Assembly: GCA_036574205.1 (NCBI GenBank)
Contig: JAINCQ010000037.1
Coordinates: forward strand, 68,669 to 132,668
DNA length: 64,000 bases
Source of the DNA: Elusimicrobiota bacterium
Lineage (GTDB): Bacteria; Elusimicrobiota; Elusimicrobia; Elusimicrobiales; UBA9959
Reading direction: 5' to 3'
In this document: one piece after another, positions 1 to 64,000 of the stretch
Layout: each line of letters starts with the position of its first letter
Numbering within the stretch: the first letter of the stretch is position 1
Notes under the pieces: model-generated
What the model saw: the letters and a program-made list of their open reading frames with translations, nothing else
Told to the model about the DNA's origin: nothing
Database searches by the model: none
Made by a program: the position numbers and the translations under genes

Positions 1-478
1 TATTACCTTCAAGAATATACTGTGATATCAAAGATTGAATGCAACCAGAGAGGAAAATTATCCCTTTATGATATTTTTCTAGAAGCTCAAAATCTATTCG
101 TGGATGGTAATAAAATCCCTCAATATAAGCCATTGAAAGCATCTCAACTAAATTAAAATAACCTTCATTGTCTTTTACAAGAGCTGTAAGATGTCCCACT
201 TTTTGAGTTGAGTTTTTAGATCTATCTTTTCTGTCATTTTCCGCTATATATAATTCACAGCCTAAAATAGGTTTTAATCCAACTTTTATAGCATTGTTAT
301 AAAATGATATTGCTCCATACATATTACCATGGTCTGTGAAAGCCAGCGCTGGTATTTTCTCTTTTAGAAGTCTGTTTAAAAATCTTGAAGGTTTGCCATC
401 TATCTCTGTAATTCTTAACATTCCATCAAGAAGAGAGTATTCCGAGTGATTGTGGAGATGTATGAATTTTGCCTGCAT
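1..478 (-). CDS. dnaE: DNA polymerase III alpha subunit, N-terminal PHP domain (runs off window edge)
   Basis: Not in the ORF track. The reverse strand from ATG at 478 reads MQAKFIHLHNHSEYSLLDGM...ALAFTDHGNMYGA...KPILGCE, which are classic DnaE PHP motifs. Confidence 0.93.
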   Translation of the reverse strand, partial: MQAKFIHLHNHSEYSLLDGMLRITEIDGKPSRFLNRLLKEKIPALAFTDHGNMYGAISFYNNAIKVGLKPILGCELYIAENDRKDRSKNSTQKVGHLTALVKDNEGYFNLVEMLSMAYIEGFYYHPRIDFELLEKYHKGIIFLSGCIQSLISQYILEGN

Positions 479-625
479 ACATAAATTATATAATAAATAG
501 TCAAACTCGTAAATTTGTTTTTACAAGCTATGATATGGTATAGGCAATAAGGATGATTGGATTTATTAAAATAGAAATTATTTCTTTCTGTTTTTTATTT
601 ATGTTCTATGTTAAAATATATTTGT

Positions 626-1189
626 ATGAAAAAAATTATAGAAAAAAATTATAGAGAAAAAAGAATTTATAAAGGCAAAGCAATATCATTTATGGTTGAT
701 ACTGTCATTTTGCCAAACGGAAAAAAAGCCACCAGAGAATTTATGGACCATCCTGGGGCGGTTGCTGTTTTGGCAGTCAACAAAAAAAATGAAATAATAT
801 TTGTGCAACAATACCGTTATCCTGTAAATAAAATAACTTATGAGATACCTGCTGGAAAGCTCAATTTTAAGGGTGATAACTTTTTAAAAAGAGCAAGAGC
901 TGAGTTAATGGAAGAAACAGGATATACTGCCAGAAGATTAAATCATTTAATAGATTTCTGGCCAACCCCTGCTTTTTCAAATGAGATTTTAAGAATATAT
1001 ATTGCAAGAGATCTTAAAAAGGGGGCTGCATCTCCTGATGAGGATGAATTTTTGAATGTAAAAAAAATAAAAGATGTAGATGCGTTAAAAATGATTAAAA
1101 AAGGAGATATAAAAGATTCTAAAACAATCATAGCAGTTTTCTATTATTTTTTGTTTGTTAAAAAAGTTTCTGATTTATGCGTAAAATAA
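626..1189 (+). CDS. nudF: NUDIX hydrolase, ADP-ribose pyrophosphatase family
   Basis: HPGAVAVL, QYRYP, EIPAG...RAELMEETGY Nudix box, DEDEFL, IKDSKT. Start set at ATG 626 (ORF track starts at 608). Confidence 0.85.
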   Translation: MKKIIEKNYREKRIYKGKAISFMVDTVILPNGKKATREFMDHPGAVAVLAVNKKNEIIFVQQYRYPVNKITYEIPAGKLNFKGDNFLKRARAELMEETGYTARRLNHLIDFWPTPAFSNEILRIYIARDLKKGAASPDEDEFLNVKKIKDVDALKMIKKGDIKDSKTIIAVFYYFLFVKKVSDLCVK

Positions 1190-2478
1190 ATCTTTCTGAT
1201 ATTCCCCATCTTCCAGGCGTTTATATAATGAAGGATATCCATGGACGAATAATATATATAGGCAAAGCAAAAGACCTTAGAAAAAGAGTTGGTTCATATT
1301 TTGGTGAAGGAAGCAAAAATTTTAAAGCTTTTAATATAAGCTTATTTATTCATAGAATAGATTTTATAATTTCAAACAGCGAAAAAGAGGCATTGTTGTT
1401 AGAGAGAAAATTGATAGGCGATATAAAGCCTTTTTTTAACACTGTATGGAAAGATTCAAAATCATATTCGTATCTTGCAATTACGAAGGAGGATTTTCCA
1501 AGGATTTTTTTTACAAGAAATAGAAAAATAAATGCTTATTATTTTGGTCCTTATCCTAAGCTTGAGATTGTAAGGAGGTTTGTAGACGAATTACAATCTA
1601 TAGGCCTTATTAATTTAAGAAGATGCAGATATAATTTTTCGTTTAAAAAACCTCTTAAAAGATCACAATTTGAAAAATGCATATATTATCATACCAAACA
1701 GTGTCCAGCTCCATGTGATGAATTGCGTATTTCAAAGAAGGAATATAAAAAACTTGTTAATAGAGCTATTGATCTTTTTAATGGAAGAAGTAAAAAATTA
1801 ATTGCAGAATTTAAGTCTAAGATGGAAAAAGCAGTAGCAAATCTTGAATATGAAAAAGCAATAAAATATAGAGATTTTATAAAAGCGATAAATCATATAT
1901 ATGAAAGGGTTTCATTATATAAAAGTGATATATGGGATATTGAATCAAAACTAAATATGACTAATACCCTAATTGAACTTAAAAAGATTTTGCATCTTAA
2001 AAAAATTCCATATCATATAGAATCATTTGATATTTCAAATCTTTACAATAAATGGGCAGTAGGTGGATCTGTTTGCTTTATAAATGGAGAAAAAAATTAT
2101 GAGCATTATAGGCGTTATAAAATAAGATTTGATGACTTAAAAGATGGTGGAAATGATTATAAGATGATTTATGAGGTAGTATCAAGAAGGCTTAAGAAAG
2201 CATTGTTAGAGGGTGAAATTCCAGATTTAATCATAATAGATGGTGGCAAAGGCCAGCTATCTATGGCTTTAAAAGCAGCAGATGATATTGGGGTTAAAGT
2301 AGATATTGTATCTATTGCGAAAAAAAATGAAGAGATATATCTTCCCCAATCCAGCAATCCAATAATTCTGCCAAAAGATTCAAAAGAGCTTCTATTTTTG
2401 ATTTCAATCAGGGATGAGACACATAGATTTGCAGTTAGCTATCACAGAAAATTACGAAGTATGGATTTTTTGATATAA
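1177..2478 (+). CDS. uvrC: Excinuclease ABC subunit C (short form, no C-terminal HhH)
   Basis: GIY-YIG (PGVY...IYIGKAKDLRKRV), UVR motif (LEYEKA..YRD), RNase H-like domain (ESFDIS, PDLIIIDGGKGQL, RDETHRFA). Confidence 0.9.
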   Translation: MRKINLSDIPHLPGVYIMKDIHGRIIYIGKAKDLRKRVGSYFGEGSKNFKAFNISLFIHRIDFIISNSEKEALLLERKLIGDIKPFFNTVWKDSKSYSYLAITKEDFPRIFFTRNRKINAYYFGPYPKLEIVRRFVDELQSIGLINLRRCRYNFSFKKPLKRSQFEKCIYYHTKQCPAPCDELRISKKEYKKLVNRAIDLFNGRSKKLIAEFKSKMEKAVANLEYEKAIKYRDFIKAINHIYERVSLYKSDIWDIESKLNMTNTLIELKKILHLKKIPYHIESFDISNLYNKWAVGGSVCFINGEKNYEHYRRYKIRFDDLKDGGNDYKMIYEVVSRRLKKALLEGEIPDLIIIDGGKGQLSMALKAADDIGVKVDIVSIAKKNEEIYLPQSSNPIILPKDSKELLFLISIRDETHRFAVSYHRKLRSMDFLI

Positions 2479-2485
2479 TGCTTGT

Positions 2486-4267
2486 ATGGTAATCTTAGGT
2501 AGTTTTAGAAATATTTCTTTGAGCTTTTTAAATAAAGTAATCTCTAAATTAAATTATTCAAATAGATTTTATAAAATTCCATTTTGTTCTATATATTATT
2601 TGCTTGAAAATGAAGATGAAATCTATTTTGATGAGAAATTACGTGTGGGGGTTATATTTAACGGGGAGTTATATAATTTCTTTGGACAGAAGGTAGCAAA
2701 TACAAATATTTCCAAAAAAATATATTCAATGTATATTGAGAACCAGGTTTTTGAGAAAAAACTAAATGGTTTTTTTAAAATAATTATAATAGATTGGCGT
2801 ATAAAGAATATTATTCTTATTACTGACAGGCTTGGTTTTGGCAGTATGTATTATAGTTTCTGTGATGGATTTTTTTCGGTTTCAACAGAGTTTAGTTTTT
2901 ATTATGATTTTTATCATAATAATTTTGTTGAAAAGCAAATAAATGATAAATTGATTCTGGATTATCTTGTTAATAAGATTGATACTTCTTTATTTTATGG
3001 GAAAACTGTTATAAATAACGTATTTTGTGTGCGTCCTTCAAGCAAAGTTTTTTTAACTTCCAAAGGAATGTTTGAAAAGAAATATTTTATTCCTAAGCTT
3101 AATGATAAAATAGGAAGTTTCAATCCTGCTGATTTTAAAAATAAATCTCTTGAATTTTATGAAATTTTGAAAGATACAGTAAAAGCAAGAATCCCTCAAA
3201 AAGGCAGTTATGGAATTGAACTTTCTGGTGGTATTGATTCAACATCCATTTTATTTGTTATACTTGAGCTTATAAAAAGCGGTGCTAATGACAGGCTGAG
3301 TATATTAAATGTATATCATGAAGATGAAAAAGGGTATATAGATGTGATTGATAGAAAGTTAAAAAGATATGGCTTTTCTTTAACTAAATTAAGTTATAGA
3401 GAACCTGATTTTGAAAAAGTTGTAAGACTTTTGTTAATAAGTTCAAAACTTTACACATCCTATAATTTTCTAAGCAGTTCAATTATCCTCAAAGAAGGAA
3501 AAGAAATGGGAATTAATGTGATGTTTGATGGAGATGGTCCTGATGAAATGATGGGAGGTTATGAGAATAAATACTTTAACCTTTATCTTATGGATTATTA
3601 TAAGGAATTTGGACTAAAAGCTTTTTTAAAAGAATATAAATTTTATAAAGAAAAACTTTTTAATTTTAATCCTACGCTTAAATATAGTAAAAATATAAGT
3701 GATCTTCTTTTCCGGATTGATTATATGAGGCGTTCTCAAATTGATAGATTTGCTGAAAAGATTTTATCACAGCCTTATAAAGGGTATTTTAACGATGATC
3801 TTGTTATGAAAACGCTTACCTCGTCTTTTGTTTTTGATACCTATTATCAAATAGCAGTTGGAAGCGGGATGGAGTTTAAATATCGTCGTCCTTATCTTGA
3901 TAATAAGGTTATTGATTTTATTTTTAGTTTACCTGTTTGTTATAAAATACATAATGGAGTCGGCAAATATATTTTAAAAAGTGCCATACGTTCAAGAATA
4001 CCATTAGAGATAATTTGCAGAGAAAAGTTTGGAGGAATGGTAAATTACAATTTTGTAAAAAATTTTCTTTTAAATAACAAAAATATAATTTTTGAGTTAA
4101 TTAAAGATGGGTATGTGTCAAAATATATAGTTCTAAAACCCTTGATTAAAAACTTTCGATGGTTGATAGACAACAAAAATCCTCATATAATATTGAGAGT
4201 ATTGAATATTGAACTGATTTTAGAAGCATTGAATAAAAAAAGCTTTTATAAAAAATGGGTTGAATGA
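2486..4267 (+). CDS. Asparagine synthetase-like ATP pyrophosphatase (amide ligase/lactam synthetase family) with degenerate glutaminase domain
   Basis: FNGELYN, DRLG, ELSGGIDS PP-loop, GDGPDEMMGGY, RPYLD, KYILK. No N-terminal catalytic Cys. Confidence 0.8.
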   Translation: MVILGSFRNISLSFLNKVISKLNYSNRFYKIPFCSIYYLLENEDEIYFDEKLRVGVIFNGELYNFFGQKVANTNISKKIYSMYIENQVFEKKLNGFFKIIIIDWRIKNIILITDRLGFGSMYYSFCDGFFSVSTEFSFYYDFYHNNFVEKQINDKLILDYLVNKIDTSLFYGKTVINNVFCVRPSSKVFLTSKGMFEKKYFIPKLNDKIGSFNPADFKNKSLEFYEILKDTVKARIPQKGSYGIELSGGIDSTSILFVILELIKSGANDRLSILNVYHEDEKGYIDVIDRKLKRYGFSLTKLSYREPDFEKVVRLLLISSKLYTSYNFLSSSIILKEGKEMGINVMFDGDGPDEMMGGYENKYFNLYLMDYYKEFGLKAFLKEYKFYKEKLFNFNPTLKYSKNISDLLFRIDYMRRSQIDRFAEKILSQPYKGYFNDDLVMKTLTSSFVFDTYYQIAVGSGMEFKYRRPYLDNKVIDFIFSLPVCYKIHNGVGKYILKSAIRSRIPLEIICREKFGGMVNYNFVKNFLLNNKNIIFELIKDGYVSKYIVLKPLIKNFRWLIDNKNPHIILRVLNIELILEALNKKSFYKKWVE

Positions 4268-4587
4268 ATAAAACAAAATTTTTAAAAGAAATTAAAAAAT
4301 ATCCTTTATTTTTTCAAAAAGTCTGGTTTTGTTGTATGAGCATTCCCTGTGGCAAGACCCGAAGTTATAAATGGATAGCTGAAAAAATAGGTCACCCAAA
4401 AGCTTATAGAGCAGTTGCGCTTGCCTTAAAAAGAAATCCTTTTGCCCCATATGTACCCTGTCATAGAGTTATACGATCTGATGGAAAAATTGGTGGATAC
4501 TCCGCAAAAGGTGGAATAAAGAAGAAGAAAGAATTAATTGAGAAAGAAATGTTATTATCCAGAAGGAATAAGAATAAACTCAAATAA
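4264..4587 (+). CDS. ogt: Methylated-DNA-protein-cysteine methyltransferase (MGMT family, C-terminal domain only)
   Basis: IPCGKTRSY, RAVALAL, PCHRV active-site motif, IGGYS. Confidence 0.85.
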   Translation: MNKTKFLKEIKKYPLFFQKVWFCCMSIPCGKTRSYKWIAEKIGHPKAYRAVALALKRNPFAPYVPCHRVIRSDGKIGGYSAKGGIKKKKELIEKEMLLSRRNKNKLK

Positions 4588-5471
4588 AAATTGTGGCTCT
4601 TTTATTTCTCTATTGTCGGATATTATTTTTTTTGTTTTATTTATCTTACTTATAATCTCTTTATCAAGGAAGGTTTTTGGAGCCTGCAGTATTCTTGGAG
4701 TTTCAAGTAAAAATTGAAATCCCTTTTTAGAAAAAATCTTTTTGCACTCAATTGGGGCAAATTCAAAGTCATCTTTAAAAATAAAATATTTTGATAGTAT
4801 TGTTTTTCTTATATAAGCGATTTTTGGTATATACATATTCATAAAGTTGTATATATTTTCACCTCTTTTTATACTTTTTTTGCAGTCATATGAACATGGA
4901 TGCCAGGTAATAAATGGCTCAAAGCTATCCCTTTTTCAAAAAATGGCATATTATCATCAATATATTTTTTTAACATATCCCTTGTTCCATAATTTTCATT
5001 AGGGATCCTTGAATAAAAATTTGTAATATTATTAAGCCAGAAAGGAATGTTTTCTGTTTTTTTAGTTTTTGAGAAAATGTGTTTTATAAGAGGGTAGTAT
5101 CCCTTAAAAGTATTATCCTTCCATATCTTATATTCCTTTACGCAGCAATCAGGATATCCTAAATGAACCCCCCATTCTATAATCTTATTGTTAAGAAACA
5201 TTTTCTTTGCAGCATTCATTCTTTTTAAATTGGTTCCTATAAGTATATCTGAATGTTCTTCCTTAAAAACATTTTTACCATCTTCTTTCATCAAAAGCAT
5301 CTTAAACCCAAACTTATCACAAAGTTCAGTCATGGCTTTCATATCTTCTTTTGTTTGAACTGCCGTATAAACCACATCCTTATCCTGACAAAGAAGCGAT
5401 ACCAGATCGTTTATCTGAATGGTCCTTGGTCTTTTTTCTATAAGATACTTTTTTATCGTTTCTTTATCCAT
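4555..5471 (-). pseudogene. Cys-motif protein (DUF483-like), split by one frameshift
   Basis: ORF 4869-5471 has LGYPDCC. A -1 shift at about 4935 continues RDSFEPFITWHPCSYDCKKSIKRGENIYNF directly into ORF 4555-4842. Confidence 0.6.
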
Positions 5472-5474
5472 TTT

Positions 5475-6470
5475 TTAAAACTCCGATTTTAATCTTCTTG
5501 ACATAAGCGATTTTAACGCATCTTCTGGTTTTTTAGAATGATAGATTACATAATAAACCTCATTTGTTATTGGCATCTCTATTCCGATTTTTTTTGAAAG
5601 TTCATAAACTGCCTTGCTTGTCTTAATACCTTCTGCTATATGAGTTGTATTTTGAATAAATTCTTTTAATTTTTTACCTTTACCTAAGTTATATCCGACT
5701 GAGTAGTTCCTTGAAATTTTTGAGTTACAGGTAAGAAGCAGATCTCCTATTCCACTAAGTCCAAGAAATGTTATATCTTTTGCTCCAAATTTTTTACCAA
5801 ATTTCCTTATTTCGTTTAATCCTCTTGTTATCAATGCAGCTTTTGTATTGTTACCAAGACCAAGTGCGTCGCACATCCCTGCTGCTATTGCAATGACATT
5901 TTTTAATGCTCCAGATAACTCAGTTCCTACAATGTCATCATTTTCATAAACTCTAAAATATTTGCAATTAAGAATTTTCTGTAGTTTTTTCCTTTCAGCT
6001 CTATCTGGTCCAGCTATTGTTGTCGCAGCTGGCATTTTGTTTGCTATTTCTATCGCAAAATTTGGTCCTGAAAGAACATATGTTGGTTTTTTAAATATTT
6101 GGTATAAAATCTCTGACGGCCTTTCAAATGTCTTTAATTCTATTCCTTTTGAAAGACTTAATATAATATTCCCTTTAAATGCTATCCCATATGAAGTAAG
6201 TGTAGTTCTGATATATTGAGTTGGGACTGCATTTATAAGTAATTTAGATTCGCTAATTGCATCGCTTATATTATGTACTGCTTTTAGTTTTTTTGGCAGT
6301 TTTATACCTTTAAGAAAAATCTCGTTTTCGTGTTTTAAATTAATACTGTTTATTACCTCGGCTTCTCTTGCCCATATAACTACATTAAATCCTTTTTCTG
6401 AAAGTATTTTTGCAACAGTTGTTCCCCATGTCCCCGCGCCAATAACTGAAATTTTATTTATTTTACTCAT
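5475..6470 (-). CDS. gpsA: NAD(P)H-dependent glycerol-3-phosphate dehydrogenase
   Basis: GAGTWGT, SKGIE, LSGPNFA, GALKNVIAIAAG, GLSGIGDLLLTC, SRN. Confidence 0.95.
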   Translation of the reverse strand: MSKINKISVIGAGTWGTTVAKILSEKGFNVVIWAREAEVINSINLKHENEIFLKGIKLPKKLKAVHNISDAISESKLLINAVPTQYIRTTLTSYGIAFKGNIILSLSKGIELKTFERPSEILYQIFKKPTYVLSGPNFAIEIANKMPAATTIAGPDRAERKKLQKILNCKYFRVYENDDIVGTELSGALKNVIAIAAGMCDALGLGNNTKAALITRGLNEIRKFGKKFGAKDITFLGLSGIGDLLLTCNSKISRNYSVGYNLGKGKKLKEFIQNTTHIAEGIKTSKAVYELSKKIGIEMPITNEVYYVIYHSKKPEDALKSLMSRRLKSEF

Positions 6471-6516
6471 AAAACTATTATATAAAATATGATTAATTAA
6501 AAACCTTAATTGAATA

Positions 6517-7128
6517 TTAGCCTTTTATATATTTTATGTAATCCTGACGAGTATCTATGTCTTTTAATATATTTTTATCTGATACAACCAAATCCATTAC
6601 CTTAACCTTCGGATGATGTGTTACCCAGTGCAACCCTTTTTTATATGGCGCATTAATAATGAGGGAAAGGTATTTAGCTGGTATTATTATTGGGTGCCCG
6701 CGTTTGAAATAAAAATTATCTTTTCCCTCCTGTATTTTTACTTTTGGAATTATTATAGAATTTTTATTTTTTTTATAAAAATTTATTATTTTTTTATAAG
6801 TTGATAATTTTATTAAAGGCTGGTCTACAAGATTTATCATAATTGGAGTTTTAATATTTTTTGATTGTAAATATCTAACTGCAACTTTAAGCGAATTAAG
6901 TTGCTTTGAAAAATATTTAGGATTTAAAAGGATAATTGCATTTTCTATATTTAAAGAAGTTATCTTTTTTATATTTTGTTTTCCAGCTACTATTATGAGT
7001 TTATCTGAAACTTTTCTTAACTTCAGGGATATTTCTTCAATAAATGTTTTGTCTTTTATTTTTAATAATGCTTTATCTTTTTCTCCCATTCTTAGAGATT
7101 TTCCAGCTGCAAGTATTATGGAAATCAT
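6517..7128 (-). CDS. MocA/MobA-like nucleotidyltransferase
   Basis: ILAAGKSLRMG, LVDQP, GHP, DIDT motifs; lies in a purine-catabolism operon. Confidence 0.8.
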   Translation of the reverse strand: MISIILAAGKSLRMGEKDKALLKIKDKTFIEEISLKLRKVSDKLIIVAGKQNIKKITSLNIENAIILLNPKYFSKQLNSLKVAVRYLQSKNIKTPIMINLVDQPLIKLSTYKKIINFYKKNKNSIIIPKVKIQEGKDNFYFKRGHPIIIPAKYLSLIINAPYKKGLHWVTHHPKVKVMDLVVSDKNILKDIDTRQDYIKYIKG

Positions 7129-7129
7129 C

Positions 7130-8491
7130 TTATATTTTTGAGATTATTTTATTTACTATTTTATCAGCTTGATGTCTTAAATTTTCTTCATCTATCGTAG
7201 TTAACCTACCGTCTTTTACAATTATTTTTCCATTAACAATCGTATATTTAGCTTTCTGAGAAATTCCACAAAAAAGGGTGGAGGCTATTGTATCATAAGT
7301 AGAACCAGCATATTCAATTCCGCTTAAATCAAATATGGCTATATCCGCAGCTTTACCAACAGATATTTCTCCTATATCATTTCTCCCCAAAACAGTTGCT
7401 CCACCTTTAGTTGCAAGATATAAAGCATCTTTAACAGGCATTGAGGCAACTCCATCCTTAACCCTTGAGACGAGCATAGCCATTCTTGCTTCCATAAGCG
7501 CATTTGAGGTGTCATTTGAAGCTGAACCATCAACTCCTATTGAAACTGGAACTTTATGTTTTAAGAACATTCTTATTGGGGCAATTCCAGAACCAAGCCT
7601 TAAATTAGAGGAAGGGCAGTGTGAAACTCCAGTATTTGTTTTTCCCATCTTTTTGGCTTCTTCTTCATTTATATATACGCAGTGAGCAAACCATGAATTT
7701 CCATTTTCAACCCATCCTACGCTTTCCATATATTCAAGTGGCTTCATTTTATAAACTTTTAAACAATATTCTTCTTCATCAATTGTTTCAGCAAGATGTG
7801 TGTGCATCTTTACCCCCCATTTTCTTGCCATTTCAGCCGTTAGTTTAAGAAGCTCAGTAGTTACTGAAAATGGTGAACACGGGGCAAGAGCTACCTGGGT
7901 CATAGCAAATTTTTCATTTGAGTGATATTTTTTTACAACTCTTTCTGAGTCCTTCATAATTGTGTTTTCATCCTGTATTACATCATCTGGAGGAAGCCCA
8001 CCTTTACTTTTTCCTCTGCTCATAGAACCTCTTGTAGCAACAAATCTTAAACCGACTTCTTTTGCAGATTCTATTTCTCTATCTATTAAAAATTTAGATG
8101 ATTTTTTTGGAAAAAGGTATAGATGATCTGAGGTTGTTGTGCATCCTGTTAATGCAAGCTCTGAAAGTCCTACTTTCGTTGAAATATCAACCCATTCCTC
8201 ATCAAGGTTTCTCCATATTTCGTATAAAAAAACAAGCCAATCAAAGAGCTTTGCATCTTGAACGGCCGGAATATTTCTTGTAAGTGTTTGAAATAGATGG
8301 TGATGTGTATTAACAAATCCTGGCAAAACCACACAGTTTTTTGCGTTTATAATATAATCTGCGTTTGCTTTTATATTTTTACCTATTTTCTTAATTTCTG
8401 GACCTTCTATATATATATCACAATTTTTTAATTCTCTTTTTTTATCATCAGCGCAAAATATATCACCGTTTTTTATTAATATAGATTTCAT
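7130..8491 (-). CDS. Metal-dependent amidohydrolase, 8-oxoguanine deaminase/AtzB-like
   Basis: PGFVNTHHHLFQ, APCSPFSV, HTHLAET, AHCV, HCPSSNLRLGSG, GVDGSASND. Confidence 0.85.
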   Translation of the reverse strand: MKSILIKNGDIFCADDKKRELKNCDIYIEGPEIKKIGKNIKANADYIINAKNCVVLPGFVNTHHHLFQTLTRNIPAVQDAKLFDWLVFLYEIWRNLDEEWVDISTKVGLSELALTGCTTTSDHLYLFPKKSSKFLIDREIESAKEVGLRFVATRGSMSRGKSKGGLPPDDVIQDENTIMKDSERVVKKYHSNEKFAMTQVALAPCSPFSVTTELLKLTAEMARKWGVKMHTHLAETIDEEEYCLKVYKMKPLEYMESVGWVENGNSWFAHCVYINEEEAKKMGKTNTGVSHCPSSNLRLGSGIAPIRMFLKHKVPVSIGVDGSASNDTSNALMEARMAMLVSRVKDGVASMPVKDALYLATKGGATVLGRNDIGEISVGKAADIAIFDLSGIEYAGSTYDTIASTLFCGISQKAKYTIVNGKIIVKDGRLTTIDEENLRHQADKIVNKIISKI

Positions 8492-8504
8492 AATATCTCC
8501 ATTG

Positions 8505-10964
8505 TTACTTTTTTACTATTTCTCCCTTTTTTCTTTTTCTCATAAATATTGCCTGTGAAGGGCATTTTTTAGAGCATATGGAACATCCTACACATCTTTT
8601 AGAATCAAATTCCGGAATTTTTTCACTATTAAGTTTAACAGCTAAATATCCGCAGGTTGTACAGTTCCCGCAATGTATGCATTTTTCTTTATCAACATCA
8701 GGGATCATTTTTATAGAATTTAATTTTTCAAAAGGAGTTATTATCTCCGGTAAAGCACAACCTATAAATTCTTCTACTGATTTATATCCTTTGTATTCAA
8801 GAAGGGAGGATAAACCCCATTCTAAATGATTTATTATATCATATCCATATTTCATTAATATTGTGCAAAACTGGACATTTTTTGCTCCCATCGCCAGAAA
8901 ATGAGCGGCACTTTTATAATCCATTGCGCCTCCATTTGCAGATATTGGTATTCCTATTTTTACTGCCTTAGCCACAGTAAGATAACTTATTGGGGCTATA
9001 CCAGCTCCACTTAATCCAATAACTACTCCTTCATCCCATTTGCCTTCTTTTCTTTTGTGCCATCCAAGCGCAGGAAAAGAATTTGCAAGGGTTATCCCCG
9101 CTTTTTTATGGGGATATTTATCTAAAACATCCTTTATTGCTTTAACAATTTGATAAATAGATGTAACTGCTCCTGTTAATTTAAATAGTTTTGGTATTTC
9201 TGGGTTAGATATTTCCATTATCCAGTCTACTATTTTAGCAGATAGCTCTGGATTTTGAGATACTATGTCGCCTTTTGTCCCATCTCCTCCCTGTGGGCAG
9301 GATAGACTATATTCAATAACCATAGCCCCGCAGTCTTCCAATTTTTTTGTGTTTGACTGCCATACTGATTTATCGCGTTCTTCATTTCCTGTTACAGGGC
9401 CTCCGGTTGAAGCGCCGGTTATTCTGTCTGGATAAAGTTTTTTAATCTTTTCTATTTCCTTACATACTCTATCAAGTGGATGGTCTGAAACATTATCGCA
9501 GTTTCCATAAGTTGATTTATTAAATAAGAACATATATTCAGATGGAATATGTATATCTACATTGTCAAAAGCGGTTTTCATTATTACACCAGGCCAACCG
9601 TTTTCATATGCTTTTTTAACTTGATCAAAACCATCTGAGTGTGGAGAAGCTGATATCATAAAAGGGGATTTCATCTTATAACCAAAAAAATCTGTTTCAA
9701 GGTCTATTGGTTTCATATTTCTTGAAGCAAGTACTGTATTATTTTTTTTATTGTCTTTAATATTTACTTTTTCCCCTTTAAGATATGCATCTACGCTAAT
9801 TGCTGCATTTTTCCCACTTGCAACACATTCTACAACAGTTGAAGCTCCATTTAAAACATCTCCACAATAAAAGAGTCCTTTTTCTTTTTCTATTTTTATT
9901 GAATTTACGTTTTTAATTGCAAGGATTATAAAATCCGCATCTGGCCTTAATTGTTGTGAGTTTTTTATTTCGTTGCCTTCCTTATCAAGTTTTACAAAAA
10001 CAGCTCCGCAAACCTTTCTGTTTTTAACTATAATTTCTTTTATTTTCATCCTACCGTTTATATTTATTTTTTTATTAAATAGCTCTTTTATTTCCTTTTC
10101 TGGAATCTGAATCTCTGAAGAATTTTTCCTTGTGAAAATCTCAACAGATTTCGCTCCATTTTTAAGAGCTGTAATAGCACAATCACAAGCTACTGCTCCT
10201 CCGCCAGATATTAAAACAGTTTTATTTTTGAGATTATATTTTTTTTGATTTTTTAGATATTCTATCCCTTTAATAGCAAAGTCTTCATTTGGTATTCCAA
10301 GTTGTAATTGTTTGTCCACTCCAGTTGAAACTATGACAGCGTCATATGAAGAAAGCAATTTTTTAGGATTTTTTATTTCTGATGAAAAGTAAAATTTTAT
10401 ATCTCCAAGATTTTTAATGAATTCAATATCAGTTTTAAGTATCTTTTTATCAAGTCTTTCTTCTGGAATAATATTAATAGATCCTCCCGCTTCTTTACTG
10501 CTTTCATAAATATCAATAGAATATCCAAGAGGTGCAAGTGTTGCCGCCGCGCCCAGACCAGAAGCGCCACAACCTATAATGGCAACCTTCTTACCATTTG
10601 GAGTTAAAGGTTCAAAGTGTGGCATAAGATTTAGATCCTTTGCTTTTTGTATTATGGTTGCCTGAACTGCTGGTATGTTTATAGGTTTATCTAAAAGTTT
10701 TCTTGAACATGCATCCATGCAAAACCAATCAGGGCATACAGCTCCACATACACCTCCTAATGGGTTAGACCCCATTATTATTTTCGCTGAAGTTTTAAAA
10801 TCTGATTTTTCTCTTGTCCTTATAGCCATTATAAAATCAGCTGGTGAACATCCGCTAGGGCATGCCTTTGCGCATGGTTTTTCCTGACAATAAAGGCACC
10901 TATCAACCTCATTATATAATTCTCCATCGCTTAAAAAAATCTTTCCTTCCATAAAAGCCTCCAT
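8505..10964 (-). CDS. Dihydropyrimidine dehydrogenase-like flavo-Fe-S protein, PreT-PreA fusion
   Basis: N-terminal CxxC...CP and NPLGGVCGAVCP, FAD and NAD(P) glycine motifs, FMN barrel with SLSCPQG, C-terminal 2x[4Fe-4S] motifs. Confidence 0.8.
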   Translation of the reverse strand: MEAFMEGKIFLSDGELYNEVDRCLYCQEKPCAKACPSGCSPADFIMAIRTREKSDFKTSAKIIMGSNPLGGVCGAVCPDWFCMDACSRKLLDKPINIPAVQATIIQKAKDLNLMPHFEPLTPNGKKVAIIGCGASGLGAAATLAPLGYSIDIYESSKEAGGSINIIPEERLDKKILKTDIEFIKNLGDIKFYFSSEIKNPKKLLSSYDAVIVSTGVDKQLQLGIPNEDFAIKGIEYLKNQKKYNLKNKTVLISGGGAVACDCAITALKNGAKSVEIFTRKNSSEIQIPEKEIKELFNKKININGRMKIKEIIVKNRKVCGAVFVKLDKEGNEIKNSQQLRPDADFIILAIKNVNSIKIEKEKGLFYCGDVLNGASTVVECVASGKNAAISVDAYLKGEKVNIKDNKKNNTVLASRNMKPIDLETDFFGYKMKSPFMISASPHSDGFDQVKKAYENGWPGVIMKTAFDNVDIHIPSEYMFLFNKSTYGNCDNVSDHPLDRVCKEIEKIKKLYPDRITGASTGGPVTGNEERDKSVWQSNTKKLEDCGAMVIEYSLSCPQGGDGTKGDIVSQNPELSAKIVDWIMEISNPEIPKLFKLTGAVTSIYQIVKAIKDVLDKYPHKKAGITLANSFPALGWHKRKEGKWDEGVVIGLSGAGIAPISYLTVAKAVKIGIPISANGGAMDYKSAAHFLAMGAKNVQFCTILMKYGYDIINHLEWGLSSLLEYKGYKSVEEFIGCALPEIITPFEKLNSIKMIPDVDKEKCIHCGNCTTCGYLAVKLNSEKIPEFDSKRCVGCSICSKKCPSQAIFMRKRKKGEIVKK

Positions 10965-11039
10965 TTTAAAGACAACATTATCATTTTATAATTTAATTAA
11001 TTTATTGTAAAATTGTATTTAATTTAAGGAGGAATTTTT

Positions 11040-12368
11040 ATGTCAAAGAGTTTACTTATAAAAAACGCTGTTGTTTTTACAGGACCTTTATCTTTAAAAC
11101 TCTTGAAAGGATATAACATATATATTAAGGATGGAATTATATGTGATATTTTTAAAACATCTAATCTAAAAAATATCAAAGCTGAAAGGGTTATAGATGC
11201 AAAGGGTGGGCTGGTTATGCCCGGGTTTATAAATGTTCATATGCATTTTTATTCTACTTTTGCGCGTGGACTTTCTAAAATAAAACCTTCAAAAAATTTT
11301 GTTGAGGTTTTAAAAAATCTGTGGTGGAAACTTGATAAAAAACTTGGATATGAGGCTATATATTATAGTGCTTTATCATCTGCTATCTCAGCAATTAGAA
11401 AAGGGACTACGACATTTATAGATCATCATGCTAGCCCTTTTTCAATAACTGGATCATTATTTGAAATAGAGAAGGCTATAAAAAAAGCTGGGTTAAGGGC
11501 ATCATTATGTTATGAGGTTTCAGATAGAGATGGAGAAAAAAAAGCTGAAGAAGGTTTGAAAGAAAATTATGAATTTATAAAATATGTTAGAAAAAATGGC
11601 GGAAATAAAATAAAAGCGCTTTTTGGATTGCACGCATCTTTTACTTTATCAAATAAAACCCTTGAAATAGCAAGTGATCTTGGAAATAGCTTAGATGCTG
11701 GATTTCATGTCCATTGCGCAGAAGCTGATAGTGATGAAAAAGACTGTGTTAAAAAACATAAGATGAGAGTAGTTGAAAGATTTGATAAATTTAAAATACT
11801 TGGACCAAAAACAATACTGGCTCATTGTGTTCATATAAATGAAGATGAAATTGAGTTAATAAGAAAAAGCGCTACTGTAGTAGCTATAAATCCTCAATCC
11901 AATGCAAATAATGCTGTTGGGATATCTGATATAATAGGATTTGCCAGAAAAGCTATCCTCTATGGTCTTGGAACTGATGCAATGACTGTTAATATGCTTG
12001 AAGAGTTGCGCTTTGCTTTGTGGCTGTGCCATTTAAAAAACTCAAATCCTTCAGTAGGATTTAATGAAGTTTCAGCTCTTATAGCCAATAATGTTAAGAT
12101 AGCGTTGAGACATTTTGAAAAAATAGGTGAAATACAAAAAGGATATTATGCTGATATGGTTATTTTTAATTATTTTCCTCCAACACCTTTTGAAACAACC
12201 AATTTCTATGGCCATCTTATATTTGGAATATCCGCAATTGAGCCATCCTGTGTTATAGTAGATGGAAACGTTTTGATGGAGGATAAAAAATTGAATTTAG
12301 ATATTGATGAAAGAGAAATATCCCGTAAATCTATTGAGATATCTAAGAAAATCTGGAAGAATTTTTAA
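11040..12368 (+). CDS. ssnA: SsnA-family amidohydrolase
   Basis: HMHFYSTFARG, LWWKLDK, DHHASP, LCYEVSDRDG, GLHASFTLS, NPQSNANNAVG. Confidence 0.85.
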   Translation: MSKSLLIKNAVVFTGPLSLKLLKGYNIYIKDGIICDIFKTSNLKNIKAERVIDAKGGLVMPGFINVHMHFYSTFARGLSKIKPSKNFVEVLKNLWWKLDKKLGYEAIYYSALSSAISAIRKGTTTFIDHHASPFSITGSLFEIEKAIKKAGLRASLCYEVSDRDGEKKAEEGLKENYEFIKYVRKNGGNKIKALFGLHASFTLSNKTLEIASDLGNSLDAGFHVHCAEADSDEKDCVKKHKMRVVERFDKFKILGPKTILAHCVHINEDEIELIRKSATVVAINPQSNANNAVGISDIIGFARKAILYGLGTDAMTVNMLEELRFALWLCHLKNSNPSVGFNEVSALIANNVKIALRHFEKIGEIQKGYYADMVIFNYFPPTPFETTNFYGHLIFGISAIEPSCVIVDGNVLMEDKKLNLDIDEREISRKSIEISKKIWKNF

Positions 12369-12438
12369 CCATCAAGTTTTGATAAAATATATTTTGTTTT
12401 TCTTGTTTATTTGAGTCCTCTTTGAATTTTAAATCAAA

Positions 12439-13770
12439 TTACATATACCATTCTATTTGAAGTGGATTTGGACCTATTTCTTTTTCAGAATTTATGAATC
12501 TTTTAACCAGATCTTTGATTACAACTTCATTTTTATCTATTTCGAATTCAAAAATCTCATCCAATTTTATTTCTGATTCTGGCACAATCAGAATTGAGTT
12601 TTTGGCAAACTTACCCTTTATTGAAAAGTTTAATCTTATAATAACACCTGTTAATAAGTTAGTATAATTTTTTTTAGAAGTTAAAAAATCAATTGAAAGA
12701 ATTTTAAAGTCATATATCTCAAAAATTATATTTTTGTCATTTTTTATTTTAAGTCTTTCCTGTTTTATTTTTTTAAATAGTTCCTGATTTATTTTAAATT
12801 TTTGCAGGGTTGTTGGATCTTTCCACCAGGAGTATAATCCAAAAATGTTTTCAGCTATAAGAATCTGAAGTTTTGCTTTTGAAAACTCATCTTGAGTTTT
12901 TGATTCTTTAGAAGATAAGTTTGTGAACTCTGATGTATTAGAATCTATTTGAAAAATATTTTGAAGATTTGCAACATAAGATTCTCCGTTATTTTCTATC
13001 AAAGATAATCTCCAGTTTCCATTGTCCATTATAAATGTTAAAAATAAAATCCTTTTAACCGGAAAATGGTCTTTAGAAATAAAACTTCCGTTTTTAGAGT
13101 TAAGATAATAATATTTTGAAGAAAACATTATATATACTGAAATGGCTTTTTCATAATTGGTATATCTTACATTGACTATCTTAATGTCCTCTATTGAAAA
13201 GTCTTTAATCTCAGTTCGTATTCCTCTTTGATAAAGTTCTATAGATTGTTTCTCATATAGTTCGTAGAGATATTTTGTCGCTATATCCTTAAAATTATTT
13301 TCTTGACCAGTTAAAAAAAGGAAATATTGTTTAAGACAATATCCTGCAAATTCTTTTATATCATCTGGATTTATATTGATCTGATTTAAAATATTTATTG
13401 CTTCATTTTCCATTTCATAGAAGTTTTTGTTAGTAGTATTCTTAAAATTCTTTTCAGATTTTTTCCAAAATAATATTAGTATACTTTTTATAATTTGAAA
13501 TAAAAGTGGTGGATCTATATGATTGGAATATCTGTATCTCTGAGGAAAAAGCAAAACTACTATAAGGATTATTATAATAAAGATTGCATTATTCCCTCTA
13601 TAATATTCTTCTGGCTTAGAATAATCAGGGTTTGAGTAATTATCTGGATATGAGTTTAAGCTATCATTATATGAAAATGGACTAGCGAGTCTGTCAATAA
13701 GATTAAAATTCGCCATCACAAGCGAATCTAACGTAAAAATAGCAAATATAAATATAATTCTTTTTTTCAT
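12439..13770 (-). CDS. Membrane protein with Tim44-like domain
   Basis: N-terminal signal plus TM segment, then a Tim44-like pattern (IEDIKIVNVR...FLTF...WRLSLIE). Confidence 0.5.
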   Translation of the reverse strand: MKKRIIFIFAIFTLDSLVMANFNLIDRLASPFSYNDSLNSYPDNYSNPDYSKPEEYYRGNNAIFIIIILIVVLLFPQRYRYSNHIDPPLLFQIIKSILILFWKKSEKNFKNTTNKNFYEMENEAINILNQININPDDIKEFAGYCLKQYFLFLTGQENNFKDIATKYLYELYEKQSIELYQRGIRTEIKDFSIEDIKIVNVRYTNYEKAISVYIMFSSKYYYLNSKNGSFISKDHFPVKRILFLTFIMDNGNWRLSLIENNGESYVANLQNIFQIDSNTSEFTNLSSKESKTQDEFSKAKLQILIAENIFGLYSWWKDPTTLQKFKINQELFKKIKQERLKIKNDKNIIFEIYDFKILSIDFLTSKKNYTNLLTGVIIRLNFSIKGKFAKNSILIVPESEIKLDEIFEFEIDKNEVVIKDLVKRFINSEKEIGPNPLQIEWYM

Positions 13771-14024
13771 TTCATAAGCGAAAAAGATATTATCAAAATA
13801 ACTGAGAATATTATGCTTATCCCTATTATCGTAGCTGATATAATCCTTGAAAAATATTCGCTTACCGCTACATTGCCTCTTAGGATTTCTTTTATCTCGT
13901 CTATATCCGGGGTTATAGCGTTTATTATATTAAAGGCTTTTTTTATTATAGTCATAAAAAAAGCAATTGAAACAGCTGATATTATGATAGATATTATGAT
14001 AATTCCTATTATCTTTATAAACAT
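13767..14024 (-). CDS. Small membrane protein, DUF350-like
   Basis: Two TM helices around ITPDIDEIKEILRGNVAV. Confidence 0.55.
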   Translation of the reverse strand: MFIKIIGIIIISIIISAVSIAFFMTIIKKAFNIINAITPDIDEIKEILRGNVAVSEYFSRIISATIIGISIIFSVILIISFSLMK

Positions 14025-14041
14025 AATTCCTCCTTTAAAAC

Positions 14042-15472
14042 TTAAAAATGCTTGAAATGCCTTTTTTTAGTAAAGAAAAGGGATATATTTGTTGAATTAC
14101 ATATTTTAATACATTCTTCATCTTCTTTATTTCCCCCAGTTTCTATTATTATTTTTATCGGTAACTTTGTTAATTCGTTTAATGAATTTATATCAAGGGA
14201 TCCATCTACGGCTATCATAAGCTCGCTTCTATCCAATTTTATTATATTTTGATAATTCATTTTGTAGATTGAAGTTTTTATAGCGTCTAATATAGTAGTT
14301 TCACTCTGTGATATAGATAACATTTTGTTGTGAGACATTATAATGGAGCTAAAAGTTTTTGAATGTTTTGACAACGCAGTCAAAAAACTTATATTTTTTA
14401 TTTCCTCTATTGAGGGTTTCCTTTTTGTCATGAGTTTTATGTTTTGAGACTCATCAAATATATCTTTGTCTTGAAAAACAAAATCACCATTGAAATAAAA
14501 GATATCATTTTCCTGCGGTGGATTTATTATGTCTGGCATTTTTATTATTTTTAATTTTATATTTCTATCTTTTATAAACTTATATACATCCTGGGAATAT
14601 GAGCTGGCTATTACGGCTTCGGCGTTTAAAGAATTAAGTTTATTTATAATTTTTGAATCTATTTCACAGTTAAAAACAAATATTTCTCTTTCGCATTTTT
14701 TATTTGAAATCATATCATAAAAAGCTTCATAAATATTATCTGAGCTTGCAAATCCTGATATATTTGAGTGTCTTATTGAAAAACAAGCTGGATATCGTAT
14801 ATCTGTTTTTAATTCTGCCGCTTTGTTTATATCTATTATGTGATTAAGATTTAAACTTCCATTTAATATTTCTATATTTTCCCATAGTTTTTTAGTTTTT
14901 ATTAAGCTTGAGAATAAAAAGGCTCTTTGATGGGGATTTTCCCCACAATCAAGTTTCGTAATTCTTTTCAATGGAATAGTTATTTCTTCGGATGTAATAT
15001 TAAGATATGGAAAAATTTCATAGCTTTTTTTAGAAATTCCAAATGCGATCGCGCTATATAAATTAAACATAAGTTCTTTTTTAAGATTATTTCCTATCTC
15101 GCCAAAAAGTTTTAAATTTTCTTTCACTTTTTCATAATCAGTGTATTTACATATAGCAGGTATTCCGCTTTTAGCTGCAGAGATCAGTAAAATTAAATTA
15201 TATGTGTCATCTATTTCATCTTGCAATATATCGGCTATTATAAGCGACGGTTTTGAAGGTAATGACTTACTTTTTTTGCCTAATAGAAAAGATGATATCG
15301 CGATGTTTGGATGGTAGACATCGGATTTTACTTCTTCTGCCTCTATCCCATTTCTAAGCAGATAAGAAAAGGTTGAACCCTGTGAAAATATTCTATATTT
15401 TAAATCTGCTAAAATTTTTAACAGTTCAATGATTCTTTCCTTATTATAAAGATTTACATAGACCAGATTCAT
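14042..15472 (-). CDS. PurH-like protein (IMP cyclohydrolase/AICAR transformylase fold), highly degenerate
   Basis: GENPHQ and C-terminal RHFKH retained with collinear architecture; most other PurH motifs are eroded. Confidence 0.7.
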   Translation of the reverse strand: MNLVYVNLYNKERIIELLKILADLKYRIFSQGSTFSYLLRNGIEAEEVKSDVYHPNIAISSFLLGKKSKSLPSKPSLIIADILQDEIDDTYNLILLISAAKSGIPAICKYTDYEKVKENLKLFGEIGNNLKKELMFNLYSAIAFGISKKSYEIFPYLNITSEEITIPLKRITKLDCGENPHQRAFLFSSLIKTKKLWENIEILNGSLNLNHIIDINKAAELKTDIRYPACFSIRHSNISGFASSDNIYEAFYDMISNKKCEREIFVFNCEIDSKIINKLNSLNAEAVIASSYSQDVYKFIKDRNIKLKIIKMPDIINPPQENDIFYFNGDFVFQDKDIFDESQNIKLMTKRKPSIEEIKNISFLTALSKHSKTFSSIIMSHNKMLSISQSETTILDAIKTSIYKMNYQNIIKLDRSELMIAVDGSLDINSLNELTKLPIKIIIETGGNKEDEECIKICNSTNISLFFTKKRHFKHF

Positions 15473-17469
15473 TTTAAACCTATAAGTTTTATAAATTCTT
15501 CTTCGTTTATTATCTTTACTCCAATTTTTTTAGCTTTTTCAGACTTTGACCCCGGGTTTATACCAACTACAACATAAGAGGTTTTTGGAGACACAGATGA
15601 AGATGTCTTGCCCCCAAGTTCTTCAACCATTTTTTGCGCCTCTGTTCTGGTCATTGAATTCAATTCTCCTGTAAAAACAAAGGTTAAACCTTCAAGCTTT
15701 TTATTTTTAAGCTCCTGGTGATATATGGTGTTTACCCCTGATTTTTTAAGGGACTCAATCATTTCCACTATCTCATTTTGGCTAAAAAAATTATATATGG
15801 ACTCAGCTATTACCGGACCAATCTCATTTATGTTTGATAGTTCTTCTTTATTTGCTTTCATAAGTTTTGTTATATCTTTGTATGTTTGTGCTAGTATTTT
15901 TGCTGTTTTTTCTCCAACATGTCTTATCCCAAGAGCATATATGAGTTTATCCAGATTTTGCTTTTTTGATCTTTCTATTTGAAAAATTAAATTATCTGCT
16001 TTTTTGTCTTTAAAAAGATCTAATTTAAATAAATCCTCTTTTTTTAAGTTATATATATCGCTTAGCTTTCTTATAATATTCTTGTCAATGAGTCCATCCA
16101 CAGTGCTTTCTCCCATCCCTTCTATATTCATAGCATTTCTTGAAGCAAAATGTAGGATATTTCTTTTTATTTGCTGTGGACAGTTAGGATTTATGCACCT
16201 TATATATACTTCATTACTTTCTTTAAAAAGCTTAGCCCCACAACTTGGACAGTTATATGGAATTTCTATATCCTTTTCATTGCCAGTTCTTTCTTCAATA
16301 ACAACCCTTGATATTTTCGGTATAACATCTCCTGCTCTTTCTACTATTACAGTATCTGATATCTTTATGCCAAGACGTTTTATTTCATCAAAGTTATGAA
16401 GGGTAGAACTTGAGATAATTACACCACCGCATTTTACTGGAGTTAATTTTGCAATGGGTGTGATTATCCCGGTCCTTCCTACTGAAAAGATAACGTTCTC
16501 AAGTTTAGTTTTTGCCTGATGAGCTTTAAATTTAAATGCGATTGCCCATTTGGGGCTTTTTGCGGTAAATCCAAGAATTTTCTGTTGCTCAAAAGAATTC
16601 ACCTTTATAACTATTCCATCTATTTCAAAATCAAGTTTTTCTCTTGATTTTTCAATTTCTTCATAAAACTTTAAAACATCTTCTATGTTTAAACATAATT
16701 TCCTGATAGAATTTGTAGGTATTCTAAGCTTTTCACATAACTCTAAATATTCTATCTGAGTTTCTGGCTTTTTTATCCCTTCTATTACAGCATATGAATG
16801 TGCCATAAATTTAAGGTTTCTCAAAGCGCTAACTTTTGGATCTTTTTGTCTAAGCGAACCACTTGCAGCATTTCTTGGATTTGAAAACGGTGTTTCTCCT
16901 TCATCAATCTGCTTTAGATTGAGTTTGAGAAAATCTTTTTTATCCATATAAACTTCGCCTCGTATCTCAATAGCAGAATTTTCAGGCATATTGATTTTTA
17001 AGGGTACTGATTTAATTGTTTTTACATTTAATGTTATATCTTCACCAATTTCCCCATCTCCTCTTGTTGATGCCCTTTTTAAAATTCCATTTTCATATTC
17101 AATTGAGCATGATAGACCGTCTATTTTTGCTTCTGCAAGCATCTCAAAGTTTTTCCCTATTGTTTTTTCAATTCTATTATACCACTTAATAAATTCATTT
17201 TGCGAATAGCAGTTGTCAAGCGAAAGCATAGGAAGGGTATGTTTTACTGGTTTAAATTCTGATGAAGCAGTCCCTCCGACTCTTTGTGTTGGAGAATCTA
17301 GCGTGATATAATCTGGATATTTTTCTTCAAGAGATTTTAATTCGTTCATTAGTTTATCAAATTCAGCATCTGTTATTTGGGGAGAATTTAATACATAATA
17401 TAAATATTCATGTTTTCTTATTTCTTCTTTTAATTTTTCTATTTTCTGTTTAATGAAGGGATCGCTCAT
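15469..17469 (-). CDS. ligA: NAD-dependent DNA ligase
   Basis: KIDG active site, TRGDG, NPRNAASGSLRQ, Zn finger, HhH, C-terminal BRCT. Confidence 0.97.
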   Translation of the reverse strand: MSDPFIKQKIEKLKEEIRKHEYLYYVLNSPQITDAEFDKLMNELKSLEEKYPDYITLDSPTQRVGGTASSEFKPVKHTLPMLSLDNCYSQNEFIKWYNRIEKTIGKNFEMLAEAKIDGLSCSIEYENGILKRASTRGDGEIGEDITLNVKTIKSVPLKINMPENSAIEIRGEVYMDKKDFLKLNLKQIDEGETPFSNPRNAASGSLRQKDPKVSALRNLKFMAHSYAVIEGIKKPETQIEYLELCEKLRIPTNSIRKLCLNIEDVLKFYEEIEKSREKLDFEIDGIVIKVNSFEQQKILGFTAKSPKWAIAFKFKAHQAKTKLENVIFSVGRTGIITPIAKLTPVKCGGVIISSSTLHNFDEIKRLGIKISDTVIVERAGDVIPKISRVVIEERTGNEKDIEIPYNCPSCGAKLFKESNEVYIRCINPNCPQQIKRNILHFASRNAMNIEGMGESTVDGLIDKNIIRKLSDIYNLKKEDLFKLDLFKDKKADNLIFQIERSKKQNLDKLIYALGIRHVGEKTAKILAQTYKDITKLMKANKEELSNINEIGPVIAESIYNFFSQNEIVEMIESLKKSGVNTIYHQELKNKKLEGLTFVFTGELNSMTRTEAQKMVEELGGKTSSSVSPKTSYVVVGINPGSKSEKAKKIGVKIINEEEFIKLIGLK

Positions 17470-17900
17470 TTTATAATATTTGTTTTTGCTATTGTGTCCA
17501 AAACCCCATTTATAAAATCTGGGCCTTTGTCAAAATTTGGTGAATACATTTTTGATATTTCCACTGCTTCGTCTATTACTATAGGCACTTCATTTTTCAT
17601 ATAAATCATTTCAGCTGTTGACATTCTTAAAATTGCTTTATCGGTAGGAAATATTCCTTCAAAATCCCATTTTCTTGAAGCATTTTTTATTATTTCATCT
17701 ATTTCTTTAATGTGTTCTATGGTAATTGAAAAAAGATTTTTGTAAAATTCCATCACAGATGGGTCATTCATCATACCTATATTTTCGCTGTTAGGAACAT
17801 AAGTGGCAAGTATTTCATCTTTCGGAATCTTCCCAACATCATAAAGATAAAGAGATATAAAGCAGTTTATTCTGGCAAGCCTTCTTCTTCCGATATTCAT
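17466..17900 (-). CDS. nusB: Transcription antitermination factor NusB
   Basis: RRRLAR, DKAILR, IDEAVEISK, FINGVLD. Confidence 0.9.
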   Translation of the reverse strand: MNIGRRRLARINCFISLYLYDVGKIPKDEILATYVPNSENIGMMNDPSVMEFYKNLFSITIEHIKEIDEIIKNASRKWDFEGIFPTDKAILRMSTAEMIYMKNEVPIVIDEAVEISKMYSPNFDKGPDFINGVLDTIAKTNIIK

Positions 17901-17993
17901 ACTTACCTCTAAAAAGAACTATATCAATATATATTATTATACATTTTTTAATTCAAAAACTCTAAATTAATTAAATTTTACATCTAAGGGTTT

Positions 17994-19954
17994 CTAATGT
18001 TTTGTGCAACTTAATTTTATTTGATTTTTGAAGTTTTCAATTTCTTTCTGGTTATAAATTTGATAAAGCGATCTTTCGTCTATGGATATAATCCTTGCTT
18101 TTTCGCATATATTTCTTTTCTCTTTTTCGTTTTTTTCTCCATAAATATATATAAGCCCAAGATATGCGTTAATACAATAGGGGTCCTTTTTAATTAGAAC
18201 TAAAAAATCTTTTTCAGCGTTAGTTTTGTCATTTTCAATAAGATAAATCACAGCTCTATCGCTTAATAATCTTGAATCCTCGTTATTCTTAAGCTTTTGA
18301 TTAAGATATAAAATGGCTTGTTTATAATTTTTTTCTGACATATACTTTAAAAATAATGGATCATCTTGCTTTTTATTGCATGAATTTGCGTATATTAATT
18401 TAAAATATTTTTTTTCGGTTTCTATGAATATTTTATTTTTTTCGGGTATATAATATATTTCAAATTCGTCAGATTTTGTAATAAAATTGGACTGAGCTAT
18501 TATAAAATTGGCAATTTCAATGTAGCTTTTCACTATCCTGTTATAAAAATCTGAAATATTTTTAGGGTGAATATAATATATTTTTTTACCTGAAATACTA
18601 ATAGCATTATGTGAAACAATAGCAAGTTTTCCTTTTTCCTGTTTAAAATCCTCAAAGGAAAAAGAATTAATATTAGAGGTAAATTTTATTTCTTCAGCAG
18701 CTTCCTTATAGGGAAATATCAAAACTGTATCCTTTTCGTCTTTGATTCCATATGCAATTATTTTATCGAGTAGTGATCTATAATAGGCATTAGTAAAATA
18801 AGCGAATTTCATCTTTGAAAAAATGATTGGCGATAAAAGGATAAGAACAAAGAAAGATTTGTATTTTATTTTTTTAAATATCTCATAAAAAGCCTGAGCA
18901 AAAACAATAAACAATATAGGTGATAAAGGAGCAATGTATCTTTCTTCTAAATGATATATATTTGAAGGATAAAAAATATAAGTTAGTGTCATAATAATAG
19001 ATGAAAAAATAAGAATGATTTCTTCTTTTTTAAATTTTAAAACACACCCCTTGATGATTATAAATAATAATACAACAATTTCAAAAGGAAGAAAAAATAT
19101 CTGAAATAAATCTATAAATCTGTTTTTAACATATATGATATACTGTGGAAAGTTAGAAATTATTTCCCAGTAACCAAGATTTTTCCCCCTCCCATAAAAA
19201 TGCAGAATGGCCGGTGATAGAATAATTATAATTACAATAAAAATCCCTGTTTCAAATTTTGAAAAATCATTATGTATGTTTTTTATTGAGACTACTGTGT
19301 ATAATATTACAGGCAAAGCATAGATTACAAATTCAGTTCTAAAAAGAGAAGCTAAAATTATTGAACTCAAACAGAATATAAGAGAAGAAATTTTGTTATT
19401 TGAGATGAATAAACTTATGCTGAAAAGTATTAGAGAGTTTATCATAGTTGCAAAAGAAACCATTCCTTTATGATATAAAAAATATCCAAAAAAAAATTTT
19501 GAAGAAATATAGAAAACGATTGCAAGAAAACCTATCTCTGTCTTTTTATAAATTAATCTGGAACTCTCAAAAATCAGGAAAAGAGAAATAAAACCACAAG
19601 ATATACTTATAAACGTTGCTACTGAAGTTGAATTCCCAAAAATATTTTGAAAAAAACTGCATTAACATATGGATATATTATGCCATGCCTGTGATAAGTA
19701 AAAAAATCCTTTAAATTTCCGCTTGCCAGTAAATTTGCCATATTCAGCTCTTCAAAATCATCTGAAATGCCTATAAATTTAAGCCTTAAAATAAAAGATA
19801 AGAGGATTAAAATAGCGAATAAAACAATCGTGGCTATTAAATATTTCTTATCATCATATCCTCTAAAAATCTTATTTTTGTTTGTGATAGAAAATAAAGA
19901 AAACAGATATATTATTATAAATAGGGTTATGCTTATAACGTAAAAAAATTCCAT
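17994..19954 (-). pseudogene. Multi-TM GT-C-fold (ArnT/PMT-like) glycosyltransferase candidate with C-terminal TPR, one frameshift
   Basis: ORF 19619-19972 (ATG 19954; DDFEE, HGIIYP) joins ORF 17994-19463 via a shift in a T-run near 19640 (FGNSTSVATF...YHKGMVSF is open). Also FRTE, ERYIAP and TPR-like helices. Confidence 0.6.
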
Positions 19955-19955
19955 C

Positions 19956-20632
19956 TTATCTTTTTTTCCCAACTATTAGTATAGTGGTAGTATTATCAAG
20001 CTTTGAGATTTCACTAAAAATTTCTTTGCCTTTATAGCTTTTAAGAAATTCTCCATCTGAAACATAACTTTTTATTTTATAAAATCTAAAGTCTTTCCCA
20101 TATATTTGTTTTATTCTTTTTATATGTTCTCTTTTTAAAAAATTTGGATAGAATATCAGTAAGTGATTTGATTGCGCTTTCTTAGCTAAAGCGTATATGT
20201 TTTTAGGTTCAAATATTGGGTAATATCTCTTGTGACAATCTTTAATTCCCTTAAAATCTTATCTATTAAAAAATCAAAACTTGAAACTGATGGTTCAACT
20301 ATTACGCTGGCAACTCTTGAAAATTTCCAGAATATCTTTTCAACTATGGAATTTAAAAATAGAGGATTTCCGCTTGTCAGAAAAACAATGTTTTTATATT
20401 TTTTTAAGTTTTTTTTAATTGTTAAATAAATACTTTTAATAAGAGATTTTTCATCAAACTCTTTTTTTTCGGGAAGAATGAATTTTTTGGGATTTAACCA
20501 TAAGAAATCTTTTTCTTCCGCCACATCACTTATAACAATATCAGCTTGTTTTATTATCTCTTCAGTTTTATATGAAATATTAAATGGATTTAAGCCAAAA
20601 GAGCATATAAAAAGCTTTTTTTTTACTTCCAT
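19956..20632 (-). pseudogene. Tetrapyrrole-methylase-family SAM methyltransferase, frameshifted paralog of 27512-28171
   Basis: KKLFICSFGL, TSGNPLF, PSVSSFD. An alternative frame from about 20230 continues to TAA at 19956 (IYGKDFRFY matches TYGKKYSFY of the paralog). Confidence 0.65.
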
Positions 20633-21337
20633 TTATTTGCTTTCTAAAATCTCTGTGGATATAATATAATCCAATTTTGGAAAATTCTCTTTTAAATATT
20701 TATTTCCTTCAGACTGGATATGCGCCTGAGATGGTCCTCTGCCGTATGGCTCTCCTTCTCCGTAGCCGGAATATAGGTTATCTGCTACTTCCATACCATC
20801 AATTACTTTTGCAAATGGAGAAAATCCAATAGAATCTAACCTTGAATTATCTTTAAAATTTATGAAAAGTTGTGTAGTTCTTGTATTTGCTCCAGCTGTT
20901 GCAAAGGATATTGTTCCCCTTGTGTTTGAAAGTTTTACAGGATCATCTTCTATGGTGGCATTTAACCATTTTTCTGAAACTTTTGGATCAGGGTTTATTC
21001 CAAATTGCGCCACAAAATCAGGTATTACCCTGAAGAAAGCCGCGTCATTATAAAAACCGTTTTTAACAAGGTTGTAAAACCTATCAACCCCTTTTGGCGC
21101 CCATTCTCTTTTAACTTCTACTACAAAAACGCCTTTTGTTGTAGTGAATCTTACTTTAAAGGCATCAGGGGCTGTTTCATTCATTGTTTGCGGATTTAAT
21201 AATTTTTCCATATTCACTCCATTTAATTTATAATTTTCACTTTCAATTTTTATAATGCTTTTTTCTTTATATTCTTTGCAGGCAAAAAAAGATAATATTA
21301 AAACAGCGATTGCTATTTTTCTCATATTATCCTCCAA
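20633..21337 (-). CDS. Cyclophilin-type peptidyl-prolyl isomerase (probably exported/lipoprotein)
   Basis: FFRVIPDFVAQFG, NTRGTISFA, RTTQLFIN; hydrophobic N-terminus ending FFAC. Confidence 0.88.
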   Translation of the reverse strand: MEDNMRKIAIAVLILSFFACKEYKEKSIIKIESENYKLNGVNMEKLLNPQTMNETAPDAFKVRFTTTKGVFVVEVKREWAPKGVDRFYNLVKNGFYNDAAFFRVIPDFVAQFGINPDPKVSEKWLNATIEDDPVKLSNTRGTISFATAGANTRTTQLFINFKDNSRLDSIGFSPFAKVIDGMEVADNLYSGYGEGEPYGRGPSQAHIQSEGNKYLKENFPKLDYIISTEILESK

Positions 21338-21353
21338 TTATTTTAAAGCATAT

Positions 21354-22565
21354 TCAATTTTTATTTAAGTCTTTATGTTCTACTATAAAACTTCCAATTA
21401 CAGAATAAAAGACAGTTGCCTTAATAAGGTCCGATATCGGCATTTGTTCATTCACGCTATGCGCGTATATTTCATTAGCAGGGCCAAATCCAACAGATGG
21501 TATTCCGAGCCGTCCAGCTGATGCTACACCATTTGTTGAGAATACCCATTTACCAACTTTAGGTTTTTTCTCAAGCGCAAAATTTGCAGCTTTTATTGCT
21601 GACTGAACAAGATGATGTTTTTCTTCTAAAACCCATGTCGGAAAATATTTCTCCTGCTTTACCTTTAATCCTTTCCAGCTTGTTGCCTCATAATTTAGTA
21701 TTTCTACCTTTGCCTTATACTTTTTTACAGAAGGTAGATTTTTTATTTGCTTTATTGCAAGATCTTTATCCTCACCTTTTGTAAGTCTTCTATCTAAATA
21801 TATTACAGCTTCATCTGGAATAGCATTTAAGGATGGAGTCTTAGATTCTTCATATGTTACAGCAATGGTTCCTTTTCCAAGAAAGTGGTCATTTTTTAAT
21901 TTTTCATTTAATTTTGTTACTTCTTGAATAATATGGCTCATTTTAAATAGAGCATTATCTCCTCTTTCTGGCGCTGAAGCATGGCAGGATTTCCCCTTTA
22001 CCGTTATTTTTATTTCCATCCTTCCCCTGTGTCCTCTATAAACCGAAAGATTTGTCGGTTCAGTTAATATTACATAATCGGGTTTTATTTTTTCTTTATT
22101 TACTATGTGAAGAATTGGAAGTCCATCACAATCTTCTTCCTGAACCGAACCTACAGCTATGTAGGTATATTTATTTGCAAGTCCAAGCTCTTTAATTATT
22201 TTTCCAGCATAAACCATTGAAACCATTGAAAGCTTTTGATCACTTGCTCCCCTTCCCCAGATTTTGTTATCTTTTATAATTCCTTCAAATGGCTTTATTT
22301 TCCACTCTTTAGGATCTCCAACGCCAACTGTGTCTATATGAGCGTCTAACATTACTTTCATTTTTCCATTTCCAATAAATCCGAGAATGTTTCCCATTTT
22401 ATCTATTTTTACTTTATCAAAACCACAGATTATCATTTCTTTTTCAATTAATCTGACAAGGTCCCCTTCTTTTGTTGAAAAACTTGGAGTTTTAATCATT
22501 TTAACAGCAAAATTAATTATGTCTTTTTTATATTTTTCAGCTAATTCTTTTACTTTTTTATCCAT
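21354..22565 (-). CDS. ygeY: YgeY-family M20 metallohydrolase
   Basis: DAHIDTV, GRGASDQ, VQEEDCDG, TEPT, GHRGRMEI, FSTNGV. Confidence 0.85.
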   Translation of the reverse strand: MDKKVKELAEKYKKDIINFAVKMIKTPSFSTKEGDLVRLIEKEMIICGFDKVKIDKMGNILGFIGNGKMKVMLDAHIDTVGVGDPKEWKIKPFEGIIKDNKIWGRGASDQKLSMVSMVYAGKIIKELGLANKYTYIAVGSVQEEDCDGLPILHIVNKEKIKPDYVILTEPTNLSVYRGHRGRMEIKITVKGKSCHASAPERGDNALFKMSHIIQEVTKLNEKLKNDHFLGKGTIAVTYEESKTPSLNAIPDEAVIYLDRRLTKGEDKDLAIKQIKNLPSVKKYKAKVEILNYEATSWKGLKVKQEKYFPTWVLEEKHHLVQSAIKAANFALEKKPKVGKWVFSTNGVASAGRLGIPSVGFGPANEIYAHSVNEQMPISDLIKATVFYSVIGSFIVEHKDLNKN

Positions 22566-22606
22566 TTGATTCCTCCATATATTCTTATGTTATTATACTA
22601 AATTTG

Positions 22607-22674
22607 TTTGATATAATTTTTATTGATGAAATCAATAAGATTTGATATAATTTTTATTGATGAGATCAATAAGG
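22607..22674 (+). repeat. Tandem 34-bp duplication containing an extended -10 box and an 8-3-8 palindrome
   Basis: TTTGATATAATTTTTATTGATGAAATCAATAAGA (22607-22640) and TTTGATATAATTTTTATTGATGAGATCAATAAGG (22641-22674); 2 mismatches. Confidence 0.9.
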
Positions 22675-25128
22675 ATAGCTTTTTTTGGAAAAGGTGGAAT
22701 AGGAAAAACGACTATAGCCGCAAATTTTTCTGCATATATTGCAAGTCTCGGCAAAAAGGTTCTTGTAGTTGGTTGTGATCCCAAAATGGATAGTACAAAG
22801 CTACTTATGGGAAAAGAATTCATATCTCCCTTTATGGAGAAAATGAATCCTCACTCTACAAAAAACGATATAATTTCTAATATATATAAATCTCCGATTA
22901 TTAAAAATCTTGATTGTATTGAGGTCGGTGGTCCAAAGCCCGGGGTAGGTTGTGCTGGTGTAGGGATAGGTATGATGATAGATATGCTTGGCAAATATAG
23001 TATAGCTGATGAATATGATTTTGTTATTTTTGATGTGCTTGGAGATATAGTATGTGGTGGTTTCGCAGGTCCTTTAAGAAGTGGGTTTGCTGATATTATG
23101 ATTATAGTAACATCTGATGAAATTTCTTCACTTTATGCTGCAAATAGACTTATCAGTATGGCTCAAAAGTATAAAGAAAATGGTATAAAAAGAGTTTGTT
23201 TGATAGCTAATTTAAAAGAGGGAGGGGATGTAAAAAAAATTACAGCTTTCTCAGAGCTTTGCAATGTTGATGTAATATCAACAATAAATTATGATATTAA
23301 AGTAAGGACACTTTCCGATAAAAATAAACTTGCGGTATTTTTCTTAAAGGAGAGCGGATTTTATCGCGAAATTAAAAGAATTTACAATGAGGTATCTAAT
23401 AGAAAAATAAAAAATATTGATTTCAAATCCCTTGATTCCTCTACTTTTACAGAACTTTCTATTAATAATTTTGAAGTTTTAAGCAATAAAGTTCATCAGT
23501 TAAAAGAAAACTTTTTTAATTATTCATCTATTGATGAGGTGGTGAAAAAAAATAAAATATCTTTTCGTGGAATTTATGCTGAAGGTCAACTATTGTTTTC
23601 ATTCAATTATGGCTTTCAAAAAATAAGCTTTATCATTATGTCCTATTCAGTTAGCAAAGGTAAATTAGATTATAAAGACTGGTTTATCTGCTTTTCCCCT
23701 GGAACACCATATAATCAACAGATAAGATTTTCAGAAAAACTTAATGAGATCAAAAAATCCTTCTCAAATTTTAAATATGAAGAAATAGAAAAACATTTTA
23801 TTGGTAACAAAATGCATTTCAGGAAAAATCTGGAAAAGGATAATATTTCAGTGAAGATTATCTCATCAAGACCGTTAACAGTCGGCGAAAAATGGCATAA
23901 GTTTATATATACTGAGGGCTTTACTAAGATATTTATTCCTCCGGGAGTAGTTATTATAGAACATGGAGATATAGAATGTAAATTTAGCGATGGCGTTGGA
24001 GGTAATCTTGGAATGTTTTGTAAAAAAGACATTCAGTTTCCTTCTATGCCAAAATGGATGGTAAGGATATTGAATGATGAGATAGATGATAACGATATTA
24101 TATATGGCGATGAAGAGAAGATTAAATCCTGTATTAAGACAGTTCCTGGGTTTAGAAAAAAAGGACTTATAGAGATATATAACTGTTGTACCCCTCTGCT
24201 AACTGCTGCGGACAAAAGTTCAATTTCAAAACTTAAATCTGTTTATATGGAAAATCTTAATAGCTTTAATGAAAATACTTCTTATGAAAAAATAGAAAAG
24301 CGTATAAAATATATGTTAGATAGGATAAAAATTATAGATAAAAAAGATAGATATGATTTTAATTTTATAAATTTTAATTTTAATGATGAAATTTCCAAAT
24401 ATCTTAAAAGTGCGAAAGTAAGATTTATCGAGACTGGAGAACATACTGATGAATTCGTTTTTTATAGCGCTATTAAAGGCTCAAAATGGCAAATATTATT
24501 TAATGATGATCTGGTTTTAAAAGGATGTTTTGAAAAAGCTGGAATTAATTATAAAATTTTTCCCCCTCCTTTCGGTTTAAAAAATAGTATTAATTTGTTA
24601 AAGAATTTAAGTTTATTATCTGATAGAAATATTATGGATTTTGTTACGGCTGAAAAAGAAATTATAAAGGAGTTGTTTAGTTTAAAAAAAGATAATAAGA
24701 ATATTAAAATAGGCATAATAATTAATGTTAATGAACTTCAAGCTTTTTTAGTAAATAAGATAGGAAAGGAAATACCAATTTTTGATTTTTTATCTGAAGC
24801 TGGTTTTGATATAAATATGTTTTTATATTTAGACCAAAGTAAATCTTCGGATATTTTAAAGTTACCTAGAAAAGAAAATCTTAAGATAATATTTTTTAAA
24901 GATCCTAAAGAACTTTCATCCGTGCTTTTGAAAAGTAAAGTTAGGCTTGTTTATTCTGATGTAAGAACGGATAGGAGACTTATAGAACTTGGTATAACTC
25001 CATTTTCGGAGGATATTTTTGAAATGGGTATTGAGGGTTTTTTTGAAACAATAAAAAGGATAAGAAGGCTTAATGAGTGGAAGTTTTATGAAAAATACGC
25101 TGGATATAAATATAAAGGAAAGAACTGA
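22657..25128 (+). CDS. NifH/BchL-like Fe protein fused to a nitrogenase component-1-like domain
   Basis: GKGGIGKTT, GCDPKMDST, EVGGPKPGVGCAG, DVLGDIVCGGFA. C-terminal half has HGDIEC, DIIYGDEEKI, YNCCTPLL, PPFG, MGIEG. Confidence 0.85.
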   Translation: MMRSIRIAFFGKGGIGKTTIAANFSAYIASLGKKVLVVGCDPKMDSTKLLMGKEFISPFMEKMNPHSTKNDIISNIYKSPIIKNLDCIEVGGPKPGVGCAGVGIGMMIDMLGKYSIADEYDFVIFDVLGDIVCGGFAGPLRSGFADIMIIVTSDEISSLYAANRLISMAQKYKENGIKRVCLIANLKEGGDVKKITAFSELCNVDVISTINYDIKVRTLSDKNKLAVFFLKESGFYREIKRIYNEVSNRKIKNIDFKSLDSSTFTELSINNFEVLSNKVHQLKENFFNYSSIDEVVKKNKISFRGIYAEGQLLFSFNYGFQKISFIIMSYSVSKGKLDYKDWFICFSPGTPYNQQIRFSEKLNEIKKSFSNFKYEEIEKHFIGNKMHFRKNLEKDNISVKIISSRPLTVGEKWHKFIYTEGFTKIFIPPGVVIIEHGDIECKFSDGVGGNLGMFCKKDIQFPSMPKWMVRILNDEIDDNDIIYGDEEKIKSCIKTVPGFRKKGLIEIYNCCTPLLTAADKSSISKLKSVYMENLNSFNENTSYEKIEKRIKYMLDRIKIIDKKDRYDFNFINFNFNDEISKYLKSAKVRFIETGEHTDEFVFYSAIKGSKWQILFNDDLVLKGCFEKAGINYKIFPPPFGLKNSINLLKNLSLLSDRNIMDFVTAEKEIIKELFSLKKDNKNIKIGIIINVNELQAFLVNKIGKEIPIFDFLSEAGFDINMFLYLDQSKSSDILKLPRKENLKIIFFKDPKELSSVLLKSKVRLVYSDVRTDRRLIELGITPFSEDIFEMGIEGFFETIKRIRRLNEWKFYEKYAGYKYKGKN

Positions 25129-26359
25129 AAACTCAAGCATGCTTCCATTTTTACTCGGAGTTATGCTTGGAATTAATTCTTTTGACGATGTTCTTTTAAT
25201 AGTTGACGGGCTTAATTGTATTATGTCAAGGGTTGAGTACATATTTGGTAATCACGATTTATATTCTACGCTTCTTTTGCCATCAGGTAAACACAGAATA
25301 ACATACACTATGAATGGTCCATTTACTACAGCAAATTCCGAAGAAAGGCTTATCTCAATTATAAAAAAAAATCTAGAAGATAGAAAATATTCTGCTATTT
25401 TTATTACGTCTTTGCCATTTCAAAAATTGATGAGACCTGATTATGAAAGAATCATAAAAAGTATAAAATCAGATATCCCTATTATATACATTGATCAGAA
25501 AAAGACTGATGATGATTGGATTGAAGGATATTCTGCATTTTTATCCTCTATTATAAGTTATATATTTTCAAAAGGAAGTAAGAAAACTAAAAGAAAAAAT
25601 ACTATTGCTATCCTTGGTAATATGTATGACAGAAATGAATATGATACAAAGGCTAATATAAGTGAGATTTGCAGATTGGTTGATATATGCGGCTATGAGC
25701 CGATTTATGTATTTCCTTCTGGCGGAAGTTTTATTGATGTATGGAAAATTATGGAAGCTGAACATATAGTTGTTCTTCCATATATTAAAGACTTGCTTCC
25801 TCAAATTAGCAAAAGCACATCTGCAAAAGTTTATGAAATGTGTTTGCCTTTAGGAATAGAAGCCTCCATAAGATGGGTTTACGAATTAAATAAAAAACAT
25901 GTTAAGTTCGCCCAAAAAATAGCCTTAGAAAGCATGGAAAGAGTAATGCCAATTATAAGTGTTATGTCTGGGAAAAATATTGTTTATTTTGGAGAACCAT
26001 ATATGCTTGATTCACTTTCTTATTTTTTTGATGATCTTAATATTTCAGTGGAATCTGCATTTTTAAATACAAACCCTAAGAAAATTGATAATATAAGAAT
26101 ATTTAAAAGACTTTTGTTTAATTATGATATAAATAAAGTAGATAGAGAGTTGGGAAAAATTATAGATGAAAAGCATATTAATCTTATTGTTGGCAATTGC
26201 TTTTCAAAGAAGCTTGTGTCTGGAAAAAATATTCCTTTCCTTGAATTTGGTTTCCCATCATATGGATTTCATTGCCTTTCTGATCAACCTTATTTTGGAT
26301 TTGAGGGTTTTGTATCATTTGCAAATAGAATTGCAAACTCCATACTTTCAACAATTTGA
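25073..26359 (+). CDS. Nitrogenase component-1-like (NifD/K, BchN/B-type oxidoreductase) subunit
   Basis: IVDGLNC, DWIEGY, PLGIEAS, EFGFPSY, PYFGFEG. The real start may be ATG 25088. Confidence 0.75.
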   Translation: MSGSFMKNTLDINIKERTENSSMLPFLLGVMLGINSFDDVLLIVDGLNCIMSRVEYIFGNHDLYSTLLLPSGKHRITYTMNGPFTTANSEERLISIIKKNLEDRKYSAIFITSLPFQKLMRPDYERIIKSIKSDIPIIYIDQKKTDDDWIEGYSAFLSSIISYIFSKGSKKTKRKNTIAILGNMYDRNEYDTKANISEICRLVDICGYEPIYVFPSGGSFIDVWKIMEAEHIVVLPYIKDLLPQISKSTSAKVYEMCLPLGIEASIRWVYELNKKHVKFAQKIALESMERVMPIISVMSGKNIVYFGEPYMLDSLSYFFDDLNISVESAFLNTNPKKIDNIRIFKRLLFNYDINKVDRELGKIIDEKHINLIVGNCFSKKLVSGKNIPFLEFGFPSYGFHCLSDQPYFGFEGFVSFANRIANSILSTI

Positions 26360-26763
26360 ATATGAAAATACTTTCCTGTATAACAGATATAGAAGAGATA
26401 AGATATCTTAAAAAAGCGGGGGCTGATGAGGTTAATATAGATGCATATGAAGAGATTTTTGAGAGCTTAAAAGTTCTTGTTAATTGTGGAATAGATTCCA
26501 TGATAGTTTCTAATATTGGTTTTGCGTCTTTTTTAAATAAGGTATTCCCTTCTTTAAATATTCATTTGAGTTCAATAAACCCTGTTTTTAACTCTGAGGC
26601 TTTTTCTTTTTTAAGATCCAGAATAAGGTTTTCAAGGCTTATACTTCCAAACCAGCTGTCTGCTAAAGAAGCCCAAGGATTGGTAAGAACCTGCAAAAGT
26701 AAAAAAGTTGAAGCTAAAATATTTTTTCAAATTTTTGGGTTGTCTATATATAATGCATTGTGA
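26356..26763 (+). pseudogene. U32-family protein remnant (paralog of 59487-60404)
   Basis: Shares AGADE, NCGID, HLSS.NPVFNS, ILPNQLSA with the intact paralog. It has an internal deletion, a frameshift at FKF.GC and a 3' truncation. Confidence 0.8.
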
Positions 26764-27510
26764 TCTGTTAGTATCGTTTAAATATATGTCAAATATTCTT
26801 GTTATATATTCTTTTAAAAAACAAGCCTGAAGATGTTCATAAAAAAATGGATATCCACCTTTTTTAAGCATTAATTCTGATGCCTTTATAAAATAAGGTA
26901 TTGTATCTGAAACTTTAACTTTAATTTCATTTTTTGATAGCTTTGCCCTACCTATATATTGAAGAAATTGAATGATTATTAATTTCAACCCTATTTTAGA
27001 AAAGAAATTTACATATCCATCTATATATTTTTAATTAAGATCATTGACAATGAATATTGAAGATAAAGGTATCTTTGCTTCTATTATGTTGTTAACTGCC
27101 TTAATCATTGTTTTATAAGAATTTTTAAAACCTGTGAGAAACTCATATTCTTTTTCCCTGTAATCAGGAATATTTAGAGCAAGGGAATCAACCTGTATTT
27201 CGGAAACTATTTTTGTAAATTTTTCATCGGAAAAGGCAAGTCCATTTGTGAATATATGAATATAATATACTAATTTTTTTGCCAATAGCAATGTTTTGAT
27301 AAAATCTTTGTGAATAGTTGGTTCTCCGTCGACAAGAGTTAGGTAATTAAATCCATTTTTTTTGCCAGAATAAAGCGTATTTGATATTGTTTTAAAATCT
27401 ATATCTATTTGATATGATTGGCTATTTCTTCTGTCTTTTGCAAAACAGTAAACGCAGCTCCTATTGCATCTATATGTCAGATAGAGTTCAATCCTTTTAA
27501 TTTCATTCAT
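26760..27510 (-). pseudogene. HxsC-type radical SAM pseudogene
   Basis: CNRSCVYC; GGEP changed to DGEP; in-frame TAA at 27031-27033 (LN*KY) between two same-frame ORFs; C-terminal Cys domain missing. Confidence 0.75.
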
Positions 27511-27511
27511 T

Positions 27512-28171
27512 TTATTTTTCAGGGATATATATTGTAAGCATTTTTTTCTCATTTATAAATTTATGAAAACAATTAATGTTTGTTTTTATTATTTCTGTTT
27601 CAAACGATATATCTTTTATATGTGTTATATAAAATGAATATTTTTTGCCATAGGTTGAATTAAAAATTTTTTTAAAAAACTTTGAGATTTTTTTATTTGA
27701 CAAATTTTCAGCGCCAAATATAAGAGTATTAATATCAGAGTTCAGATTAAAATTTATATCTTCTGGATCTTTTGGTATATTTATTATCAATAAATCATTT
27801 TTCAAAAGGTTTAATTCTAAAAAAACAGAAAAAATTCCATCTAAGGAAGAGACAGCCGGAATAAGTAATATCTCAAATCCTTTAAGTTTTGTGAATATTT
27901 CATCTGTTACACTATTAAGAAATGCTGGGTTACCATAAGTTATAAAAGAGATATTATCATAATGCGCAAATTTTTCCTTTATTATCTCTACTATTTGTGA
28001 TGGAGTGTTTTTTCTTATATTTTCAAATTTTTTAAGACCTAGTTTGAGAGCATCTTTTTTGTTAAGTGCGTCTGAAAGAACAATATCTGAGTTTTTTATT
28101 ATATGGAGTGTTTGTAATGTAATTTCTTCTGGTTTAAGTCCATATCCGCAAATAAAAAGTTTCTTTTTCAT
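27512..28171 (-). CDS. Tetrapyrrole-methylase-family SAM-dependent methyltransferase
   Basis: LFICGYGL..EEITLQT, SDIV, ITYGNPAF, IPAVSSLD. Confidence 0.75.
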   Translation of the reverse strand: MKKKLFICGYGLKPEEITLQTLHIIKNSDIVLSDALNKKDALKLGLKKFENIRKNTPSQIVEIIKEKFAHYDNISFITYGNPAFLNSVTDEIFTKLKGFEILLIPAVSSLDGIFSVFLELNLLKNDLLIINIPKDPEDINFNLNSDINTLIFGAENLSNKKISKFFKKIFNSTYGKKYSFYITHIKDISFETEIIKTNINCFHKFINEKKMLTIYIPEK

Positions 28172-29322
28172 ATATCAGTTTTCAATTTAAAAAAATATTT
28201 TCCATTTTTAAATTCCATTTCTATTATTTTCTTTGTCACAAGCCTTGCAGCTGCATTTATTACATTGTTTCCATCAGAACAATCTTTGCATAATGGAATT
28301 TTACTTGCCATCTTAATAACAGTCTCTGTAGGAATATTGTTTTTTATTTTAAGTATTTCTATAAGGCATTTTTCATTGTCTGTCAAATACTTTGAAGAAA
28401 AATCCTTTTTAGTATCCTTCTCTTGGTTAATTGGAATAATTCCTTTAAAACCAAAAATTGAAGCATAATTTGCGTTTATACCTGAACATTTTGAGTTTAA
28501 AATACAGTTTTTGCAGACTTTACTTTTCTTTTTATTTAAATTTGAACTTTCATCAAGATTTATCGTCTTTCCATCTGGAGATGTTACAAGTGTGTTAAAT
28601 GGATTAAGCCCTATGGCACTTTGCCAGTATTTTTTTAGAAAACAAGGAGGAACGTTTAAAAATAAAATTTCATCTCCAAGTCCTTTTTTTTCAAGATACT
28701 CAACAATATCTATAAAATATCTGGAACACCTATTTAATGGAACTCCGATTTTTTTGTTTAAAAACATGTTCCCTATATATATAGGATATATGACAACGAA
28801 ATTTGAAACTCCTTTATTAAGTAAAAAATTAACTAATCTTTTAAGTTTGTTATAATTGAATTTGTTTATTAGTATATTATTGCCAAGCCTAATTTTTAAT
28901 CGATTAATATTTTCAAGCCCTTTTACCGCATCTTCCCATGCTCCCAAACGAGAAACAAGCATATTATGTATTTTAGGATTTTCTGATACAAAAGAAAATT
29001 TACAAAAAGTTAATCCACTTTCTTTAAGTTTTTTTGCATAATTAAAATCTGCCAGCCTTATACCATTTGTTTGGATCCTTATAGATTTAAATCCTATTTT
29101 TGAAGCTACTTTTATTATCTCAGGTAAATCTTCTCTTATAGTTGGTTCGCCGCCGCTTAATCCAAGTTTTGTATAACCCATTTTCTTCGCTTTATAGATT
29201 TCTTTAACTATTTGGGTAAAAGGTGCATTTTTAGATTTATCAAAATCTCCCTGTGAACAAAAAAGACATCTCGCATTGCAACTATAGGTTAATAAAATCT
29301 CATAACAAAGATTATTATTCAT
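28168..29322 (-). CDS. Radical SAM protein (HxsC-type) with C-terminal extension
   Basis: CNARCLFC, SGGEPT, QTNG, VPPCFL, CxxC-x5-C; extra ~75 aa tail containing CKDC. Confidence 0.85.
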   Translation of the reverse strand: MNNNLCYEILLTYSCNARCLFCSQGDFDKSKNAPFTQIVKEIYKAKKMGYTKLGLSGGEPTIREDLPEIIKVASKIGFKSIRIQTNGIRLADFNYAKKLKESGLTFCKFSFVSENPKIHNMLVSRLGAWEDAVKGLENINRLKIRLGNNILINKFNYNKLKRLVNFLLNKGVSNFVVIYPIYIGNMFLNKKIGVPLNRCSRYFIDIVEYLEKKGLGDEILFLNVPPCFLKKYWQSAIGLNPFNTLVTSPDGKTINLDESSNLNKKKSKVCKNCILNSKCSGINANYASIFGFKGIIPINQEKDTKKDFSSKYLTDNEKCLIEILKIKNNIPTETVIKMASKIPLCKDCSDGNNVINAAARLVTKKIIEMEFKNGKYFFKLKTDI

Positions 29323-30404
29323 ATATTATGTAGTTTTCTAAATTGGGGAAGTTTAAAAAATAAAGCTATATATTTTTTCATCGAGTTTTTAAAAGTATTT
29401 TGCATTTTCGTGGCAATTTTAAACCTTTTTTTAAGTTCACTATCTTTTATAGCTAAAATATATTTAAAATAAAGATATAAGCCTATTTTACAAAAAAGTT
29501 GCTTATCAACTAAACCTTTTTTTCTCATTTTATTAAAAAATTTCCTTCTTTTGCTTAAAATATTTCCTTTCAATATAAATTTTTTAATAGTCTTTGGATC
29601 AGATGATATTATTTTATCGCATGGATAAAAGTTTCCATCAGGCATAAGAATTAAATTTGAGCAGTAAGGAATTTTTTCTCCTTTAAGAGAATAAAGGATT
29701 TCATAAATGTTAGAGAATTTATACATTTCACCTCTTTTTATAAGTTGCGCGTAATCTCTAAAAATTCTATTGATCTGCTCTTTTAATATTTTAATATCGT
29801 TTTCTTTCCATAGTTCGCCATAATTTATATTAAATCCAAAAGAATTAAATCCAATTTTTTTTAGGTGAATTATATTTCTTGAAAGGTTTTTTATGTTTTT
29901 TCTCGTAACAACCATATTTACAGAAGAATATGGTATAAGTTCAAATTTTTTAAGATTTGAGATAGCTAACTCATAATGAGATTTTTTGAAATATTTTTTT
30001 GAAAAATCATTTATATCTTTATCTCCATCTAAGCTTACAACAAGATTTATATTTTCTTCTTTTATAAATTTTGAAAGGTTTTTGTTTAGATGAGTCCCAT
30101 TTGTAAATATGGTTATAGGAATATTTTTAATTTTTTCCCTTGCCTTTTTAATATATGAGACAAGAGCTTTTGTATCAAGTGTCGGCTCTCCGCCGAGAAA
30201 AGTTATTCTGGGATTTTTTGAAATTTTTAAAAATATAGATAATGCTTTGTCAAATTTTTTTTGAGACAGTTTTTCACTTCTTTCTTTCCAGTAATAGCAG
30301 TAGGAGCATCTTATGTTGCAGTTAAAGAAAGGATAGACGACAAGGTGTTCTATTTTACCTTCATAAGCTCTTTGTCGCCGTAATGTTTTATATATTCTTT
30401 CCAT
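29319..30404 (-). CDS. Radical SAM protein
   Basis: CNIRCSYC, FLGGEPT, FTNG, SLDG, C...PDGNFYPC. Confidence 0.85.
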   Translation of the reverse strand: MERIYKTLRRQRAYEGKIEHLVVYPFFNCNIRCSYCYYWKERSEKLSQKKFDKALSIFLKISKNPRITFLGGEPTLDTKALVSYIKKAREKIKNIPITIFTNGTHLNKNLSKFIKEENINLVVSLDGDKDINDFSKKYFKKSHYELAISNLKKFELIPYSSVNMVVTRKNIKNLSRNIIHLKKIGFNSFGFNINYGELWKENDIKILKEQINRIFRDYAQLIKRGEMYKFSNIYEILYSLKGEKIPYCSNLILMPDGNFYPCDKIISSDPKTIKKFILKGNILSKRRKFFNKMRKKGLVDKQLFCKIGLYLYFKYILAIKDSELKKRFKIATKMQNTFKNSMKKYIALFFKLPQFRKLHNI

Positions 30405-31270
30405 ATTCCTTCACATAACGAATAAAGAGCGCATCCTATGCACCTTTTCGTTTTTGTTCTTGCTATTTTTTTTCTTGACTCTACCACATCTTCATTTATA
30501 AAATCAGGCGCCCAGTGTTTTGTAAAAAAAAGTCTTGCTTCGTTTATTTCGCTAATCTGTTCAATGTAATCTCTAAAATAACAGAGAGGCACATACCTGA
30601 GTTTCCATTGGAAAAAACCAGCGTTATTTCCGATATCAAGCGCGGCTCTCATATATGGCGCGGCTTTAGAAATCCTTGGGACCATACTAAAAAAATTTTT
30701 ATGAGCGCCTCCATACTGAGGATCAACAAAAATGTATTCCACATTTTTTATTCCTAATTTTACATGAAGTTTAGCTATATCAGGCAGTTTTTTATAATTT
30801 TGCTTTACTATTGTTGTGTTTCCATTTATATTTTGAAATCCTATTTTCCTTAAGTTATATATCCCCTCAATCATTTGCTTAAAAGAGCCTTTTGACCTTG
30901 TAAGATTATCATGGAGTCTTGAATTATGTCCGTGTATTGAAAATATTATAGAAGTAAGCCCGGCTTCTATTGCCTTTTTTGCAAAAGAGATATCTGAAAA
31001 CATCCTTCCGTTTGTCGCTATAAGTATATCTTTGATTTTGAGGTTTCTGGCTGTCTTTATTATTTTCAGAAAATCTGAGCGTATTGTTGTCTCACCGCCT
31101 ATTAACTCAAGTATATCTATTTTCTCTTTTTTTGCGGCAAGATATATCTCTTTTATAATTTCTTGAGTGTTTTTTTCTTTTATTTTCCTTTTATCACTAT
31201 TTATACAAAACACACAATTATTATTACATCTATAGCCTGTAAGTATAACTATTTTCTTTTTTTTATTCAT
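30350..31270 (-). CDS. Radical SAM protein (HxsC-type)
   Basis: CNNNCVFC, GGET, TNGR, VPLCY, CIGC-x5-CEG. Confidence 0.87.
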   Translation of the reverse strand: MNKKKKIVILTGYRCNNNCVFCINSDKRKIKEKNTQEIIKEIYLAAKKEKIDILELIGGETTIRSDFLKIIKTARNLKIKDILIATNGRMFSDISFAKKAIEAGLTSIIFSIHGHNSRLHDNLTRSKGSFKQMIEGIYNLRKIGFQNINGNTTIVKQNYKKLPDIAKLHVKLGIKNVEYIFVDPQYGGAHKNFFSMVPRISKAAPYMRAALDIGNNAGFFQWKLRYVPLCYFRDYIEQISEINEARLFFTKHWAPDFINEDVVESRKKIARTKTKRCIGCALYSLCEGIWKEYIKHYGDKELMKVK

Positions 31271-32472
31271 TTTAATAAAGATACAAGATTTATATTAAAT
31301 ATTATTTCAAAAAGGCATCCTAAAAAAATACCTTCAGCAAATGGTCTTGCTTTTACAAATTTAAGCTTTATGTTCTTATCAGGGTGGTTTTCCATCCATT
31401 TTTTTAATGCATCAACCTGTTCTTCATTTAGACCATCTTTGAACATATCATCAAAAAGTCCTTTAAAAACTTCATTTGTCCTGAGTATCTCAAGTTCATT
31501 TGAGGATAGTACCATTCCAGGTTTTATATCACTAGCTGTAACATAATATGTATTATGAGTTTCTATTATTTGCTCAAATATTATTTTTCCTAAGAAAAAA
31601 ATACTTCCAAATTTAAAGGTATTTTTTATCGCAGTTAACAAGATGTCATAAATAAATTGAAGTGGATTTGAAACTACAAAAACAGCTAAAATCATAATTG
31701 CATACATCAATATCATTATATATTTCCACAGTCTTGTTCTTAAAAACTGGGAAATTTTTGGCCATAAGAAAAACATCAGGAAAAAAAATATATCGGTTCT
31801 GTGAAAAATGTTGAAAACATATCTTCCCAGAATAAGATTAAACATTTGTTTATATGCAAATATTGATAAAATGCCAAAGATAGAAAAAAGAGCTGAAGGA
31901 GAATTCCATTTTATTTTTTTTATTTTGTTAAGATAAAATTCTTTTATTTCCTTAAAAGCATTATTATCTCCAGCTTTTAAAAGTGCTATATTGTCTTTCA
32001 GATAATAAAATACAGAGAAAAATGCTGAAAATACAAATATGTTTATAAGGGTTGTTATCCATATATAGTTTGGAAATCCTTTCAGGTCATATCTTATTAG
32101 GGGAAGAAATAAAATATTAGCTATAAAAAATTTAGAATCTCCTGCTGGCCATATCTCTCCATACCATAAAACTAATGAAAATATAATAGAATAGAATATG
32201 TGAATCATATATTGCTTGTAAAAAATGAAGTTTAAGTAATTTGAGCTCTTTCCATAATATCCCACTACAGTGTTTATAAGGTTAGCAAAAATAAGTATTC
32301 CTGTTATTTTAAACGCAAGAAGTATTTTTGAATTTTTTATTTTGCCGGTCTCTCTATCTTCTTTTATAACAGAGACACCCCATAGAAGATATGCCGCAAG
32401 GGAAATATAGGAAATCAAATTAAGGATATTATTTGAGTATTGGTTTAAGTTCATAATCTCCATATAACTCAT
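31267..32472 (-). CDS. A24-family (prepilin/preflagellin peptidase-like) membrane aspartic peptidase
   Basis: Multi-TM; first Asp motif EDRETGKIKN, second WPAGDSK (GxGD-type); FlaK-like C-terminal insert (IKPGMVL) and PFA...FLG end. Confidence 0.65.
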   Translation of the reverse strand: MSYMEIMNLNQYSNNILNLISYISLAAYLLWGVSVIKEDRETGKIKNSKILLAFKITGILIFANLINTVVGYYGKSSNYLNFIFYKQYMIHIFYSIIFSLVLWYGEIWPAGDSKFFIANILFLPLIRYDLKGFPNYIWITTLINIFVFSAFFSVFYYLKDNIALLKAGDNNAFKEIKEFYLNKIKKIKWNSPSALFSIFGILSIFAYKQMFNLILGRYVFNIFHRTDIFFFLMFFLWPKISQFLRTRLWKYIMILMYAIMILAVFVVSNPLQFIYDILLTAIKNTFKFGSIFFLGKIIFEQIIETHNTYYVTASDIKPGMVLSSNELEILRTNEVFKGLFDDMFKDGLNEEQVDALKKWMENHPDKNIKLKFVKARPFAEGIFLGCLFEIIFNINLVSLLK

Positions 32473-33319
32473 AATATCTTTTCATCAGCCCCAGGCATTT
32501 TCTTTTTATCTTGCATTTATAGCACTTTGAAGTATATATTCTTTCTTCTTTTGGTAAAGTTATCCATGCGTATTTCCTTAAGTTTTCTGAAAGAACGCAA
32601 AGTGGAAAATGATATAATCTGATAAAACCATCTAAAAACATATCTTCTATTTCAGAAATTTTTTTTGCGCTATCTGACAGACTCAAAAATAATTTATTTT
32701 TATTTATTTCAGCTATACCCTCTATTTCGTAGTGTATTATAGTAATATAAAAATCACAGGCAATAAGTATGTTTTTTATAAATGTTATAGTTTGCGGAAG
32801 ATCATCTATATTTAATCTGTGTATAACAACCCTTATTTCTATGGTACCTGAAAAATATTTTGCAAGATTTACTATCCCTGAAAGAGTTTGTTTATATGAA
32901 CCTTTTACTTTAGATATCCTTTCAAAGTTTTTTTCATTACAGGTATAAAAACTTATGGCCGTTGTAAATGGATTTTTAGCAAGTGATGCAAACCTTTTTG
33001 TAAATTCTACATTAGAAAATTTTCTTCCATTTGTAAGAAGGGTTATCGGGATATCAGGGAGTTTTTCCCTCAAATAAACAAGAAATTTGAAAAAATCAGG
33101 ATGAAGAGTCGGCTCTCCACCAGTTATGTTTATATAGTTTTTTTTATTATGATTTGAAAAGTAAACTTTTTCCCCTTTTTCAATATATAGTTTTAGTTTC
33201 TTTACCTGAGTTTTGAGATCATAATTGCCACTAGGTGTTGAGGTAGAATACTCTTTGGGATTTGTGCACATTATGCATTTGTTGTTGCATTTATTCCAGA
33301 GAGATATATCAGGCATCAA
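32429..33319 (-). CDS. His-Xaa-Ser system radical SAM maturase, HxsC-like
   Basis: CNNKCIMC, ITGGEPTL, LLTNGR, IEIRVVIH, LYHFPLCVL, CYKC-x5-CLG. Confidence 0.85.
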   Translation of the reverse strand: MMPDISLWNKCNNKCIMCTNPKEYSTSTPSGNYDLKTQVKKLKLYIEKGEKVYFSNHNKKNYINITGGEPTLHPDFFKFLVYLREKLPDIPITLLTNGRKFSNVEFTKRFASLAKNPFTTAISFYTCNEKNFERISKVKGSYKQTLSGIVNLAKYFSGTIEIRVVIHRLNIDDLPQTITFIKNILIACDFYITIIHYEIEGIAEINKNKLFLSLSDSAKKISEIEDMFLDGFIRLYHFPLCVLSENLRKYAWITLPKEERIYTSKCYKCKIKRKCLGLMKRYYELYGDYELKPILK

Positions 33320-34685
33320 ACCACCTTAAAAATATTTTATAATTTTCCTTTTTTGATAGTTTTTTTATTAAGATTTTAAATATTCCTTTTTCAATCTCAC
33401 ACCAGTATTGTGATTTATATGAGCCGTATGGAGTTTTTGAGGTTTCATAATTAAATACTGGACATATCCCGCAGTATGGTTTGAAAGCGCATCTAAAACA
33501 TTTTGGCTGATTCTCAAGACAGGAAGCCATAGCGCATACCCTGGCTGGACCTGAATTTATTATCTCATAATAGCTTGAATTAAAAACATTTCCAATCCTA
33601 AATGAGAAATCTCCATATGCTCCAAGCATCCTTCCTTCATCGCATGTATATATATCACCATCATAATTGTAAGCAATCTGTCCTATAGCTCCTCCGCATG
33701 GGCTTCTTAGATCAAGATAATTCGGGTCTTCATTAAATATAATTTTTTTGAGTTTTATAGCGGCATTTCTTTCTATAAACTTTTCGCTATAATTTATTTT
33801 AATTATATAATCAAGCGATTTTTCATAAAAATCCAAAAAATCTTTTGCGTTATAGCCTATTTCACTCCATTTGTATTTAGCATATCCTATTGGAGAAAGT
33901 GGCCTTATAAATATTCCACCAATTCCTAAGTTAAGATATTCTTCTATTATAGCTTGGGGGTTTGAAAGCGAAAATTTAGTTGTTGTCATAAGCGCTTGTG
34001 GAAGAGAATCTTTTTCTCCTTTTGAACGGCTATCTACAAGTTTTTTTATTTTTTTTAGCCAGTATATAGTTTTCTGATAAGAGGATCCTCCGTTATAAGG
34101 CCTGTTTGCATTGTGGATTTTTTCTGGACCGTCAAGGGATGTGCATATTGATACATTGTTTAACAATAAAAATTTTAATTTATCATCATCCATTAAACTA
34201 AGGTTGGTTACTATACTTAGTTTGATATCCTTATCACTTTTTTTGCTTTTTATATAATCTATGGACATTTTAAAGGTTTTCCAGTTTAAAAGAGGCTCTC
34301 CTCCTTGAAATTCTATAGCAATGTTTTGTGATGGAGTATTTAAGATGAAATCTATTGTTTTTCTAGCAGTTTCCTCAGACATTTCGCTTGATGCTCCAAA
34401 ATTTTGCGTTCTACAATATTTACACAGATGATTGCATCTTAAGGTAATTACCATAATATGCAAAGATGGAGAAGAAAAGACATATGAGGTAAGGTTTTTA
34501 TATTTTTTAATTAGTTCATTTTGAATTTTAAGGTTTTCTTTTTTTTTCTTTTTTTTATTAAGTAATTTCTCAAATTCATTTTTTTTAACAATGGAACATT
34601 CCCCAAAGTCATTTGAGATAAAATAGCCATCTTCAAGTTTTTCAAAGTAAAAGCCACAAATATCTTTAAAATTTTTTACTATCAT
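33309..34685 (-). CDS. hxsB: His-Xaa-Ser system radical SAM maturase HxsB (paralog 2)
   Basis: SLHIMVITLRCNHLCKYC, IEFQGGEPL, TSLDGP, FIRPLSPIG, DLRSPCG, YTCDEGRM, SPASM cysteines. Confidence 0.85.
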   Translation of the reverse strand: MIVKNFKDICGFYFEKLEDGYFISNDFGECSIVKKNEFEKLLNKKKKKKENLKIQNELIKKYKNLTSYVFSSPSLHIMVITLRCNHLCKYCRTQNFGASSEMSEETARKTIDFILNTPSQNIAIEFQGGEPLLNWKTFKMSIDYIKSKKSDKDIKLSIVTNLSLMDDDKLKFLLLNNVSICTSLDGPEKIHNANRPYNGGSSYQKTIYWLKKIKKLVDSRSKGEKDSLPQALMTTTKFSLSNPQAIIEEYLNLGIGGIFIRPLSPIGYAKYKWSEIGYNAKDFLDFYEKSLDYIIKINYSEKFIERNAAIKLKKIIFNEDPNYLDLRSPCGGAIGQIAYNYDGDIYTCDEGRMLGAYGDFSFRIGNVFNSSYYEIINSGPARVCAMASCLENQPKCFRCAFKPYCGICPVFNYETSKTPYGSYKSQYWCEIEKGIFKILIKKLSKKENYKIFLRWFDA

Positions 34686-35611
34686 TTCTTTAAAACTGGT
34701 TTAAATTCTTCCCATCCATAAATTTCAGGATATTCACGCCAGGGTCCTTCGCAACGAGAAAAATAAATGCATTTTTTGCATTTTTCAGCTTTAGTTTTTC
34801 CCTCATTTCTTCTGTATTCCCCATAATTTTCTACAAAAACATCTGCGTCTACAACGGGACCATCTGGGATAATTTTTTCCGCAACACATTCCTCATAGCC
34901 TTTCATAAAGCAGTAGGGAATAGCTTCTGTATAGCATTTAACTCTGGCTTTTCTCCCTTCATCAAGCGCTTTTTTAACATATGGAATAACATCCGACTTT
35001 TTGGGAACTATCCATTTCCTGTTTTCCCAAGCTGTGCCTATTATATGAATAAAAGCGAGTTGAAATTGATTAACATTAAGATATATAAGAAGCTTTGCTA
35101 TTTGTGGAAGATATTTGTAATTGACTGAATTTATAACAGTATTTGTTAGAACATAAAGTCCAAGTTTTCTTGCATTTATAATTCCCATTACAGTTTGATT
35201 AAAACTTCCTTTAGAATTTGTCAGCTTATCATGTATTTCTGGATTAGGACCGTGAAGTGCGGGGCTTATCTCAGTAGCACCTGCATTTTTCAATTTTTTT
35301 AAAAAATCTATAGAAGAAAGCGTTCTTCCATTGGTCTGTATTTGTATTTGTCTGTATTTAAGTTGTCTTGCTGCTTTGACTATTTTTATTATATCAGGAT
35401 GAATTGTTGGTTCTCCTCCGGTAAAAACTACTTGTTCTATTTTCTTTTTCGCTCCATCTTTAAGGGCTGAGACTATTTCATTATAATCTTTAGTTTTTAT
35501 TATGGATCTTTTTTCTCCTTGAGCGCAGAAGTCGCATTTATTATTACAGTTAAACGTTATTTTGATATCTAATTTTGATTTAATTGCCATATAACTTAAG
35601 CCACTTCTCAA
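34682..35611 (-). CDS. Radical SAM protein (HxsC-type)
   Basis: CNNKCDFC, FTGGEPT, QTNGR, IPYCF, CKKC-x5-CEG. Confidence 0.87.
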   Translation of the reverse strand: MRSGLSYMAIKSKLDIKITFNCNNKCDFCAQGEKRSIIKTKDYNEIVSALKDGAKKKIEQVVFTGGEPTIHPDIIKIVKAARQLKYRQIQIQTNGRTLSSIDFLKKLKNAGATEISPALHGPNPEIHDKLTNSKGSFNQTVMGIINARKLGLYVLTNTVINSVNYKYLPQIAKLLIYLNVNQFQLAFIHIIGTAWENRKWIVPKKSDVIPYVKKALDEGRKARVKCYTEAIPYCFMKGYEECVAEKIIPDGPVVDADVFVENYGEYRRNEGKTKAEKCKKCIYFSRCEGPWREYPEIYGWEEFKPVLKK

Positions 35612-36953
35612 AAATCCTTAAATTATTTTTATTTTCAATCATTTTAAATATCATATCAAAAATTTTTATAAATAATTTACATCTTTTGTTTATAGCCATA
35701 TTCCCCCATACGTTTTTTTGGGATATATAGTTATAGTATGGATGTATAATGCAATAAGGGGCATAAACACATCTTGCACATGATGGATGAACAAGGTATT
35801 TGAATCTATATAAAAGGATGGCTTTAAATTTTTCAGAATTAAGTATGTCTTTGAATGAAGTTTTTCTTACATTTGCAATTTTGAAAAAAAAGTCTCCACG
35901 ATCTCCTATCATTCTCCCTTCATCACTTGGATATATCCATCCATTTACATCGTAGGCAAATCTATGAAAAAGATCTACACTTCTTGACTCAAAATCATGG
36001 TTTTTAAATATGGAATGAATAAGCAGAAAAAGACCTTTTTCATAAATATCAAGTCCTTTCTTAATATTTAACTCAAGTATATAATCTATAGATCTTTTAT
36101 AAAAATCAAAATACTCATTTTCATCATAACCAATTTCTTTCCATATTTCTTCCTCCTTTGCTCTTCCCATTTGCTCAAGTATTCCAAGCTGTACCCTGTT
36201 AATTTTAAGTTCGATATAATTATCTATTATCTCTTTTTCTTTTGTCAAAAGTGGTCTGGTTATGGTCGTTATAATATTTGGAGTTTCTATATTTGCCTGT
36301 TGAAATTTTTTTAGTGCTTTTTTAAAATTGGAAATAGTTTTTTCATAACCCCCACGCATTACGTTATGAATACTTTTAGTAGCATCAATGGAAACACACA
36401 GGGATATTTTGTTTTTTATAATATAATCTAAATGTTCTTCATTTAATAAAGTCAAGTTTGAAACAACTGAATAGTGAATTTTTTTAAACATTTTTTCAGC
36501 TTTTTTATTAGCGTAGTCAATAAGAAATTTCATAGTTTCAAAATTTTTAAATGGTTCCCCACCTGTAAGTTCTATATAATATTTGTCTAATGGTAATGAT
36601 AATATAAAGTCTACTATGCTTTGAGCCGTTTCTTTTGTCATATCTGCTGAATTTGAGGGGTTGGCAAAGCAATAATGGCATTTAAGGTTACATTTATTGG
36701 TAAGGGATATAATATGGTCTCGAGGACCTTTATAATCAAGATAAAATTTTCTCCGTGATATCTCACAGATATAATCAAAATCAAGATTGTTAGCGATAAA
36801 TTGCCTATCTTTTAACTCAAAGCTTTTTTTACCAGCAATTTTCTTGCCTGATATAAAATTATTGAATTGTTTTAAATTAAGGAATGAATAAAACCCATAG
36901 TCATTTGTTATAAGATATTTATTATTTGAAAATTTTCTAAAATTAAAAAACAT
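35580..36953 (-). CDS. HxsB-like radical SAM protein (divergent paralog 3)
   Basis: YLITNDYG N-terminus, CNLKCHYC, IELTGGEP, IYPSDEGRM, CARC-x5-C. Confidence 0.8.
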   Translation of the reverse strand: MFFNFRKFSNNKYLITNDYGFYSFLNLKQFNNFISGKKIAGKKSFELKDRQFIANNLDFDYICEISRRKFYLDYKGPRDHIISLTNKCNLKCHYCFANPSNSADMTKETAQSIVDFILSLPLDKYYIELTGGEPFKNFETMKFLIDYANKKAEKMFKKIHYSVVSNLTLLNEEHLDYIIKNKISLCVSIDATKSIHNVMRGGYEKTISNFKKALKKFQQANIETPNIITTITRPLLTKEKEIIDNYIELKINRVQLGILEQMGRAKEEEIWKEIGYDENEYFDFYKRSIDYILELNIKKGLDIYEKGLFLLIHSIFKNHDFESRSVDLFHRFAYDVNGWIYPSDEGRMIGDRGDFFFKIANVRKTSFKDILNSEKFKAILLYRFKYLVHPSCARCVYAPYCIIHPYYNYISQKNVWGNMAINKRCKLFIKIFDMIFKMIENKNNLRIFEKWLKLYGN

Positions 36954-36954
36954 T

Positions 36955-37977
36955 TTAATGCCTATAAAAACAGTTTATCCCTTTTGGCCTTGATGGCTTT
37001 TTAATAGGTTTAAATTCTTCTCCACCAAAAGTTTTAAAATATTCCTTTTCAAATCCAGCACATATTTTACTATAAATGCAAAGTTTACAACTTTCCTGTT
37101 TCATCTTTAACATTGAATTTATTGTTGTATACATTTTGCCAGTGTAGCTTTTTTCTGGAAGATACATATCGTCATCTGAAAAAGGAATTTTCCAATCTGA
37201 TATCGTATCCTCATATCCTGTTGCCACACAAGGTGGGATATTACTTAAGATAGGAGATATTGGAAGAGCGTTTTTTAATAAAAGATAATCAATAGTTTTT
37301 GTCAAATATGGGAGCATTTGTGAGTATTTAAGCTTTAATCTATCCTTATTTCTTCCGGCAAGACCAATAAAATGAGTTGCAATGAGATTATATGTTTCTA
37401 TGCCGTATCTTTCATTCAAAAACTTTACTAATAATAGGATATCTTTGTAATTTATTATTGTTATTGCAGTGCTGATTGTAATATATACTCCATTTTCAAT
37501 AGCATTTTCAATAGCTTTTATTGTTTTTCTAAAAGCTCCTTTTATACCAACTATTTTATCATGTAATCTTTCATTATGAGAATGAACTGAAAAAGTAATG
37601 CTATTAAGTCCGCTTCTAAAAAGTTTCTTTGAAAATTCAGGATCTGACATCTTCTGTCCATTTGTAACCATTTGTATTATTTTAAATCCAATCTTTTTAG
37701 CTCCAATGATAGCATTTTCTATTTCTGGATATATTGATGGTTCTCCTCCTATAAATTGAATTATACGGCTTCCATTTCTATATGAATCTTTCATATGTTT
37801 CAGGATTAAGTAAAGTGGCATTGGAGGCTTTGTTTTCCATTCAGTCATTTGGGGAGAGCTATAGCAGAATATACATCTAGCATTACAATCATAATGAAGT
37901 GTTATCTCGCAAATATTAGTTCTTGTTTTCGGCCAATCATATTTTTCTATTGCTTTAAGTGTGGTTATTGCTTTCAT
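36955..37977 (-). CDS. Radical SAM protein (HxsC-type)
   Basis: CNARCIFC, FIGGEP, VTNG, IPPCV, CKLC-x5-CAG. Confidence 0.85.
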   Translation of the reverse strand: MKAITTLKAIEKYDWPKTRTNICEITLHYDCNARCIFCYSSPQMTEWKTKPPMPLYLILKHMKDSYRNGSRIIQFIGGEPSIYPEIENAIIGAKKIGFKIIQMVTNGQKMSDPEFSKKLFRSGLNSITFSVHSHNERLHDKIVGIKGAFRKTIKAIENAIENGVYITISTAITIINYKDILLLVKFLNERYGIETYNLIATHFIGLAGRNKDRLKLKYSQMLPYLTKTIDYLLLKNALPISPILSNIPPCVATGYEDTISDWKIPFSDDDMYLPEKSYTGKMYTTINSMLKMKQESCKLCIYSKICAGFEKEYFKTFGGEEFKPIKKPSRPKGINCFYRH

Positions 37978-37979
37978 AA

Positions 37980-39626
37980 TTATATTTTATATATTTTATC
38001 TACATCAATTATTACCTTCTCTCCATTTTTGAAAAAATCCATACATCCTTCAACAGCCACAATAGTTGGGATTTTCAGCTCTCTTGCTATAATAAGCGCA
38101 TGACTTGTAAAGACACCATTTTCAAGTATAAGCCCTTTTGCTTTTAAAAGTAGTTTGATATTTTTACCAAGGTTTTTAGCACATATTATCTCTCCTTTAA
38201 TGTCATTTTCAATATCTGTGTCGTTTATCAAAAAAATCTTTCCCTTTACTTTGCCGGGATATATGGTAATTCCTTTCAAAAAATTTTTGCTAAGATTTTT
38301 TCCTCTCATATATGTCTTTAAATTTTTTTTTCTTAACGATGATATCATCTTTTTTTTCAAGTCTTCATATTCTTTGATTAATTGGCTTATCTCAAGCGAA
38401 AAAGAATTGTATAACCTGTGGTTTTTATTGCCAAGATATTTAAAGAGAGTAGAATATATTTTTGTTTCAAATTTTTTTTCTCCTCTTATTTTACCTATTG
38501 CAAGTGTTGTAGTTGCCTCAAAAGGTTGCCTTATTCTATTTAAAAGGTCCATAACACAGTCATAGAAAGCGAACTTTGTGTTTATTGGTTCTATATCTTT
38601 TTTTTCTATATTATTAACTTTAAAATATTTCCTAATGTTTTTTTTGACATTTTCTATTATTCCTTTCCCCTCTTTAATTTTTCTTAATATTTCTTTATTA
38701 AGATTGTATATGTTTTTGAGTATAAATACTTCAGAGTTCTTTGATATAAAAGAAGTTTTTAGACCAAGAGATAAAAGCTCTTTGTTGATAAATTTAACTA
38801 TTTTAAAGTTGTTAGTAGCATTATATGGCGAGTAGAGAGTCTTTAAGTTTACATTTAATGGTAAGAAATCTATAGAAAAGTTTGGCGGCAAACTTCGGTA
38901 CTGAACTAATTTGAATTTCAGGTTAATGTCTATAAGAAATTCTATATCAGTTTTATTAAATGTTTTTCCACAGTTTTTTAGTTTATTGAATATCTGGCTG
39001 AAGAAAAGATAAAGAAAATAAAATTCATCAGTATTTTCTATTATCAGATCTTTTTTTACTGCAATAGTATATGGTTTTTTTATTCTTCCTTGCTCTATTG
39101 CGTCATGTCTCCCACCATCTGAATATTCTATATAAAATGATGGTTTTTCTATATCTTCCATAAAAATTACGCCGCTTACTATTGGTTTTATAAATTTTTG
39201 GATTATTATTGACATTGGTTGAATACCTAAAGTATAAGGAATAAGGTCTTTTTTATACTGACTTAACAGAACTTTTCTAATATCGTTAAAAATATTTTTT
39301 CTGTCTGAGATAATGGATTTAAAAAGTCCAGCATAAGATTTATTTTTTGAATCTTCTATTTCAACTGATGATCTTATTATAAATCTATCATAAAATATAT
39401 TAAGTTTAATTAGATTTTTAATTATATCTTTCATTACCGAAGAAGGTATTTTAGAATGTTTTATTTTTTCTATTATTAAGTCAAAGGAATCTTTTGACGT
39501 AACTCCAAAAGATTTGGATATAAAATCGGAGCCGATTATCAAAAAATCAGGGGTAAGTGACAAAGAATCAAGCTTTAAAAGATTTTTAGCTTTATTACCA
39601 GTTTCTTTTCCTATTATTATATGCAT
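37980..39626 (-). CDS. PEP-utilising enzyme: PPDK/PEP-synthase-type ATP-binding domain plus C-terminal phospho-His swivel domain
   Basis: IRSS..EDS..SYAGLF, IIQKFI...SGV, DIEF, VQYR; TSHALIIARELKIP His motif. Confidence 0.8.
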   Translation of the reverse strand: MHIIIGKETGNKAKNLLKLDSLSLTPDFLIIGSDFISKSFGVTSKDSFDLIIEKIKHSKIPSSVMKDIIKNLIKLNIFYDRFIIRSSVEIEDSKNKSYAGLFKSIISDRKNIFNDIRKVLLSQYKKDLIPYTLGIQPMSIIIQKFIKPIVSGVIFMEDIEKPSFYIEYSDGGRHDAIEQGRIKKPYTIAVKKDLIIENTDEFYFLYLFFSQIFNKLKNCGKTFNKTDIEFLIDINLKFKLVQYRSLPPNFSIDFLPLNVNLKTLYSPYNATNNFKIVKFINKELLSLGLKTSFISKNSEVFILKNIYNLNKEILRKIKEGKGIIENVKKNIRKYFKVNNIEKKDIEPINTKFAFYDCVMDLLNRIRQPFEATTTLAIGKIRGEKKFETKIYSTLFKYLGNKNHRLYNSFSLEISQLIKEYEDLKKKMISSLRKKNLKTYMRGKNLSKNFLKGITIYPGKVKGKIFLINDTDIENDIKGEIICAKNLGKNIKLLLKAKGLILENGVFTSHALIIARELKIPTIVAVEGCMDFFKNGEKVIIDVDKIYKI

Positions 39627-40330
39627 CAGACAAACCTGTATTTTTTAATTTTTAATAAAATGGAGGTTGTTCTTTGAAACCCATCAACTATCTCGCTGGA
39701 TTTTATCAAAAGTCTTTTTTTCATAATTGGACTTTCAGTTACAAGGGTTTGAAAGTCGTTTGCAGTTATGGTATTTCCTTTCCTTTTTTCATCTTTTAAA
39801 TATCTTATAAATCCTTCATCAATAACTTTGCCAAGCCAGTTATAGGATACATTTTTTTCTACAGCTGTTATAATATAGCGTATCCCCTTTGAAAGGGTTT
39901 TTTCTATAATATCAAACATATCATTTCCTTTTACTACTGAAATATATTTTATTCCCATTTTTCTTATACCCGAAATTATGTTATTGGTTATTTTTCTATC
40001 TTGTTTAGTTAAATCATAATCCATGCTGGATATAAAAATAGTTTTTTCTTCATGCCCGATGATTTTTACCGATTTTCTGATTGCGTCCAGAAAAGGTATT
40101 TCCATTTTATTATATTTATATTCATAACACCTAATTCCCATAAGATTTGCTTGCTTTTTTATTATATCTGATTTAGGAAACTCATTAAATATTTCATGAT
40201 GCAATTTACCAGCGTTAAATGTAAAGAGAAGTTTTAGATTGTATCCAAGTTCAATAGCCTTTATTATAGCAAAGTGAGAATCTTTTCCTCCACTATAGTT
40301 TGTAAAAGCAATTTTACTTTTCTCAGTCAT
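39626..40330 (-). CDS. Diphthine-ammonia ligase (Dph6)-like PP-loop ATPase
   Basis: YSGGKDSH, QANLMGI, WLGKVID, DFQTLVTESP (compare EFETLVxDxP). Confidence 0.7.
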   Translation of the reverse strand: MTEKSKIAFTNYSGGKDSHFAIIKAIELGYNLKLLFTFNAGKLHHEIFNEFPKSDIIKKQANLMGIRCYEYKYNKMEIPFLDAIRKSVKIIGHEEKTIFISSMDYDLTKQDRKITNNIISGIRKMGIKYISVVKGNDMFDIIEKTLSKGIRYIITAVEKNVSYNWLGKVIDEGFIRYLKDEKRKGNTITANDFQTLVTESPIMKKRLLIKSSEIVDGFQRTTSILLKIKKYRFV

Positions 40331-42293
40331 AGCATATATATAAGTTTATCTCTCCTATTAGGTTAAAAGAATTTATTTTTTTGAAACGTTTTTTTATTAA
40401 AGCAAAATCTTCATTATTTAAGGAATCAATTATATTTATTGAATTGACCTTGCTTAGTAATTCTTTTTTAATATCGTCACCAAACCATGAAAAGACATTC
40501 CATATTACTGTAACTTTTTTAAAAAAGTTTTTTGGTATAAAGTCAGTTATTGAGAAGATAGGGATTGAAAAATCCATGCGACTTTTATCACAGTATTTGT
40601 CTGTAATATTTATCCCATTTTTAAAATCTTTTCCAAAAAAATCAAGCCATTTTATATGAAAAGAATTTTTTATGTCTATAAATTCTGATGATATTTCAAC
40701 TAAGCTGTTGAAATTATATTGTATAAAAAGCCGTTTCTTTGATATAGTTAAAAAATTTGAAATATCAAATAAGATATATCTATCTTTTATTGAGGTGCTT
40801 TTCTTTATTTCGTTGGATATGAATTTTAAGACCTCACTGTATAAAGTAAGTCTTAAAGCATAGTTTTCAGGATTTATGAGATAACCAAACTTATTTTTAG
40901 TAAGGATAGATTCAATTTTATTTTTGTCAAAGTTTACATTTTTAAGGTAGGTAGAAAATTTTTTATAGGTTGTAAGATATGGATTTTGATGTTTTATTAT
41001 AGAAGAGCATTTTAAAAGTAAAGTATGAAAAAATCTGTCCATTTCACAGAGCTTTGCTATTGGCTTTATTTCGGAAAGTATTTCCTCTGTTTTTTTTATT
41101 TCATTCGCTGTATAAGTTTTAGTTGATAAAACTTTATAGGGATATTTTTTTGAATATTTTATACTTAATTTTTTTGAGTTTATTTCAAAAAATGTGTTTT
41201 TCCATATCATAAGACGAAAAAAATCTAACTTTGCACCAGATGATAACGCATAATCTATTGTTTTTTTGAAATTTTTTAAATTATCACCCGGAAGTCCATA
41301 AATAAATGATAATGTAAAAGGATATGAGTATTCAAGCATCTTTGGAGAGTATTTAAGAAAATGATCCTTTAGTTCTTTTATATCAAATATCCTATTTGCT
41401 TGTTTTAGAGCTTTTTTTGTCAGAGTTTGAACTCCAAATCCAAAAGTTATTCTTGGATCTAATATATATTTAAGTATATCTGGATTAAACTTATTTATCT
41501 CGCTATTAAAATTAAAAAAAACATTTCTTTTAATAGTTTTTATATATTCAAATATTTTTTTTGCTTTTTGAATGTCAAGAAATATATCGCTGTCGCAAAA
41601 TTCTATGCTTTTTACTTTGGGGTTTTGTGAGAGTATAAAAGCTACTTCTAATTTTAGCCTTTTAAAGTCAAATCCCCTGTATTTTATTATCCTGTTGGTT
41701 ACAGCACAATATCCACAGTTGTATAAACATCCTCTTGAGCCTTCTATGTAAAACTCGGAGTAATTTTTTACATCAAATATTTTGTTAAGATATGGAGAAG
41801 GTATCTTATTAAGGTCTTTAATAGGAGGTCTTGGAGGATTTATTTTGTACTTTTTACCATTTCTATAGATAAGCCCTTTAATTTTTTCAAACATCAAGTC
41901 CTTTCTGATAATAGAATAAACAAGTTCAAAAAATGTCTCTTCTCCTTCACCATAGACTATAAAATCTACTGGATAAAAATTAATTTTATCATAAAAGGAA
42001 GTATTTATTGCTGGTCCTACTAAAACTATATTAACTCTTTTAATTTTCTTCTTTATTTTTTTAGAGAGATTTATAAATATCTGTGGGTCATTATAGCAAG
42101 AAAATCCTATTAAGTTGGGTTGCCCTTTATCATAAAATTTTTTATCAATAGTACTTTCAAAATCTTCTACAGATTTAATAATGACATTTATGCCTTTTTT
42201 TAAGTTTTTTAAAAGGAAAGCCTTAAGATACCCAAGCTCAAGGGGAGGATGTTCAGTTTTCTCTGCTATAAGGTATATGTTATATGAATTCAT
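40323..42293 (-). CDS. Cobalamin-binding radical SAM protein (class B methyltransferase-like)
   Basis: PPLELGYL, GFSCY, GEGEETF, PSPY, EGSRGCLYNCGYC, GVQT, IYGLPGD. Confidence 0.85.
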   Translation of the reverse strand: MNSYNIYLIAEKTEHPPLELGYLKAFLLKNLKKGINVIIKSVEDFESTIDKKFYDKGQPNLIGFSCYNDPQIFINLSKKIKKKIKRVNIVLVGPAINTSFYDKINFYPVDFIVYGEGEETFFELVYSIIRKDLMFEKIKGLIYRNGKKYKINPPRPPIKDLNKIPSPYLNKIFDVKNYSEFYIEGSRGCLYNCGYCAVTNRIIKYRGFDFKRLKLEVAFILSQNPKVKSIEFCDSDIFLDIQKAKKIFEYIKTIKRNVFFNFNSEINKFNPDILKYILDPRITFGFGVQTLTKKALKQANRIFDIKELKDHFLKYSPKMLEYSYPFTLSFIYGLPGDNLKNFKKTIDYALSSGAKLDFFRLMIWKNTFFEINSKKLSIKYSKKYPYKVLSTKTYTANEIKKTEEILSEIKPIAKLCEMDRFFHTLLLKCSSIIKHQNPYLTTYKKFSTYLKNVNFDKNKIESILTKNKFGYLINPENYALRLTLYSEVLKFISNEIKKSTSIKDRYILFDISNFLTISKKRLFIQYNFNSLVEISSEFIDIKNSFHIKWLDFFGKDFKNGINITDKYCDKSRMDFSIPIFSITDFIPKNFFKKVTVIWNVFSWFGDDIKKELLSKVNSINIIDSLNNEDFALIKKRFKKINSFNLIGEINLYICYD

Positions 42294-43392
42294 AGGTAAA
42301 AGTAGTTTTAAACTTTTGTTTTGGAATTTTTTTTATCGGGTTTATTTTCTTTATATCTATCTGATCAATATATTCTATATTAAATCCTCTACATCTTTCG
42401 TTTAGAATGCATTTCCCACAAATTCCCTTTATTTTTGCACTTCTATTTCTTAAAATAGTTTTCATATCACTTATTTTTTCCTCCGGTATAAGAACTACCT
42501 CGTCGACTTTTTGATTAGTTTCCCAGTCAGCTATTATATTTAAATATTCAGGAAGTAGACATGGAGGAAAATTTATCAAGATTCTTGTGAAAAAAGGAAA
42601 ACCGTAAGCTTCGGCTATTTTAAGCCCTCTTCGTATTTCCACTGCCAGGTCAGATATTTCACATAATAATTCCTTATTTATTCTCATAGCGCCACTTGAG
42701 TTTGCTGCTATTATGTTAAAATAATTTATTTGAAGTTTGTTATAGGTAAGATTAAAGAAATTCACAAAATCTTTATAATTAAGTTTATTTAAAACGATAG
42801 CAGTAGCAAGCTCAGCACCTAATTCCTTTATATTTTCCATTGCCTTCATCGTTTCTTTAAAAGCGCCCTTTCTTCCTACAAGAGTATCATGGATATTACT
42901 TTTTGAAGAATGAAGAGAAATATCAAAGGAGTTAAAACCTGCGTCTATGAGTCTTTTTGCGTATTTTATATCTGAAAGTCTCCTTCCATTTGTACAAAGC
43001 TTTATACATTCATAACCCAATTTCCTTGCAAACTCTGATATCTTGAATATATCTTCTCTTAGTGTCGGTTCCCCTCCTATTATAGATGCTATCCAGCATC
43101 CTTGTTTTTTACCTATATAAAGCACCTTGCATATTTTTTCAAATGATATATTTTGATTGTGGTTTAGAAGTTTGGGATCATTATAACAAAAAAGGCATCT
43201 GTTATTACATGTGGTATTAACTGTGACCTCTGCAGAATATGGTTTTAATGAGAGGTCCCATTCAATAGCTTTTATTCTTTTTTCTATTTCTGCTTTTGGG
43301 AGTTTTGGGTTAAGTCTTTTAATTAGTTTAAAGTTATTTTCAAACCTAAGTCTTTCACATACCATATATCTCTCTTTCAAATCTGACTGCAT
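42280..43392 (-). CDS. Radical SAM protein (HxsC-type)
   Basis: CNNRCLFC, IGGEPT, CTNGR, FPPCLL, CGKC-x5-CRG. Confidence 0.85.
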   Translation of the reverse strand: MQSDLKERYMVCERLRFENNFKLIKRLNPKLPKAEIEKRIKAIEWDLSLKPYSAEVTVNTTCNNRCLFCYNDPKLLNHNQNISFEKICKVLYIGKKQGCWIASIIGGEPTLREDIFKISEFARKLGYECIKLCTNGRRLSDIKYAKRLIDAGFNSFDISLHSSKSNIHDTLVGRKGAFKETMKAMENIKELGAELATAIVLNKLNYKDFVNFFNLTYNKLQINYFNIIAANSSGAMRINKELLCEISDLAVEIRRGLKIAEAYGFPFFTRILINFPPCLLPEYLNIIADWETNQKVDEVVLIPEEKISDMKTILRNRSAKIKGICGKCILNERCRGFNIEYIDQIDIKKINPIKKIPKQKFKTTFTYEFI

Positions 43393-44419
43393 TTTTTATG
43401 TAATCTCTAAAAAGAGGCTCTTTGTTTTTTTTCATTATTTTACTAAAAAAATCTTTGATTAATCTGTCTCTTATATTCAAAGCAATTCCACCATCTTTTA
43501 ACTCTTCTTTATAATAATAATTTTTGATGCAACTTTCACATTTTCGCCTGTTATATTTACATGTTTCATATTTTTTATAAAATCCATTTTTTACATCTCC
43601 TATTACTACTTTGTCTCTGTCTTTTGAGTATTTTATGAAAGAATATGGATAGAAACCAAATTTTCCGTCGGGGTATAATTCAATGTCAGAGTAAAATGGA
43701 CAAAATTCTTCTACTCTTTCTTTATCTAAATAACTAAAAAAAGATTCATGGTATATGTAATTTCTTTTTTTAATTGATTTTAATATGTATTCATTTATTT
43801 TCTTCATGTTTTTTTCAAAAATATTATATCTTTCCTCATTCCACTTTCCCGAACCACTGACACACTCTATATTTATTATTTTGAATCCAAGTAGTACTAT
43901 CTTTTTGAAATCTTCTATCATATTTTCTACAAAATCCGGAGATACGCAATATATGGCTATAATCTTATCCTTCAACCTTTTTATAGCTTTAATTATGTTT
44001 TGCTTTACAATTTTATAACTACCAGTTCCATCTAAGTATACCCTGTTTAAATTATGACTTTTCAAAGAACCTGAAAAGCTTATGGCAAGATATATATTAT
44101 TTTTTTCTATAAAATCCAGTATCTTTTTGTTTATTATAGTACCATTCGACGCGATAAATATTGCAGAGTTTTCATATCCTTTTATTTTCCTTATTGTATT
44201 GACAGATTTTTTTAAGACTTCAAAGTTTAAAAATGGTTCTCCTCCATAAAATTCTATCTTTATTTTTTTCTCTTTATATTTTTTAATTAATAAGAGGGCT
44301 TTCTTTATGTCTGAATGAGATATATTTATAGCTAAATCCTTTTCTACGTTACAGTGCAAACATCTAAGGTTGCATCTGGAAGTGACAGCAATCTTAATTT
44401 TTTTAATTTTAGATTGCAT
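43355..44419 (-). CDS. Radical SAM protein, directly downstream of the precursor
   Basis: CNLRCLHC, FYGGEPF, ASNG, CPF...PDG, CESC. Confidence 0.85.
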   Translation of the reverse strand: MQSKIKKIKIAVTSRCNLRCLHCNVEKDLAINISHSDIKKALLLIKKYKEKKIKIEFYGGEPFLNFEVLKKSVNTIRKIKGYENSAIFIASNGTIINKKILDFIEKNNIYLAISFSGSLKSHNLNRVYLDGTGSYKIVKQNIIKAIKRLKDKIIAIYCVSPDFVENMIEDFKKIVLLGFKIINIECVSGSGKWNEERYNIFEKNMKKINEYILKSIKKRNYIYHESFFSYLDKERVEEFCPFYSDIELYPDGKFGFYPYSFIKYSKDRDKVVIGDVKNGFYKKYETCKYNRRKCESCIKNYYYKEELKDGGIALNIRDRLIKDFFSKIMKKNKEPLFRDYIKNAVRFEREIYGM

Positions 44420-44428
44420 ATCATATGG

Positions 44429-44740
44429 TCAGCACCATCCTCCCCTTGAATGAGAGCCATGAGAACCGTGCGAACCATGCGAACCATGCGAACCATGCGA
44501 ACCATGCGAACCATGTGAACCATGTGAGGAGTGTGAACCATGAGAAGTGTGACTTGTATGACTTGTTCCATCAAAATAGTTTGTATGAACATATTGTGCG
44601 GATGCTTCTTGTGGAAGAGATGTTCCAATTATCCCAAGGGCTATTGCGGTTTTGACTATATCACTATCTAAAATTTTACCTTCTTCACTATTTAGATAAG
44701 TTTTTATTTGTTTTTTTATGGTCTTTTTATTATTCTTCAT
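44429..44740 (-). CDS. hxsA: His-Xaa-Ser repeat peptide (HxsA-type RiPP precursor)
   Basis: Leader followed by 12 tandem HxS triplets, then HSRGGWC; ATG 44740 follows a GGAGGGG RBS; surrounded by hxsB/C/D homologs. Confidence 0.9.
   Translation of the reverse strand: MKNNKKTIKKQIKTYLNSEEGKILDSDIVKTAIALGIIGTSLPQEASAQYVHTNYFDGTSHTSHTSHGSHSSHGSHGSHGSHGSHGSHGSHGSHGSHSRGGWC
44453..44560 (-). repeat. 12 x 9-bp coding tandem repeat (HxS codons)
   Basis: Five identical CGAACCATG units at 44471-44515, flanked by synonymous or variant units. Confidence 0.95.
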
Positions 44741-45737
44741 CTTCCCCTCCACTTAAGGTTTTCTTTTGTTTTTGAATTAATTCCTTTGCTCTTTTTATTA
44801 TCTCTTCTTCCTTCTTTTTTTCTTCTTCTCTTTTTATTTTCTCCATTAGTTTTTGATAATAATTACAATAAGTAAGAGTTAATTTGTTTAATAGTTCAGC
44901 GCAGGCAGTTTCTCCAATATTTGATATTTTACATTGTTCTTGAGTTTTTGGATTACGAAAGATATTGCAATCAAAACTCCCTGTTTCTCTATATCTTTTG
45001 GCAGCCTCAAGAAGATCTGATTTTTTATTGTCATTACATTCACTTAATGATTTATTATTGCATAGCTTATCTATTCCTAATTTCATTTTCTGGCACAAAG
45101 TAAAATAATCATTAACACCTAATGCTTTAAGTACCTCTCCTTTTTGTCTTCCGGTTTCCTCTTCAATTTTATAATAACCCAAGCAATTGTTTATATTTGT
45201 GTCTTTGCCTATTAAATATTCCTTCATCTTATAGGTATAATAACTCTCAACACACATTTTTCTCATTTCTTCTGGCAGAGTGTTACAATATGCTACATCC
45301 TTTTTTGCGATTGCAACACATGTGATGTAATCAGTTAAAAGAGTTATTATATTGTTTGTTTCTTCTTGAGAAAATGTGTATGACATCTTTTTGCTTTTTT
45401 TTGTTCCCGGTCCCCATATATTTCCATAATCTTCTATTATATTTTTTGGTGTTTTGTTACATCCTGTAACTTGTATATAAGTGGGCGTAAGAGTGGTGTT
45501 CAAAGAATTCTGTAGATAAGTAGTTGAAAGAAGGGGTAGCAAAGCATCCTGAGATGGTGGATTTTTTGTTTCTCTATCTACTTCTTTATTTGCTTCTCTC
45601 GGTATCTCCCTCCCAAACGGGATTTCCTGTTTGAGCGGTTGCGGAACAATTGGTTTCTCTTTTGGTTTTGTTAAAAATTTTATTACTATTAAAATCGCTA
45701 TTAAGACTACTGTAATAAGAACGATATATTTTCTCAT
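44730..45737 (-). CDS. Membrane-anchored Cys-rich extracytoplasmic protein
   Basis: Single N-terminal TM helix, Pro/Thr linker, many spaced Cys, charged helical tail; ATG 45737 follows GGAGG. Confidence 0.7.
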   Translation of the reverse strand: MRKYIVLITVVLIAILIVIKFLTKPKEKPIVPQPLKQEIPFGREIPREANKEVDRETKNPPSQDALLPLLSTTYLQNSLNTTLTPTYIQVTGCNKTPKNIIEDYGNIWGPGTKKSKKMSYTFSQEETNNIITLLTDYITCVAIAKKDVAYCNTLPEEMRKMCVESYYTYKMKEYLIGKDTNINNCLGYYKIEEETGRQKGEVLKALGVNDYFTLCQKMKLGIDKLCNNKSLSECNDNKKSDLLEAAKRYRETGSFDCNIFRNPKTQEQCKISNIGETACAELLNKLTLTYCNYYQKLMEKIKREEEKKKEEEIIKRAKELIQKQKKTLSGGEDEE

Positions 45738-45738
45738 C

Positions 45739-46017
45739 CTACCTCCATTTATCTTCGCCAAGTGCTGATATAAGAGCTTTTGTTACTATCAACTGAGATA
45801 TCCTGAAATTTTTTTTGGCAAGATCTATTCTGCATTGTTCGTTCAAAGCCTCATTCATTAGCTTATCAAAAATATTTTCGCAGTCATTGCCTTTTATTTC
45901 GGCTATAATAGTTTTTTTATTATCATAAAGTTTTATCTGTCCAGTATTATCTATTATATTCTTTGCTATATTTAAAGCTTCATAACTATAAACCTTCTTA
46001 TCTATTTCAAACCTCAT
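45739..46017 (-). CDS. HxsD-like protein
   Basis: IDKKVYSYEAL...LMNEALNEQCR...LIVTKAL pattern; ATGA overlap with the hxsB stop. Confidence 0.65.
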   Translation of the reverse strand: MRFEIDKKVYSYEALNIAKNIIDNTGQIKLYDNKKTIIAEIKGNDCENIFDKLMNEALNEQCRIDLAKKNFRISQLIVTKALISALGEDKWR

Positions 46018-47504
46018 ATGTTCATCTCCTCTTTTTCTCTTGCCCATCGCTCTAAAAATTTCGCTTTTTTATTATCGTTTAAGAACTCAAAAATAATATC
46101 CATTATCCCCATAAATATTTTACATCTTTCAGATGTAGCATTATTCCCCCAGATATTATTTTGGGCTTCATAATTTATGACCGGACACACGCCACAGTAA
46201 GGTTTATAAACACACCTTGAGCATTGAATCTGATTTTCAAGATTAGATGATATAGCGCAAACTTTTGTTGTAGGAGAGGATATAATTTGTTTATATGAGT
46301 TTTTATTTAGATTTCCAAGTTTAAAAAAATCATTTCCTTCCCATCCAAGCATTCTCCCTTCATCGCAGGTATATATATCTCCATTGTAATTATACGCTAA
46401 TTGTCCCAAACCTGCTCCACATGGACATCTTAAATCCACAAAACCGCTATCTTTGCTATTTATTATTTTATGGACAATCATCTGGGCGGTTTTTTCCTTT
46501 ATTTCAACGCCTTTTGCGTTAAGTTCTATTATATATAAAAGTGCTGTTTTATAGAATTTCAGAAATGATTCTGAATCATATCCTATCTTATCCCATAATT
46601 TTCTGGCAAAACCTATTGGGGAAAGCGGTCTTATAAATATAGTCTCAAGCCCATTTTTTACGTACTCATCTAATATTTCTTGGGGATATTTGAGTGATTC
46701 TCTTGAGACTGTTGTCAGAGCAGAGGGCTTAAAAATTCTGTAAGCTAAATTATGTTGTGTGTCATGTTTTTGATTGAAATATTTAATCCATTTTACTGCA
46801 ATATCGTATGAACTAGCTGCAGTGTATATTCTGTTTTTATTATGGAGTTCTTTCGGTCCGTCCAGCGATGTGCATAAAGAGACCTCATTTTCAAGCAAAA
46901 ATTCTGCTTTTTCCTCGTCCATAAGTGAAAAATTGGTTACCACAGAAAGATTTAACCTCTTGTCTTTTTTCTTTTCTATATCTCTTGAATATTTTATAGT
47001 TTTTTTCACAATCTCCCAGTTATATAGTGGCTCGCCCCCTTGAAACTCTATAGTTATTGTTGGGGAAGTTGATGAAAAAGCCATATCCACTGCTTTTTTA
47101 GCCGTAGTATAATTCATATCGGTTTTTGTGTCTTTTTCTCCAATAGCCTGGCTCTGGCAATAAACGCATTTATGGTTACACCTTAAAGTTGCCACTATTA
47201 TATGCAAAGCAGGTCCAAAAAATAGATATGAGTTTGAATTCTTCCACCTTGAAAATATATCCTCAAAATCTAAATTGTCGCTTATAAATCCTTTTGACGC
47301 AAGTTCGTTGTATATTGCTTCCCCTTTCTTGATCTTTCCGTCAACAAATTTTTTAAATTCTGACTCTTTTAGCATAACGTAATACCCAAAATCGTTTGTC
47401 ACAAGTATTTTATCTTTTATTTTTTTCCATCTTATATGAATTATATCTGATTTACTTTTTTGATTTGTTTCCGTATTTTTCTTCCCATGTTTTTTTGATT
47501 TCAT
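46014..47504 (-). CDS. hxsB: His-Xaa-Ser system radical SAM maturase HxsB
   Basis: LHIIVATLRCNHKCVYCQ, IEFQGGEPL, TSLDGP, FIRPLSPIG, DLRCPCGAG, YTCDEGRM, CxxC-x5-CxxCP. Confidence 0.9.
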   Translation of the reverse strand: MKSKKHGKKNTETNQKSKSDIIHIRWKKIKDKILVTNDFGYYVMLKESEFKKFVDGKIKKGEAIYNELASKGFISDNLDFEDIFSRWKNSNSYLFFGPALHIIVATLRCNHKCVYCQSQAIGEKDTKTDMNYTTAKKAVDMAFSSTSPTITIEFQGGEPLYNWEIVKKTIKYSRDIEKKKDKRLNLSVVTNFSLMDEEKAEFLLENEVSLCTSLDGPKELHNKNRIYTAASSYDIAVKWIKYFNQKHDTQHNLAYRIFKPSALTTVSRESLKYPQEILDEYVKNGLETIFIRPLSPIGFARKLWDKIGYDSESFLKFYKTALLYIIELNAKGVEIKEKTAQMIVHKIINSKDSGFVDLRCPCGAGLGQLAYNYNGDIYTCDEGRMLGWEGNDFFKLGNLNKNSYKQIISSPTTKVCAISSNLENQIQCSRCVYKPYCGVCPVINYEAQNNIWGNNATSERCKIFMGIMDIIFEFLNDNKKAKFLERWAREKEEMNI

Positions 47505-47898
47505 TTGATTTCTCCTCTTCCATTTCCTTTTTTAATTCTTCCTCAACCTCTTTTATCAGTTTTTCTAACTCCTTTTCTTCCTCTGTCGATAGTGTATCCG
47601 GCGAAACAGGGGTTTGAGGCGAGTATGTTATAGCTTTTCGTATAAGATATTCTCTAAGTTTTAAGCTATCATTCATTATCCTTTGTCTTAAAATCTCATC
47701 TCTTAACTCAAGTTCTATATTTTTCTTAAGTTTTTTTATATCAATCTTTGAATCAGATATTGGTTTCAACTCCGCTTTTATAAAATTCTTTTCCGTTGAA
47801 AGTAAAACATAGAATTGAGAAGTAAGTGTATAAAAAACATATCTTACTGCCTCAATTGGATATTTATTTAAATCATACTTTAGTGTTATTTTATTCAA
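47452..47898 (-). CDS. hxsD: HxsD-like protein with acidic C-terminal extension
   Basis: YPIEAV..Y...ELRDEILRQRI...LREYLIRKA; TTG start after AGGAGG; first gene before hxsB. Confidence 0.7.
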   Translation of the reverse strand: MNKITLKYDLNKYPIEAVRYVFYTLTSQFYVLLSTEKNFIKAELKPISDSKIDIKKLKKNIELELRDEILRQRIMNDSLKLREYLIRKAITYSPQTPVSPDTLSTEEEKELEKLIKEVEEELKKEMEEEKSNEIKKTWEEKYGNKSKK

Positions 47899-47908
47899 TA
47901 TTCCTCCT

Positions 47909-48012
47909 AATTAGGCATACCAAATCTGCAGCACACAAGCCATCCTGCTATACATTTAATCCCTCCACGATTACCAATTAGGCATACCAAATCTGCAGCA
48001 CACAAGCCATCC
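47909..48012. repeat. Exact 37-bp direct repeat, two copies, 30-bp spacer
   Basis: AATTAGGCATACCAAATCTGCAGCACACAAGCCATCC at 47909-47945 and 47976-48012. Confidence 0.95.
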
Positions 48013-48627
48013 CCTTTCAGATGACTGAACAGTTGTAACTGTCCATTGTTGGCTTGGATATGATTGAACCATGATATGAGTTCCTTCTGCCCTAGGAATA
48101 AATCCGACCACCCGAAAACCTGATCTGCATATTGTGACTCCGTTATTGTCATAGAAATGATAGTAGCAAAGACCTAAAAGCCTACCGTTTACTCTTAGAT
48201 TTCCATCTATGCTGACGTTACCATTATTAAATGTGTCTCCATATATTATGACGTTACGATTATTAAATGTGACCATATCATCACCCGTATCCCAATCCCA
48301 AAATCTTAATTCATTAAATGCCACCCTGTGGAAGGTGTTTTGCGTCTCAAACTGCACGCTGTCTCTTCCTCCTGTGCCAATTCTTGTCCATCCATTTACG
48401 TGCAATTTCACCCATGGCGAGCTCGTCCCTATGCCAACCTTACCTCCGTCTCTTGCAAGCCAGGTATTGTTTGTGGTTAAAAGGCTTACATATCCACCAT
48501 ATGGAGCAGGGTAATATGTTGTTATTTGCAATGTTTCGCTTTCAATTAATTTTGAGAATGAAATAATATAAACCGTTGTAACAACTAATAGATTAATGAC
48601 TTTTTTAAAATATTCTTTAATACTCAT
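47971..48627 (-). CDS. Exported beta-rich protein with TTYYPAPYG motif (fibre/adhesin-like)
   Basis: Signal-like N-terminus, TTYYPAPYGGY, GKVGIGTSSP..KLHVNG repeat, Cys-rich C-terminus; ATG 48627 follows GGGGGAG. Confidence 0.6.
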   Translation of the reverse strand: MSIKEYFKKVINLLVVTTVYIISFSKLIESETLQITTYYPAPYGGYVSLLTTNNTWLARDGGKVGIGTSSPWVKLHVNGWTRIGTGGRDSVQFETQNTFHRVAFNELRFWDWDTGDDMVTFNNRNVIIYGDTFNNGNVSIDGNLRVNGRLLGLCYYHFYDNNGVTICRSGFRVVGFIPRAEGTHIMVQSYPSQQWTVTTVQSSERGWLVCCRFGMPNW

Positions 48628-48730
48628 AACTCCCCCTTTTTTGCAGAAGCACAATCTACCATATTTCAATATAATATTATAATATATAAAACTTATATTT
48701 TCAAGTATATGTATAAATAAGCCATATAAA

Positions 48731-49684
48731 TTAAATGAAATATATTAATCTTTTTATTATTTCAGATCTTTTTTCAGATGCCTTTTGATAAGTTTTTGCC
48801 AGATTTTTGTCCCCTAACTCAAAAAAATTTTCTATTAACATCCGATAATCAGATTTAATTATGCCAGCGTTTTTCCCCCATAAAAATTTTGAGATTAATG
48901 ATAGAAATTCGTTATAATCTAACTTTTTTGCATATTTTAATGTCCCACAGCTTTTAAAAACCATATCTATAAAATTTTCATGTTTTTTTGATATATAAAA
49001 TTCGCTGTTTTTTTTCTCCATTTCTTCAATTGCTTTAGCAGTTTCATTAACCCGCTTGATAAACCTATGTATTGATTCATCTTTTTGGGGAATAAATGAT
49101 GTTTCAATAAATCCATAAGACAGAGGCAACAACCCGCCATTTAAAGCGCTTATATTATTTAAATTTGGTTTAAAGGTTTCATAGAACTCTTCTATGAGGT
49201 TTGAATAATATATTGCAGGTATAGAAAAGACAAGTTTTATCTCTATCTGATGTGGTATTTTTAATAGGTCTGTTCCAAGAAAACCAAATTTTTTGCTCCA
49301 GGAAAAAATAAGGTGTTTTGAAAGTTTTTTTTCAAAAGTGCTTGCAAGTTTATAGGCATTTTCTATGTTTAATCCATTTTTGATTGATACTATAAGTATA
49401 TGCTCGCTTACACCTGAAAGTAAAAAAAGATTTTTTACTCCTGTTTTAATTATGATTGCATTTTTTATTATTTTATCATCTTTGTCTATTATTTGTTTTT
49501 CAATGAGTTTTTCTGTTTGATTTGATACCGTTTCAATATTTATTTTTTTACCAAAGTCCTCTGTTTCTTTTAGCGCTGAGGTGATTTTTTCTTTTATGAT
49601 AAGAAAATTTTTTTCCGTCTCTTTATTTATAAACTTATATGGGAATATGTTTCTAAAGATTTTGACCTTGGATAGCATTATCAT
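48731..49684 (-). CDS. McsB-like ATP:guanido phosphotransferase-fold protein, degenerate
   Basis: Follows an mcsA-like gene; SKVKIFRNI..YKF, FSWSKKFGFL, TLKYAKKL, KRSEIIK are collinear with McsB. Confidence 0.6.
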   Translation of the reverse strand: MIMLSKVKIFRNIFPYKFINKETEKNFLIIKEKITSALKETEDFGKKINIETVSNQTEKLIEKQIIDKDDKIIKNAIIIKTGVKNLFLLSGVSEHILIVSIKNGLNIENAYKLASTFEKKLSKHLIFSWSKKFGFLGTDLLKIPHQIEIKLVFSIPAIYYSNLIEEFYETFKPNLNNISALNGGLLPLSYGFIETSFIPQKDESIHRFIKRVNETAKAIEEMEKKNSEFYISKKHENFIDMVFKSCGTLKYAKKLDYNEFLSLISKFLWGKNAGIIKSDYRMLIENFFELGDKNLAKTYQKASEKRSEIIKRLIYFI

Positions 49685-50174
49685 CTTTTTTTAATTCCTT
49701 TATTTCTTTTAAAGTTTTCCTTATAAGGCTGATATCTTCAAAGTTTGAGTATATTTTAAGTTTTAAACGCAAATTTTCCAGTTTTTCTTTTAAATCCATA
49801 GCAAAAAGTTTTTCTATAGGATGAAGATTTTCATTTTTTTTATAAACATTTTTCATTTTTTTAATAAAAAGATTTTTAAGCAGTTTGGAGAAAGTTATAT
49901 AACAATAAGGGCATCCAACAGAGAAATGCTTTTTTAAATAATAATAGTCAGTTTTGCAACTTGGGCATATCAGTTTCTTCCTTGAACCTGGCATCTCATC
50001 TATTATTGCATTAAGATATATTTCAAAAGCGGATTTTTCTGAAAAATTTTCAGTCGTTGAATATCTTAATTCTTTAAGACATTCTTCACATAGAAATAAT
50101 CTGGTTATTTTACCGTTCACAGCTGCTTTGGCTATGATAGTTGCTTGTTTTTCATTGCATCTTTCGCATTTCAT
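49653..50174 (-). CDS. mcsA: McsA-like protein
   Basis: CERC, LCEEC, CPSC, GCPYCY and a UVR-like tail. Confidence 0.75.
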   Translation of the reverse strand: MKCERCNEKQATIIAKAAVNGKITRLFLCEECLKELRYSTTENFSEKSAFEIYLNAIIDEMPGSRKKLICPSCKTDYYYLKKHFSVGCPYCYITFSKLLKNLFIKKMKNVYKKNENLHPIEKLFAMDLKEKLENLRLKLKIYSNFEDISLIRKTLKEIKELKKDDNAIQGQNL

Positions 50175-50847
50175 AACTTTTATTAATTAGTTTTTTGTTT
50201 TCAACCAGATATATTTTCTTTGAAAATTCTTCAGCAAGATTTATATTATGAGTTACCATTACTATTGTTGCGCCTTCATCATTTAATTTTTTAAAATCTT
50301 TCATTATTTTAAGAGCATTTTCATTATCAAGATTACCAGTTGGTTCATCGGCTATTATCAAAGATGGAGAGTTTCTGATTGCTCTTAAAAGAGCAATTCT
50401 TTGTTTTTCCCCTCCAGATAATTCCTGAGGCATTTTATAAGCCAATTTTTCTATGGAAAATTTTTTTAAAAATTCCTCAGCTTTTTTCAAGTTTCTTTTA
50501 TTATTTACAATAAAAGCTGGTATGTCTATGTTTTCTATTACAGTAAAATCATCAAGGAGTGAATCAAACTGAAATATAAATCCTATCTCTTTTAATCTTA
50601 TTTTAGATTTTTCAGTTTCATTAATAACAGAGATGTCTTTTCCTTTAAATTTAACAGTTCCTGTATATTTTGAGTCAAGTGTTGATATGATATTTAAGAA
50701 TGTAGTTTTCCCGCTTCCACTTGGTCCGATTATAGAGATAAAATCTCCTCGATATATTTCAAATGAAAGATTTTCAAATATTATTATATCTGCATTTGCC
50801 TGTTTGTAGACCTTTGTGAGATTTTTAACTTCAATTATCTTTTCCAT
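50152..50847 (-). CDS. lolD: ABC transporter ATPase, LolD-like
   Basis: GPSGSGKT, LSGGEKQR, ADEPTGNLD, VTH; follows a lolC/E-like gene. Confidence 0.8.
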   Translation of the reverse strand: MEKIIEVKNLTKVYKQANADIIIFENLSFEIYRGDFISIIGPSGSGKTTFLNIISTLDSKYTGTVKFKGKDISVINETEKSKIRLKEIGFIFQFDSLLDDFTVIENIDIPAFIVNNKRNLKKAEEFLKKFSIEKLAYKMPQELSGGEKQRIALLRAIRNSPSLIIADEPTGNLDNENALKIMKDFKKLNDEGATIVMVTHNINLAEEFSKKIYLVENKKLINKSYEMRKMQ

Positions 50848-50850
50848 ATA

Positions 50851-52056
50851 TTATCCATATCTTATAATATCTATAGGATCCATTTTTGAAGCTTTTTTAG
50901 CCGGATAAATAGAGCTTATAGCCGCAAGCGCCAGGGAAATAATTATTATAAGTATAATATCATAAAATTCTATTTTGACCGGAACTCTGGTTATATAATA
51001 TATGTCTGAAGGAAGTTCTATCACTTTATATGTTTTTATAAACCATAAGATAATATATCCTATCATAATTCCTAATGTAGTTCCCACTATAGATATATAT
51101 ATCCCGCATAAGAAAAAAATTTTTTTTATTTTTAACGGGATACATCCAATAGCTCTCAGTATTCCTATTTCCCTGGATTTTAATATAGTCATCATAAATA
51201 GATTTGAGGTTATAGTAAATGTAGCTATGAGTATTATAAGAGATAGTATAAGTGTCATTAAGAACTTTTCAAGCTTTAACGCAGAAAAGAGATTTTTATT
51301 AATATCAACATAGGTTTTTATAGAAAAGTAAAAAGGAATTTCTTTTCTTAATTTTTTATATATTTCATATGTCTTGTTTATGTCATCAAGTTTTATTGCT
51401 ATGCCATTTGCAAGAAGCTGGGGGTTAAAAAAATCTTTTGCATCATCAATATTTATGAATGCAAATGAGGAATCATACTCGTAATATCCTGTATTTATTA
51501 TCCCCTGAAGTTTGAATTTTTTCATCTTTGGAATTATTCCAGCTGATATGGACTCAAATTTAGGAGATACGAGGATCACATCGTCTCCCACAAAAACTCC
51601 AATATTTTTAGCTAACTCTTCTCCTAAAACTATAGAAGATTTTTTTAAATCCCATGTTCCGTATTTAATTGTTTTTTCAATATTGCTTGTCTTAAATTCT
51701 TTTTCTATATCAATACCTTTTATAACAGCTCCTGATGTCCTTAGTTGGCTTAATAAAATCCCCTGAGAAATAATAAATGGTGATGAATTTTTTATGCCTT
51801 TTGTTTTTGATATTATTGAGTTGAGGTAGTAAAAATCTTTTTTGTATATTTCACCATATATTATTATATGTGATTGTGAGTCCAGTATTTTTTGCTTTAT
51901 TTCAGACTGAAATCCATTTATTACACTAAGCGTTATAAATATAGCCGCTACTGAAAGAGTAACTCCAGAAATTGCTATAAAAGTAGTAATCGAGGTAAAA
52001 AGGCTTTTTCTTGAACTTTTAAGATATCTTAAGGCTATTGATGTTTCAAAATTCAT
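50851..52056 (-). CDS. Lipoprotein-releasing ABC permease, LolC/E family
   Basis: ALRYL, SVINGF, ALKLEK, REIGILRAIG, YPAKKASKMDP; DIYYI motif. Confidence 0.88.
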   Translation of the reverse strand: MNFETSIALRYLKSSRKSLFTSITTFIAISGVTLSVAAIFITLSVINGFQSEIKQKILDSQSHIIIYGEIYKKDFYYLNSIISKTKGIKNSSPFIISQGILLSQLRTSGAVIKGIDIEKEFKTSNIEKTIKYGTWDLKKSSIVLGEELAKNIGVFVGDDVILVSPKFESISAGIIPKMKKFKLQGIINTGYYEYDSSFAFINIDDAKDFFNPQLLANGIAIKLDDINKTYEIYKKLRKEIPFYFSIKTYVDINKNLFSALKLEKFLMTLILSLIILIATFTITSNLFMMTILKSREIGILRAIGCIPLKIKKIFFLCGIYISIVGTTLGIMIGYIILWFIKTYKVIELPSDIYYITRVPVKIEFYDIILIIIISLALAAISSIYPAKKASKMDPIDIIRYG

Positions 52057-53546
52057 TTATTTTGCTCTTCTTTTGGTTTAAGAAGAGGGAATAGGATTAC
52101 TTCTCTTATTGAAGGTTTTTGTGATAAAAGCATTGTAAGTCTGTCTATTCCTATCCCTATTCCACCGGTTGGTGGCATCCCATATTCCATAGCTTGAATA
52201 AAATCTTTATCAAGAATGTCTGCTTCTCCTAGATTTTCTTCAAATTTTTGTTTTAGTTGTTCTAACAGTCTTGATTTCTGATCTAAAGGATCGTTTAGCT
52301 CGGTATATGCATTGGCTATTTCTTGTCCTGCAACATAAAACTCAAACCTTTCCACTATAGATTCATCATTATCTTTTATTTTTGCTAAAGGAGTTATAGC
52401 TGTTGGATAATCCATTATAAAAACCGGATCTTTAGCTTCATCAGCTATAACAGCGTCCATAATCCTTTCAAATATTTTTGCAGAAGGGATTGTATTATCA
52501 ACATCTATTTTCATTTTTTCAGCAAGTTTAAGTAGATGGTTTTTATTAAAAGATTTACCGTTAAGAGAGTTATGAATATCCTCACCAGTTTTTTGAAACC
52601 ATAATTGGGGAAGTGATTTTCTTTTAAAAGGTGGTTTTATGTTTATCTTTATCCCATCGTATTCAATTTCCTGAATCTTAAACTCTTCTGTAAATCTTTC
52701 AAATAGCTTTTCAACTAAATTTGCCATTCCATTGTAATCAGAATAAGCTTTATAAGCCTCAAGAGTTGTAAACTCCGGATTATGTGTTGTATCAACCCCT
52801 TCATTTCTGAAAACTCTTCCTATCTCATAAACCCCATCAAAACCTCCAATTATAAGTTTTTTTAAAGGAAGTTCTGTCGCTATTCTCATATAAAGTTCTA
52901 TTTTAAAAGCGTTATGGAAAGTTATAAAGGGTCTGGCGCTTGCTCCCCCAGCCTGTGAACATAATATAGGAGTTTCTACTTCAAGATATCCATCTTTATT
53001 TAGTGTATCTCTTATTATTGAAATTATTTTACTTCTTTTTATAAAAATCTCTTTTACTTCTTCATTTGAAATTAAATCAAGATATCTTTCCCTGTATCTT
53101 GTTTCGCAATCACTGAGTCCATGCCATTTTTCAGGAAGAGGTCTTATGGATTTTGCCAGTAAACGCATTTCGTTTACATTTATCGTAAGCTCGCCAGTAT
53201 GCGTTTTAAAAGTTTTTCCTTTAACCCATATAAAATCACCAGTAGTTAAATATTTTTTGAATATCTCGTAATTTTCTCCAATAATATCTTTTTTAAAGTA
53301 TATTTGTATTTTACCGGTTCCATCTTTTATGTGAGCAAAGGTAGCTTTTCCCATTACCCTTAATAAAATTATTCTACCAGCAGTTGTTGTTTCAGTTTCA
53401 AGAGGAAGATTTAATATCTCAGCAATTTTATTTTTTATATTGCATCTTGGTGGAAAGGGATCTATCCCTCTTTTTTTTAACTCTTCTATTTTTTCATAAT
53501 TTGTTTTTATTATTTCATCTAGTGTTGTTTTTATTTCCATGTTCAA
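52053..53546 (-). CDS. lysS: Lysine--tRNA ligase (class II)
   Basis: LPEKWHGL, RYRERYLDL, FRNEG, HNPEFT, NAYTELNDP, GMPPTGGIGIGIDRL. Confidence 0.97.
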   Translation of the reverse strand: MNMEIKTTLDEIIKTNYEKIEELKKRGIDPFPPRCNIKNKIAEILNLPLETETTTAGRIILLRVMGKATFAHIKDGTGKIQIYFKKDIIGENYEIFKKYLTTGDFIWVKGKTFKTHTGELTINVNEMRLLAKSIRPLPEKWHGLSDCETRYRERYLDLISNEEVKEIFIKRSKIISIIRDTLNKDGYLEVETPILCSQAGGASARPFITFHNAFKIELYMRIATELPLKKLIIGGFDGVYEIGRVFRNEGVDTTHNPEFTTLEAYKAYSDYNGMANLVEKLFERFTEEFKIQEIEYDGIKINIKPPFKRKSLPQLWFQKTGEDIHNSLNGKSFNKNHLLKLAEKMKIDVDNTIPSAKIFERIMDAVIADEAKDPVFIMDYPTAITPLAKIKDNDESIVERFEFYVAGQEIANAYTELNDPLDQKSRLLEQLKQKFEENLGEADILDKDFIQAMEYGMPPTGGIGIGIDRLTMLLSQKPSIREVILFPLLKPKEEQNK

Positions 53547-53910
53547 TAGCTCCTTTTACAATATTTACAAGATTTTTGGGATCAAATGGTTTTTCAACAA
53601 AGGAATAGACATTACTTGCCATTTCAAATAAGTCTTTTGTTTGTCCTTTTGCGGTAAGAATTATTATTGGTATGTTTTTAAATTCTTCCATTTGCTGTAG
53701 TTTTGTCTGAAAGGTGTAGCCGTCCATTTCTGGCATCATAATATCAAGAACTATAATATCAGGTTTTAATGGATTTTGAGGATCTGTCAATTTATTATAA
53801 GCTTCAAGACCATTTGATGCTTCAATTACCTGATATCCCTCTTTTTCCATTAAGACTTTTAAAAGAAAAAGAACATCTTTCTCATCATCCACTATCATTA
53901 CATTAGGCAT
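53515..53910 (-). CDS. Single-domain response regulator (receiver)
   Basis: IVDDE, LDIMMPEMDG, LTAK, KPF. Confidence 0.9.
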   Translation of the reverse strand: MPNVMIVDDEKDVLFLLKVLMEKEGYQVIEASNGLEAYNKLTDPQNPLKPDIIVLDIMMPEMDGYTFQTKLQQMEEFKNIPIIILTAKGQTKDLFEMASNVYSFVEKPFDPKNLVNIVKGAIEHGNKNNTR

Positions 53911-54145
53911 AAAAGCTCCTCGTAAGGATTGCGGTTTTTTATGTTGCGGAATTTTAGTAGCAATAAGAGAATGAGTATTGCAATTTTCTTATAATCAGAA
54001 GACATTCTTCCCTTTATATAATAAAAGAACACTAACTCCGCTCCGCAAGATCCTAACTTTATCCTTAACTTCTTTAAGAATACTATATAAAATTTTACAA
54101 GATTATCGTTTGTTTAATCAATATTGTATTAGTATAATTTACTAT

Positions 54146-55501
54146 ATGGCAAAGTATTATTTTTGCGGAATAGCGGGATCTGGAATGAGCGCGCTCGCCC
54201 AGATTGTAAGATTTGATGGCAATCAAGTTTCTGGTTCAGATAGATCTTTTGATTCTGGAGATATGAAAGATATAGAAAAGAAACTCAGGAATATGGGAAT
54301 CAATATTTATGCTCAGGATGGATTTAACATTTCAAGGGATATAGATTGCTTTGTTATTTCAACTGCAGTTGAAGACTCTAATCCAGAGATACTTGAAGCG
54401 AAAAAAAAGGCTTTGAATATAATTCATAGATCTAATTTGCTTTCAGAGTATGTAAATAAATTTAAGACCATAGCGGTAGGAGGAACTAGCGGCAAGACCA
54501 CGACAACTGCTATGATATTTGATATTTTAAATTTCTCTGGTTTTTCTCCATCTATTATAAATGGAGGATATCTTAATTCGTTAATTAGTGATAAACTTAT
54601 TGGAAATGCCTTTAAAGGTAATGGCGGTTTTTTGGTTATAGAGGCTGATGAGTCTGATTCAACAATAAAAAAATATTATCCTGAGATAGGTGTTTTACTC
54701 AATATATCAAAAGACCATAAATCTGTGGAAGAGTTAAAAAAAATATTTGAAGAATTCGCATCAAATTGCAATATTGTTTTTGCTAATGAAAGAGATGAGT
54801 TTCTTTTAGATATTTTAAAAGATAAAAAAAATATTAATTTTTTTGGACCTGAGTCCGCTTCTCTTAAAATTATAGAAAGCAGGATGTTTTATTCAAGATT
54901 TCTTGCTTACTCAAATGAATTCTATATTCCTTTTGGTGGGTTTCATAATATTGAAAATGCTCTGGCAGCAATATCTGTTTCAATGCATCTTGGAGTAAAG
55001 CCTTCGCTAATATCAAAAGCGATTGAGCAATTTAAAGGTACGTTTAGAAGATTTAATATAATTGGAAATAAAAACGGGGTTACTGTAATAGATGATTATG
55101 CGCATAATCCCGCAAAGATATCTGCAATGGTAAAAACTTTGACTCAGGATAAACAAAGAAGGCTTATTCTTATATATCAACCTCATGGATTTGCTCCAAC
55201 AAGGATGTTTAAAAACGATCTTATAAATCTTTTCCTATCTTATTTAAGAGAAGATGATATTCTTTTAATGCCTGAAATATATTATGCTGGTGGTAGTGTT
55301 ATTAAAGATATTTCCTCAAAGGATATTGTTGAAGAAATATCTAAATACGGGAAAAATGCGTTTTATTTTAAAAATAGGGATTTAATATTTGATTTTATCA
55401 GAAAAAACCTCAAAGCGCAGGATATAATAGCTGTTATGGGAGCAAGGGATAATAGCCTGAATAAATTTGCCAGAGATATATTTGAAAAATATGTTATTTG
55501 A
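54146..55501 (+). CDS. Mur ligase, MurC/Mpl family
   Basis: GIAGSGMS, GTSGKTTT, EADESD, DDYAHNP, YQPH. Start moved to ATG 54146. Confidence 0.88.
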   Translation: MAKYYFCGIAGSGMSALAQIVRFDGNQVSGSDRSFDSGDMKDIEKKLRNMGINIYAQDGFNISRDIDCFVISTAVEDSNPEILEAKKKALNIIHRSNLLSEYVNKFKTIAVGGTSGKTTTTAMIFDILNFSGFSPSIINGGYLNSLISDKLIGNAFKGNGGFLVIEADESDSTIKKYYPEIGVLLNISKDHKSVEELKKIFEEFASNCNIVFANERDEFLLDILKDKKNINFFGPESASLKIIESRMFYSRFLAYSNEFYIPFGGFHNIENALAAISVSMHLGVKPSLISKAIEQFKGTFRRFNIIGNKNGVTVIDDYAHNPAKISAMVKTLTQDKQRRLILIYQPHGFAPTRMFKNDLINLFLSYLREDDILLMPEIYYAGGSVIKDISSKDIVEEISKYGKNAFYFKNRDLIFDFIRKNLKAQDIIAVMGARDNSLNKFARDIFEKYVI

Positions 55502-55540
55502 AAATATCTATATTATGTTTTTTTGATATTTCTTTTAGTT

Positions 55541-57571
55541 TTAGAATGGCTTTATTATCTTTTTTTTGAGAATATATATAACAATAAGACCATGATAAGG
55601 CTCAATAGCATAGCCGCAAAGACTCAATGCTTTCTCATAATTTAACCGGGCTTCCTCAGGTTTTTTTAATATTAAGTAAATATTACCAAGTTCTGCATAA
55701 GGCTTGTAATAAGCTGGATATAAATTTCTTAAATTTTCCGCTTTTTCAATTGCTTTATTAAATTCCCCTCTTTTTTCAAAATTGACTATTTCCATTATTG
55801 TTTGCTCAATCGTATTAGTTTCAGGATTAAAGCAAAAATCATAAATATATTTTGAAATAATTCTACTATTAAATTCACAGTCAAATTTCTGTTTTTTTCC
55901 TGCTGATTCTATTATAGAATTAAATTCTTTACATGTGGATTTCATTTCAGTTATGCTTGAAGAGATGAGAGCAACATATTTATCTATATTTTGTGTCTTA
56001 GAACAGTTTTTTAATTCAGAATCTAATTGTATTTCTATGGAGTTAGTTGGATTTCTAACATATGAATCAGATATCAAATTCCAGTGATTTTCGATTATTT
56101 CCCTTGCATTATTATAATCTTTATTTTTTATATATTTGAGAGATAACACCAAAGGTATATTGAATAATCTGTAGTTTTTATAATAATGGGGATCTGGTTT
56201 AAAATCGTTTTCCCATGCTGCTTTTACCAGTTTCGAAATCTCCTGCTTTATAGAATTTTCCCTCGATTTTGCAAGAAATATATTAAGTTTTTCTTTTGCT
56301 TTATCTGACTTTAAATATTCAAGATCATCTGTTGCAAGCGCAAGGTATGCAGATGGCAGAAGAATCTTTTTATGAGATAAAATATCATCTAACGGTTTTT
56401 TTAAAAAGGGATATAAAGATATCTTAAAAACTGAAAATCCACAGACAAGAGCTAAGACAAAAAGAATGGTTTTAAATTTTTTATCAATGAGGATTAAGTC
56501 TTTTTCTTCATTTTTTTTAAATAAAACTCCAGATATCGTTAAGATAAATGTTACAGGGAAGAAATATCTCTTTTCAACCGAAAACATAGAATGAAGAAAA
56601 ACAAAATAAACCGAGAATATGGTTATTATTTTTATAACATGGGAGTTTCTATTTTTAATTATAGAAAATAGCGCAAGGGCTAAAATAAAGAAATTTATTT
56701 TAGCAAAAAATAACAGTCTTCTTATGATGGATAAGAAATAATTTAATGGATTTGATAATATGGTTTTTATCGCAAAATCGAAAATATTTATTTCCTCAGT
56801 TCCTGCTATTTTTCCAATATTTCCTTCAACCGTCATATCAATACCAAGAGATCCTGTTATTATATTCATATCAGCTCTTTTATATTCCATAAAAAGCCAT
56901 TTATCTATAAGGTGATGAGAAACAACTGCCCATGGAATTAATAATATATATGATGAGACTAAAAACAATATATTTTTTTTAATTGATACTTTGCTTTTTT
57001 TTTGAGAATATATCAATTAAAACTATAAATATAGGTAAAAACAAGGTTGATGATCTTATCATTATAGTGGTGCTGCAAAAAAAACCAGAGAGAATATCAA
57101 TTAAATAATCTTTAGAACTATAATTTCTTTCTCGCTCATACAAAAGAATAATACATATAAGAATATGGAGAAGAAAAATTATTTGTTCAAAATCTATTGC
57201 ATATCTGTATGTCAGGAATGTATATAATGAAAGAAGGGCAAAAGCAATAGAGAGGATTTGTTTCTTTTAAATTCAGAATCTATGATTTTAATAGTAAGAT
57301 AATAAATCACTGAATAAAATAAAAGCACAAAAGAAAAATATGAAATATGTGAAATATTTGCAATAATAAAATAATAAAACTGAGATAGTGGCATATAAAA
57401 AAAAAGTTTAAAAAAGCAGGATCGCGTTGTATCAATTGCATAGTAGAAATAGTTAAAAGGATATATTCTATCCATTGCATTGTTATTGATAGTGTTGGTT
57501 ATTGTAAAACCAGCGGCTAATATAAAAATAACAAAAGATAATATAAACGGTTTTCTAAATAAAAGCTTCAT
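55541..57571 (-). pseudogene. Multi-TM GT-C-like membrane protein with C-terminal TPR, at least two frameshifts
   Basis: ORFs 57212-57571 and 55541-57016 are bridged by an open hydrophobic frame (QILSIAFALL...DFEQ...IRSSTLFLP), with shifts near 57265 and in the A9 run near 57000; EKRYFFP; TPR motifs. Confidence 0.55.
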
Positions 57572-57631
57572 TCATAAATTTTACAAAAAAGTTTGCCTGT
57601 ATCTTGCACATTATTGTAAAATAAAGTATAT

Positions 57632-57703
57632 GCGCGGTTAGCTCAGTGGCAGAGCACCTCCCTTACAAGGAGGGGGTCGTAGGTTCAAATCCTGCACCGC
57701 GCA
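57632..57703 (+). tRNA. tRNA-Val (TAC)
   Basis: Acceptor stem GCGCGGT/ACCGCGC, D arm GCTC/GAGC, anticodon arm CCTCC-CTTACAA-GGAGG, T loop TTCAAAT; CCA not encoded. Confidence 0.96.
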
Positions 57704-57730
57704 TTTTCCCTCTTGCGCTTTTAGGGAGAT

Positions 57731-58579
57731 TTGAATATGGCTCTTCATCCTATAACGTCAGCATGTAATCAGAGATGCGTTTTTTGTTCTGCATATGGAA
57801 GATTTGATGAGTTTTTTAATATTAGGTCTTTTATAAACGAGTTATCCAAAGACAGAGATTCTCTTGTTGTTATATCTGGAGGAGAGCCTTTTACGGTCGG
57901 AATAGATAACCTTATATATGTAATTAATTATTTGACAAAAAATAATAAAACTGTTGAGCTTCAAACTAATGGCATAATGATAAAAGATTTAGATAGAGAA
58001 AAATTAAAAGCTTTAGTTTTGCTTTTAAATAGAAATGGAGGATATTTTAATGTTAATTTTCCTTCTCATAATAAACAAGTAGATTTTAAAATAACCCGGA
58101 TAAAAAATTCTTTTGATTTTAGATTAAAAGGCATTAATATATTGCATAATCTTGGAGCTATGATAAGAATTACTCATGTTATTAACAAAATAAACTATAG
58201 ATATCTTTCAAATTTTGCAAAATTTGTGGTCAATAACCTTAATTTTATAGACTGGATTCAATTTAGTTTTACTAAAGGTATTGGAAGAGCAAAGCAGAAT
58301 AAGAGAATAATTCCAGAGTATAAAAGAGTTTCACCTTACCTATTGAAAGCTTTTGAAATTTTAGAGAAGAATAATATTTATTTTGAAATAGATCATATTC
58401 CGCTTTGCTTTCTTGGAAGATTTTATGAAAGGCATGTTGATGTTAATAAAATTAAAAATAAAATTAAGGGGGAATATTTAAAAGAAAAAGAAAAGCTTTT
58501 AACCTGCAAAGGGTGTAAATTTTATAAGATATGTTCTGGCCCAAGAAAGGATTATATAGAAATTTATGAAAAATTATGA
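57731..58579 (+). CDS. Radical SAM protein (HxsC-type, satellite)
   Basis: CNQRCVFC, SGGEP, QTNG, IPLCFL, CKGC-x5-CSG. Confidence 0.85.
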   Translation: MNMALHPITSACNQRCVFCSAYGRFDEFFNIRSFINELSKDRDSLVVISGGEPFTVGIDNLIYVINYLTKNNKTVELQTNGIMIKDLDREKLKALVLLLNRNGGYFNVNFPSHNKQVDFKITRIKNSFDFRLKGINILHNLGAMIRITHVINKINYRYLSNFAKFVVNNLNFIDWIQFSFTKGIGRAKQNKRIIPEYKRVSPYLLKAFEILEKNNIYFEIDHIPLCFLGRFYERHVDVNKIKNKIKGEYLKEKEKLLTCKGCKFYKICSGPRKDYIEIYEKL

Positions 58580-59483
58580 AAGAAGATGGATAAGCGAACA
58601 GTTATGTATATCTGAGGCTTCCTTTACATGTAATTTATATTGTAAATATTGTCATAATCCACCAAGCGGAGTGAGAAATACTATTGAAGAGATAATTGAA
58701 AAGGTAAAGGAAGAAAAGCCCTATGCGGTTAGCCTTGAAGGGAGAGGAGAGCCACTTACCAATCCTGATATAGTTAGTCTTATAAAAGAACTTAAAAAGA
58801 TGGGAGTAAATAATATATCAATATCTACAAATGCTATAGCTTTAAGCAATGAGAAGTTGCTTGTCAATATTGCAGATGATGTGGATTTTTTTATAATTAA
58901 TTTCCCCTCTCATATTAAAGAGGTTTACAATTCTATTACAAGGAGTGTTAAGTATGACCTGGCTATTAAGGCTCTTGAAAATATAAAGAAAAATGGGATT
59001 TTAGGAAAAGTGAGGATTTTTCATATAATAAACAAGGAGAATTATAAGTTTCTTGGTCAATTTACAGATTGGGTTAATAAAAATTATAGTTTGGTTTTAT
59101 TACTAAATTTTTGCTTTGTAAGGAATAAAGGAAGAGTAAATAACTCAAAAGAAATAGTTCCAAGATATACGGAGGTATCAAAATACCTTAAGCTTGCACT
59201 GGCAAAAGCAAAATTATATGGTATAAAAGCAGTAATGCAAAATATTCCTTTATGTGTTATGGAAAAATTTGAAGGATTTTCTTTTGAATTTCATAGGTGG
59301 AAGCGTGGAGATAAAGTTTTTGAAAAAGGAGTAGAAGCTCCTTTAAAGTTAGAAAAATGCTTAAAATGTTCGTTAAGGCAAGGATGTTGTGGAGCAAGAA
59401 GAGATTATATCAGGATATATGGCTCTTCTGAAATTAAGTCCTCTAAAATAGATCTCAATTTAATAAAACCTGAGAGATTTTAA
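58566..59483 (+). CDS. Radical SAM protein (HxsC-type, satellite)
   Basis: CNLYCKYC, GRGEP, STNA, IPLCVM, CLKC-x5-CCG. Confidence 0.85.
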   Translation: MKNYERRWISEQLCISEASFTCNLYCKYCHNPPSGVRNTIEEIIEKVKEEKPYAVSLEGRGEPLTNPDIVSLIKELKKMGVNNISISTNAIALSNEKLLVNIADDVDFFIINFPSHIKEVYNSITRSVKYDLAIKALENIKKNGILGKVRIFHIINKENYKFLGQFTDWVNKNYSLVLLLNFCFVRNKGRVNNSKEIVPRYTEVSKYLKLALAKAKLYGIKAVMQNIPLCVMEKFEGFSFEFHRWKRGDKVFEKGVEAPLKLEKCLKCSLRQGCCGARRDYIRIYGSSEIKSSKIDLNLIKPERF

Positions 59484-59486
59484 GTT

Positions 59487-60404
59487 ATGAAGATAATATC
59501 CTGTATAATACATCCGGATGAAATAAATTTAGTAAAAGAAGCTGGTGCTGATGAGATTTATTTTGCTTATTCCCAAGTTTTAAATTTTGGTGAAGCTATG
59601 TCTATACAAAAACTCCGTGACGTCCAAAGATCAATAGAGATAGCGCATAAAAACAAACTTAAAATATATCTTGCAGCAAATGGCTTTGCTTCAAAAAAAC
59701 AGAGTATTACTGTAAAAGGGATGATTAAGGATATAAAAAAAATTATTAATTGTGGTATTGATGGGCTTATAGTTTCAAATCTGGGAGTTTTTGAAGCGAT
59801 AAAAAAATATGGAATAAAGACAGATTTACATTTAAGTTCTGTCAATCCAGTTTTTAATAGTTATACACTTGATTTTTTTTATAGAAAATATGGTATTTCA
59901 AGGGTTATACTTCCAAATCAGCTTTCAGCGATTGAAGCTGAAGGTATAATGGAATATGCTAAAAAAAATATGATAAAAACGGAGATATTTTATTTTAAAT
60001 TTTTTGGTTGTCCTTATATAAATGGTTTTTGTTATATGCATAGTAACAATTTGTGCACAAGAAATATTTCAAGCGAGTATGGTCTTTGTGTTTTAGGAAG
60101 AGGAAAAAATAATGCAGATATTTCTCCTTTTAATATTGTCATTGCTCCTCCCAAAAATATACTTGAAAGAGTAAGTATGCGAATATCAATGGGTGGGAGT
60201 CCAAGAATTTTAAATATTTCGTCCTTTTTTGATTATTGTCTTAAAGGGGTGGATTTTATAAAGTATGGTACAAGAACTGACGATACAAAAACGCGAGTTT
60301 ATAAAGTGAGTCTTATAAAAAGAGCGATAAATGCTTTTAAGGAGCTTACGTCAAAGTACAGCGTTGAGGAAGCAAAAGAAAGGTTTATCAGGGAATTTAA
60401 ATGA
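59487..60404 (+). CDS. U32-family protein (UbiU/TrhP/RlhA-like Fe-S protein)
   Basis: AGADEIY, GIDGLIVSNLG, HLSS, RVILP, GCPYINGFC...C Cys cluster, GVDFIK. Confidence 0.8.
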   Translation: MKIISCIIHPDEINLVKEAGADEIYFAYSQVLNFGEAMSIQKLRDVQRSIEIAHKNKLKIYLAANGFASKKQSITVKGMIKDIKKIINCGIDGLIVSNLGVFEAIKKYGIKTDLHLSSVNPVFNSYTLDFFYRKYGISRVILPNQLSAIEAEGIMEYAKKNMIKTEIFYFKFFGCPYINGFCYMHSNNLCTRNISSEYGLCVLGRGKNNADISPFNIVIAPPKNILERVSMRISMGGSPRILNISSFFDYCLKGVDFIKYGTRTDDTKTRVYKVSLIKRAINAFKELTSKYSVEEAKERFIREFK

Positions 60405-61195
60405 TTGAAAAAGGCATTAAGATTGGTTATACTGATTTAAGAGATATAAAAGGAACAGTAAGAAAAATTAAAAAATATAATTGGGTTTATATTGGTGGAG
60501 AATTTTGCGAAAATTTGCTTGATTTATATCTTAATTCTTATAAAGCATTATCCTTTTTTAACGGGAAAAAAATATGTTTTCTTACCCCTATTATAACAGA
60601 AAAAAATATTCCTAAACTTTTAAAAGTTTTACAAAACATACTTTCTGTTGTCCCTCTTGACAAATTTGAGGTTTCAGTTAATGATTTTGGTGCGCTTAAC
60701 ATAATCAAAAAAACATTTCCTAATTTGATCGTAAATATTGGGCGTCATTTAGCCAAGCATTTTTTTTCATTCCAAAAAAATGCTATAAAATTTCATACTG
60801 AATTCTCTGTTATTGCTGGCATATCTATGAATGAGATTGGAATTGAAAGATATGAATTATCCTATTTTAATCTTATTCCCAAAAATAATTTTTTAGAAGC
60901 GAAGAAAAAAAAGGTAAGGTTTAAATTTTCAATGTTTTATCCATATGTTCTTTTAAGCACGACAAGAACCTGTCTTATAGGTAGTAAAGATATACCTCCA
61001 GAACAAACCATAGACGAAATCAGATGTTTGAAAGAATGTCTTTTTTGCGATTATTTTGTCAAAACTTATAAAATAAAGGAAGAGATGACAGTTTGTGAAA
61101 ACTCAACATTTATAAAGCTTGATTATAATGAAAAACTTGCTACAAGATTTTCCAGCCTTGGAGTAGACAGGCTTATATTCTGTCCAAGACCTTAA
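60401..61195 (+). CDS. U32-like partner protein (UbiV-like)
   Basis: VYIGGEFCE, LTP, VNDFG, GR, STTRTC...C..EC; overlaps the upstream U32 gene. Confidence 0.55.
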   Translation: MIEKGIKIGYTDLRDIKGTVRKIKKYNWVYIGGEFCENLLDLYLNSYKALSFFNGKKICFLTPIITEKNIPKLLKVLQNILSVVPLDKFEVSVNDFGALNIIKKTFPNLIVNIGRHLAKHFFSFQKNAIKFHTEFSVIAGISMNEIGIERYELSYFNLIPKNNFLEAKKKKVRFKFSMFYPYVLLSTTRTCLIGSKDIPPEQTIDEIRCLKECLFCDYFVKTYKIKEEMTVCENSTFIKLDYNEKLATRFSSLGVDRLIFCPRP

Positions 61196-61259
61196 AATAG
61201 TTTTTATTTATATTAGGTGAATTAAAATAATTTAGCATAAATATTAAGAGTTGAGAGTA

Positions 61260-61880
61260 AGTATTATAAACCATCTAAAACATTCACGTTGATTTTCCAG
61301 TATAAGAAGAAAGACCACAAATTTTTGTAAGTAGAGGATTTAATTTGTAATCAGAGCTAAATACATTACCTCTTTTTTAAAAGAAATCATTCTCCCTTAC
61401 CGAAAGCTTTTTCTTCTCATCGCAGATGTGATATCTTATTATAATTCAAATTTCATAAAGAATATTAAAAGCGCATTTTGCCTTGGATAGATAGAAAATT
61501 CTTTTGTCATTTTGTTGCTTTTTAAAATGTTTTATCCATTGTATAGTATTTTATATTATAAAGTTTTTCATGTTCATAAAGAGAAGTATATAACCATACA
61601 TCGTTCTTTATTAAGAAATCTGCTTTTTTTCGTCCATTAGTGAAAGATTTGTGATGATCCCATGTTCAAGGGCTTCTTAAACTTTTTTCTTTTTCTCTGG
61701 CATAGATTATTGTTTTGTTTAAAACTTCCCAGTTTAAAGATTGTTCTCCACCTTGAAATTCTATGGAAAGACCGTCTTTTCTAGGAGTATTGAAAGCAAA
61801 ATCCACACATTTTAAAGCGACGTTTGTTTTCGTGTCAAAATGATTGGTCTTAGATTTTGCCTTTGTCTGCCAGTAAATAC
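61260..61880 (-). pseudogene. Heavily decayed hxsB copy
   Basis: Fragments in shifting frames: SIEFQGGEQSLNWE, KKADFLIKND, ICDE...ENDF, TKICGLSS, LENQRECFR; collinear with 46014-47504. Confidence 0.75.
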
Positions 61881-62123
61881 CTAAGCAACCTTGAAACAAA
61901 ATTATCGTTTGCTGTTTCTGCAACTTTTGAGAGATTTTTTACTTTTATTTTTAATCTGATATTTGATACAGCCGTCTTTTTGGCTTTTTATATGGTTGTA
62001 TTTCCAACTGGTTTTTTATGGAAAATTTTTAATAGAAAAAAATATGATTATTACTTTAAAAACAATAGGGAAAGCTATTTTCAAAATCCTTCTGATTACA
62101 ATAATTTTGAAGATATGTGGTAG
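61857..62123 (+). CDS. SxtJ-like small membrane protein (possibly 5'-truncated)
   Basis: FYMVVFPTGFLWKIF...ESYF...FEDMW resembles the SxtJ-family C-terminus. Confidence 0.45.
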   Translation: MPLSASKYLSNLETKLSFAVSATFERFFTFIFNLIFDTAVFLAFYMVVFPTGFLWKIFNRKKYDYYFKNNRESYFQNPSDYNNFEDMW

Positions 62124-62127
62124 TAAA

Positions 62128-63357
62128 CTATTTTCTTATAAGAATTAAATAATCTTTCAATGCTTTTACAAAAGCATCTGCATCGCTTTTGTCATTATAT
62201 ATAAAAAAGGATAATCTAATAACATTTTCTATGTTGCTATATTTACAGGCAAGATCGGCACATAGTCTTCCATATCTTATAGCAATTGGTTTTTTAAGTG
62301 AGGATAAATATAAGGCAAAATCAGGGTATGAGATTCTTGTGTCTTTAAATCTAAATGAAACAATAGATCCTTTTTCAAGATTTTTTCCAACTATCTCTAT
62401 TTCTTTTATTTGAGATAGCTCTTTAACTGTATATCTTATAAGATCTGATATATGTTTTCTTATGTTGTCAAATCCTATTTCATTTAATTTTTGATATGTC
62501 AGAGCCATTGCAAACTGTCCAGCGTAATTTTGTATGCCTGCTTCAAAAGACTTGTATCCTTGCAGAAAATCCACTTTTATGTCTCCATCTTTAAATATTA
62601 ATTCCTTTATTGTTCCCCCACCCACTTTAGATGAATCAAGATGTTTATATAGTTCTTTTTTTAGGTATAAAACTCCAGTCCCATATGGAGCACCAATTTT
62701 ATGACCAGAAAAAGCTGCCGCATCTATATTCAATTCTTTAACATTTACCTTATGTGTTGGAGCATATTGTGCCAGATCCATAAATACTTTTATATTATTT
62801 TTTTTAGCATGATTTATTATTTTTTCAGTTTCAACAACACCACCAAAAAAATTTGATGCTTTTGATATACATAAAATCCTTGTTTTTGAGGTGATTAGTT
62901 TTTTAAATTCTTCGAAATCTGGATTGTAGTCTTTTAATGGTATTATTTTAAGTTTTATATTGTTTTTTTTAGAAACCTTATAAAATGGCAGAAAAACGCT
63001 GTTATGTTCAAGTCCGGAAATTATCATTTCATCATTTCTATTGAACTTAAAAGAATTAGCAAGTATATTGAAAGATTCTGTTGTTCCAGATGTAAAAACT
63101 ATTTCTTCATATGAAGCATTTATAAGTTTTGAGATTATTTCCCTTGCTTTGTTGTAAAATTCTTCGGTTTTAGAAGCTAAAATATGTATTGCCCTTTCTC
63201 CTCCACAGCTCCCATATCTTTCCATCATGCTTTTTTGTTCTTTTAGAGCAAATCTAAATTTTAGTGCACTACAAGCACTATCAAGGTATATGATTTTATT
63301 TTGTTTAAACCAGTTTTTTCTTTGTATCAGGTCGTTAATATGGACCATAGAAACCAT
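62128..63357 (-). CDS. Class V PLP enzyme, SufS/CsdA-like cysteine desulfurase
   Basis: YLDSA, FTSGTTES, EHNS, DLAQ, FSGHK, FEAG, IRYGRLCA (catalytic Cys position), RLSF.IYN. Confidence 0.8.
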   Translation of the reverse strand: MVSMVHINDLIQRKNWFKQNKIIYLDSACSALKFRFALKEQKSMMERYGSCGGERAIHILASKTEEFYNKAREIISKLINASYEEIVFTSGTTESFNILANSFKFNRNDEMIISGLEHNSVFLPFYKVSKKNNIKLKIIPLKDYNPDFEEFKKLITSKTRILCISKASNFFGGVVETEKIINHAKKNNIKVFMDLAQYAPTHKVNVKELNIDAAAFSGHKIGAPYGTGVLYLKKELYKHLDSSKVGGGTIKELIFKDGDIKVDFLQGYKSFEAGIQNYAGQFAMALTYQKLNEIGFDNIRKHISDLIRYTVKELSQIKEIEIVGKNLEKGSIVSFRFKDTRISYPDFALYLSSLKKPIAIRYGRLCADLACKYSNIENVIRLSFFIYNDKSDADAFVKALKDYLILIRK

Positions 63358-63699
63358 CTAATGTGTTATCTTTTTTTTTTCTTCCTTCTTTTTTTGACTT
63401 TTTCTTTTATCATAATATAATATCTTCATTATCTCCCGGAACAGTCGTATATTTTTTGCTCTATTCCTTTATATTACAAAAATATATTTTATTATTTTAC
63501 GAAATTATATTTGCAAGGGTATTTGGTATTTCATTCTTTTCTTTGGAGAATAAATTCCGTTTACAAACTTAGAACACTCTCTCTTTTTGCCATTTACCAC
63601 TATCAATTTTTAGAAACCTGAGCGTTTTATAATATAGGTAAATGCAAAATTTCAGAAACATATTGGACAGATTTAAGGTCAGTCAGCCACAAAACAACA

Positions 63700-64000
63700 T
63701 TCACTAATTTTCTACGGTCGTGGTTAAACTGTGGATAATTGTTTTTAGGAAAATTGTTTATTAACTTAAAATAAGATATTGAAAACGTTCATAAAAGCTT
63801 AATCAGAGAATCGCCATTTAAGTATTTTTGAGACAAAGTCATGAAAAGTTCAATATGTATAGATATCTTACATATTACCTGTCAACTCATCTAAGAATGT
63901 AACCATATTAGTTATCCACATGAATAGTTTTTGTGTGTGCCAATAATCTCATAATTCTGTGGATAATTACTAATATTTTTTATATTAGAAAGATCTTTTA
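63700..64000. promoter_or_regulatory. DnaA-box cluster, probable oriC region
   Basis: Perfect boxes TGTGGATAA 63730-63738, TTATCCACA 63912-63920 and TGTGGATAA 63958-63966 in non-coding AT-rich DNA. Confidence 0.75.

What the first reader, a model, noticed from the sequence alone, without database searches (positions are those of the whole stretch)
22657..26359. Nitrogenase-like reductase (NifH fused to component 1) attached to a RiPP cluster
Seen: the NifH domain keeps the P-loop and both cluster Cys (GCAG, VCGG), with GRG changed to GVG. It is fused through a linker to a NifD-like domain (HGDIEC, DIIYGD, NCC). A second component-1 subunit follows with only one evident ligand Cys (DGLNC). There are no FeMoco motifs and no nifB/E/N, bch or cfb genes in the window. 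The operon continues into a U32 paralog whose intact copy lies with HxsC-type radical SAMs, and it abuts the Hxs operon. Known nitrogenase-like enzymes (DPOR/COR, CfbCD, Mar) reduce tetrapyrroles or C-S bonds. Inference: this is an ATP-driven reductase acting on the modified His-rich peptide, or supplying low-potential electrons to the radical SAMs. I know of no described case of this.
Basis: partly seen in the sequence, partly recalled or inferred. Interest (0 to 1): 0.88.

Follow-up and report, generated by a model that had tools for sequence, protein, structure and literature searches.

The report
Nitrogenase-like reductase beside His-repeat peptide cluster
A fused nitrogenase-like enzyme of the named but uncharacterised 'Group VI' family sits at the end of a giant radical-SAM gene cluster that matures a His-Xaa-Ser repeat peptide, and the same pairing recurs in two bacterial phyla, which points to a peptide rather than a tetrapyrrole as its substrate.

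Summary
22657-25128 encodes an 823-aa NifH::NifD-like fusion and 25073-26359 a NifK-like subunit, followed by a truncated U32 gene. It is not undescribed. In a NifH tree it falls in a 99%-supported clade with the fusions of Elusimicrobia GWF2_62_30, a genome that Meheust et al. 2020 name as carrying 'Group VI' nitrogenase paralogs next to radical-SAM genes and predict to reduce a tetrapyrrole. It scores far below the cut-offs for NifH, CfbC, BchL and BchX.

What I add is the link to His-Xaa-Ser (HxS) repeat peptides. In 401 Elusimicrobiota genomes, 35 of 36 carriers also hold an HxS repeat gene, and 11 of 36 have it within 20 kb. In a second lineage of 18 Myxococcota-like genomes, HxS genes occur in 12 of 14 carriers and 0 of 4 non-carriers, twice only 0.4 kb from the nif-like genes. 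An A24-like peptidase and HxsC-like radical-SAM genes are the usual neighbours. The genome shows no HemB or HemC.

Two same-genus genomes keep the whole Hxs cluster without the nif-like genes, so it looks like an optional tailoring module. The chemistry is untested. The scan had already noted this pairing on other DNA.

The parts
22657..25128 (+). nflH::nflD fusion gene (823 aa from TTG 22657; the likely start is ATG 22660). It has a NifH-like ATPase / [4Fe-4S] domain at residues 6-267 (nt 22672-23457), an extra linker domain at residues 268-429 (nt 23458-23943) and a NifD-like domain at residues 430-823 (nt 23944-25128).
   Evidence: Pfam; translation; 31-sequence alignment; NifH tree; the D domain is homologous to the K-like subunit over 355 columns (hhalign prob 97.4); linker model.
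25073..26359 (+). nflK-like second component-1 subunit (428 aa). C49 (DGLNC) is the only invariant Cys. The Cys found at positions 70 and 117 in some homologs are missing here.
   Evidence: Pfam E 3.6e-36; conservation over 63 rows; the profile hits NifK 2.3e-24, NifE 8e-21 and BchB 3e-18 in the PDB.
26356..26763 (+). Truncated U32-family gene (135 aa; intact copies are 305-311 aa). Its start overlaps the nflK stop.
   Evidence: Pfam Peptidase_U32 E 3.6e-14; comparison with the same-genus G060 ORF of 311 aa.
21354..22565 (-). YgeY-family M20 hydrolase, divergent neighbour of nflHD. A homolog lies close to nif-like genes in several other loci.
   Evidence: NCBIfam NF009555 537 bits against a cut-off of 321; maps (G212, G114, G178, L223, L227, L228, L233).
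26632..27552 (-). Last gene of the Hxs cluster. It is a radical-SAM gene split into 173-aa and 118-aa ORFs, where the same-genus genome has one ORF of 339 aa.
31267..32472 (-). A24 (prepilin-peptidase)-like membrane protein and candidate leader peptidase. A homolog lies within 10 kb of the nif-like genes in 13 of 36 Elusimicrobiota genomes.
   Evidence: No Pfam hit; ESM Atlas feature scores 0.95 and 0.94 to PF01478 clusters, structure TM 0.71; counts.
44429..44752 (-). HxsA4-type precursor (107 aa) with a conserved SEEGKILDSDIVK leader, 12 tandem H-x-S units and the C-terminus SRGGWC.
   Evidence: NCBIfam NF038313 77.4 bits against a cut-off of 55; comparison of precursors.
46014..47504 (-). 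HxsB radical SAM/SPASM maturase. A second HxsB lies at 33309-34685 and an HxsD-like gene at 47452-47898.
   Evidence: TIGR03978 510 and 461 bits against a cut-off of 370; TIGR03976 41 bits against a cut-off of 50.
27031..47504 (-). Expanded Hxs maturation cluster. It holds 13 radical-SAM ORFs (HxsB, HxsC/HxsC4-like, PapB-like and B12-dependent), a Dph6-like ATP pyrophosphatase, a PEP-utilising enzyme, a TP_methylase-fold protein and the A24-like peptidase.
57731..61195 (+). Module of rSAM - rSAM - U32 (UbiU-like) - unknown ORF. The last three genes lie directly beside nif-like genes in other genomes.
   Evidence: maps (G086, G114, G178, G387, G316, L224, L227, L235, L240, L242).

Best explanation
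This is a Group VI nitrogen-fixation-like (NFL) two-component reductase in which the ATPase / electron-donor subunit (NflH) is fused to one catalytic subunit (NflD), with NflK encoded next. I infer the working from DPOR, COR and CfbCD, which are established knowledge. Two fusion chains pair through their NifH domains around a bridging [4Fe-4S] cluster held by C99 and C133. MgATP hydrolysis drives low-potential electrons to a [4Fe-4S] cluster at the D/K interface, held by D-C441, D-C511, K-C49 and one non-Cys ligand. The electrons then pass to a substrate bound between D and K. I propose that the substrate is not a tetrapyrrole but the His-Xaa-Ser repeat peptide (HxsA4), after the many radical-SAM enzymes of the adjoining cluster have cross-linked or oxidised it. 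The enzyme would add 2H, or multiples of 2H, to a C=C or C=N bond of a His-derived heterocycle. It is an optional tailoring step that some Hxs clusters have and others lack. What is shown: the domain make-up, the conserved ligands, clade membership, and genomic linkage to HxS peptide clusters in two phyla. What is inferred: the quaternary structure, the cluster type, the substrate and the reaction.
For: (1) Family. The NifH domain sits in a clade with 99% SH-aLRT support, made of 26 Elusimicrobiota fusions. These include both copies whose linker peptides are identical to those of L001 (Elusimicrobia GWF2_62_30, named as Group VI). The clade lies apart from NifH, CfbC, BchL/ChlL and BchX.
(2) Genome-level co-occurrence. 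Among 401 Elusimicrobiota genomes, 36 carry the D domain and 89 carry an HxS x5 repeat, both almost only in families f1, f6 and f8. 35 of the 36 carriers have HxS. In the 18-genome class of the Myxococcales MAG, the K-like gene is in 14 and HxS in 12. All 12 HxS genomes are carriers, and 0 of the 4 non-carriers have HxS. All 4 non-Elusimicrobiota carriers tested have HxS.
(3) Physical linkage. An HxS gene lies within 20 kb of NifD/K-like genes in 11 of 36 Elusimicrobiota genomes, the closest about 1-5 kb away. A radical-SAM homolog of this cluster lies within 3 kb in 27 of 36, and the A24-like peptidase within 10 kb in 13 of 36. In G266, G188, G054 and the Myxococcales locus L057 the nif-like genes lie on the same strand among the HxsA and rSAM genes. 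In the second lineage the two features share a contig in 7 of 12 genomes, at 0.4, 0.4, 19.6, 21, 25.6, 36 and 38 kb.
(4) The neighbours are peptide-related: HxsA4, HxsB, an A24-like peptidase and a YgeY M20 hydrolase.
(5) No HemB (PF00490) or HemC (PF01379) was found in the 95%-complete genome.
(6) The ORFs are intact and keep every family-invariant residue.
Against: In this window the nif-like operon is convergent to the Hxs operon and 18 kb from hxsA, so co-transcription is excluded here. The two same-genus genomes, G060 and G286, hold a syntenic Hxs cluster but gave no match to the D-domain query, so the cluster works without it. No HxS gene was seen within 20 kb in 25 of 36 Elusimicrobiota carriers, and 7 of 36 showed no radical-SAM homolog in the fetched stretch. 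Only 3 of 32 metagenome loci of at least 12 kb had an HxS gene within +-10 kb. Inside families f1, f6 and f8, HxS is common even without the nif-like genes (49 of 69 genomes), so co-occurrence there discriminates weakly, and related genomes are not independent. The junction shows gene decay: a U32 fragment and a split rSAM. No recognisable peptide-binding (RRE-like) domain was found. There are no biochemical data for any Group VI enzyme.
Confidence: 0.5

Rival explanations
1. Tetrapyrrole or novel-cofactor reductase, the published prediction of Meheust et al. 2020. NflHDK reduces a C=C bond of a scavenged or locally made tetrapyrrole, as DPOR, COR and CfbCD do.
For: The family branches beside Groups IV and V, whose characterised members act on tetrapyrroles. 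A B12-binding radical-SAM gene (40323-42293) and two TP_methylase-fold genes lie in the window. The best PDB match of one TP_methylase-fold protein is cobalt-precorrin-4 methylase, but it is weak (E 0.015).
Against: No HemB or HemC was found in the genome. The TP_methylase hits are far below the cut-offs of every corrin-methylase model (23 bits against 93 and more), and homologs were seen in only 2 of 43 other contigs. The recurrent neighbours are a repeat peptide, its maturases and peptidases. B12-radical-SAM enzymes are also common peptide C-methyltransferases; the NCBIfam hits include RiPP methyltransferase models.
Confidence: 0.12
2. Dedicated low-potential electron supply. The ATP-driven system re-reduces the [4Fe-4S] clusters of the 15 radical-SAM enzymes rather than a product.
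For: The most constant neighbours are radical-SAM genes (27 of 36 within 3 kb).
Against: A conserved D/K catalytic component with its own cluster ligands would not be needed for simple electron donation. Sister genomes with the same radical-SAM set lack it. I know of no precedent (recalled, not searched).
Confidence: 0.13
3. NifEN-like scaffold or maturase. The D/K pair assembles or inserts a metal cluster, for example onto the His-rich, metal-binding repeat peptide, rather than reducing an organic substrate.
For: The K-like profile hits NifE and NifN almost as well as NifK. HxS repeats are potential metal ligands (inference).
Against: No NifB was found. There is no invariant His or further invariant Cys in the D domain that could hold a complex cofactor.
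Confidence: 0.07
4. A decaying remnant in this genome. The operon was acquired or rearranged at the cluster's end and is no longer used.
For: The flanking genes are broken: U32 is 135 aa instead of 311, and the radical-SAM gene is split 173 + 118 aa instead of 339. The genes were not found in two same-genus genomes.
Against: Both nif-like ORFs are full-length and keep all invariant residues.
Confidence: 0.05

Closest known systems
Group VI nitrogen-fixation-like system NflH/NflD/NflK (Meheust et al. 2020, bioRxiv 10.1101/765248 = ISME J 14:2907; Chem Rev 2026, PMC13474568 section 7)
   Same: Same NifH clade as the fusions of a genome named in that paper. It has the P-loop and the two bridging Cys, few Cys in D and K, no NifB, and many radical-SAM neighbours including B12-binding ones.
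   Different: Here H and D are one polypeptide with an extra domain of about 160 aa. The main texts I read do not mention a fusion, and their supplements were not visible to me. I read the neighbourhood as a His-Xaa-Ser peptide maturation cluster. Those texts predict tetrapyrrole chemistry and do not mention HxS peptides.
DPOR (BchL/BchN/BchB) and COR (BchXYZ), Group V
   Same: ATP-driven NifH-like donor plus a D/K-like catalytic pair. The likely interfacial [4Fe-4S] cluster has three Cys and one other ligand, as in DPOR (recalled). The K-like profile hits BchB at 3e-18.
   Different: Scores are far below the cut-offs: BchL 160.9 against 345, BchX 148 against 331, BchN 36.6 against 420. It forms a separate clade. 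No tetrapyrrole pathway genes were found.
CfbCD (Ni-sirohydrochlorin a,c-diamide reductive cyclase, coenzyme F430)
   Same: CfbC is the joint best NCBIfam hit of the NifH domain.
   Different: 189.7 bits against a cut-off of 402. It lies in a separate clade from labelled CfbC rows. It is a bacterium with a D + K pair, not a D homomer.
Canonical HXS antiphage system HxsABCD (Li et al., Nat Commun 2026, PMC13128918)
   Same: An HxS-repeat protein, HxsB above cut-off, and HxsC-like and HxsD-like genes. Maturation takes place in the cytoplasm before export in that system (passages read). The Myxococcota-like precursors carry RR-type signal-like leaders.
   Different: That system has four genes and one +8 Da change. 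This cluster has 13 radical-SAM genes on one strand, a short precursor of the HxsA4 type, an A24-like peptidase, U32 proteins and the nitrogenase-like module. That paper does not contain the word nitrogenase.
NifH::NifD-like fusions of methanogens, Thermoplasmata and Clostridia (loci L006, L007, L018, L029, L033, L039; 706-797 aa)
   Same: The same domain order in one polypeptide.
   Different: They form a separate clade nearer to Group IV, CfbC and NifH. They match only the NifH part of the query (25-35% coverage). Their neighbourhoods were not examined.

Membership tests
Group VI NFL (NflHDK) | The NifH-like sequence clusters with the Elusimicrobia Group VI sequences, outside Groups I-V. | tested here: met
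   99% SH-aLRT clade of 26 rows. It holds both fusion copies whose linker peptides equal those of L001 = Elusimicrobia GWF2_62_30, a genome named in the paper. NifH, CfbC, BchL/ChlL and BchX rows lie on the other side. The tree was built by the quick method and is unrooted.
Group VI NFL (NflHDK) | Walker A / GXGXXG motif and the two Cys equivalent to NifH Cys97 and Cys132. | tested here: met
   GKGGIGKT, C99 and C133 are invariant in 31 of 31 sequences.
Group VI NFL (NflHDK) | No NifB, NifE or NifN and no FeMo-co ligands; few P-cluster-type Cys. | tested here: met
   No nifB match. The only Oxidored_nitro matches in the genome are these two genes. The invariant Cys are D-C441, D-C511 and K-C49 only, and there is no invariant His in D.
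Group VI NFL (NflHDK) | Radical-SAM genes in the neighbourhood. | tested here: met
   15 Radical_SAM ORFs in the window. 27 of 36 carrier genomes have one within 3 kb.
Nitrogenase proper (NifHDK, VnfHDGK, AnfHDGK) | NifH equivalog score; NifB-made cofactor and its ligands. | tested here: not met
   TIGR01287 189.7 bits against a cut-off of 394; no nifB.
CfbCD | CfbC model NF033200 above its cut-off. | tested here: not met
   189.7 bits against a cut-off of 402; separate from labelled CfbC rows.
DPOR / COR | BchL, BchX, BchN and BchB equivalog scores. | tested here: not met
   160.9 against 345, 148.1 against 331, 36.6 against 420, and 30.4 against 490.
Methylthio-alkane reductase (Mar) and isethionate reductase (Isr), Group IV-C and IV-F | Clusters with verified MarH/D/K or IsrH/D/K; an associated NifB homolog. 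| not tested
   No labelled Mar or Isr reference sequence was available to me. Unnamed Group IV-like NifH rows fall on the other side of the tree, and no NifB homolog was found.
His-Xaa-Ser (Hxs) system | HxsA repeat protein and HxsB maturase above curated cut-offs. | tested here: met
   HxsA4 NF038313 77.4 bits against 55. HxsB TIGR03978 510 and 461 bits against 370.
His-Xaa-Ser (Hxs) system | HxsC and HxsD above curated cut-offs. | tested here: not met
   Best HxsC score 169 against 267.9; HxsC4 146 against 500; HxsD 41 against 50. They are relatives, but diverged.
RiPP pathway in the strict sense | A leader-dependent recognition element (RRE) on a modifying enzyme. | tested here: inconclusive
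   Model of the linker domain: core pLDDT 80-91, whole model 65.5. Best PDB matches are KA1-type domains at Z 5.3, and no PqqD-like match was listed.

The most novel reading that the evidence does not exclude
Group VI nitrogenase-like enzymes are the first members of the nitrogenase superfamily to act on a ribosomally made peptide or protein. They would use ATP-driven, very low-potential electrons to reduce a radical-SAM-forged, His-derived heterocycle in HxS-repeat peptides. The canonical HXS system is an antiphage effector, so this may be a nitrogenase relative recruited into a defence or secreted-peptide pathway.
Probability: 0.45. Interest if true: 0.85.

Novelty: new member of a known kind. 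Interest (0 to 1): 0.62.

Why it matters
Group VI is the one major branch of the nitrogenase superfamily with no assigned reaction. The 2026 review still lists it under 'unknown cofactor synthesis'. A reproducible genomic tie to a defined, expressible peptide substrate makes the question testable by co-expression and mass spectrometry. The tie includes HxsA4, its maturases and peptidases. If confirmed, it would extend nitrogenase-type ATP-driven reduction from N2, tetrapyrroles and C-S compounds to peptide natural products or defence effectors. It would also explain why these clusters carry so many radical-SAM genes.

Tried and rejected
(1) Linker domain as a peptide-recognition element. I modelled residues 262-436 with a 10-row alignment. 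Foldseek against the PDB gave nothing at E <= 0.001, and VIA-wide gave a best Z of 5.3 (KA1 domains). This gives no support and no exclusion.
(2) Complex prediction of the D domain, K-like subunit and HxsA4 returned no verdict: score 0.00, controls not run. It is not evidence either way.
(3) Expression. No RNA holder was listed; the only listed run is a DNA run that may be the source.
(4) The promoter and terminator scan of 22300-27300 was not above shuffles (35 against 29.5, and 2 against 1.5). A TTGATG-17-TATAAT site lies just before the start codon.
(5) The genome-contig scan with the full-length alignment used NifH peptide patterns and returned mostly ordinary NifH. Only about 8 of 80 loci were relevant.
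(6) The 17-row K-like alignment was too diverse for a metagenome scan (error), so I repeated it with 8 closer rows.
(7) My simple ORF picker mis-calls genes in high-GC loci. Later maps therefore rest on tblastn with the window's proteins at E <= 1e-8, which can miss diverged neighbours.
(8) The TP_methylase-fold protein could not be assigned to corrin methylases or to the Dph5 type.
(9) orf60401 shows no BLASTP similarity to the U32 gene before it.
(10) UGA read-through behind the U32 fragment: by my own reading of the sequence, reading the TGA through adds only six codons before a TAA. I ran no alternative-code translation.
(11) The search of earlier findings by place and by sequence gave nothing.

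Full report
WHAT IS THERE. On the + strand, ORF 22657-25128 (823 aa) carries a complete NifH-type domain and a nitrogenase component-1 domain. Pfam gives Fer4_NifH at residues 6-267 (E 3.8e-60) and Oxidored_nitro at residues 430-770 (E 4.6e-9). ORF 25073-26359 (428 aa) is a second component-1 subunit (E 3.6e-36) with DGLNC. A 135-aa U32 fragment follows, and its start overlaps the previous stop. The operon is divergent from a YgeY-family M20 hydrolase (537 bits against a cut-off of 321). It is convergent with a 20-kb minus-strand cluster, from which it is separated by 268 bp.

That cluster encodes an HxsA4-type precursor with 12 H-x-S units (44429-44752; NF038313 77.4 bits against 55). It also encodes two HxsB maturases above cut-off, an HxsD-like protein and 13 radical-SAM ORFs in all. 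Further genes are a B12-radical-SAM enzyme, a Dph6-like ATP pyrophosphatase, a PEP-utilising enzyme, a TP_methylase-fold protein and a membrane protein that the ESM Atlas places with A24 prepilin peptidases. A second module, rSAM-rSAM-U32-unknown, lies at 57731-61195.

THE FUSION IS A FAMILY. A database search gave 61 hits. About 40 are full-length fusions of 805-873 aa, and those that carry a name are Elusimicrobia MAGs. In an alignment of 31 of them, the invariant residues are the P-loop, switch residues, C99 and C133 in the H part. In the D part they are D438, C441, C511, YSD766-768, D772 and R774. The D part is a true paralog of the K-like subunit (hhalign prob 97.4%, 355 columns). D-C441 aligns with K-C49, and D-C511 aligns with a position that is Cys in 36 of 63 K-like rows but not in this window. 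K-C49 is the only invariant Cys of the K-like subunit (63 of 63). Three Cys plus one other ligand at a D/K interface is what DPOR uses for its [4Fe-4S] cluster (recalled). I therefore infer a simple [4Fe-4S] cluster, as the 2026 review also does for this group. The K-like profile finds NifK, NifE, BchB and NifN in the PDB (E 2e-24 to 1e-17). The D domain alone finds nothing at E <= 1. The roughly 160 residues between H and D form a small alpha/beta domain. Its core has pLDDT 80-91, and it has no clear structural relative. A second set of Elusimicrobiota fusions (663-797 aa) has a shorter linker of about 90-130 residues.

IT IS ALREADY NAMED. Meheust et al. 2020 described 'Group VI' nitrogenase paralogs in Elusimicrobia lineages IV and V, two Gracilibacteria and fourteen Myxococcales. 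I read the abstract and the section on the novel nitrogenase paralog. They report up to 13 adjacent radical-SAM genes and predict reduction of a tetrapyrrole to a new cofactor. The 2026 Chem Rev review keeps that view (section 7 read). One genome named in the paper, GWF2_62_30, was returned as locus L001. It carries two fusions (30% identity over residues 7-814, E 9e-120) beside a U32 gene.

I built a NifH-domain tree of 89 rows (IQ-TREE quick, LG+C20, SH-aLRT). The references were labelled by NCBIfam cut-offs: 11 NifH, 3 CfbC, BchL, ChlL and a BchX-like row. The window falls in a 99%-supported clade of 26 Elusimicrobiota fusions that includes both GWF2_62_30 copies. That clade lies inside a 52-row group (94%) with the other Elusimicrobiota copies and a Myxococcales sequence. 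This group is apart from NifH (96%), CfbC, BchL/ChlL and BchX, and apart from a separate clade of NifH::NifD fusions from methanogens and Clostridia. Before building the tree I dropped 12 Elusimicrobiota rows shorter than 235 aa. NCBIfam scores are 189.7 for both NifH and CfbC, 160.9 for BchL and 148.1 for BchX, all less than half of the cut-offs. The claim that nothing like it has been described does not hold.

IS THE LINK TO THE Hxs CLUSTER REAL? I sampled 401 genomes of the window's phylum. The D domain matched in 36, counting the window's genome: families f1 15 of 46, f8 18 of 48, f6 2 of 10, and all other families 0. A degenerate DNA pattern for five H-x-S units matched in 89: f1 42 of 46, f8 33 of 48, f6 8 of 10, with only 5 matches in all other families. 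The reversed-pattern control matched almost nowhere. Thirty-five of the 36 carriers have the repeat, against 54 of 365 non-carriers. Within the three families the contrast is weaker (35 of 36 against 49 of 69), and kin are not independent.

I then fetched up to +-20 kb around the best nif-like locus of all 35 other carriers and mapped homologs of 41 window proteins by tblastn. A radical-SAM homolog lies within 3 kb of the D/K genes in 27 of 36 genomes. An HxS gene lies within 20 kb in 11 of 36 and within 30 kb in 12. The A24-like peptidase lies within 10 kb in 13, and U32 within 5 kb in 6. Seven genomes showed no radical-SAM homolog in the stretch. In G266, G188, G054 and others the nif-like genes lie on the same strand between hxsA, hxsB-like and HxsC-like genes. 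For genomes of 2-4 Mb, a chance distance under 20 kb would be expected in roughly 1-3% of cases (my estimate, not computed).

A metagenome scan with a K-like alignment gave 78 loci. Of the 32 that are at least 12 kb long, 3 have an HxS gene within +-10 kb, and one of those three is the GWF2 contig again. Many of these loci show the module rSAM - A24-like - rSAM - NifH - NifD - NifK, or the rSAM-U32-unknown trio.

AN INDEPENDENT LINEAGE. The Myxococcales MAG locus L057 has NifH, NifD-like and NifK-like genes followed 0.4 kb later, on the same strand, by a 16-unit SHG repeat peptide and radical-SAM genes. Its GTDB class holds 18 genomes. The K-like gene is in 14 and the HxS pattern in 12. All 12 HxS genomes are carriers, and none of the 4 non-carriers has the repeat. 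In 7 of the 12 the two features share a contig, at 0.4, 0.4, 19.6, 21, 25.6, 36 and 38 kb. All four non-Elusimicrobiota carriers that I tested have HxS genes. The precursors share a leader (SEEGK-I/M-LDSD-I/V-VKT in Elusimicrobiota; RR-containing, signal-like in the other lineage) and an aromatic or Cys C-terminus. An earlier agent of this scan reported the same pairing in a Gracilibacteria-type genome (note e1-4099890). Another flagged the A24-like peptidase (note e1-1066115). I reached both points from my own calls, but they are not new to the scan.

AGAINST A TIGHT COUPLING. The two same-genus genomes have a syntenic Hxs cluster. blastn identity is 63-74% from window position 26782 onward, that is, starting right after the U32 fragment. 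They gave no match to the D-domain query. In one of them the slot holds an intact U32 (311 aa) plus partner genes, and the last radical-SAM gene is whole (339 aa), whereas the window has it split into 173 + 118 aa. The nif-like operon is thus an accessory at a rearranging cluster end. That fits an optional tailoring enzyme better than an indispensable electron source. It also leaves room for decay in this genome.

TETRAPYRROLE READING. No ALAD (HemB) or porphobilinogen deaminase (HemC) was found in the 95%-complete genome, while the same searches ring in 11 of 14 control genomes. Three TP_methylase matches exist. Two are the weak ones in this window: 41.7 and 29.6 bits, and CbiE-type NCBIfam scores of about 23 bits against cut-offs of 93 and more. 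Scavenged corrinoid for the B12-radical-SAM enzyme cannot be excluded.

MECHANISM. The following is shown: ATPase and cluster motifs, D/K paralogy, conserved candidate ligands, clade membership and linkage. The following is inferred: an (HD)2K2 enzyme that passes ATP-gated electrons from the H-dimer cluster to a D/K [4Fe-4S] cluster, and then onto a double bond of a heterocycle formed in the HxS repeats by the radical-SAM enzymes. In the canonical HXS system the HxsB/C-dependent change is +8 Da, read by its authors as +C/-4H on an SHRSS motif (passages read). That is an oxidised, cross-linked product of the kind a reductase could act on. The adjacency to UbiU-like U32 proteins, which are O2-independent hydroxylases (recalled), leaves deoxygenation open as an alternative reaction.

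LITERATURE. Four full-text searches found no paper that connects nitrogenase-like enzymes with HxS or RiPP peptides. Supplements of the 2020 paper were closed and may bear on this.

VERDICT. It is a new member, in fused form, of a known but uncharacterised family.

Noticed in passing
window 39626-40330 (-), 27512-28171 (-), 20186-20632 (-): A Dph6-like ATP pyrophosphatase (TIGR03679 65.8 bits, below cut-off; PDB 3rjz 1.7e-8) and two TP_methylase-fold genes lie in a cluster that modifies a His-rich peptide. Diphthamide is a modified His made with Dph5 (this methylase fold) and Dph6, so diphthamide-like His chemistry on the peptide is conceivable. The methylase could not be typed.
   Followed up: partly
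window 48731-49684 (-): A diverged homolog of protein arginine kinase McsB (ATP-gua_Ptrans, 84 bits against a cut-off of 385) lies upstream of the HxsD/HxsB/HxsA genes. It is also present in the same-genus genome G060.
   Followed up: no
window 26356-26763 (+), 26632-27552 (-), 20186-20632 (-): There is gene decay at the junction between the nif-like operon and the Hxs cluster: a truncated U32, a radical-SAM gene split in two, and a short TP_methylase ORF (148 aa against 219 aa for its paralog).
   Followed up: partly
window 57731-61195 (+); loci G086, G114, G178, G387, G316, L224, L227, L235, L240, L242: A trio of rSAM, UbiU-like U32 and an unknown 264-aa protein recurs directly beside Group VI nif-like genes, usually divergent or convergent to them. 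This suggests an O2-independent hydroxylase working with the reductase.
   Followed up: partly
L006, L007, L018, L029, L033, L039 (genome contigs): A different family of NifH::NifD-like fusions (706-797 aa) exists in Thermoplasmata, Methanomassiliicoccales, Methanosarcina and Clostridia. It forms its own clade near Group IV. Its neighbourhoods were not examined.
   Followed up: no
L010:2627-5884 (Myxococcota MAG): One open frame with two NifH domains followed by a NifD-like domain (1085 aa by my ORF call). In the tree its NifH domains group with the methanogen/Clostridia fusions, not with Group VI.
   Followed up: no
G291:C30, G214:C16, G295:C3, G236:C107 (Elusimicrobiota family f8): Massive local expansion: 9 to 11 NifH/D/K-like tblastn segments within 24-40 kb, interleaved with HxsC4-like radical-SAM genes.
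   Followed up: no
L301-L304 and L057:14555-14698: HxS-repeat precursors of the Myxococcota-like genomes start with RR-containing, signal-like leaders (for example RRDLVAKSG and RRGFLGTS). This hints at Tat-type export after cytoplasmic modification.
   Followed up: no

Follow-up and report, generated by a model that had tools for sequence, protein, structure and literature searches.

A tightly packed minus-strand gene cluster at 26.6–48.7 kb of the window (the whole stretch of 64,000 nucleotides analysed here) is, judged by its sequence, an expanded, chromosomally fixed and vertically inherited variant of the four-gene HXS system. The host is an uncultured Elusimicrobia bacterium (genome 1,852,120 bases (1.85 Mb), 95% complete), and the cluster is a much enlarged relative of a system that blocks phage. 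We favour, at somewhat better than even confidence, a reading in which an expanded Hxs maturation pathway makes an exported, modified repeat peptide with an envelope function, and in which nitrogenase-like (NFL) proteins act on that peptide.

Nearly all reading frames in the cluster overlap or abut, and 12 intact and one broken radical-SAM genes surround one HxS-repeat precursor (Table 1). Three of the 13 radical SAMs are HxsB-type, seven HxsC-like, two PapB-like and one B12-type; they are accompanied by two HxsD paralogs, an A24-like membrane protease, a Dph6-like ATPase, a PEP-utiliser and a methyltransferase. The original prediction had counted the same 13 radical SAMs, single precursor and accompanying enzymes, and the observation is confirmed. 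All 13 radical-SAM reading frames carry CxxxCxxC and exceed the Pfam cut-off for PF04055 (43.8–105.8 bits against 29.5), and twelve are full length. The PEP-utiliser, Dph6-like and methyltransferase domains likewise pass their Pfam cut-offs. For the A24 assignment, A24 clusters come up as language-model and structure look-alikes, and all seven orthologs retain D39 and the AGD112 motif unchanged, but no Pfam model matches even at E 1, leaving the assignment without HMM support.

Table 1. Features of the NFL genes, the cluster and the second locus, with window coordinates.
Feature	Position	Strand	Evidence
NifH-like + NifD/K-like fusion (NFL)	22657..25128	+	PF00142 204.1 bits, PF00148 36.1 bits
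NifD/K-like partner subunit	25073..26359	+	PF00148 125.4 bits
Truncated U32-family gene, adjoins broken radical SAM	26356..26763	+	PF01136 53.1 bits, 135 aa only
Broken HxsC-like radical SAM	26632..27552	-	in-frame TAA 27031-27033, C-terminal cluster motif lost
TP_methylase-fold enzyme, 219 aa, borosin-like	27512..28171	-	PF00590; PDB profile search
HxsC-like radical SAM	28168..29322	-	TIGR03977 95 bits; 11-row orthogroup, support 100
PapB-like radical SAM/SPASM	29319..30404	-	NF047865 131.3 bits (cut-off 340)
HxsC4-like radical SAM	30350..31270	-	NF038332 146.3 bits; 7-row orthogroup, support 100
A24-like (GxGD-type) membrane aspartyl protease candidate	31267..32472	-	ESM Atlas look-alikes with PF01478
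HxsC-like radical SAM, nearest canonical HxsC	32429..33319	-	TIGR03977 169 bits, positions 33-289 of 292, cut-off 267.9
HxsB radical SAM/SPASM maturase, paralog 2	33309..34685	-	TIGR03978 461.2 bits, above 370
HxsC4-like radical SAM	34682..35611	-	NF038332 141.8 bits (cut-off 500); 9-row orthogroup, support 100
HxsB-like radical SAM/SPASM, paralog 3	35580..36953	-	TIGR03978 316.5 bits, below cut-off 370
HxsC-like radical SAM	36955..37977	-	TIGR03977 98.9 bits; orthogroup support 99
PEP-utiliser/PPDK_N phosphotransferase, accessory	37980..39626	-	PF00391, PF01326
Dph6-like N-type ATP pyrophosphatase	39626..40330	-	PF01902 59.4 bits, above 23.2; PDB 3rjz E 1.7e-8
B12-binding radical SAM, methyltransferase type	40323..42293	-	NF033712 95.9 bits, PF02310 + PF04055
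HxsC-like radical SAM	42280..43392	-	TIGR03977 114.6 bits (cut-off 267.9); own orthogroup, support 100
PapB-like radical SAM/SPASM	43355..44419	-	NF047865 120.7 bits (cut-off 340), PF04055
HxsA4 precursor, 107 aa	44429..44752	-	NF038313 77.4 bits, cut-off 55
Cys-rich protein, 343 aa, N-terminal membrane helix, lineage-specific	44730..45761	-	no family match
Second HxsD paralog (D2)	45739..46047	-	hhalign to HxsD-like profile, probability 96.3%, E 1.5e-9, 87 columns
HxsB radical SAM/SPASM maturase, paralog 1	46014..47504	-	TIGR03978 510.3 bits, cut-off 370
HxsD-like small protein, acidic/lysine-rich tail	47452..47898	-	TIGR03976 41.1 bits, below cut-off 50
Conserved head gene, 232 aa	47971..48669	-	N-terminal hydrophobic helix, invariant SETLxITTYYPAPYGGY, C-terminal CCR
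Two HxsC-like radical SAM genes, same kit, 10 kb away	57731..59483	+	TIGR03977 89.5 and 53.4 bits
U32-like pair (UbiU/TrhP-like)	59487..61195	+	PF01136 57.4 bits, NF047963 69.4 bits
HxsB gene fragment	61504..61923	-	TIGR03978 positions 104-224 only

An Hxs family is the best NCBIfam match for nine of the 13 radical SAMs and a near-tied second for the broken one, which argues against the extra enzymes belonging to unrelated families. Curated Hxs cut-offs are passed only by two of the 13 and by the precursor, and no HxsC-like protein reaches that of HxsC (267.9) or HxsC4 (500). Among the cluster radical SAMs, an N-terminal domain of 80–110 residues ahead of CxxxCxxC is confined to the three HxsB-type proteins. 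For each of the eight full-length HxsC-like reading frames in the window the nearest relative lies in another genome (FastTree, 73 rows; orthogroup support 99–100), and each HxsC-like paralog is, on this phylogeny, an old orthogroup. The reading frame of the broken gene (27031–27552) stops at TAA and the same frame then continues to 26632; a 339-aa ortholog from a same-genus genome aligns through the stop at 56% identity (tblastn) and keeps a C-terminal CxxCx5C part that the window copy lacks.

Orthologs of the first HxsD-like protein occur at the loci of eight relatives, and D2, which has no direct HxsD match, is linked to it by aligning the profile of its orthologs with that of the first HxsD. 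In 9 of 10 relatives' loci the 343-aa Cys-rich gene separates D2 from hxsA4 (23–31% identity), and 6 of 10 have an ortholog of the head gene directly upstream of hxsD; the head protein has no Pfam or NCBIfam match, and its AF2 model (pLDDT 39.7) is too poor for structure search. The PEP-utiliser is peculiar to this genome among the loci compared, nine of 10 relatives' loci having no ortholog and one a weak match of 59 bits. There is no ABC transporter inside the cluster, the nearest (50152–52056) being LolD/LolCE-like. At 57.7–61.9 kb, where two more radical SAMs and a dead hxsB had been predicted, we find two HxsC-like radical SAMs, whose orthogroups in other genera belong to the cluster itself, and a fragment of HxsB with three internal stops (two TGA, one TAA; 85-aa reading frame, 37.2 bits). 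The second gene of the U32-like pair has no family match, and U32 genes recur in relatives' clusters.

HxsA4 consists, in order, of a Lys-rich N terminus, a SEEGKILDSDIVKT motif, a hydrophobic segment with its hydropathy peak at IVKTAIALGIIGTSL, an ASA-Q site, 12 HxS repeats (mostly HGS) and an RGGWC tail. The repeats are visible in the DNA as a 9-nt period (7.6 copies), and the core contains 14 His, one Arg and one Asp. HxsA4 is the single NF038313 match in the genome and, over all six frames, the sole reading frame with at least three consecutive HxS units; many other precursors, the condition under which the original prediction would have fallen, did not turn up there. In some 30 homologs compared, the leader (SEEGK-x-LDSDIVKT), the hydrophobic segment and the tails are conserved and the repeat number ranges from 8 to 22, differing among close relatives. 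PapB-like genes occur at 9 of 13 loci with an RGGWC tail, against 0 of 16 with a Cys-free tail; at the other four RGGWC loci none lies within the 10-kb flank. Such co-occurrence counts are drawn from related, non-independent genomes, and the pattern may come from shared ancestry.

HxsA4 is found in 33 of 36 other family genomes (13 genera), against 0 of 24 genomes of two sister families; in an even phylum sample it occurs in 45 of 301 genomes, restricted to three families. A same-genus genome is collinear with the window over 1.2–61 kb, including housekeeping flanks (57–86% identity), so the cluster is no mobile island. That genome has the identical enzyme set and 17 repeats rather than 12. 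The proposal of about one enzyme per HxS repeat is not supported: radical-SAM and repeat counts give a Spearman rho of -0.44 (p 0.17; 11 loci, 10 genomes), or -0.22 over the seven loci with a full 40 kb.

The assumption that the Hxs product is uncharacterised has been overtaken by Li et al. 2026 (Nat Commun, PMC13128918). According to that paper, the E. coli HXS effector is processed, periplasmic and anti-phage, the +8 Da modification of HxsA is read as +C/-4H on one repeat, and the four-gene system blocks phage DNA entry. The cluster might likewise serve defence, a periplasmic HxsA4 hindering phage DNA entry and the extra enzymes diversifying or hardening the effector. The sole characterised Hxs system does serve defence, with an effector that depends on HxsB, HxsC and HxsD, undergoes N-terminal processing and is exported (PMC13128918); HxsA4 also has an export-like segment, and its repeat number varies among close relatives as for a fast-evolving surface-exposed factor. 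We nevertheless consider this unlikely. The cluster keeps a fixed place amid housekeeping genes in nearly the whole family, whereas HXS is patchy (27.2% of Klebsiella genomes; PMC13128918), and HxsA4 has neither the peptidoglycan-binding domain nor the basic residues seen in E. coli HxsA, with almost none besides His. PADLOC, whose library predates HXS, returned only generic radical-SAM (viperin-model) and B12-radical-SAM matches.

The repeats could instead be multiple cores, each His-x-Ser unit being converted to a small heterocyclic molecule (a cofactor or metallophore) and cut out, so that repeat number sets yield only. PQQ and mycofactocin, for example, are cofactors that a radical SAM enzyme and a small partner protein derive from a peptide. 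A variable repeat number beside a fixed enzyme set, the many sequential, anciently distinct enzymes, an ATP-dependent low-potential reductase that joins the pathway in some genomes and the peptidase-like genes of the kit (A24-like, U32-like) would all fit. However, the conserved export-like segment and the aromatic or Cys tail better suit an intact exported peptide, U32 relatives of known function are hydroxylases rather than peptidases (NCBIfam UbiU, TrhP), and modified HxsA in E. coli remains a protein. We regard excised small molecules as distinctly improbable.

The NFL genes at 22.7–26.4 kb and the link to the published Elusimicrobia radical-SAM suites were missing from the original prediction. 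The NifH-like fusion scores below the cut-offs of NifH, CfbC, BchL and BchX. In this window the NFL genes are convergent to the cluster and absent from both same-genus genomes, and their arrival coincides with the loss of the 3' end of the last radical SAM, so that here they show adjacency only. Across the 301-genome sample, however, HxsA4 is present in 21 of 22 NFL-positive genomes, and in 14 of the 21 with both an NFL gene lies at most 21 kb from hxsA4 on the same contig. One genome has NflHD-NflK inside a co-directional radical-SAM run, and in another they head a run that ends in hxsA4.

The Group VI NFL and radical-SAM suite of Elusimicrobia has so far been ascribed to tetrapyrrole chemistry by Meheust et al. 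(bioRxiv 10.1101/765248) and a 2026 review (PMC13474568). Under that proposal the suite and the nitrogenase-like enzymes would make or reduce a tetrapyrrole-type cofactor, and only the HxsB/HxsD core would touch the peptide. The characterised NFL relatives DPOR, COR and CfbCD do reduce tetrapyrroles, and the cluster includes a B12-radical SAM as well as a protein that Pfam labels TP_methylase. Yet the TP_methylase-fold enzyme appears nearest to borosin peptide alpha-N-methyltransferases: its profile (37 relatives) matches dbOphM (2.2e-21), OphA (3e-20) and SonM (2.2e-17) over the full length in the PDB, Foldseek and VIA also place borosin enzymes first, and Z scores are 8.6–10.2 for peptide N-methyltransferases against 6.8–8.0 for tetrapyrrole methylases, none of which is among the 60 best profile hits. 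In 10 of the 24 genomes that contain both, borosin-like members and hxsA4 are on separate contigs. HemB, HemC and CobA/SUMT were not found in the 95%-complete genome by searches positive in 11 of 14 controls, most of the radical SAMs match Hxs families best, and the cluster occurs without NFL in 28 of 36 family genomes. A peptide substrate is favoured by the co-location, by the missing trunk genes for tetrapyrroles and by the methyltransferase being of peptide type, and we hold the tetrapyrrole proposal to be highly improbable.

We infer the product's chemistry and function from sequence. In the expanded Hxs pathway, HxsB/HxsD-type partners would bind the conserved HxsA4 leader in the cytoplasm, an Hxs-type radical modification would be placed on the HxS repeats, and the old HxsC-like paralogs would add further, different modifications to them. 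E. coli HXS provides a precedent for the modification, processing and export of such a peptide (PMC13128918). The B12 radical SAM would methylate carbon and the borosin-like enzyme backbone nitrogen, an accessory ATP-dependent step would amidate or activate, and precursors ending in RGGWC would acquire a PapB-type thioether at their only Cys. Targeting of the peptide to the inner membrane, or passage across it, would then depend on the hydrophobic segment and AxA site, and processing would most likely fall to the A24-like protease. NflHD and NflK, in genomes having them, may act on the same peptide as the cluster enzymes, probably by reducing the modified product. That product would be exported, rigidified and rich in His, a repeat peptide that varies in length but keeps one envelope function throughout the lineage (handling of metals or redox, or a barrier).

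Canonical HXS (HxsD-HxsB-HxsC-HxsA; TIGR03976-03979) belongs to the Pseudomonadota, where 99.7% of HXS systems lie; over 99.8% of all systems have four genes (PMC13128918). The cluster shares with it an HxS-repeat substrate whose N-terminal part includes an export-type segment, an HxsB that exceeds the curated cut-off (two copies here) and HxsC-like and HxsD-like partners. It differs in having 13 radical SAMs rather than two, three HxsB and two HxsD paralogs, extra enzyme classes, no HxsC above cut-off, a family-wide fixed locus rather than patchy spread, and a shorter precursor (107 aa against 214) that carries 12 repeats instead of five basic ones and has no peptidoglycan-binding domain. The precursor passes NCBIfam HxsA4 (NF038313) and two radical SAMs match HxsC4 (NF038332) over its full length, albeit at 146 and 142 bits against a cut-off of 500; neither name was found in the literature searched, the type being known as curated models only. 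The two PapB-like enzymes match PapB-type ranthipeptide maturases best and occur where the tail has Cys, but at 121–131 bits against 340, with a single Cys in the substrate and a putative thioether. Split borosins (SonM with its separate precursor SonA; OphMA, MroMA) are the best full-length match by profile and fold for the methyltransferase, which differs in its 13–17% identity, its place inside a radical-SAM operon and having no fused or borosin-type precursor adjoining. By shared features, the NFL genes and suite correspond to the published Elusimicrobia Group VI suite. Both come from the same phylum and combine a NifH-like protein, complete with Walker A and the two cluster cysteines, with highly divergent NifD/K-like partners; in both cases the genome lacks NifB, and up to 13 radical SAMs, some B12-type, adjoin. 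Whereas the accessible portions of the Group VI papers propose a tetrapyrrole substrate and name no peptide or Hxs families, the suite here is Hxs-type with a precursor, and its NifH and NifD-like parts are fused.

The Hxs cluster is a run of 22 overlapping or abutting reading frames on the minus strand. In the direction of transcription it opens with a 232-aa head protein, whose N-terminus holds a hydrophobic helix; next come an HxsD-like protein, HxsB, a second HxsD paralogue (D2), a 343-aa Cys-rich membrane-anchored protein (CysRich) and the 107-aa HxsA4 precursor. These are followed by PapB-like, HxsC-like and B12-type radical SAM enzymes, a Dph6-like ATPase, a PEP-utiliser, and HxsC-like and HxsB-like enzymes. 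After an HxsC4-like enzyme, a further HxsB and another HxsC-like enzyme comes a 401-aa membrane protein; HxsC4-like, PapB-like and HxsC-like enzymes, the TP_methylase-fold protein and, last, a broken HxsC-like gene complete the run.

Table. Positions of the features discussed (window coordinates unless a contig is named)
Feature	Positions	Remark
Hxs gene run	48669 to 26632	minus strand
McsB-like and McsA-like genes	48731-50174	directly upstream of cluster
Head gene	47971-48669	232 aa
37-nt direct repeat	47909-47945; 47976-48012	exact
HxsA4 precursor	44429-44752	107 aa
PEP-utiliser (PPDK_N)	37980-39626	
Best-scoring HxsC-like enzyme	32429-33319	
TP_methylase-fold methyltransferase	27512-28171	
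Broken HxsC-like ORF	27031-27552	ends at TAA
Nitrogenase-like block with its junction	22657-27033	
Nitrogenase-like genes	22657-26359	convergent with cluster
Truncated methyltransferase paralogue	20186-20632	148 aa
Third methyltransferase copy	C13:34044-34733	another contig of the same genome
Two ORFs missing from same-genus genome	17994-19972	
Second-locus radical SAMs	57731-59483	
SufS-like gene	62128-63357	

A CxxxCxxC motif is present in all 13 radical SAM frames and all 13 pass the Pfam model PF04055, so the radical SAM cluster of the original prediction stands. The best NCBIfam match is an Hxs family in nine of the 13 (three HxsB, four HxsC and two HxsC4), PapB in two and a B12 methyltransferase family in one; for the broken enzyme, HxsC is a near-tied second match. 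This indicates that the extra enzymes are relatives of the Hxs proteins and not stray cofactor or tRNA enzymes. Among the radical SAMs and the precursor, only two HxsB copies and the HxsA4 precursor pass curated NCBIfam cut-offs. The two HxsB copies reach 510.3 and 461.2 bits (TIGR03978, cut-off 370) and the third 316.5 bits. Scores for HxsC (TIGR03977, cut-off 267.9) do not exceed 169 bits, with six others at 55.7-114.9, and the HxsC4 (146.3 and 141.8 bits, cut-off 500) and PapB matches (NF047865; 131.3 and 120.7 bits, cut-off 340) also stay below threshold. PADLOC returns only generic radical SAM matches. A 339-aa same-genus orthologue aligns across the stop codon of the broken gene in a single frame, at 56% identity, to about position 26730. 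The C-terminal portion bearing CxxCx5C is lost beyond that point, and this end is overlapped by a 135-aa U32 fragment encoded on the opposite strand.

The AF2 model of the head protein has a pLDDT of 39.7, and its orthologues end in CCR-I/M-Q. The head gene's 3' end is duplicated by the direct repeat, whose copies lie 67 nt apart, and two overlapping frames both end GWLVCCRFGMPN. CysRich has no informative look-alike in the ESM Atlas. The PEP-utiliser gene, which lies between two conserved cluster genes and is found only in the window's genome among 11 loci compared, is a recent addition to the operon. The McsB-like and McsA-like genes score 84 bits (cut-off 385) and 57 bits (cut-off 210), respectively.

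The precursor carries 12 HxS repeats and passes the HxsA4 model at 77.4 bits (76.6 in the genome search; cut-off 55). It also matches HxsA3 at 32.6 bits, below the cut-off of 65, and no other HxsA model at E 0.001. Across all 43 contigs of the genome, a six-frame scan finds a single ORF with at least three consecutive HxS units, and the HxsA4 model has one match, bearing out the prediction of a single precursor for a genome that is 95% complete and could hold a second on the missing DNA; the same-genus genome G001 has two. Comparison of some 30 homologues reveals a shared anatomy. After a Lys-rich beginning come the motif F/L-x-S-E-E-G-K-M/I-L-D-S-D-I-V-K-T, the hydrophobic segment A-L-G-I-I/L-G, an Ala-x-Ala-Gln site and x-H-x-N-Y-F; the HxS repeats, between 8 and 22 in number and mostly HGS, precede a tail that is either H-x-R-G-G-W-C or G-S-Y / G-Q-W / G-S-W. 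The most hydrophobic 15-residue window of the precursor is IVKTAIALGIIGTSL (1.77), and its 55-residue core contains 14 His and one each of Arg, Asp and Cys. We infer that the N-terminal 48 residues form a recognition leader together with an export or anchor signal. The repeat DNA has a 9-nt period with 93% matches, which accounts for the variation in repeat number.

The suggestion of about one enzyme per HxS repeat is rejected by comparison across 11 loci. These have 15, 16, 11, 11, 6, 13, 10, 13, 13, 8 and 5 radical SAM ORFs within 21-44 kb around hxsA4 (three loci being shortened by contig ends) and, in the same order, 12, 17, 11, 11, 18, 8, 16, 15, 14, 17 and 17 repeats, giving a rho of -0.44. 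With flanks of 10-20 kb and among loci that are kin, a PapB-like orthologue (150 bits or more to either gene) is present in 9 of the 13 distinct loci whose tail is RGGWC and in none of 16 with a Cys-free tail (best 80 bits). We regard this pattern as a lead: the single Cys of the precursor may be a target of the PapB-like enzymes.

Within the family, 33 of the 36 other genomes have HxsA4, with at least one match in each of 13 genera; none of 24 genomes from two sister families has it. In an even sample of the phylum, 45 of 301 genomes carry it, and these belong to just three families (20/21, 3/4 and 21/27); related loci come from Elusimicrobia, Elusimicrobiaceae and Elusimicrobium MAGs. The pathway probably makes a His-rich peptide that is exported and multiply modified and whose role, in the envelope or in metal or redox handling, would be constant; this is the reading that we rank first. 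A defence role of the E. coli type ranks second: the shared core machinery and the export-like signal speak for it, and the family-wide fixation of the locus and a precursor with neither a peptidoglycan-binding domain nor basic repeats speak against it. A multi-core small-molecule route ranks third. HxS-repeat peptides also occur in Myxococcota, Binatia and other MAGs (loci L060, L068, L072, L080, L082, L083, L088 and L090). They have 10-25 repeats, a GSW or GQW end and a different, acidic leader ending LLAQHCSHGS, adjoin homologues of the window's HxsB copies (311-404 bits) and are twice encoded as tandem gene pairs.

Between 1.2 and 61 kb, the window is collinear with a same-genus genome, and that genome lacks the nitrogenase-like block, the PEP-utiliser and two further ORFs; other genera reorder parts, for example placing [head protein-D-B-D2-HxsC-A24-like-HxsC4-HxsC] apart from [HxsB-CysRich-HxsA4]. 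In a FastTree phylogeny of 73 HxsC-like ORFs of 230-460 aa from the window and nine loci (SH-like support only, second G001 locus omitted, long-branch warnings on the G011 rows), the window's eight full-length HxsC-like proteins fall into eight separate orthogroups with support of 99-100 and members from 2 to 8 other genomes. Orthologues are 47-75% identical and paralogues within the window 25-37%. That these paralogues are old and have been kept speaks for distinct tasks. A second locus, comprising two radical SAMs and a U32-like pair, is collinear in the same-genus genome, and it belongs to the same kit because the orthogroups of its radical SAMs lie in or beside the cluster and the nitrogenase-like genes in other genera. 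The SufS-like gene has a counterpart within the cluster of another genome, G025.

The 401-aa membrane protein had been called an A24 peptidase. It has no Pfam match, PF01478 included, at E values up to 1. In the ESM Atlas it resembles A24 peptidase clusters, with feature scores of 0.94-0.95, and its structure aligns at TM 0.71 to a cluster with PF01478 in 29%. D39 and A110-G111-D112 are invariant in 7 of 7 orthologues, and we take these to be the two conserved membrane aspartates of the A24 family, the second in a GxGD-like motif. The A24 call is plausible from the look-alikes and invariant residues. The HxsD-like protein scores 41.1 bits, below the TIGR03976 cut-off of 50. D2 is assigned only by profile-profile alignment, in which its orthologue profile matches the HxsD-like profile (96.3%, E 1.5e-9), so the cluster encodes two HxsD paralogues. 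In E. coli, HxsD binds HxsC (PMC13128918).

Pfam labels the methyltransferase TP_methylase. It has only 49 relatives (E 0.001) among 1.84 billion representatives searched exhaustively, and a separate protein homologue search recovers only the protein itself. With a profile built from 37 of these relatives (12 fused, truncated or much longer forms omitted), borosin peptide alpha-N-methyltransferases rank first among PDB sequences over their full length: dbOphM (E 2.2e-21; 79.7 bits, positions 4-229 of 234), OphA (about 3e-20), SonM (2.2e-17) and MroMA (3.9e-17), so that homology spans the whole catalytic domain. No tetrapyrrole methylase appears among the best 60 matches listed. Foldseek and VIA-align give the same ranking on an AF2 model (pLDDT 73, four-row alignment); in VIA-align, 32 borosin entries have Z 8.6-10.2 and CobJ, SUMT, CbiF and CysG 6.8-8.0, at an rmsd of about 7 A. 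Single sequences give weak matches, to CbiF in the PDB (E 0.015) and to Cbi-type NCBIfam models only. The modelled fold argues for peptide over tetrapyrrole chemistry; no borosin-type precursor was seen. A diphthamide-like route combining Dph5 and Dph6 is unlikely, as diphthine synthases follow the borosin enzymes (5e-12 over the N-terminal half only, versus 2e-21 at full length) and are missing from the best 50 VIA-align matches listed.

The methyltransferase family occurs in 25 of the 301 phylum genomes, and 24 of these 25 also carry HxsA4. Its distance from hxsA4 is at most 16 kb in four genomes and 26-98 kb on the same contig in six, and in ten it is on other contigs, a varying position that marks it as a facultative member of the kit. 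The truncated paralogue, 7 kb from the cluster, is 41% identical over 127 residues, and the third copy is full-length. In a sister family (G301:C13, G313:C20 and G284:C24), the domain is present in 4-5 neighbouring copies in open frames of 600-1177 aa.

The nitrogenase-like (NFL) genes encode an 823-aa fusion of NifH and a NifD/K-like domain (NflHD) and a 428-aa NifD/K-like protein (NflK), next to the U32 fragment. The NifH part has the Walker A motif GKGGIGKT and both [4Fe-4S] cysteines, in CAGVG and VCGGF. It scores 189.7 bits on both NifH and CfbC (cut-offs 394 and 402) and falls outside the curated NifH, CfbC, BchL and BchX families; NifB has no match at E 0.001 in the 95% complete genome. 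These sequences are consistent with the Group VI NFL of Elusimicrobia, whose neighbourhoods of up to 13 radical SAMs have been assigned to tetrapyrrole chemistry (10.1101/765248; PMC13474568). The first of these sources, by Meheust et al., also covers Group VI cases in Myxococcota and Gracilibacteria. In the passages covered, neither source mentions Hxs or a peptide substrate, and the names HxsA4 and HxsC4 were not found in the literature searched. Searches that were positive in 11 of 14 controls detect no HemB, HemC or CobA/SUMT in the genome. Their absence and that of NifB, alongside an encoded B12-dependent radical SAM, suggests corrinoid scavenging. We rank the tetrapyrrole reading last.

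Of 36 family genomes, 8 have NFL genes; both same-genus genomes lack them. The NifK-like protein occurs in 22 of 301 phylum genomes, all within the three HxsA4 families, and 21 of the 22 NFL genomes have HxsA4. Co-occurrence by itself carries little weight, because nearly all genomes of these families have HxsA4. The argument for a link is repeated close placement in changing arrangements: an NFL gene lies at most 21 kb from hxsA4 on one contig in 14 of the 21 genomes, and the other seven, fragmented assemblies, have the two on different contigs. The NFL genes lie within a co-directional radical SAM run (G011), head a run that ends in hxsA4 (G012), or are divergent (G025) or, in the window, convergent. 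At the junction of the window's NFL block, a U32 gene and the final radical SAM gene both lack their 3' ends, as after insertion or rearrangement.

We tentatively propose, at odds that we consider less than even, that Group VI NFL act on a ribosomal peptide and not on tetrapyrroles, the neighbouring radical SAM 'suites' being expanded Hxs systems. NflHD and NflK would carry out ATP-driven, low-potential reduction of histidine-derived rings made by radical SAM enzymes in the HxS repeats, yielding a redox or metal-binding cofactor that is borne by the peptide or derived from it. If true, it would give the nitrogenase family its first enzyme that acts on a peptide. Two questions meet here. One is the chemistry of Hxs modification, which in E. 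coli appears as a +8 Da change and has no in vitro reconstitution; the other, a question since 2020, is which substrate Group VI NFL use. The precursor of the cluster is short and soluble-looking, its enzymes form a defined list in old orthogroups, and relatives with and without NFL, the PapB-like genes, the methyltransferase and the PEP-utiliser provide natural 'knock-outs'; the mass shift due to each enzyme is therefore predictable and testable.

The canonical HXS system has four genes in the order D-B-C-A, whereas the window has 22, with D-B-D2-CysRich-A and then 17 more. Canonical HxsA contains a peptidoglycan-binding domain; by contrast, the window precursor has no such Pfam domain. Unlike the canonical system, the window lacks HxsC and HxsD above cut-off, and like it the window combines an HxS-repeat protein with an above-cut-off HxsB. 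The system, familiar as a four-gene mobile defence module, thus also has a large, housekeeping-like form, fixed across a whole bacterial family.

Follow-up and report, generated by a model that had tools for sequence, protein, structure and literature searches.

In its canonical form, the HXS antiphage system consists of HxsD-HxsB-HxsC-HxsA (Li et al., Nat Commun 2026, PMC13128918). N-terminal processing in the E. coli HXS system requires HxsB, HxsC, and HxsD, and no peptidase is named in the available part of that report (PMC13128918). Leader removal is a bottleneck both for the study and for the expression of modified peptides. A word search of a review on RiPP leader proteases from 2023 found none of prepilin, aspartic, aspertyl, and A24 (PMC10885120), and a link between an A24-type protease and an HxsA4 precursor was not found in the literature searched. 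The 64,000-nucleotide stretch of Elusimicrobiota DNA analysed here (the window) contains genes for both of these partners.

Gene array and HxsA4 precursor

The two genes belong to a co-directional array (27031..47898, minus strand), in which 21 ORFs form an unbroken run with overlapping or abutting ends. Thirteen radical-SAM ORFs and two HxsD-like ORFs were identified using Pfam and NCBIfam; further ORFs are PEP-utilising, ATP-pyrophosphatase-like, and methylase-like. Pilus-assembly genes were not detected in the 21-gene array with Pfam and NCBIfam, and Tad genes are absent from the array. The initial annotation described a single protease-like gene, which is true within the array according to both collections; a 135-residue Peptidase_U32 fragment (26356-26763, plus strand) is positioned outside the 21 genes. 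In NCBIfam searches, the array shows two HxsB equivalogs, with 510.3 and 461.2 bits (cut-off 370). The best scores for HxsC (169 bits, cut-off 267.9), HxsC4 (146.3 bits, cut-off 500), and HxsD (41.1 bits, cut-off 50) are below the cut-offs. Membership in the canonical HXS system (HxsA/B/C/D) was considered and rejected on the basis of the HxsC and HxsD scores, despite those of HxsB.

The precursor HxsA4 is a 103-residue His-Xaa-Ser repeat peptide (44429..44740, minus strand), and the sequence quoted for it in the initial annotation is exact. It matches NF038313 with 77.5 bits, against a curated cut-off of 55, over model positions 4-91 of 93, and a ribosome-binding site GGAGGGG is located 5 nt before the ATG. 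The translation and alignment show twelve His-Xaa-Ser units from H61 to S96 (44453..44560, minus strand), followed by H-S-R-G-G-W-C. The hydrophobic segment I28-L42 (44615..44659, minus strand) contains the invariant residues L35, G36, and G39. A46-S-A48 (44597..44605, minus strand), which precedes Q49, was read by eye as a possible site for signal peptidase I. The relatives share the same order of a hydrophobic run, an A-x-A site, and a conserved H-x-N-Y, and also have small residues at positions -3 and -1 of the A-x-A site. A word-index search with the precursor leader (residues 1-48) returned three proteins from five candidates. The protease gene is 12 kb from the precursor gene, in the same array and on the same strand.

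A divergent A24/GxGD-type protease

The ORF at 31267..32472 (minus strand) encodes a 401-residue multi-pass protein with the fold and family characteristics of A24/GxGD membrane aspartyl proteases. Translation probably starts at the third ATG (32454), with GGAG just 5' of it, which results in a protein of 395 residues, the same length as that of the database copy P0001; residue numbers nevertheless follow the 401-residue ORF. The two Asp motifs claimed for this ORF are present, and both aspartates, D39 and D112, are invariant in all 16 close relatives and in 85/85 wider relatives, the alignment of which has a mean column identity of 20%. The first motif, E38-D39-R-E-T-G-K-I-K-N47 (32332..32361, minus strand), is positioned at the cytoplasmic end of helix 1 and follows the pattern E-D-x-E-x-G-K-I-x-N, with N47 near-invariant in the 85 relatives. 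The second, GxGD-type motif, W108-P-A-G-D112-S-K114 (32131..32151, minus strand), has W108, A110, D112, and K114 invariant and G111 near-invariant in the same set. Both aspartates are at the cytoplasmic side: D39 closes helix 1 before a Lys-rich loop, and D112 opens helix 4. According to the secondary structure, a soluble alpha/beta domain (approximately residues 308-373; 31354..31551, minus strand) precedes the last helix, and G319, F340, F344, D346, G347, W359, and K369 in it are invariant in close relatives. The last helix contains the motif P377-F378-A-E-G-I-F-L-G385 (31318..31344, minus strand), in which F378 and G385 are invariant in the 85 relatives and which was aligned to P-F-G-P...G of PilD (hhalign E 0.01, probability 4%).

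No model of Pfam (E ≤ 10) or NCBIfam matched the protease, and its score for PF01478 (Peptidase_A24) in the genome scan was 14.6 bits (E 0.044; cut-off 26.5). However, PF01478 is matched by 34 of the 85 relatives at E ≤ 0.01 (best 7.5e-9), and one ortholog (G122) exceeds the cut-off with 28.3 bits. The first Asp of all six relatives checked falls at PF01478 model position ~14, like D116 of PilD. In an hhalign alignment, D39 falls on D116 and D112 on D186 of PilD, weakly (E 0.14), and the spacing between the aspartates is 73 residues in the protease and 70 in PilD. The comparison of the protease family with 17 PilD sequences by hhalign was non-significant, with a probability of 4% for the whole length and 0.4% for the N-terminal slice, and a profile of the 16 relatives retrieved only chance rows from the PDB sequences (best E 0.49). 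The domain A24_N_bact (PF06750) is absent, which separates the protease from the bacterial PilD subtype. PF01478 is present in Atlas look-alikes of 345-371 residues, which have C-terminal domains of the Arc_PepC type, with PF06819 in one cluster. The A24 family extends well past Pfam recognition; 298 cluster representatives match the protease, which is itself unannotated. The genome has a second weak PF01478 match (17.3 bits, on contig 10), in an ORF that looks SecD/SecF-like by eye; it was dropped.

The AlphaFold2 (AF2) model of the protease has a pLDDT of 79.7. Its top match among 48,161 chains searched with VIA-align is FlaK (3s0x_B), with an rmsd of 3.2 over 168/186 residues and a Z of 10.3, which is below the value of ~13 that the fold tool gives as a caution line for helical bundles. 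No other chain reaches a Z of 8, and the next row has 7.1; a Foldseek search of the model against the PDB provided no match (best E 0.53). The FlaK fold, the PF01478 matches of the relatives, and the Asp pair together support the A24-type reading of the initial annotation. The alignment with the A24 catalytic pair on which it made this depend is seen for the first Asp, which takes the position of PilD D116 in 6/6 relatives, and, weakly, for D112 and D186.

Leader motif and its linkage to the protease

The leader of the precursor contains the conserved motif Y15-L-N-S-E-E-G21 (44678..44698, minus strand), with a proposed cut between G21 and K22. The motif F/Y-L-x-S-E-E-G, followed by K, occurs in every readable HxsA4 relative. 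Among 46 HxS-repeat ORFs selected without the motif, 44 contain S-E-E-[G/A]; the other two are an antisense artefact and a window cut. In the 44 unique relatives, position -7 is Phe in 43 and Tyr in one, -6 is Leu in 41, -1 is Gly in 40 and Ala in four, and +1 is Lys in 42. Position +5 is Ser in 14 relatives, Glu in 12, Lys in nine, Ala in five, Gln in three, and Gly in one, so that the absence of a +5 Glu, noted initially, holds for the copy in the window (Ser) but not for the 12 relatives with Glu. Position +6 is Asp or Asn in 44/44 relatives and never Tyr.

Flp pilins from the same phylum read F-L-N/K-D-E-S-G before the cut and Q-G-M-V-E-Y after it. The HxsA4 leader is in register with these genuine Flp leaders from -7 to -1, which bears out the earlier description of it as Flp-like. 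Between G21 and the hydrophobic run, which spans only 12-16 residues and starts at +7, are six polar or charged residues. The Flp/Fap model PF04964 does not match the precursor at E ≤ 10, and its best score in the whole genome, 12.3 bits, is at a different place. None of the genomes of the three HxsA4-carrying families f1, f6, and f8 has Flp matches (0/46, 0/10, and 0/48). The identity of the precursor as a Flp/Fap pilin was rejected, because PF04964 is unmatched, E-Y is missing at +5/+6, and the hydrophobic stem is not at the cut. The membrane-anchored or pilin-like product suggested initially is doubtful, because the short, offset hydrophobic stretch with A-x-A resembles a Sec signal more than a pilin stem. 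Custom HMMs detected no TadV-type bridge beside genuine flp genes at E < 0.25; the ORFs 5' of flp are TadE-like.

The linkage between the protease and the precursor is conserved. In a tally of 401 Elusimicrobiota genomes made by hand, with HxsA4 counted at best E ≤ 1e-8, 80 genomes have both, three only the precursor, seven only the protease, and 311 neither; the enzyme and precursor thus occur together. Family f1 includes 40 genomes with both, two with only the precursor, and four with neither. The co-occurrence is confined to the three related families f1, f6, and f8 and one f2 genome, and the genomes are therefore non-independent. Two genomes (G344 and G374) have the protease directly adjoining the precursor. 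An HxS precursor is within 10 kb of the protease in 22/80 loci, always on the same strand, one antisense artefact aside, and at least three same-strand CxxxCxxC ORFs are present at 69/80 protease loci. Against the pairing, two precursors keep the motif where no A24-like ORF was found in the surrounding DNA searched, which covers ~40 kb in G254 and, in G226, ~23 kb as far as the end of the contig. The third precursor-only genome, G386, is 81% complete. Weak NF038313 matches in protease-less genomes are repeat-only or spurious. Canonical PilD was found in 19/21 relatives; the host genome also encodes one, and it might perform the leader cleavage instead.

The predicted complex of protease and precursor has an ipSAE of 0.80 (runs 0.82, 0.78, and 0.80), and the best of three controls has 0.00. 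The runs share at least 95% of contacts, with a partner pLDDT of at least 78. The ipSAE mark applied, which this complex passes, is reached by 116/157 solved complexes and 2/215 mismatched pairs, counts that are only rough because our own alignments were used for the complex prediction. The leader is predicted to be placed against both Asp motifs. The modelled interface on the protease includes residues 39, 43-47, 106-113, and 373-379, and alpha/beta-domain residues 319, 321, 342, and 344-347 contact the precursor. F378 contacts precursor positions +2 and +7, and the hydrophobic segment packs on protease helix 137-166 (L142 and F146). The lowest-error contacts of the model involve precursor residues 27-38.

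Possible route of leader removal

The protease is probably a highly divergent intramembrane aspartyl peptidase of the A24 (GxGD) type that is dedicated to leader removal in the HxsA4 system, and we infer that it cuts after E-E-G. The A24 fold, Flp-like leader, co-occurrence, and complex model sustain this part of the initial interpretation; the pilin-like product is the part that has weakened. After or during radical-SAM modification in the cytoplasm, the hydrophobic segment I28-L42 would dock on helix 137-166, and the conserved F/Y-L-x-S-E-E-G would then span both Asp motifs. Cleavage after Gly21 (Ala in 4/44 relatives) would free the Lys-rich leader and expose a new N-terminus, K-I-x-x-x-D/N. 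With the short hydrophobic run and A-x-A behind it, this N-terminus resembles a Sec signal peptide. Instead of producing a pilin, the cut may therefore license the precursor for export and for a second cleavage, by signal peptidase I. More tentatively, a pilin-type leader and an archaeal-type A24 protease may have been co-opted by the radical-SAM peptide pathway. The Lys-rich extension, ending in F-L-x-S-E-E-G, would retain the precursor at the cytoplasmic face for the many maturases and mask the Sec signal, and its removal by the protease would license export only after modification.

It is conceivable, although rather unlikely, that the entire N-terminus is one long Sec signal peptide cut solely by signal peptidase I, after A-x-A. 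F-L-x-S-E-E-G would then dock the maturases or HxsD, and the A24-like protein would have another task, such as the clearance of signal-peptide remnants. RiPP leaders usually have conserved recognition motifs, and the 12-16-residue hydrophobic run, the small residues at -3/-1, and the conserved H-x-N-Y behind them fit this arrangement. Two proteobacterial HxsA-type precursors, which lack the motif and have no A24-like ORF within 5 kb, carry a plain N-terminal signal peptide. So does E. coli HxsA, according to the available part of the report (PMC13128918). However, this arrangement leaves unexplained why these clusters retain a GxGD protease whose Asp motifs are intact, why the leader keeps the exact Flp register, and why the model places the motif on the Asp motifs; an acidic S-E-E-G would also be unusual within an n-region.

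The proposed cut after Gly21 can be set against two further explanations. The protease may cut the precursor elsewhere, within the hydrophobic segment in the style of signal peptide peptidase or after G36 or G39, which we regard as improbable. Some GxGD proteases cut within the membrane, L35, G36, and G39 are invariant, and the lowest-error contacts at precursor residues 27-38 point to this region. In contrast, all A24 enzymes known to us cut at the cytoplasmic face after a Gly or Ala preceding the hydrophobic part, and positions -7 to +1 are the best-conserved part of the leader. It is very improbable that the protein is a second pilin or pseudopilin peptidase, or else a membrane scaffold or exporter without catalytic activity, found in the cluster only through shared clade ancestry. 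The restriction of the co-occurrence to f1, f6, f8, and one f2 genome, and the presence of the precursor within 10 kb in only 22/80 loci, are compatible with a bystander. However, in 69/80 loci the protease gene is on the same strand and in the same array as radical-SAM genes, it adjoins the precursor in some genomes, both parts are missing together in four f1 genomes, both aspartates are invariant at ~20% identity, and canonical PilD is present in 19/21 relatives.

If the co-option of a pilin leader and its protease is correct, it would represent the first case of RiPP leader removal by an aspartyl intramembrane protease and would provide a checkpoint between modification and secretion. The A24 enzyme and its defined leader motif form a directly testable enzyme-substrate pair for unstudied giant Hxs clusters. 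The pair also bears on the N-terminal processing and non-canonical export of HxsA in the single HXS antiphage system studied so far.

The protease resembles FlaK and the long archaeal-type A24 enzymes in its best fold match, its pair of Asp motifs, of which the second is a G-D motif, the lack of A24_N_bact, and a soluble domain followed by a last helix with a P-F motif. It differs from FlaK in that the identity is 17%, the second motif is W-P-A-G-D instead of G-x-G-D, extra helices are present at residues ~174-306, the host is a bacterium, and the partner is a radical-SAM-modified peptide rather than an archaellin or pilin. The catalytic Asp pair and last-helix P-F-G of the host PilD (G000 contig 36; L001:949-1719) align with those of the protease. 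However, PilD has A24_N_bact (114.7 bits) and a PF01478 score of 54.9 bits, its gene is outside the Hxs array, and custom profiles of the two families miss each other. The pair is similar to TadV/CpaA and Flp in the leader register F(-7), L(-6), E(-3), G(-1) and in having a dedicated A24 enzyme, whereas the precursor lacks the PF04964 match and the E-Y at +5/+6 of Flp prepilins, and its short hydrophobic part is offset by polar residues. As with RiPP leader peptidases such as the intramembrane M50 protease EpeP, a cluster-encoded protease is proposed for leader removal at the membrane. The locus shares HxsB equivalogs and a His-Xaa-Ser substrate with the canonical HxsD-HxsB-HxsC-HxsA system, and we count as a further likeness that the canonical substrate is exported and N-terminally processed, according to the available part of the report (PMC13128918). 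In contrast to that system, it contains 21 genes with 13 radical-SAM ORFs, and its substrate has an extra Flp-like leader accompanied by a protease of its own.

Gene content of the array

The window is AT-rich (G+C content of 26–33%) and lies on contig 31 of a 1.85 Mb genome that is 95% complete and whose relatives are Elusimicrobia or Elusimicrobiales. The array extends from position 47898 down to 27031 on the minus strand and consists of 21 ORFs with overlapping or abutting ends. Thirteen of the 21 encode radical-SAM proteins, one of them of the B12-binding type. There are two HxsB equivalogs with scores of 510.3 and 461.2 bits (NCBIfam cut-off 370), and a third HxsB-like ORF scores 316.5 bits, below the cut-off. 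Several HxsC- or HxsC4-like ORFs and two HxsD-like ORFs are also all below their cut-offs. The array further contains a tetrapyrrole-methylase-like ORF, an ORF of 548 aa that resembles a PEP-utilising enzyme, and one of 234 aa that resembles an ATP pyrophosphatase of the diphthine-ammonia-ligase type. The latter two are located at 37980–40330 (-), a region with a similar ORF order in genome G226, and hint at ATP-dependent tailoring alongside radical chemistry.

The precursor gene at 44429–44740 (-) is preceded by the ribosome-binding site GGAGGGG and encodes an HxsA4 His-Xaa-Ser repeat protein of 103 aa, which scores 77.5 bits against NF038313 (cut-off 55) and has twelve H-x-S units and C-terminal R-G-G-W-C. 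The tail after the repeats is conserved as S/A/C-R-G-G-W-C (44429–44452 (-) and loci L038–L056). In one HxsA4 subgroup it is extended to C-R-G-G-W-C-N/C-P-R-C, and in other subgroups it is a single W or Y. The protease gene belongs to the same array and is positioned at 31267–32472 (-), 12 kb downstream of the precursor. Translation probably starts at the ATG at 32454; the copy in the database is 395 aa long.

A 343-aa ORF (44730–45761 (-)) immediately precedes the precursor gene and overlaps it by 11 nt; it has a single N-terminal hydrophobic helix and many Cys residues and matched no Pfam or NCBIfam family. A 232-aa ORF with a hydrophobic N-terminal segment, just upstream of the array at 47971–48669 (-), also matched no family. 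At the other end of the array, two ORFs lie at 22657–26359 (+). The first (823 aa) is a fusion of NifH-like and nitrogenase component-1-like domains, and the second (428 aa) is also component-1-like. The 135-aa Peptidase_U32 fragment at 26356–26763 (+) and the 173-aa radical-SAM ORF at 27031–27552 (-), which ends after the core domain, may be truncated genes at the array border.

Relationship of the protease to A24 peptidases

The protease was initially annotated as an A24-type enzyme with two Asp motifs. The protein itself has no match in Pfam, even at E ≤ 10, or in NCBIfam; the assignment is upheld by the Pfam matches of its relatives, its predicted fold and the invariance of D39 and D112 (numbering of the 401-aa ORF). 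The family comprises 26 close members, and at E ≤ 1e-3 it extends to 298 cluster representatives. Among 85 members with a mean column identity of 20%, only D39, W103, W108, A110, D112, K114, F378 and G385 are invariant, and N47 and G111 are nearly so. When scanned singly, 34 of the 85 members have a Pfam Peptidase_A24 match (E ≤ 0.01; best 7.5e-9), and the ortholog from genome G122 exceeds the gathering score with 28.3 bits. The protease of the window scores 14.6 bits against model positions 7–99 of 104. In six Pfam-matching members the first of the invariant Asp residues aligns with model position ~14, as does D116 of PilD, the ordinary prepilin peptidase of the same genome, and the two Asp residues are separated by 73 residues in the protease and 70 in PilD. 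The first Asp thus aligns with the A24 catalytic pair, whereas the second is paired only weakly: a loose profile-profile comparison of the N-terminal slice with 17 PilD sequences matched D39 to D116 and D112 to D186 at E 0.14. The whole-length comparison with the same sequences was weak, and only P-F-A...G of the last helix was paired with P-F-G-P...G of PilD (E 0.01, probability 4%).

A search of PDB sequences with the family profile and a Foldseek search with the AlphaFold model (pLDDT 79.7) found nothing. Independently of Foldseek, alignment of the model to 48,161 PDB representatives placed the archaeal FlaK (3s0x_B), a GxGD preflagellin peptidase of known crystal structure, at the top, with Z 10.3, an rmsd of 3.2 and 168 of 186 residues aligned across model residues 20–401. 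It was the sole chain with Z ≥ 8, the next scoring 7.1. ESM Atlas look-alikes outside the protease's own cluster contain PF01478 in 29%, 73% and 53% of members, and also Arc_PepC. We conclude that the protease is a far-diverged A24/GxGD protease with a long archaeal-like architecture. Lacking the A24_N_bact domain, it is not a PilD; a single ordinary PilD is encoded on contig 36 of the genome.

In the AlphaFold model, D39 closes helix 16–42, which is followed by R-E-T-G-K-I-K-N-S-K, and D112 opens helix 110–126. Both residues are on the same side as the Lys-rich loops, and this side would be the cytoplasmic face according to the positive-inside rule. The Asp pair of known A24 enzymes is at the cytoplasmic face.

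The precursor leader and its pairing with the protease

The motif S-E-E-[G/A] is present in the 75 residues upstream of the repeats in 44 of 46 unique HxS-repeat ORFs, which were selected independently of the motif. Of the remaining two, one is an antisense artefact and the other has the motif outside this range. Relative to the proposed cut, position -7 is F in 43 ORFs and Y in one, the precursor of the window; -6 is L in 41; -1 is G in 40 and A in four; +1 is K in 42; +5 is S (14), E (12), K (9), A (5), Q (3) or G (1); and +6 is D (33) or N (11). In other families of the phylum, Flp pilins recognised by PF04964, some of them adjoined by TadE-like genes, read M-x-x-F-L-N/K-D-E-S-G↓Q-G-M-V-E-Y-I-L-I-V-A-L-I-A. 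When the two leaders are compared in the same register, F(-7), L(-6), E(-3) and G(-1) are common to both, confirming the previously noted resemblance to Flp/Tad leaders. The noted absence of the pilin Glu at +5 holds for the precursor of the window, and 12 of the 44 relatives have Glu there. In contrast to Flp pilins, HxsA4 has six mostly polar residues directly after the Gly, then 12–16 hydrophobic residues with invariant L-G-I-x-G, a small-x-small site (A-S-A↓Q in the window) and conserved H-x-N-Y. PF04964 does not match the precursor. The leader is thus Flp-like, whereas the peptide itself does not belong to the Flp pilins.

PF04964 was matched in 111 of 401 phylum genomes, and in none of the 46, 10 and 48 genomes of the HxsA4-bearing families f1, f6 and f8. 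In this sample, Flp pilins and HxsA4 systems are mutually exclusive at the family level (Flp in 0/104 genomes of f1, f6 and f8 versus 59/89 of f16), consistent with HxsA4 leaders having arisen from Flp-type leaders or having taken their place.

In the same 401 Elusimicrobiota genomes, the protease profile matched 87, and NF038313 matched 99 at E ≤ 0.01, of which 78 exceeded the cut-off. When tallied by hand, with HxsA4 counted at best E ≤ 1e-8, both genes occur in 80 genomes, the precursor alone in three (G226, G254 and G386, the last 81% complete), the protease alone in seven and neither in 311. The corresponding numbers in f1 are 40 with both, two with the precursor only and four with neither. 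The counts overstate independence, because the genomes are kin and the trait is confined to three families and one genome of a fourth, f2. The two genes are direct neighbours in G344 and G374, and many further genomes have them on one contig. Among 80 public loci around protease relatives (73 from Elusimicrobia-type taxa, seven labelled only "bacterium"), 69 have at least three CxxxCxxC ORFs on the protease strand and 22 have an HxS precursor within 10 kb, always on the strand of the protease, one antisense artefact aside.

The complex of the protease (85-row alignment) with precursor residues 2–56 (33-row alignment) was predicted with a score of 0.80 (runs 0.82, 0.78 and 0.80), and the best of three controls scored 0.00. 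At least 95% of contacts agree between runs, and the partner pLDDT is at least 78. Among solved complexes, 116 of 157 met the score mark, compared with 2 of 215 mismatched pairs, counts that are rough here because our own alignments were used. The predicted interface includes D39 and residues 43–47, 106–113 (with G111-D112), 142–157 and 373–379. Y15 (-7) contacts A110, I23 (+2) contacts F378, D27 (+6) contacts residues 107–108 (Met counted), and L142 and F146 form the packing surface for the hydrophobic helix. Between these anchor contacts, the G21-K22 bond would be placed in the cleft lined by both Asp residues. No complex of a prepilin peptidase with its substrate is known to have been solved, so the score seems unlikely to reproduce a structure already known to the predictor. 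The model supports binding of the precursor by the protease.

Proposed processing and comparison with other Hxs systems

The protease is probably a dedicated leader peptidase, predicted to cut after E-E-G at the cytoplasmic face. There is little probability that it cuts the precursor at another position. Still less probable is that it is a protease or scaffold unrelated to the Hxs peptide. Speaking against a dedicated leader peptidase, G254 and G226 keep the motif with no A24-like ORF in ~40 kb around the precursor and in ~23 kb, up to the contig end, respectively. It is conceivable, if unlikely, that the whole N-terminus is a single long Sec signal and the conserved motif is a docking site for maturases; the motif in the complex model lies at the Asp-lined cleft. 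In a genome without an A24-like gene, a different HxS/HYS-repeat protein (L203, G256:C1:72524-75592) has an ordinary signal peptide and lacks the F-L-x-S-E-E-G motif.

Cleavage by the dedicated leader peptidase would leave K-I-x-x-x-D/N, a short hydrophobic core and A-x-A, a remainder shaped like a Sec signal peptide. The A24 cut could then be followed by Sec export and cleavage by signal peptidase I. This two-step route is favoured over the membrane-anchored or pilin-like product suggested in the initial annotation, because the remainder resembles the starts of simpler Hxs precursors; the polar stretch, short hydrophobic run and A-x-A speak against such a product, as does the failure of PF04964.

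In literature outside subscription journals, no paper was found that connects a prepilin-type peptidase with Hxs systems or with RiPP precursors. Searches for His-Xaa-Ser, HxsA, HxsB and HxsC returned on topic only the HXS paper and its preprint, and "prepilin peptidase" was not found alongside RiPP, leader peptide and radical SAM together, or alongside precursor peptide and biosynthetic gene cluster together. A 2023 review of RiPP leader proteases (PMC10885120) does not contain the words prepilin, aspartic, aspartyl or A24. N-terminal processing in the E. coli HXS system is non-canonical and depends on HxsB/C/D, with no peptidase named in the accessible text (PMC13128918). In two plasmid loci of Proteobacteria that encode HxsB and HxsC, a comparison of n=2 with incomplete annotation, no A24-like ORF was found within 5 kb by annotation or by our HMMs, which scored the positive controls. 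The precursors of these loci, one annotated as HxsA2, lack the leader motif and begin directly with an ordinary signal peptide, exactly the type of Sec signal that the proposed A24 cut would expose in HxsA4.
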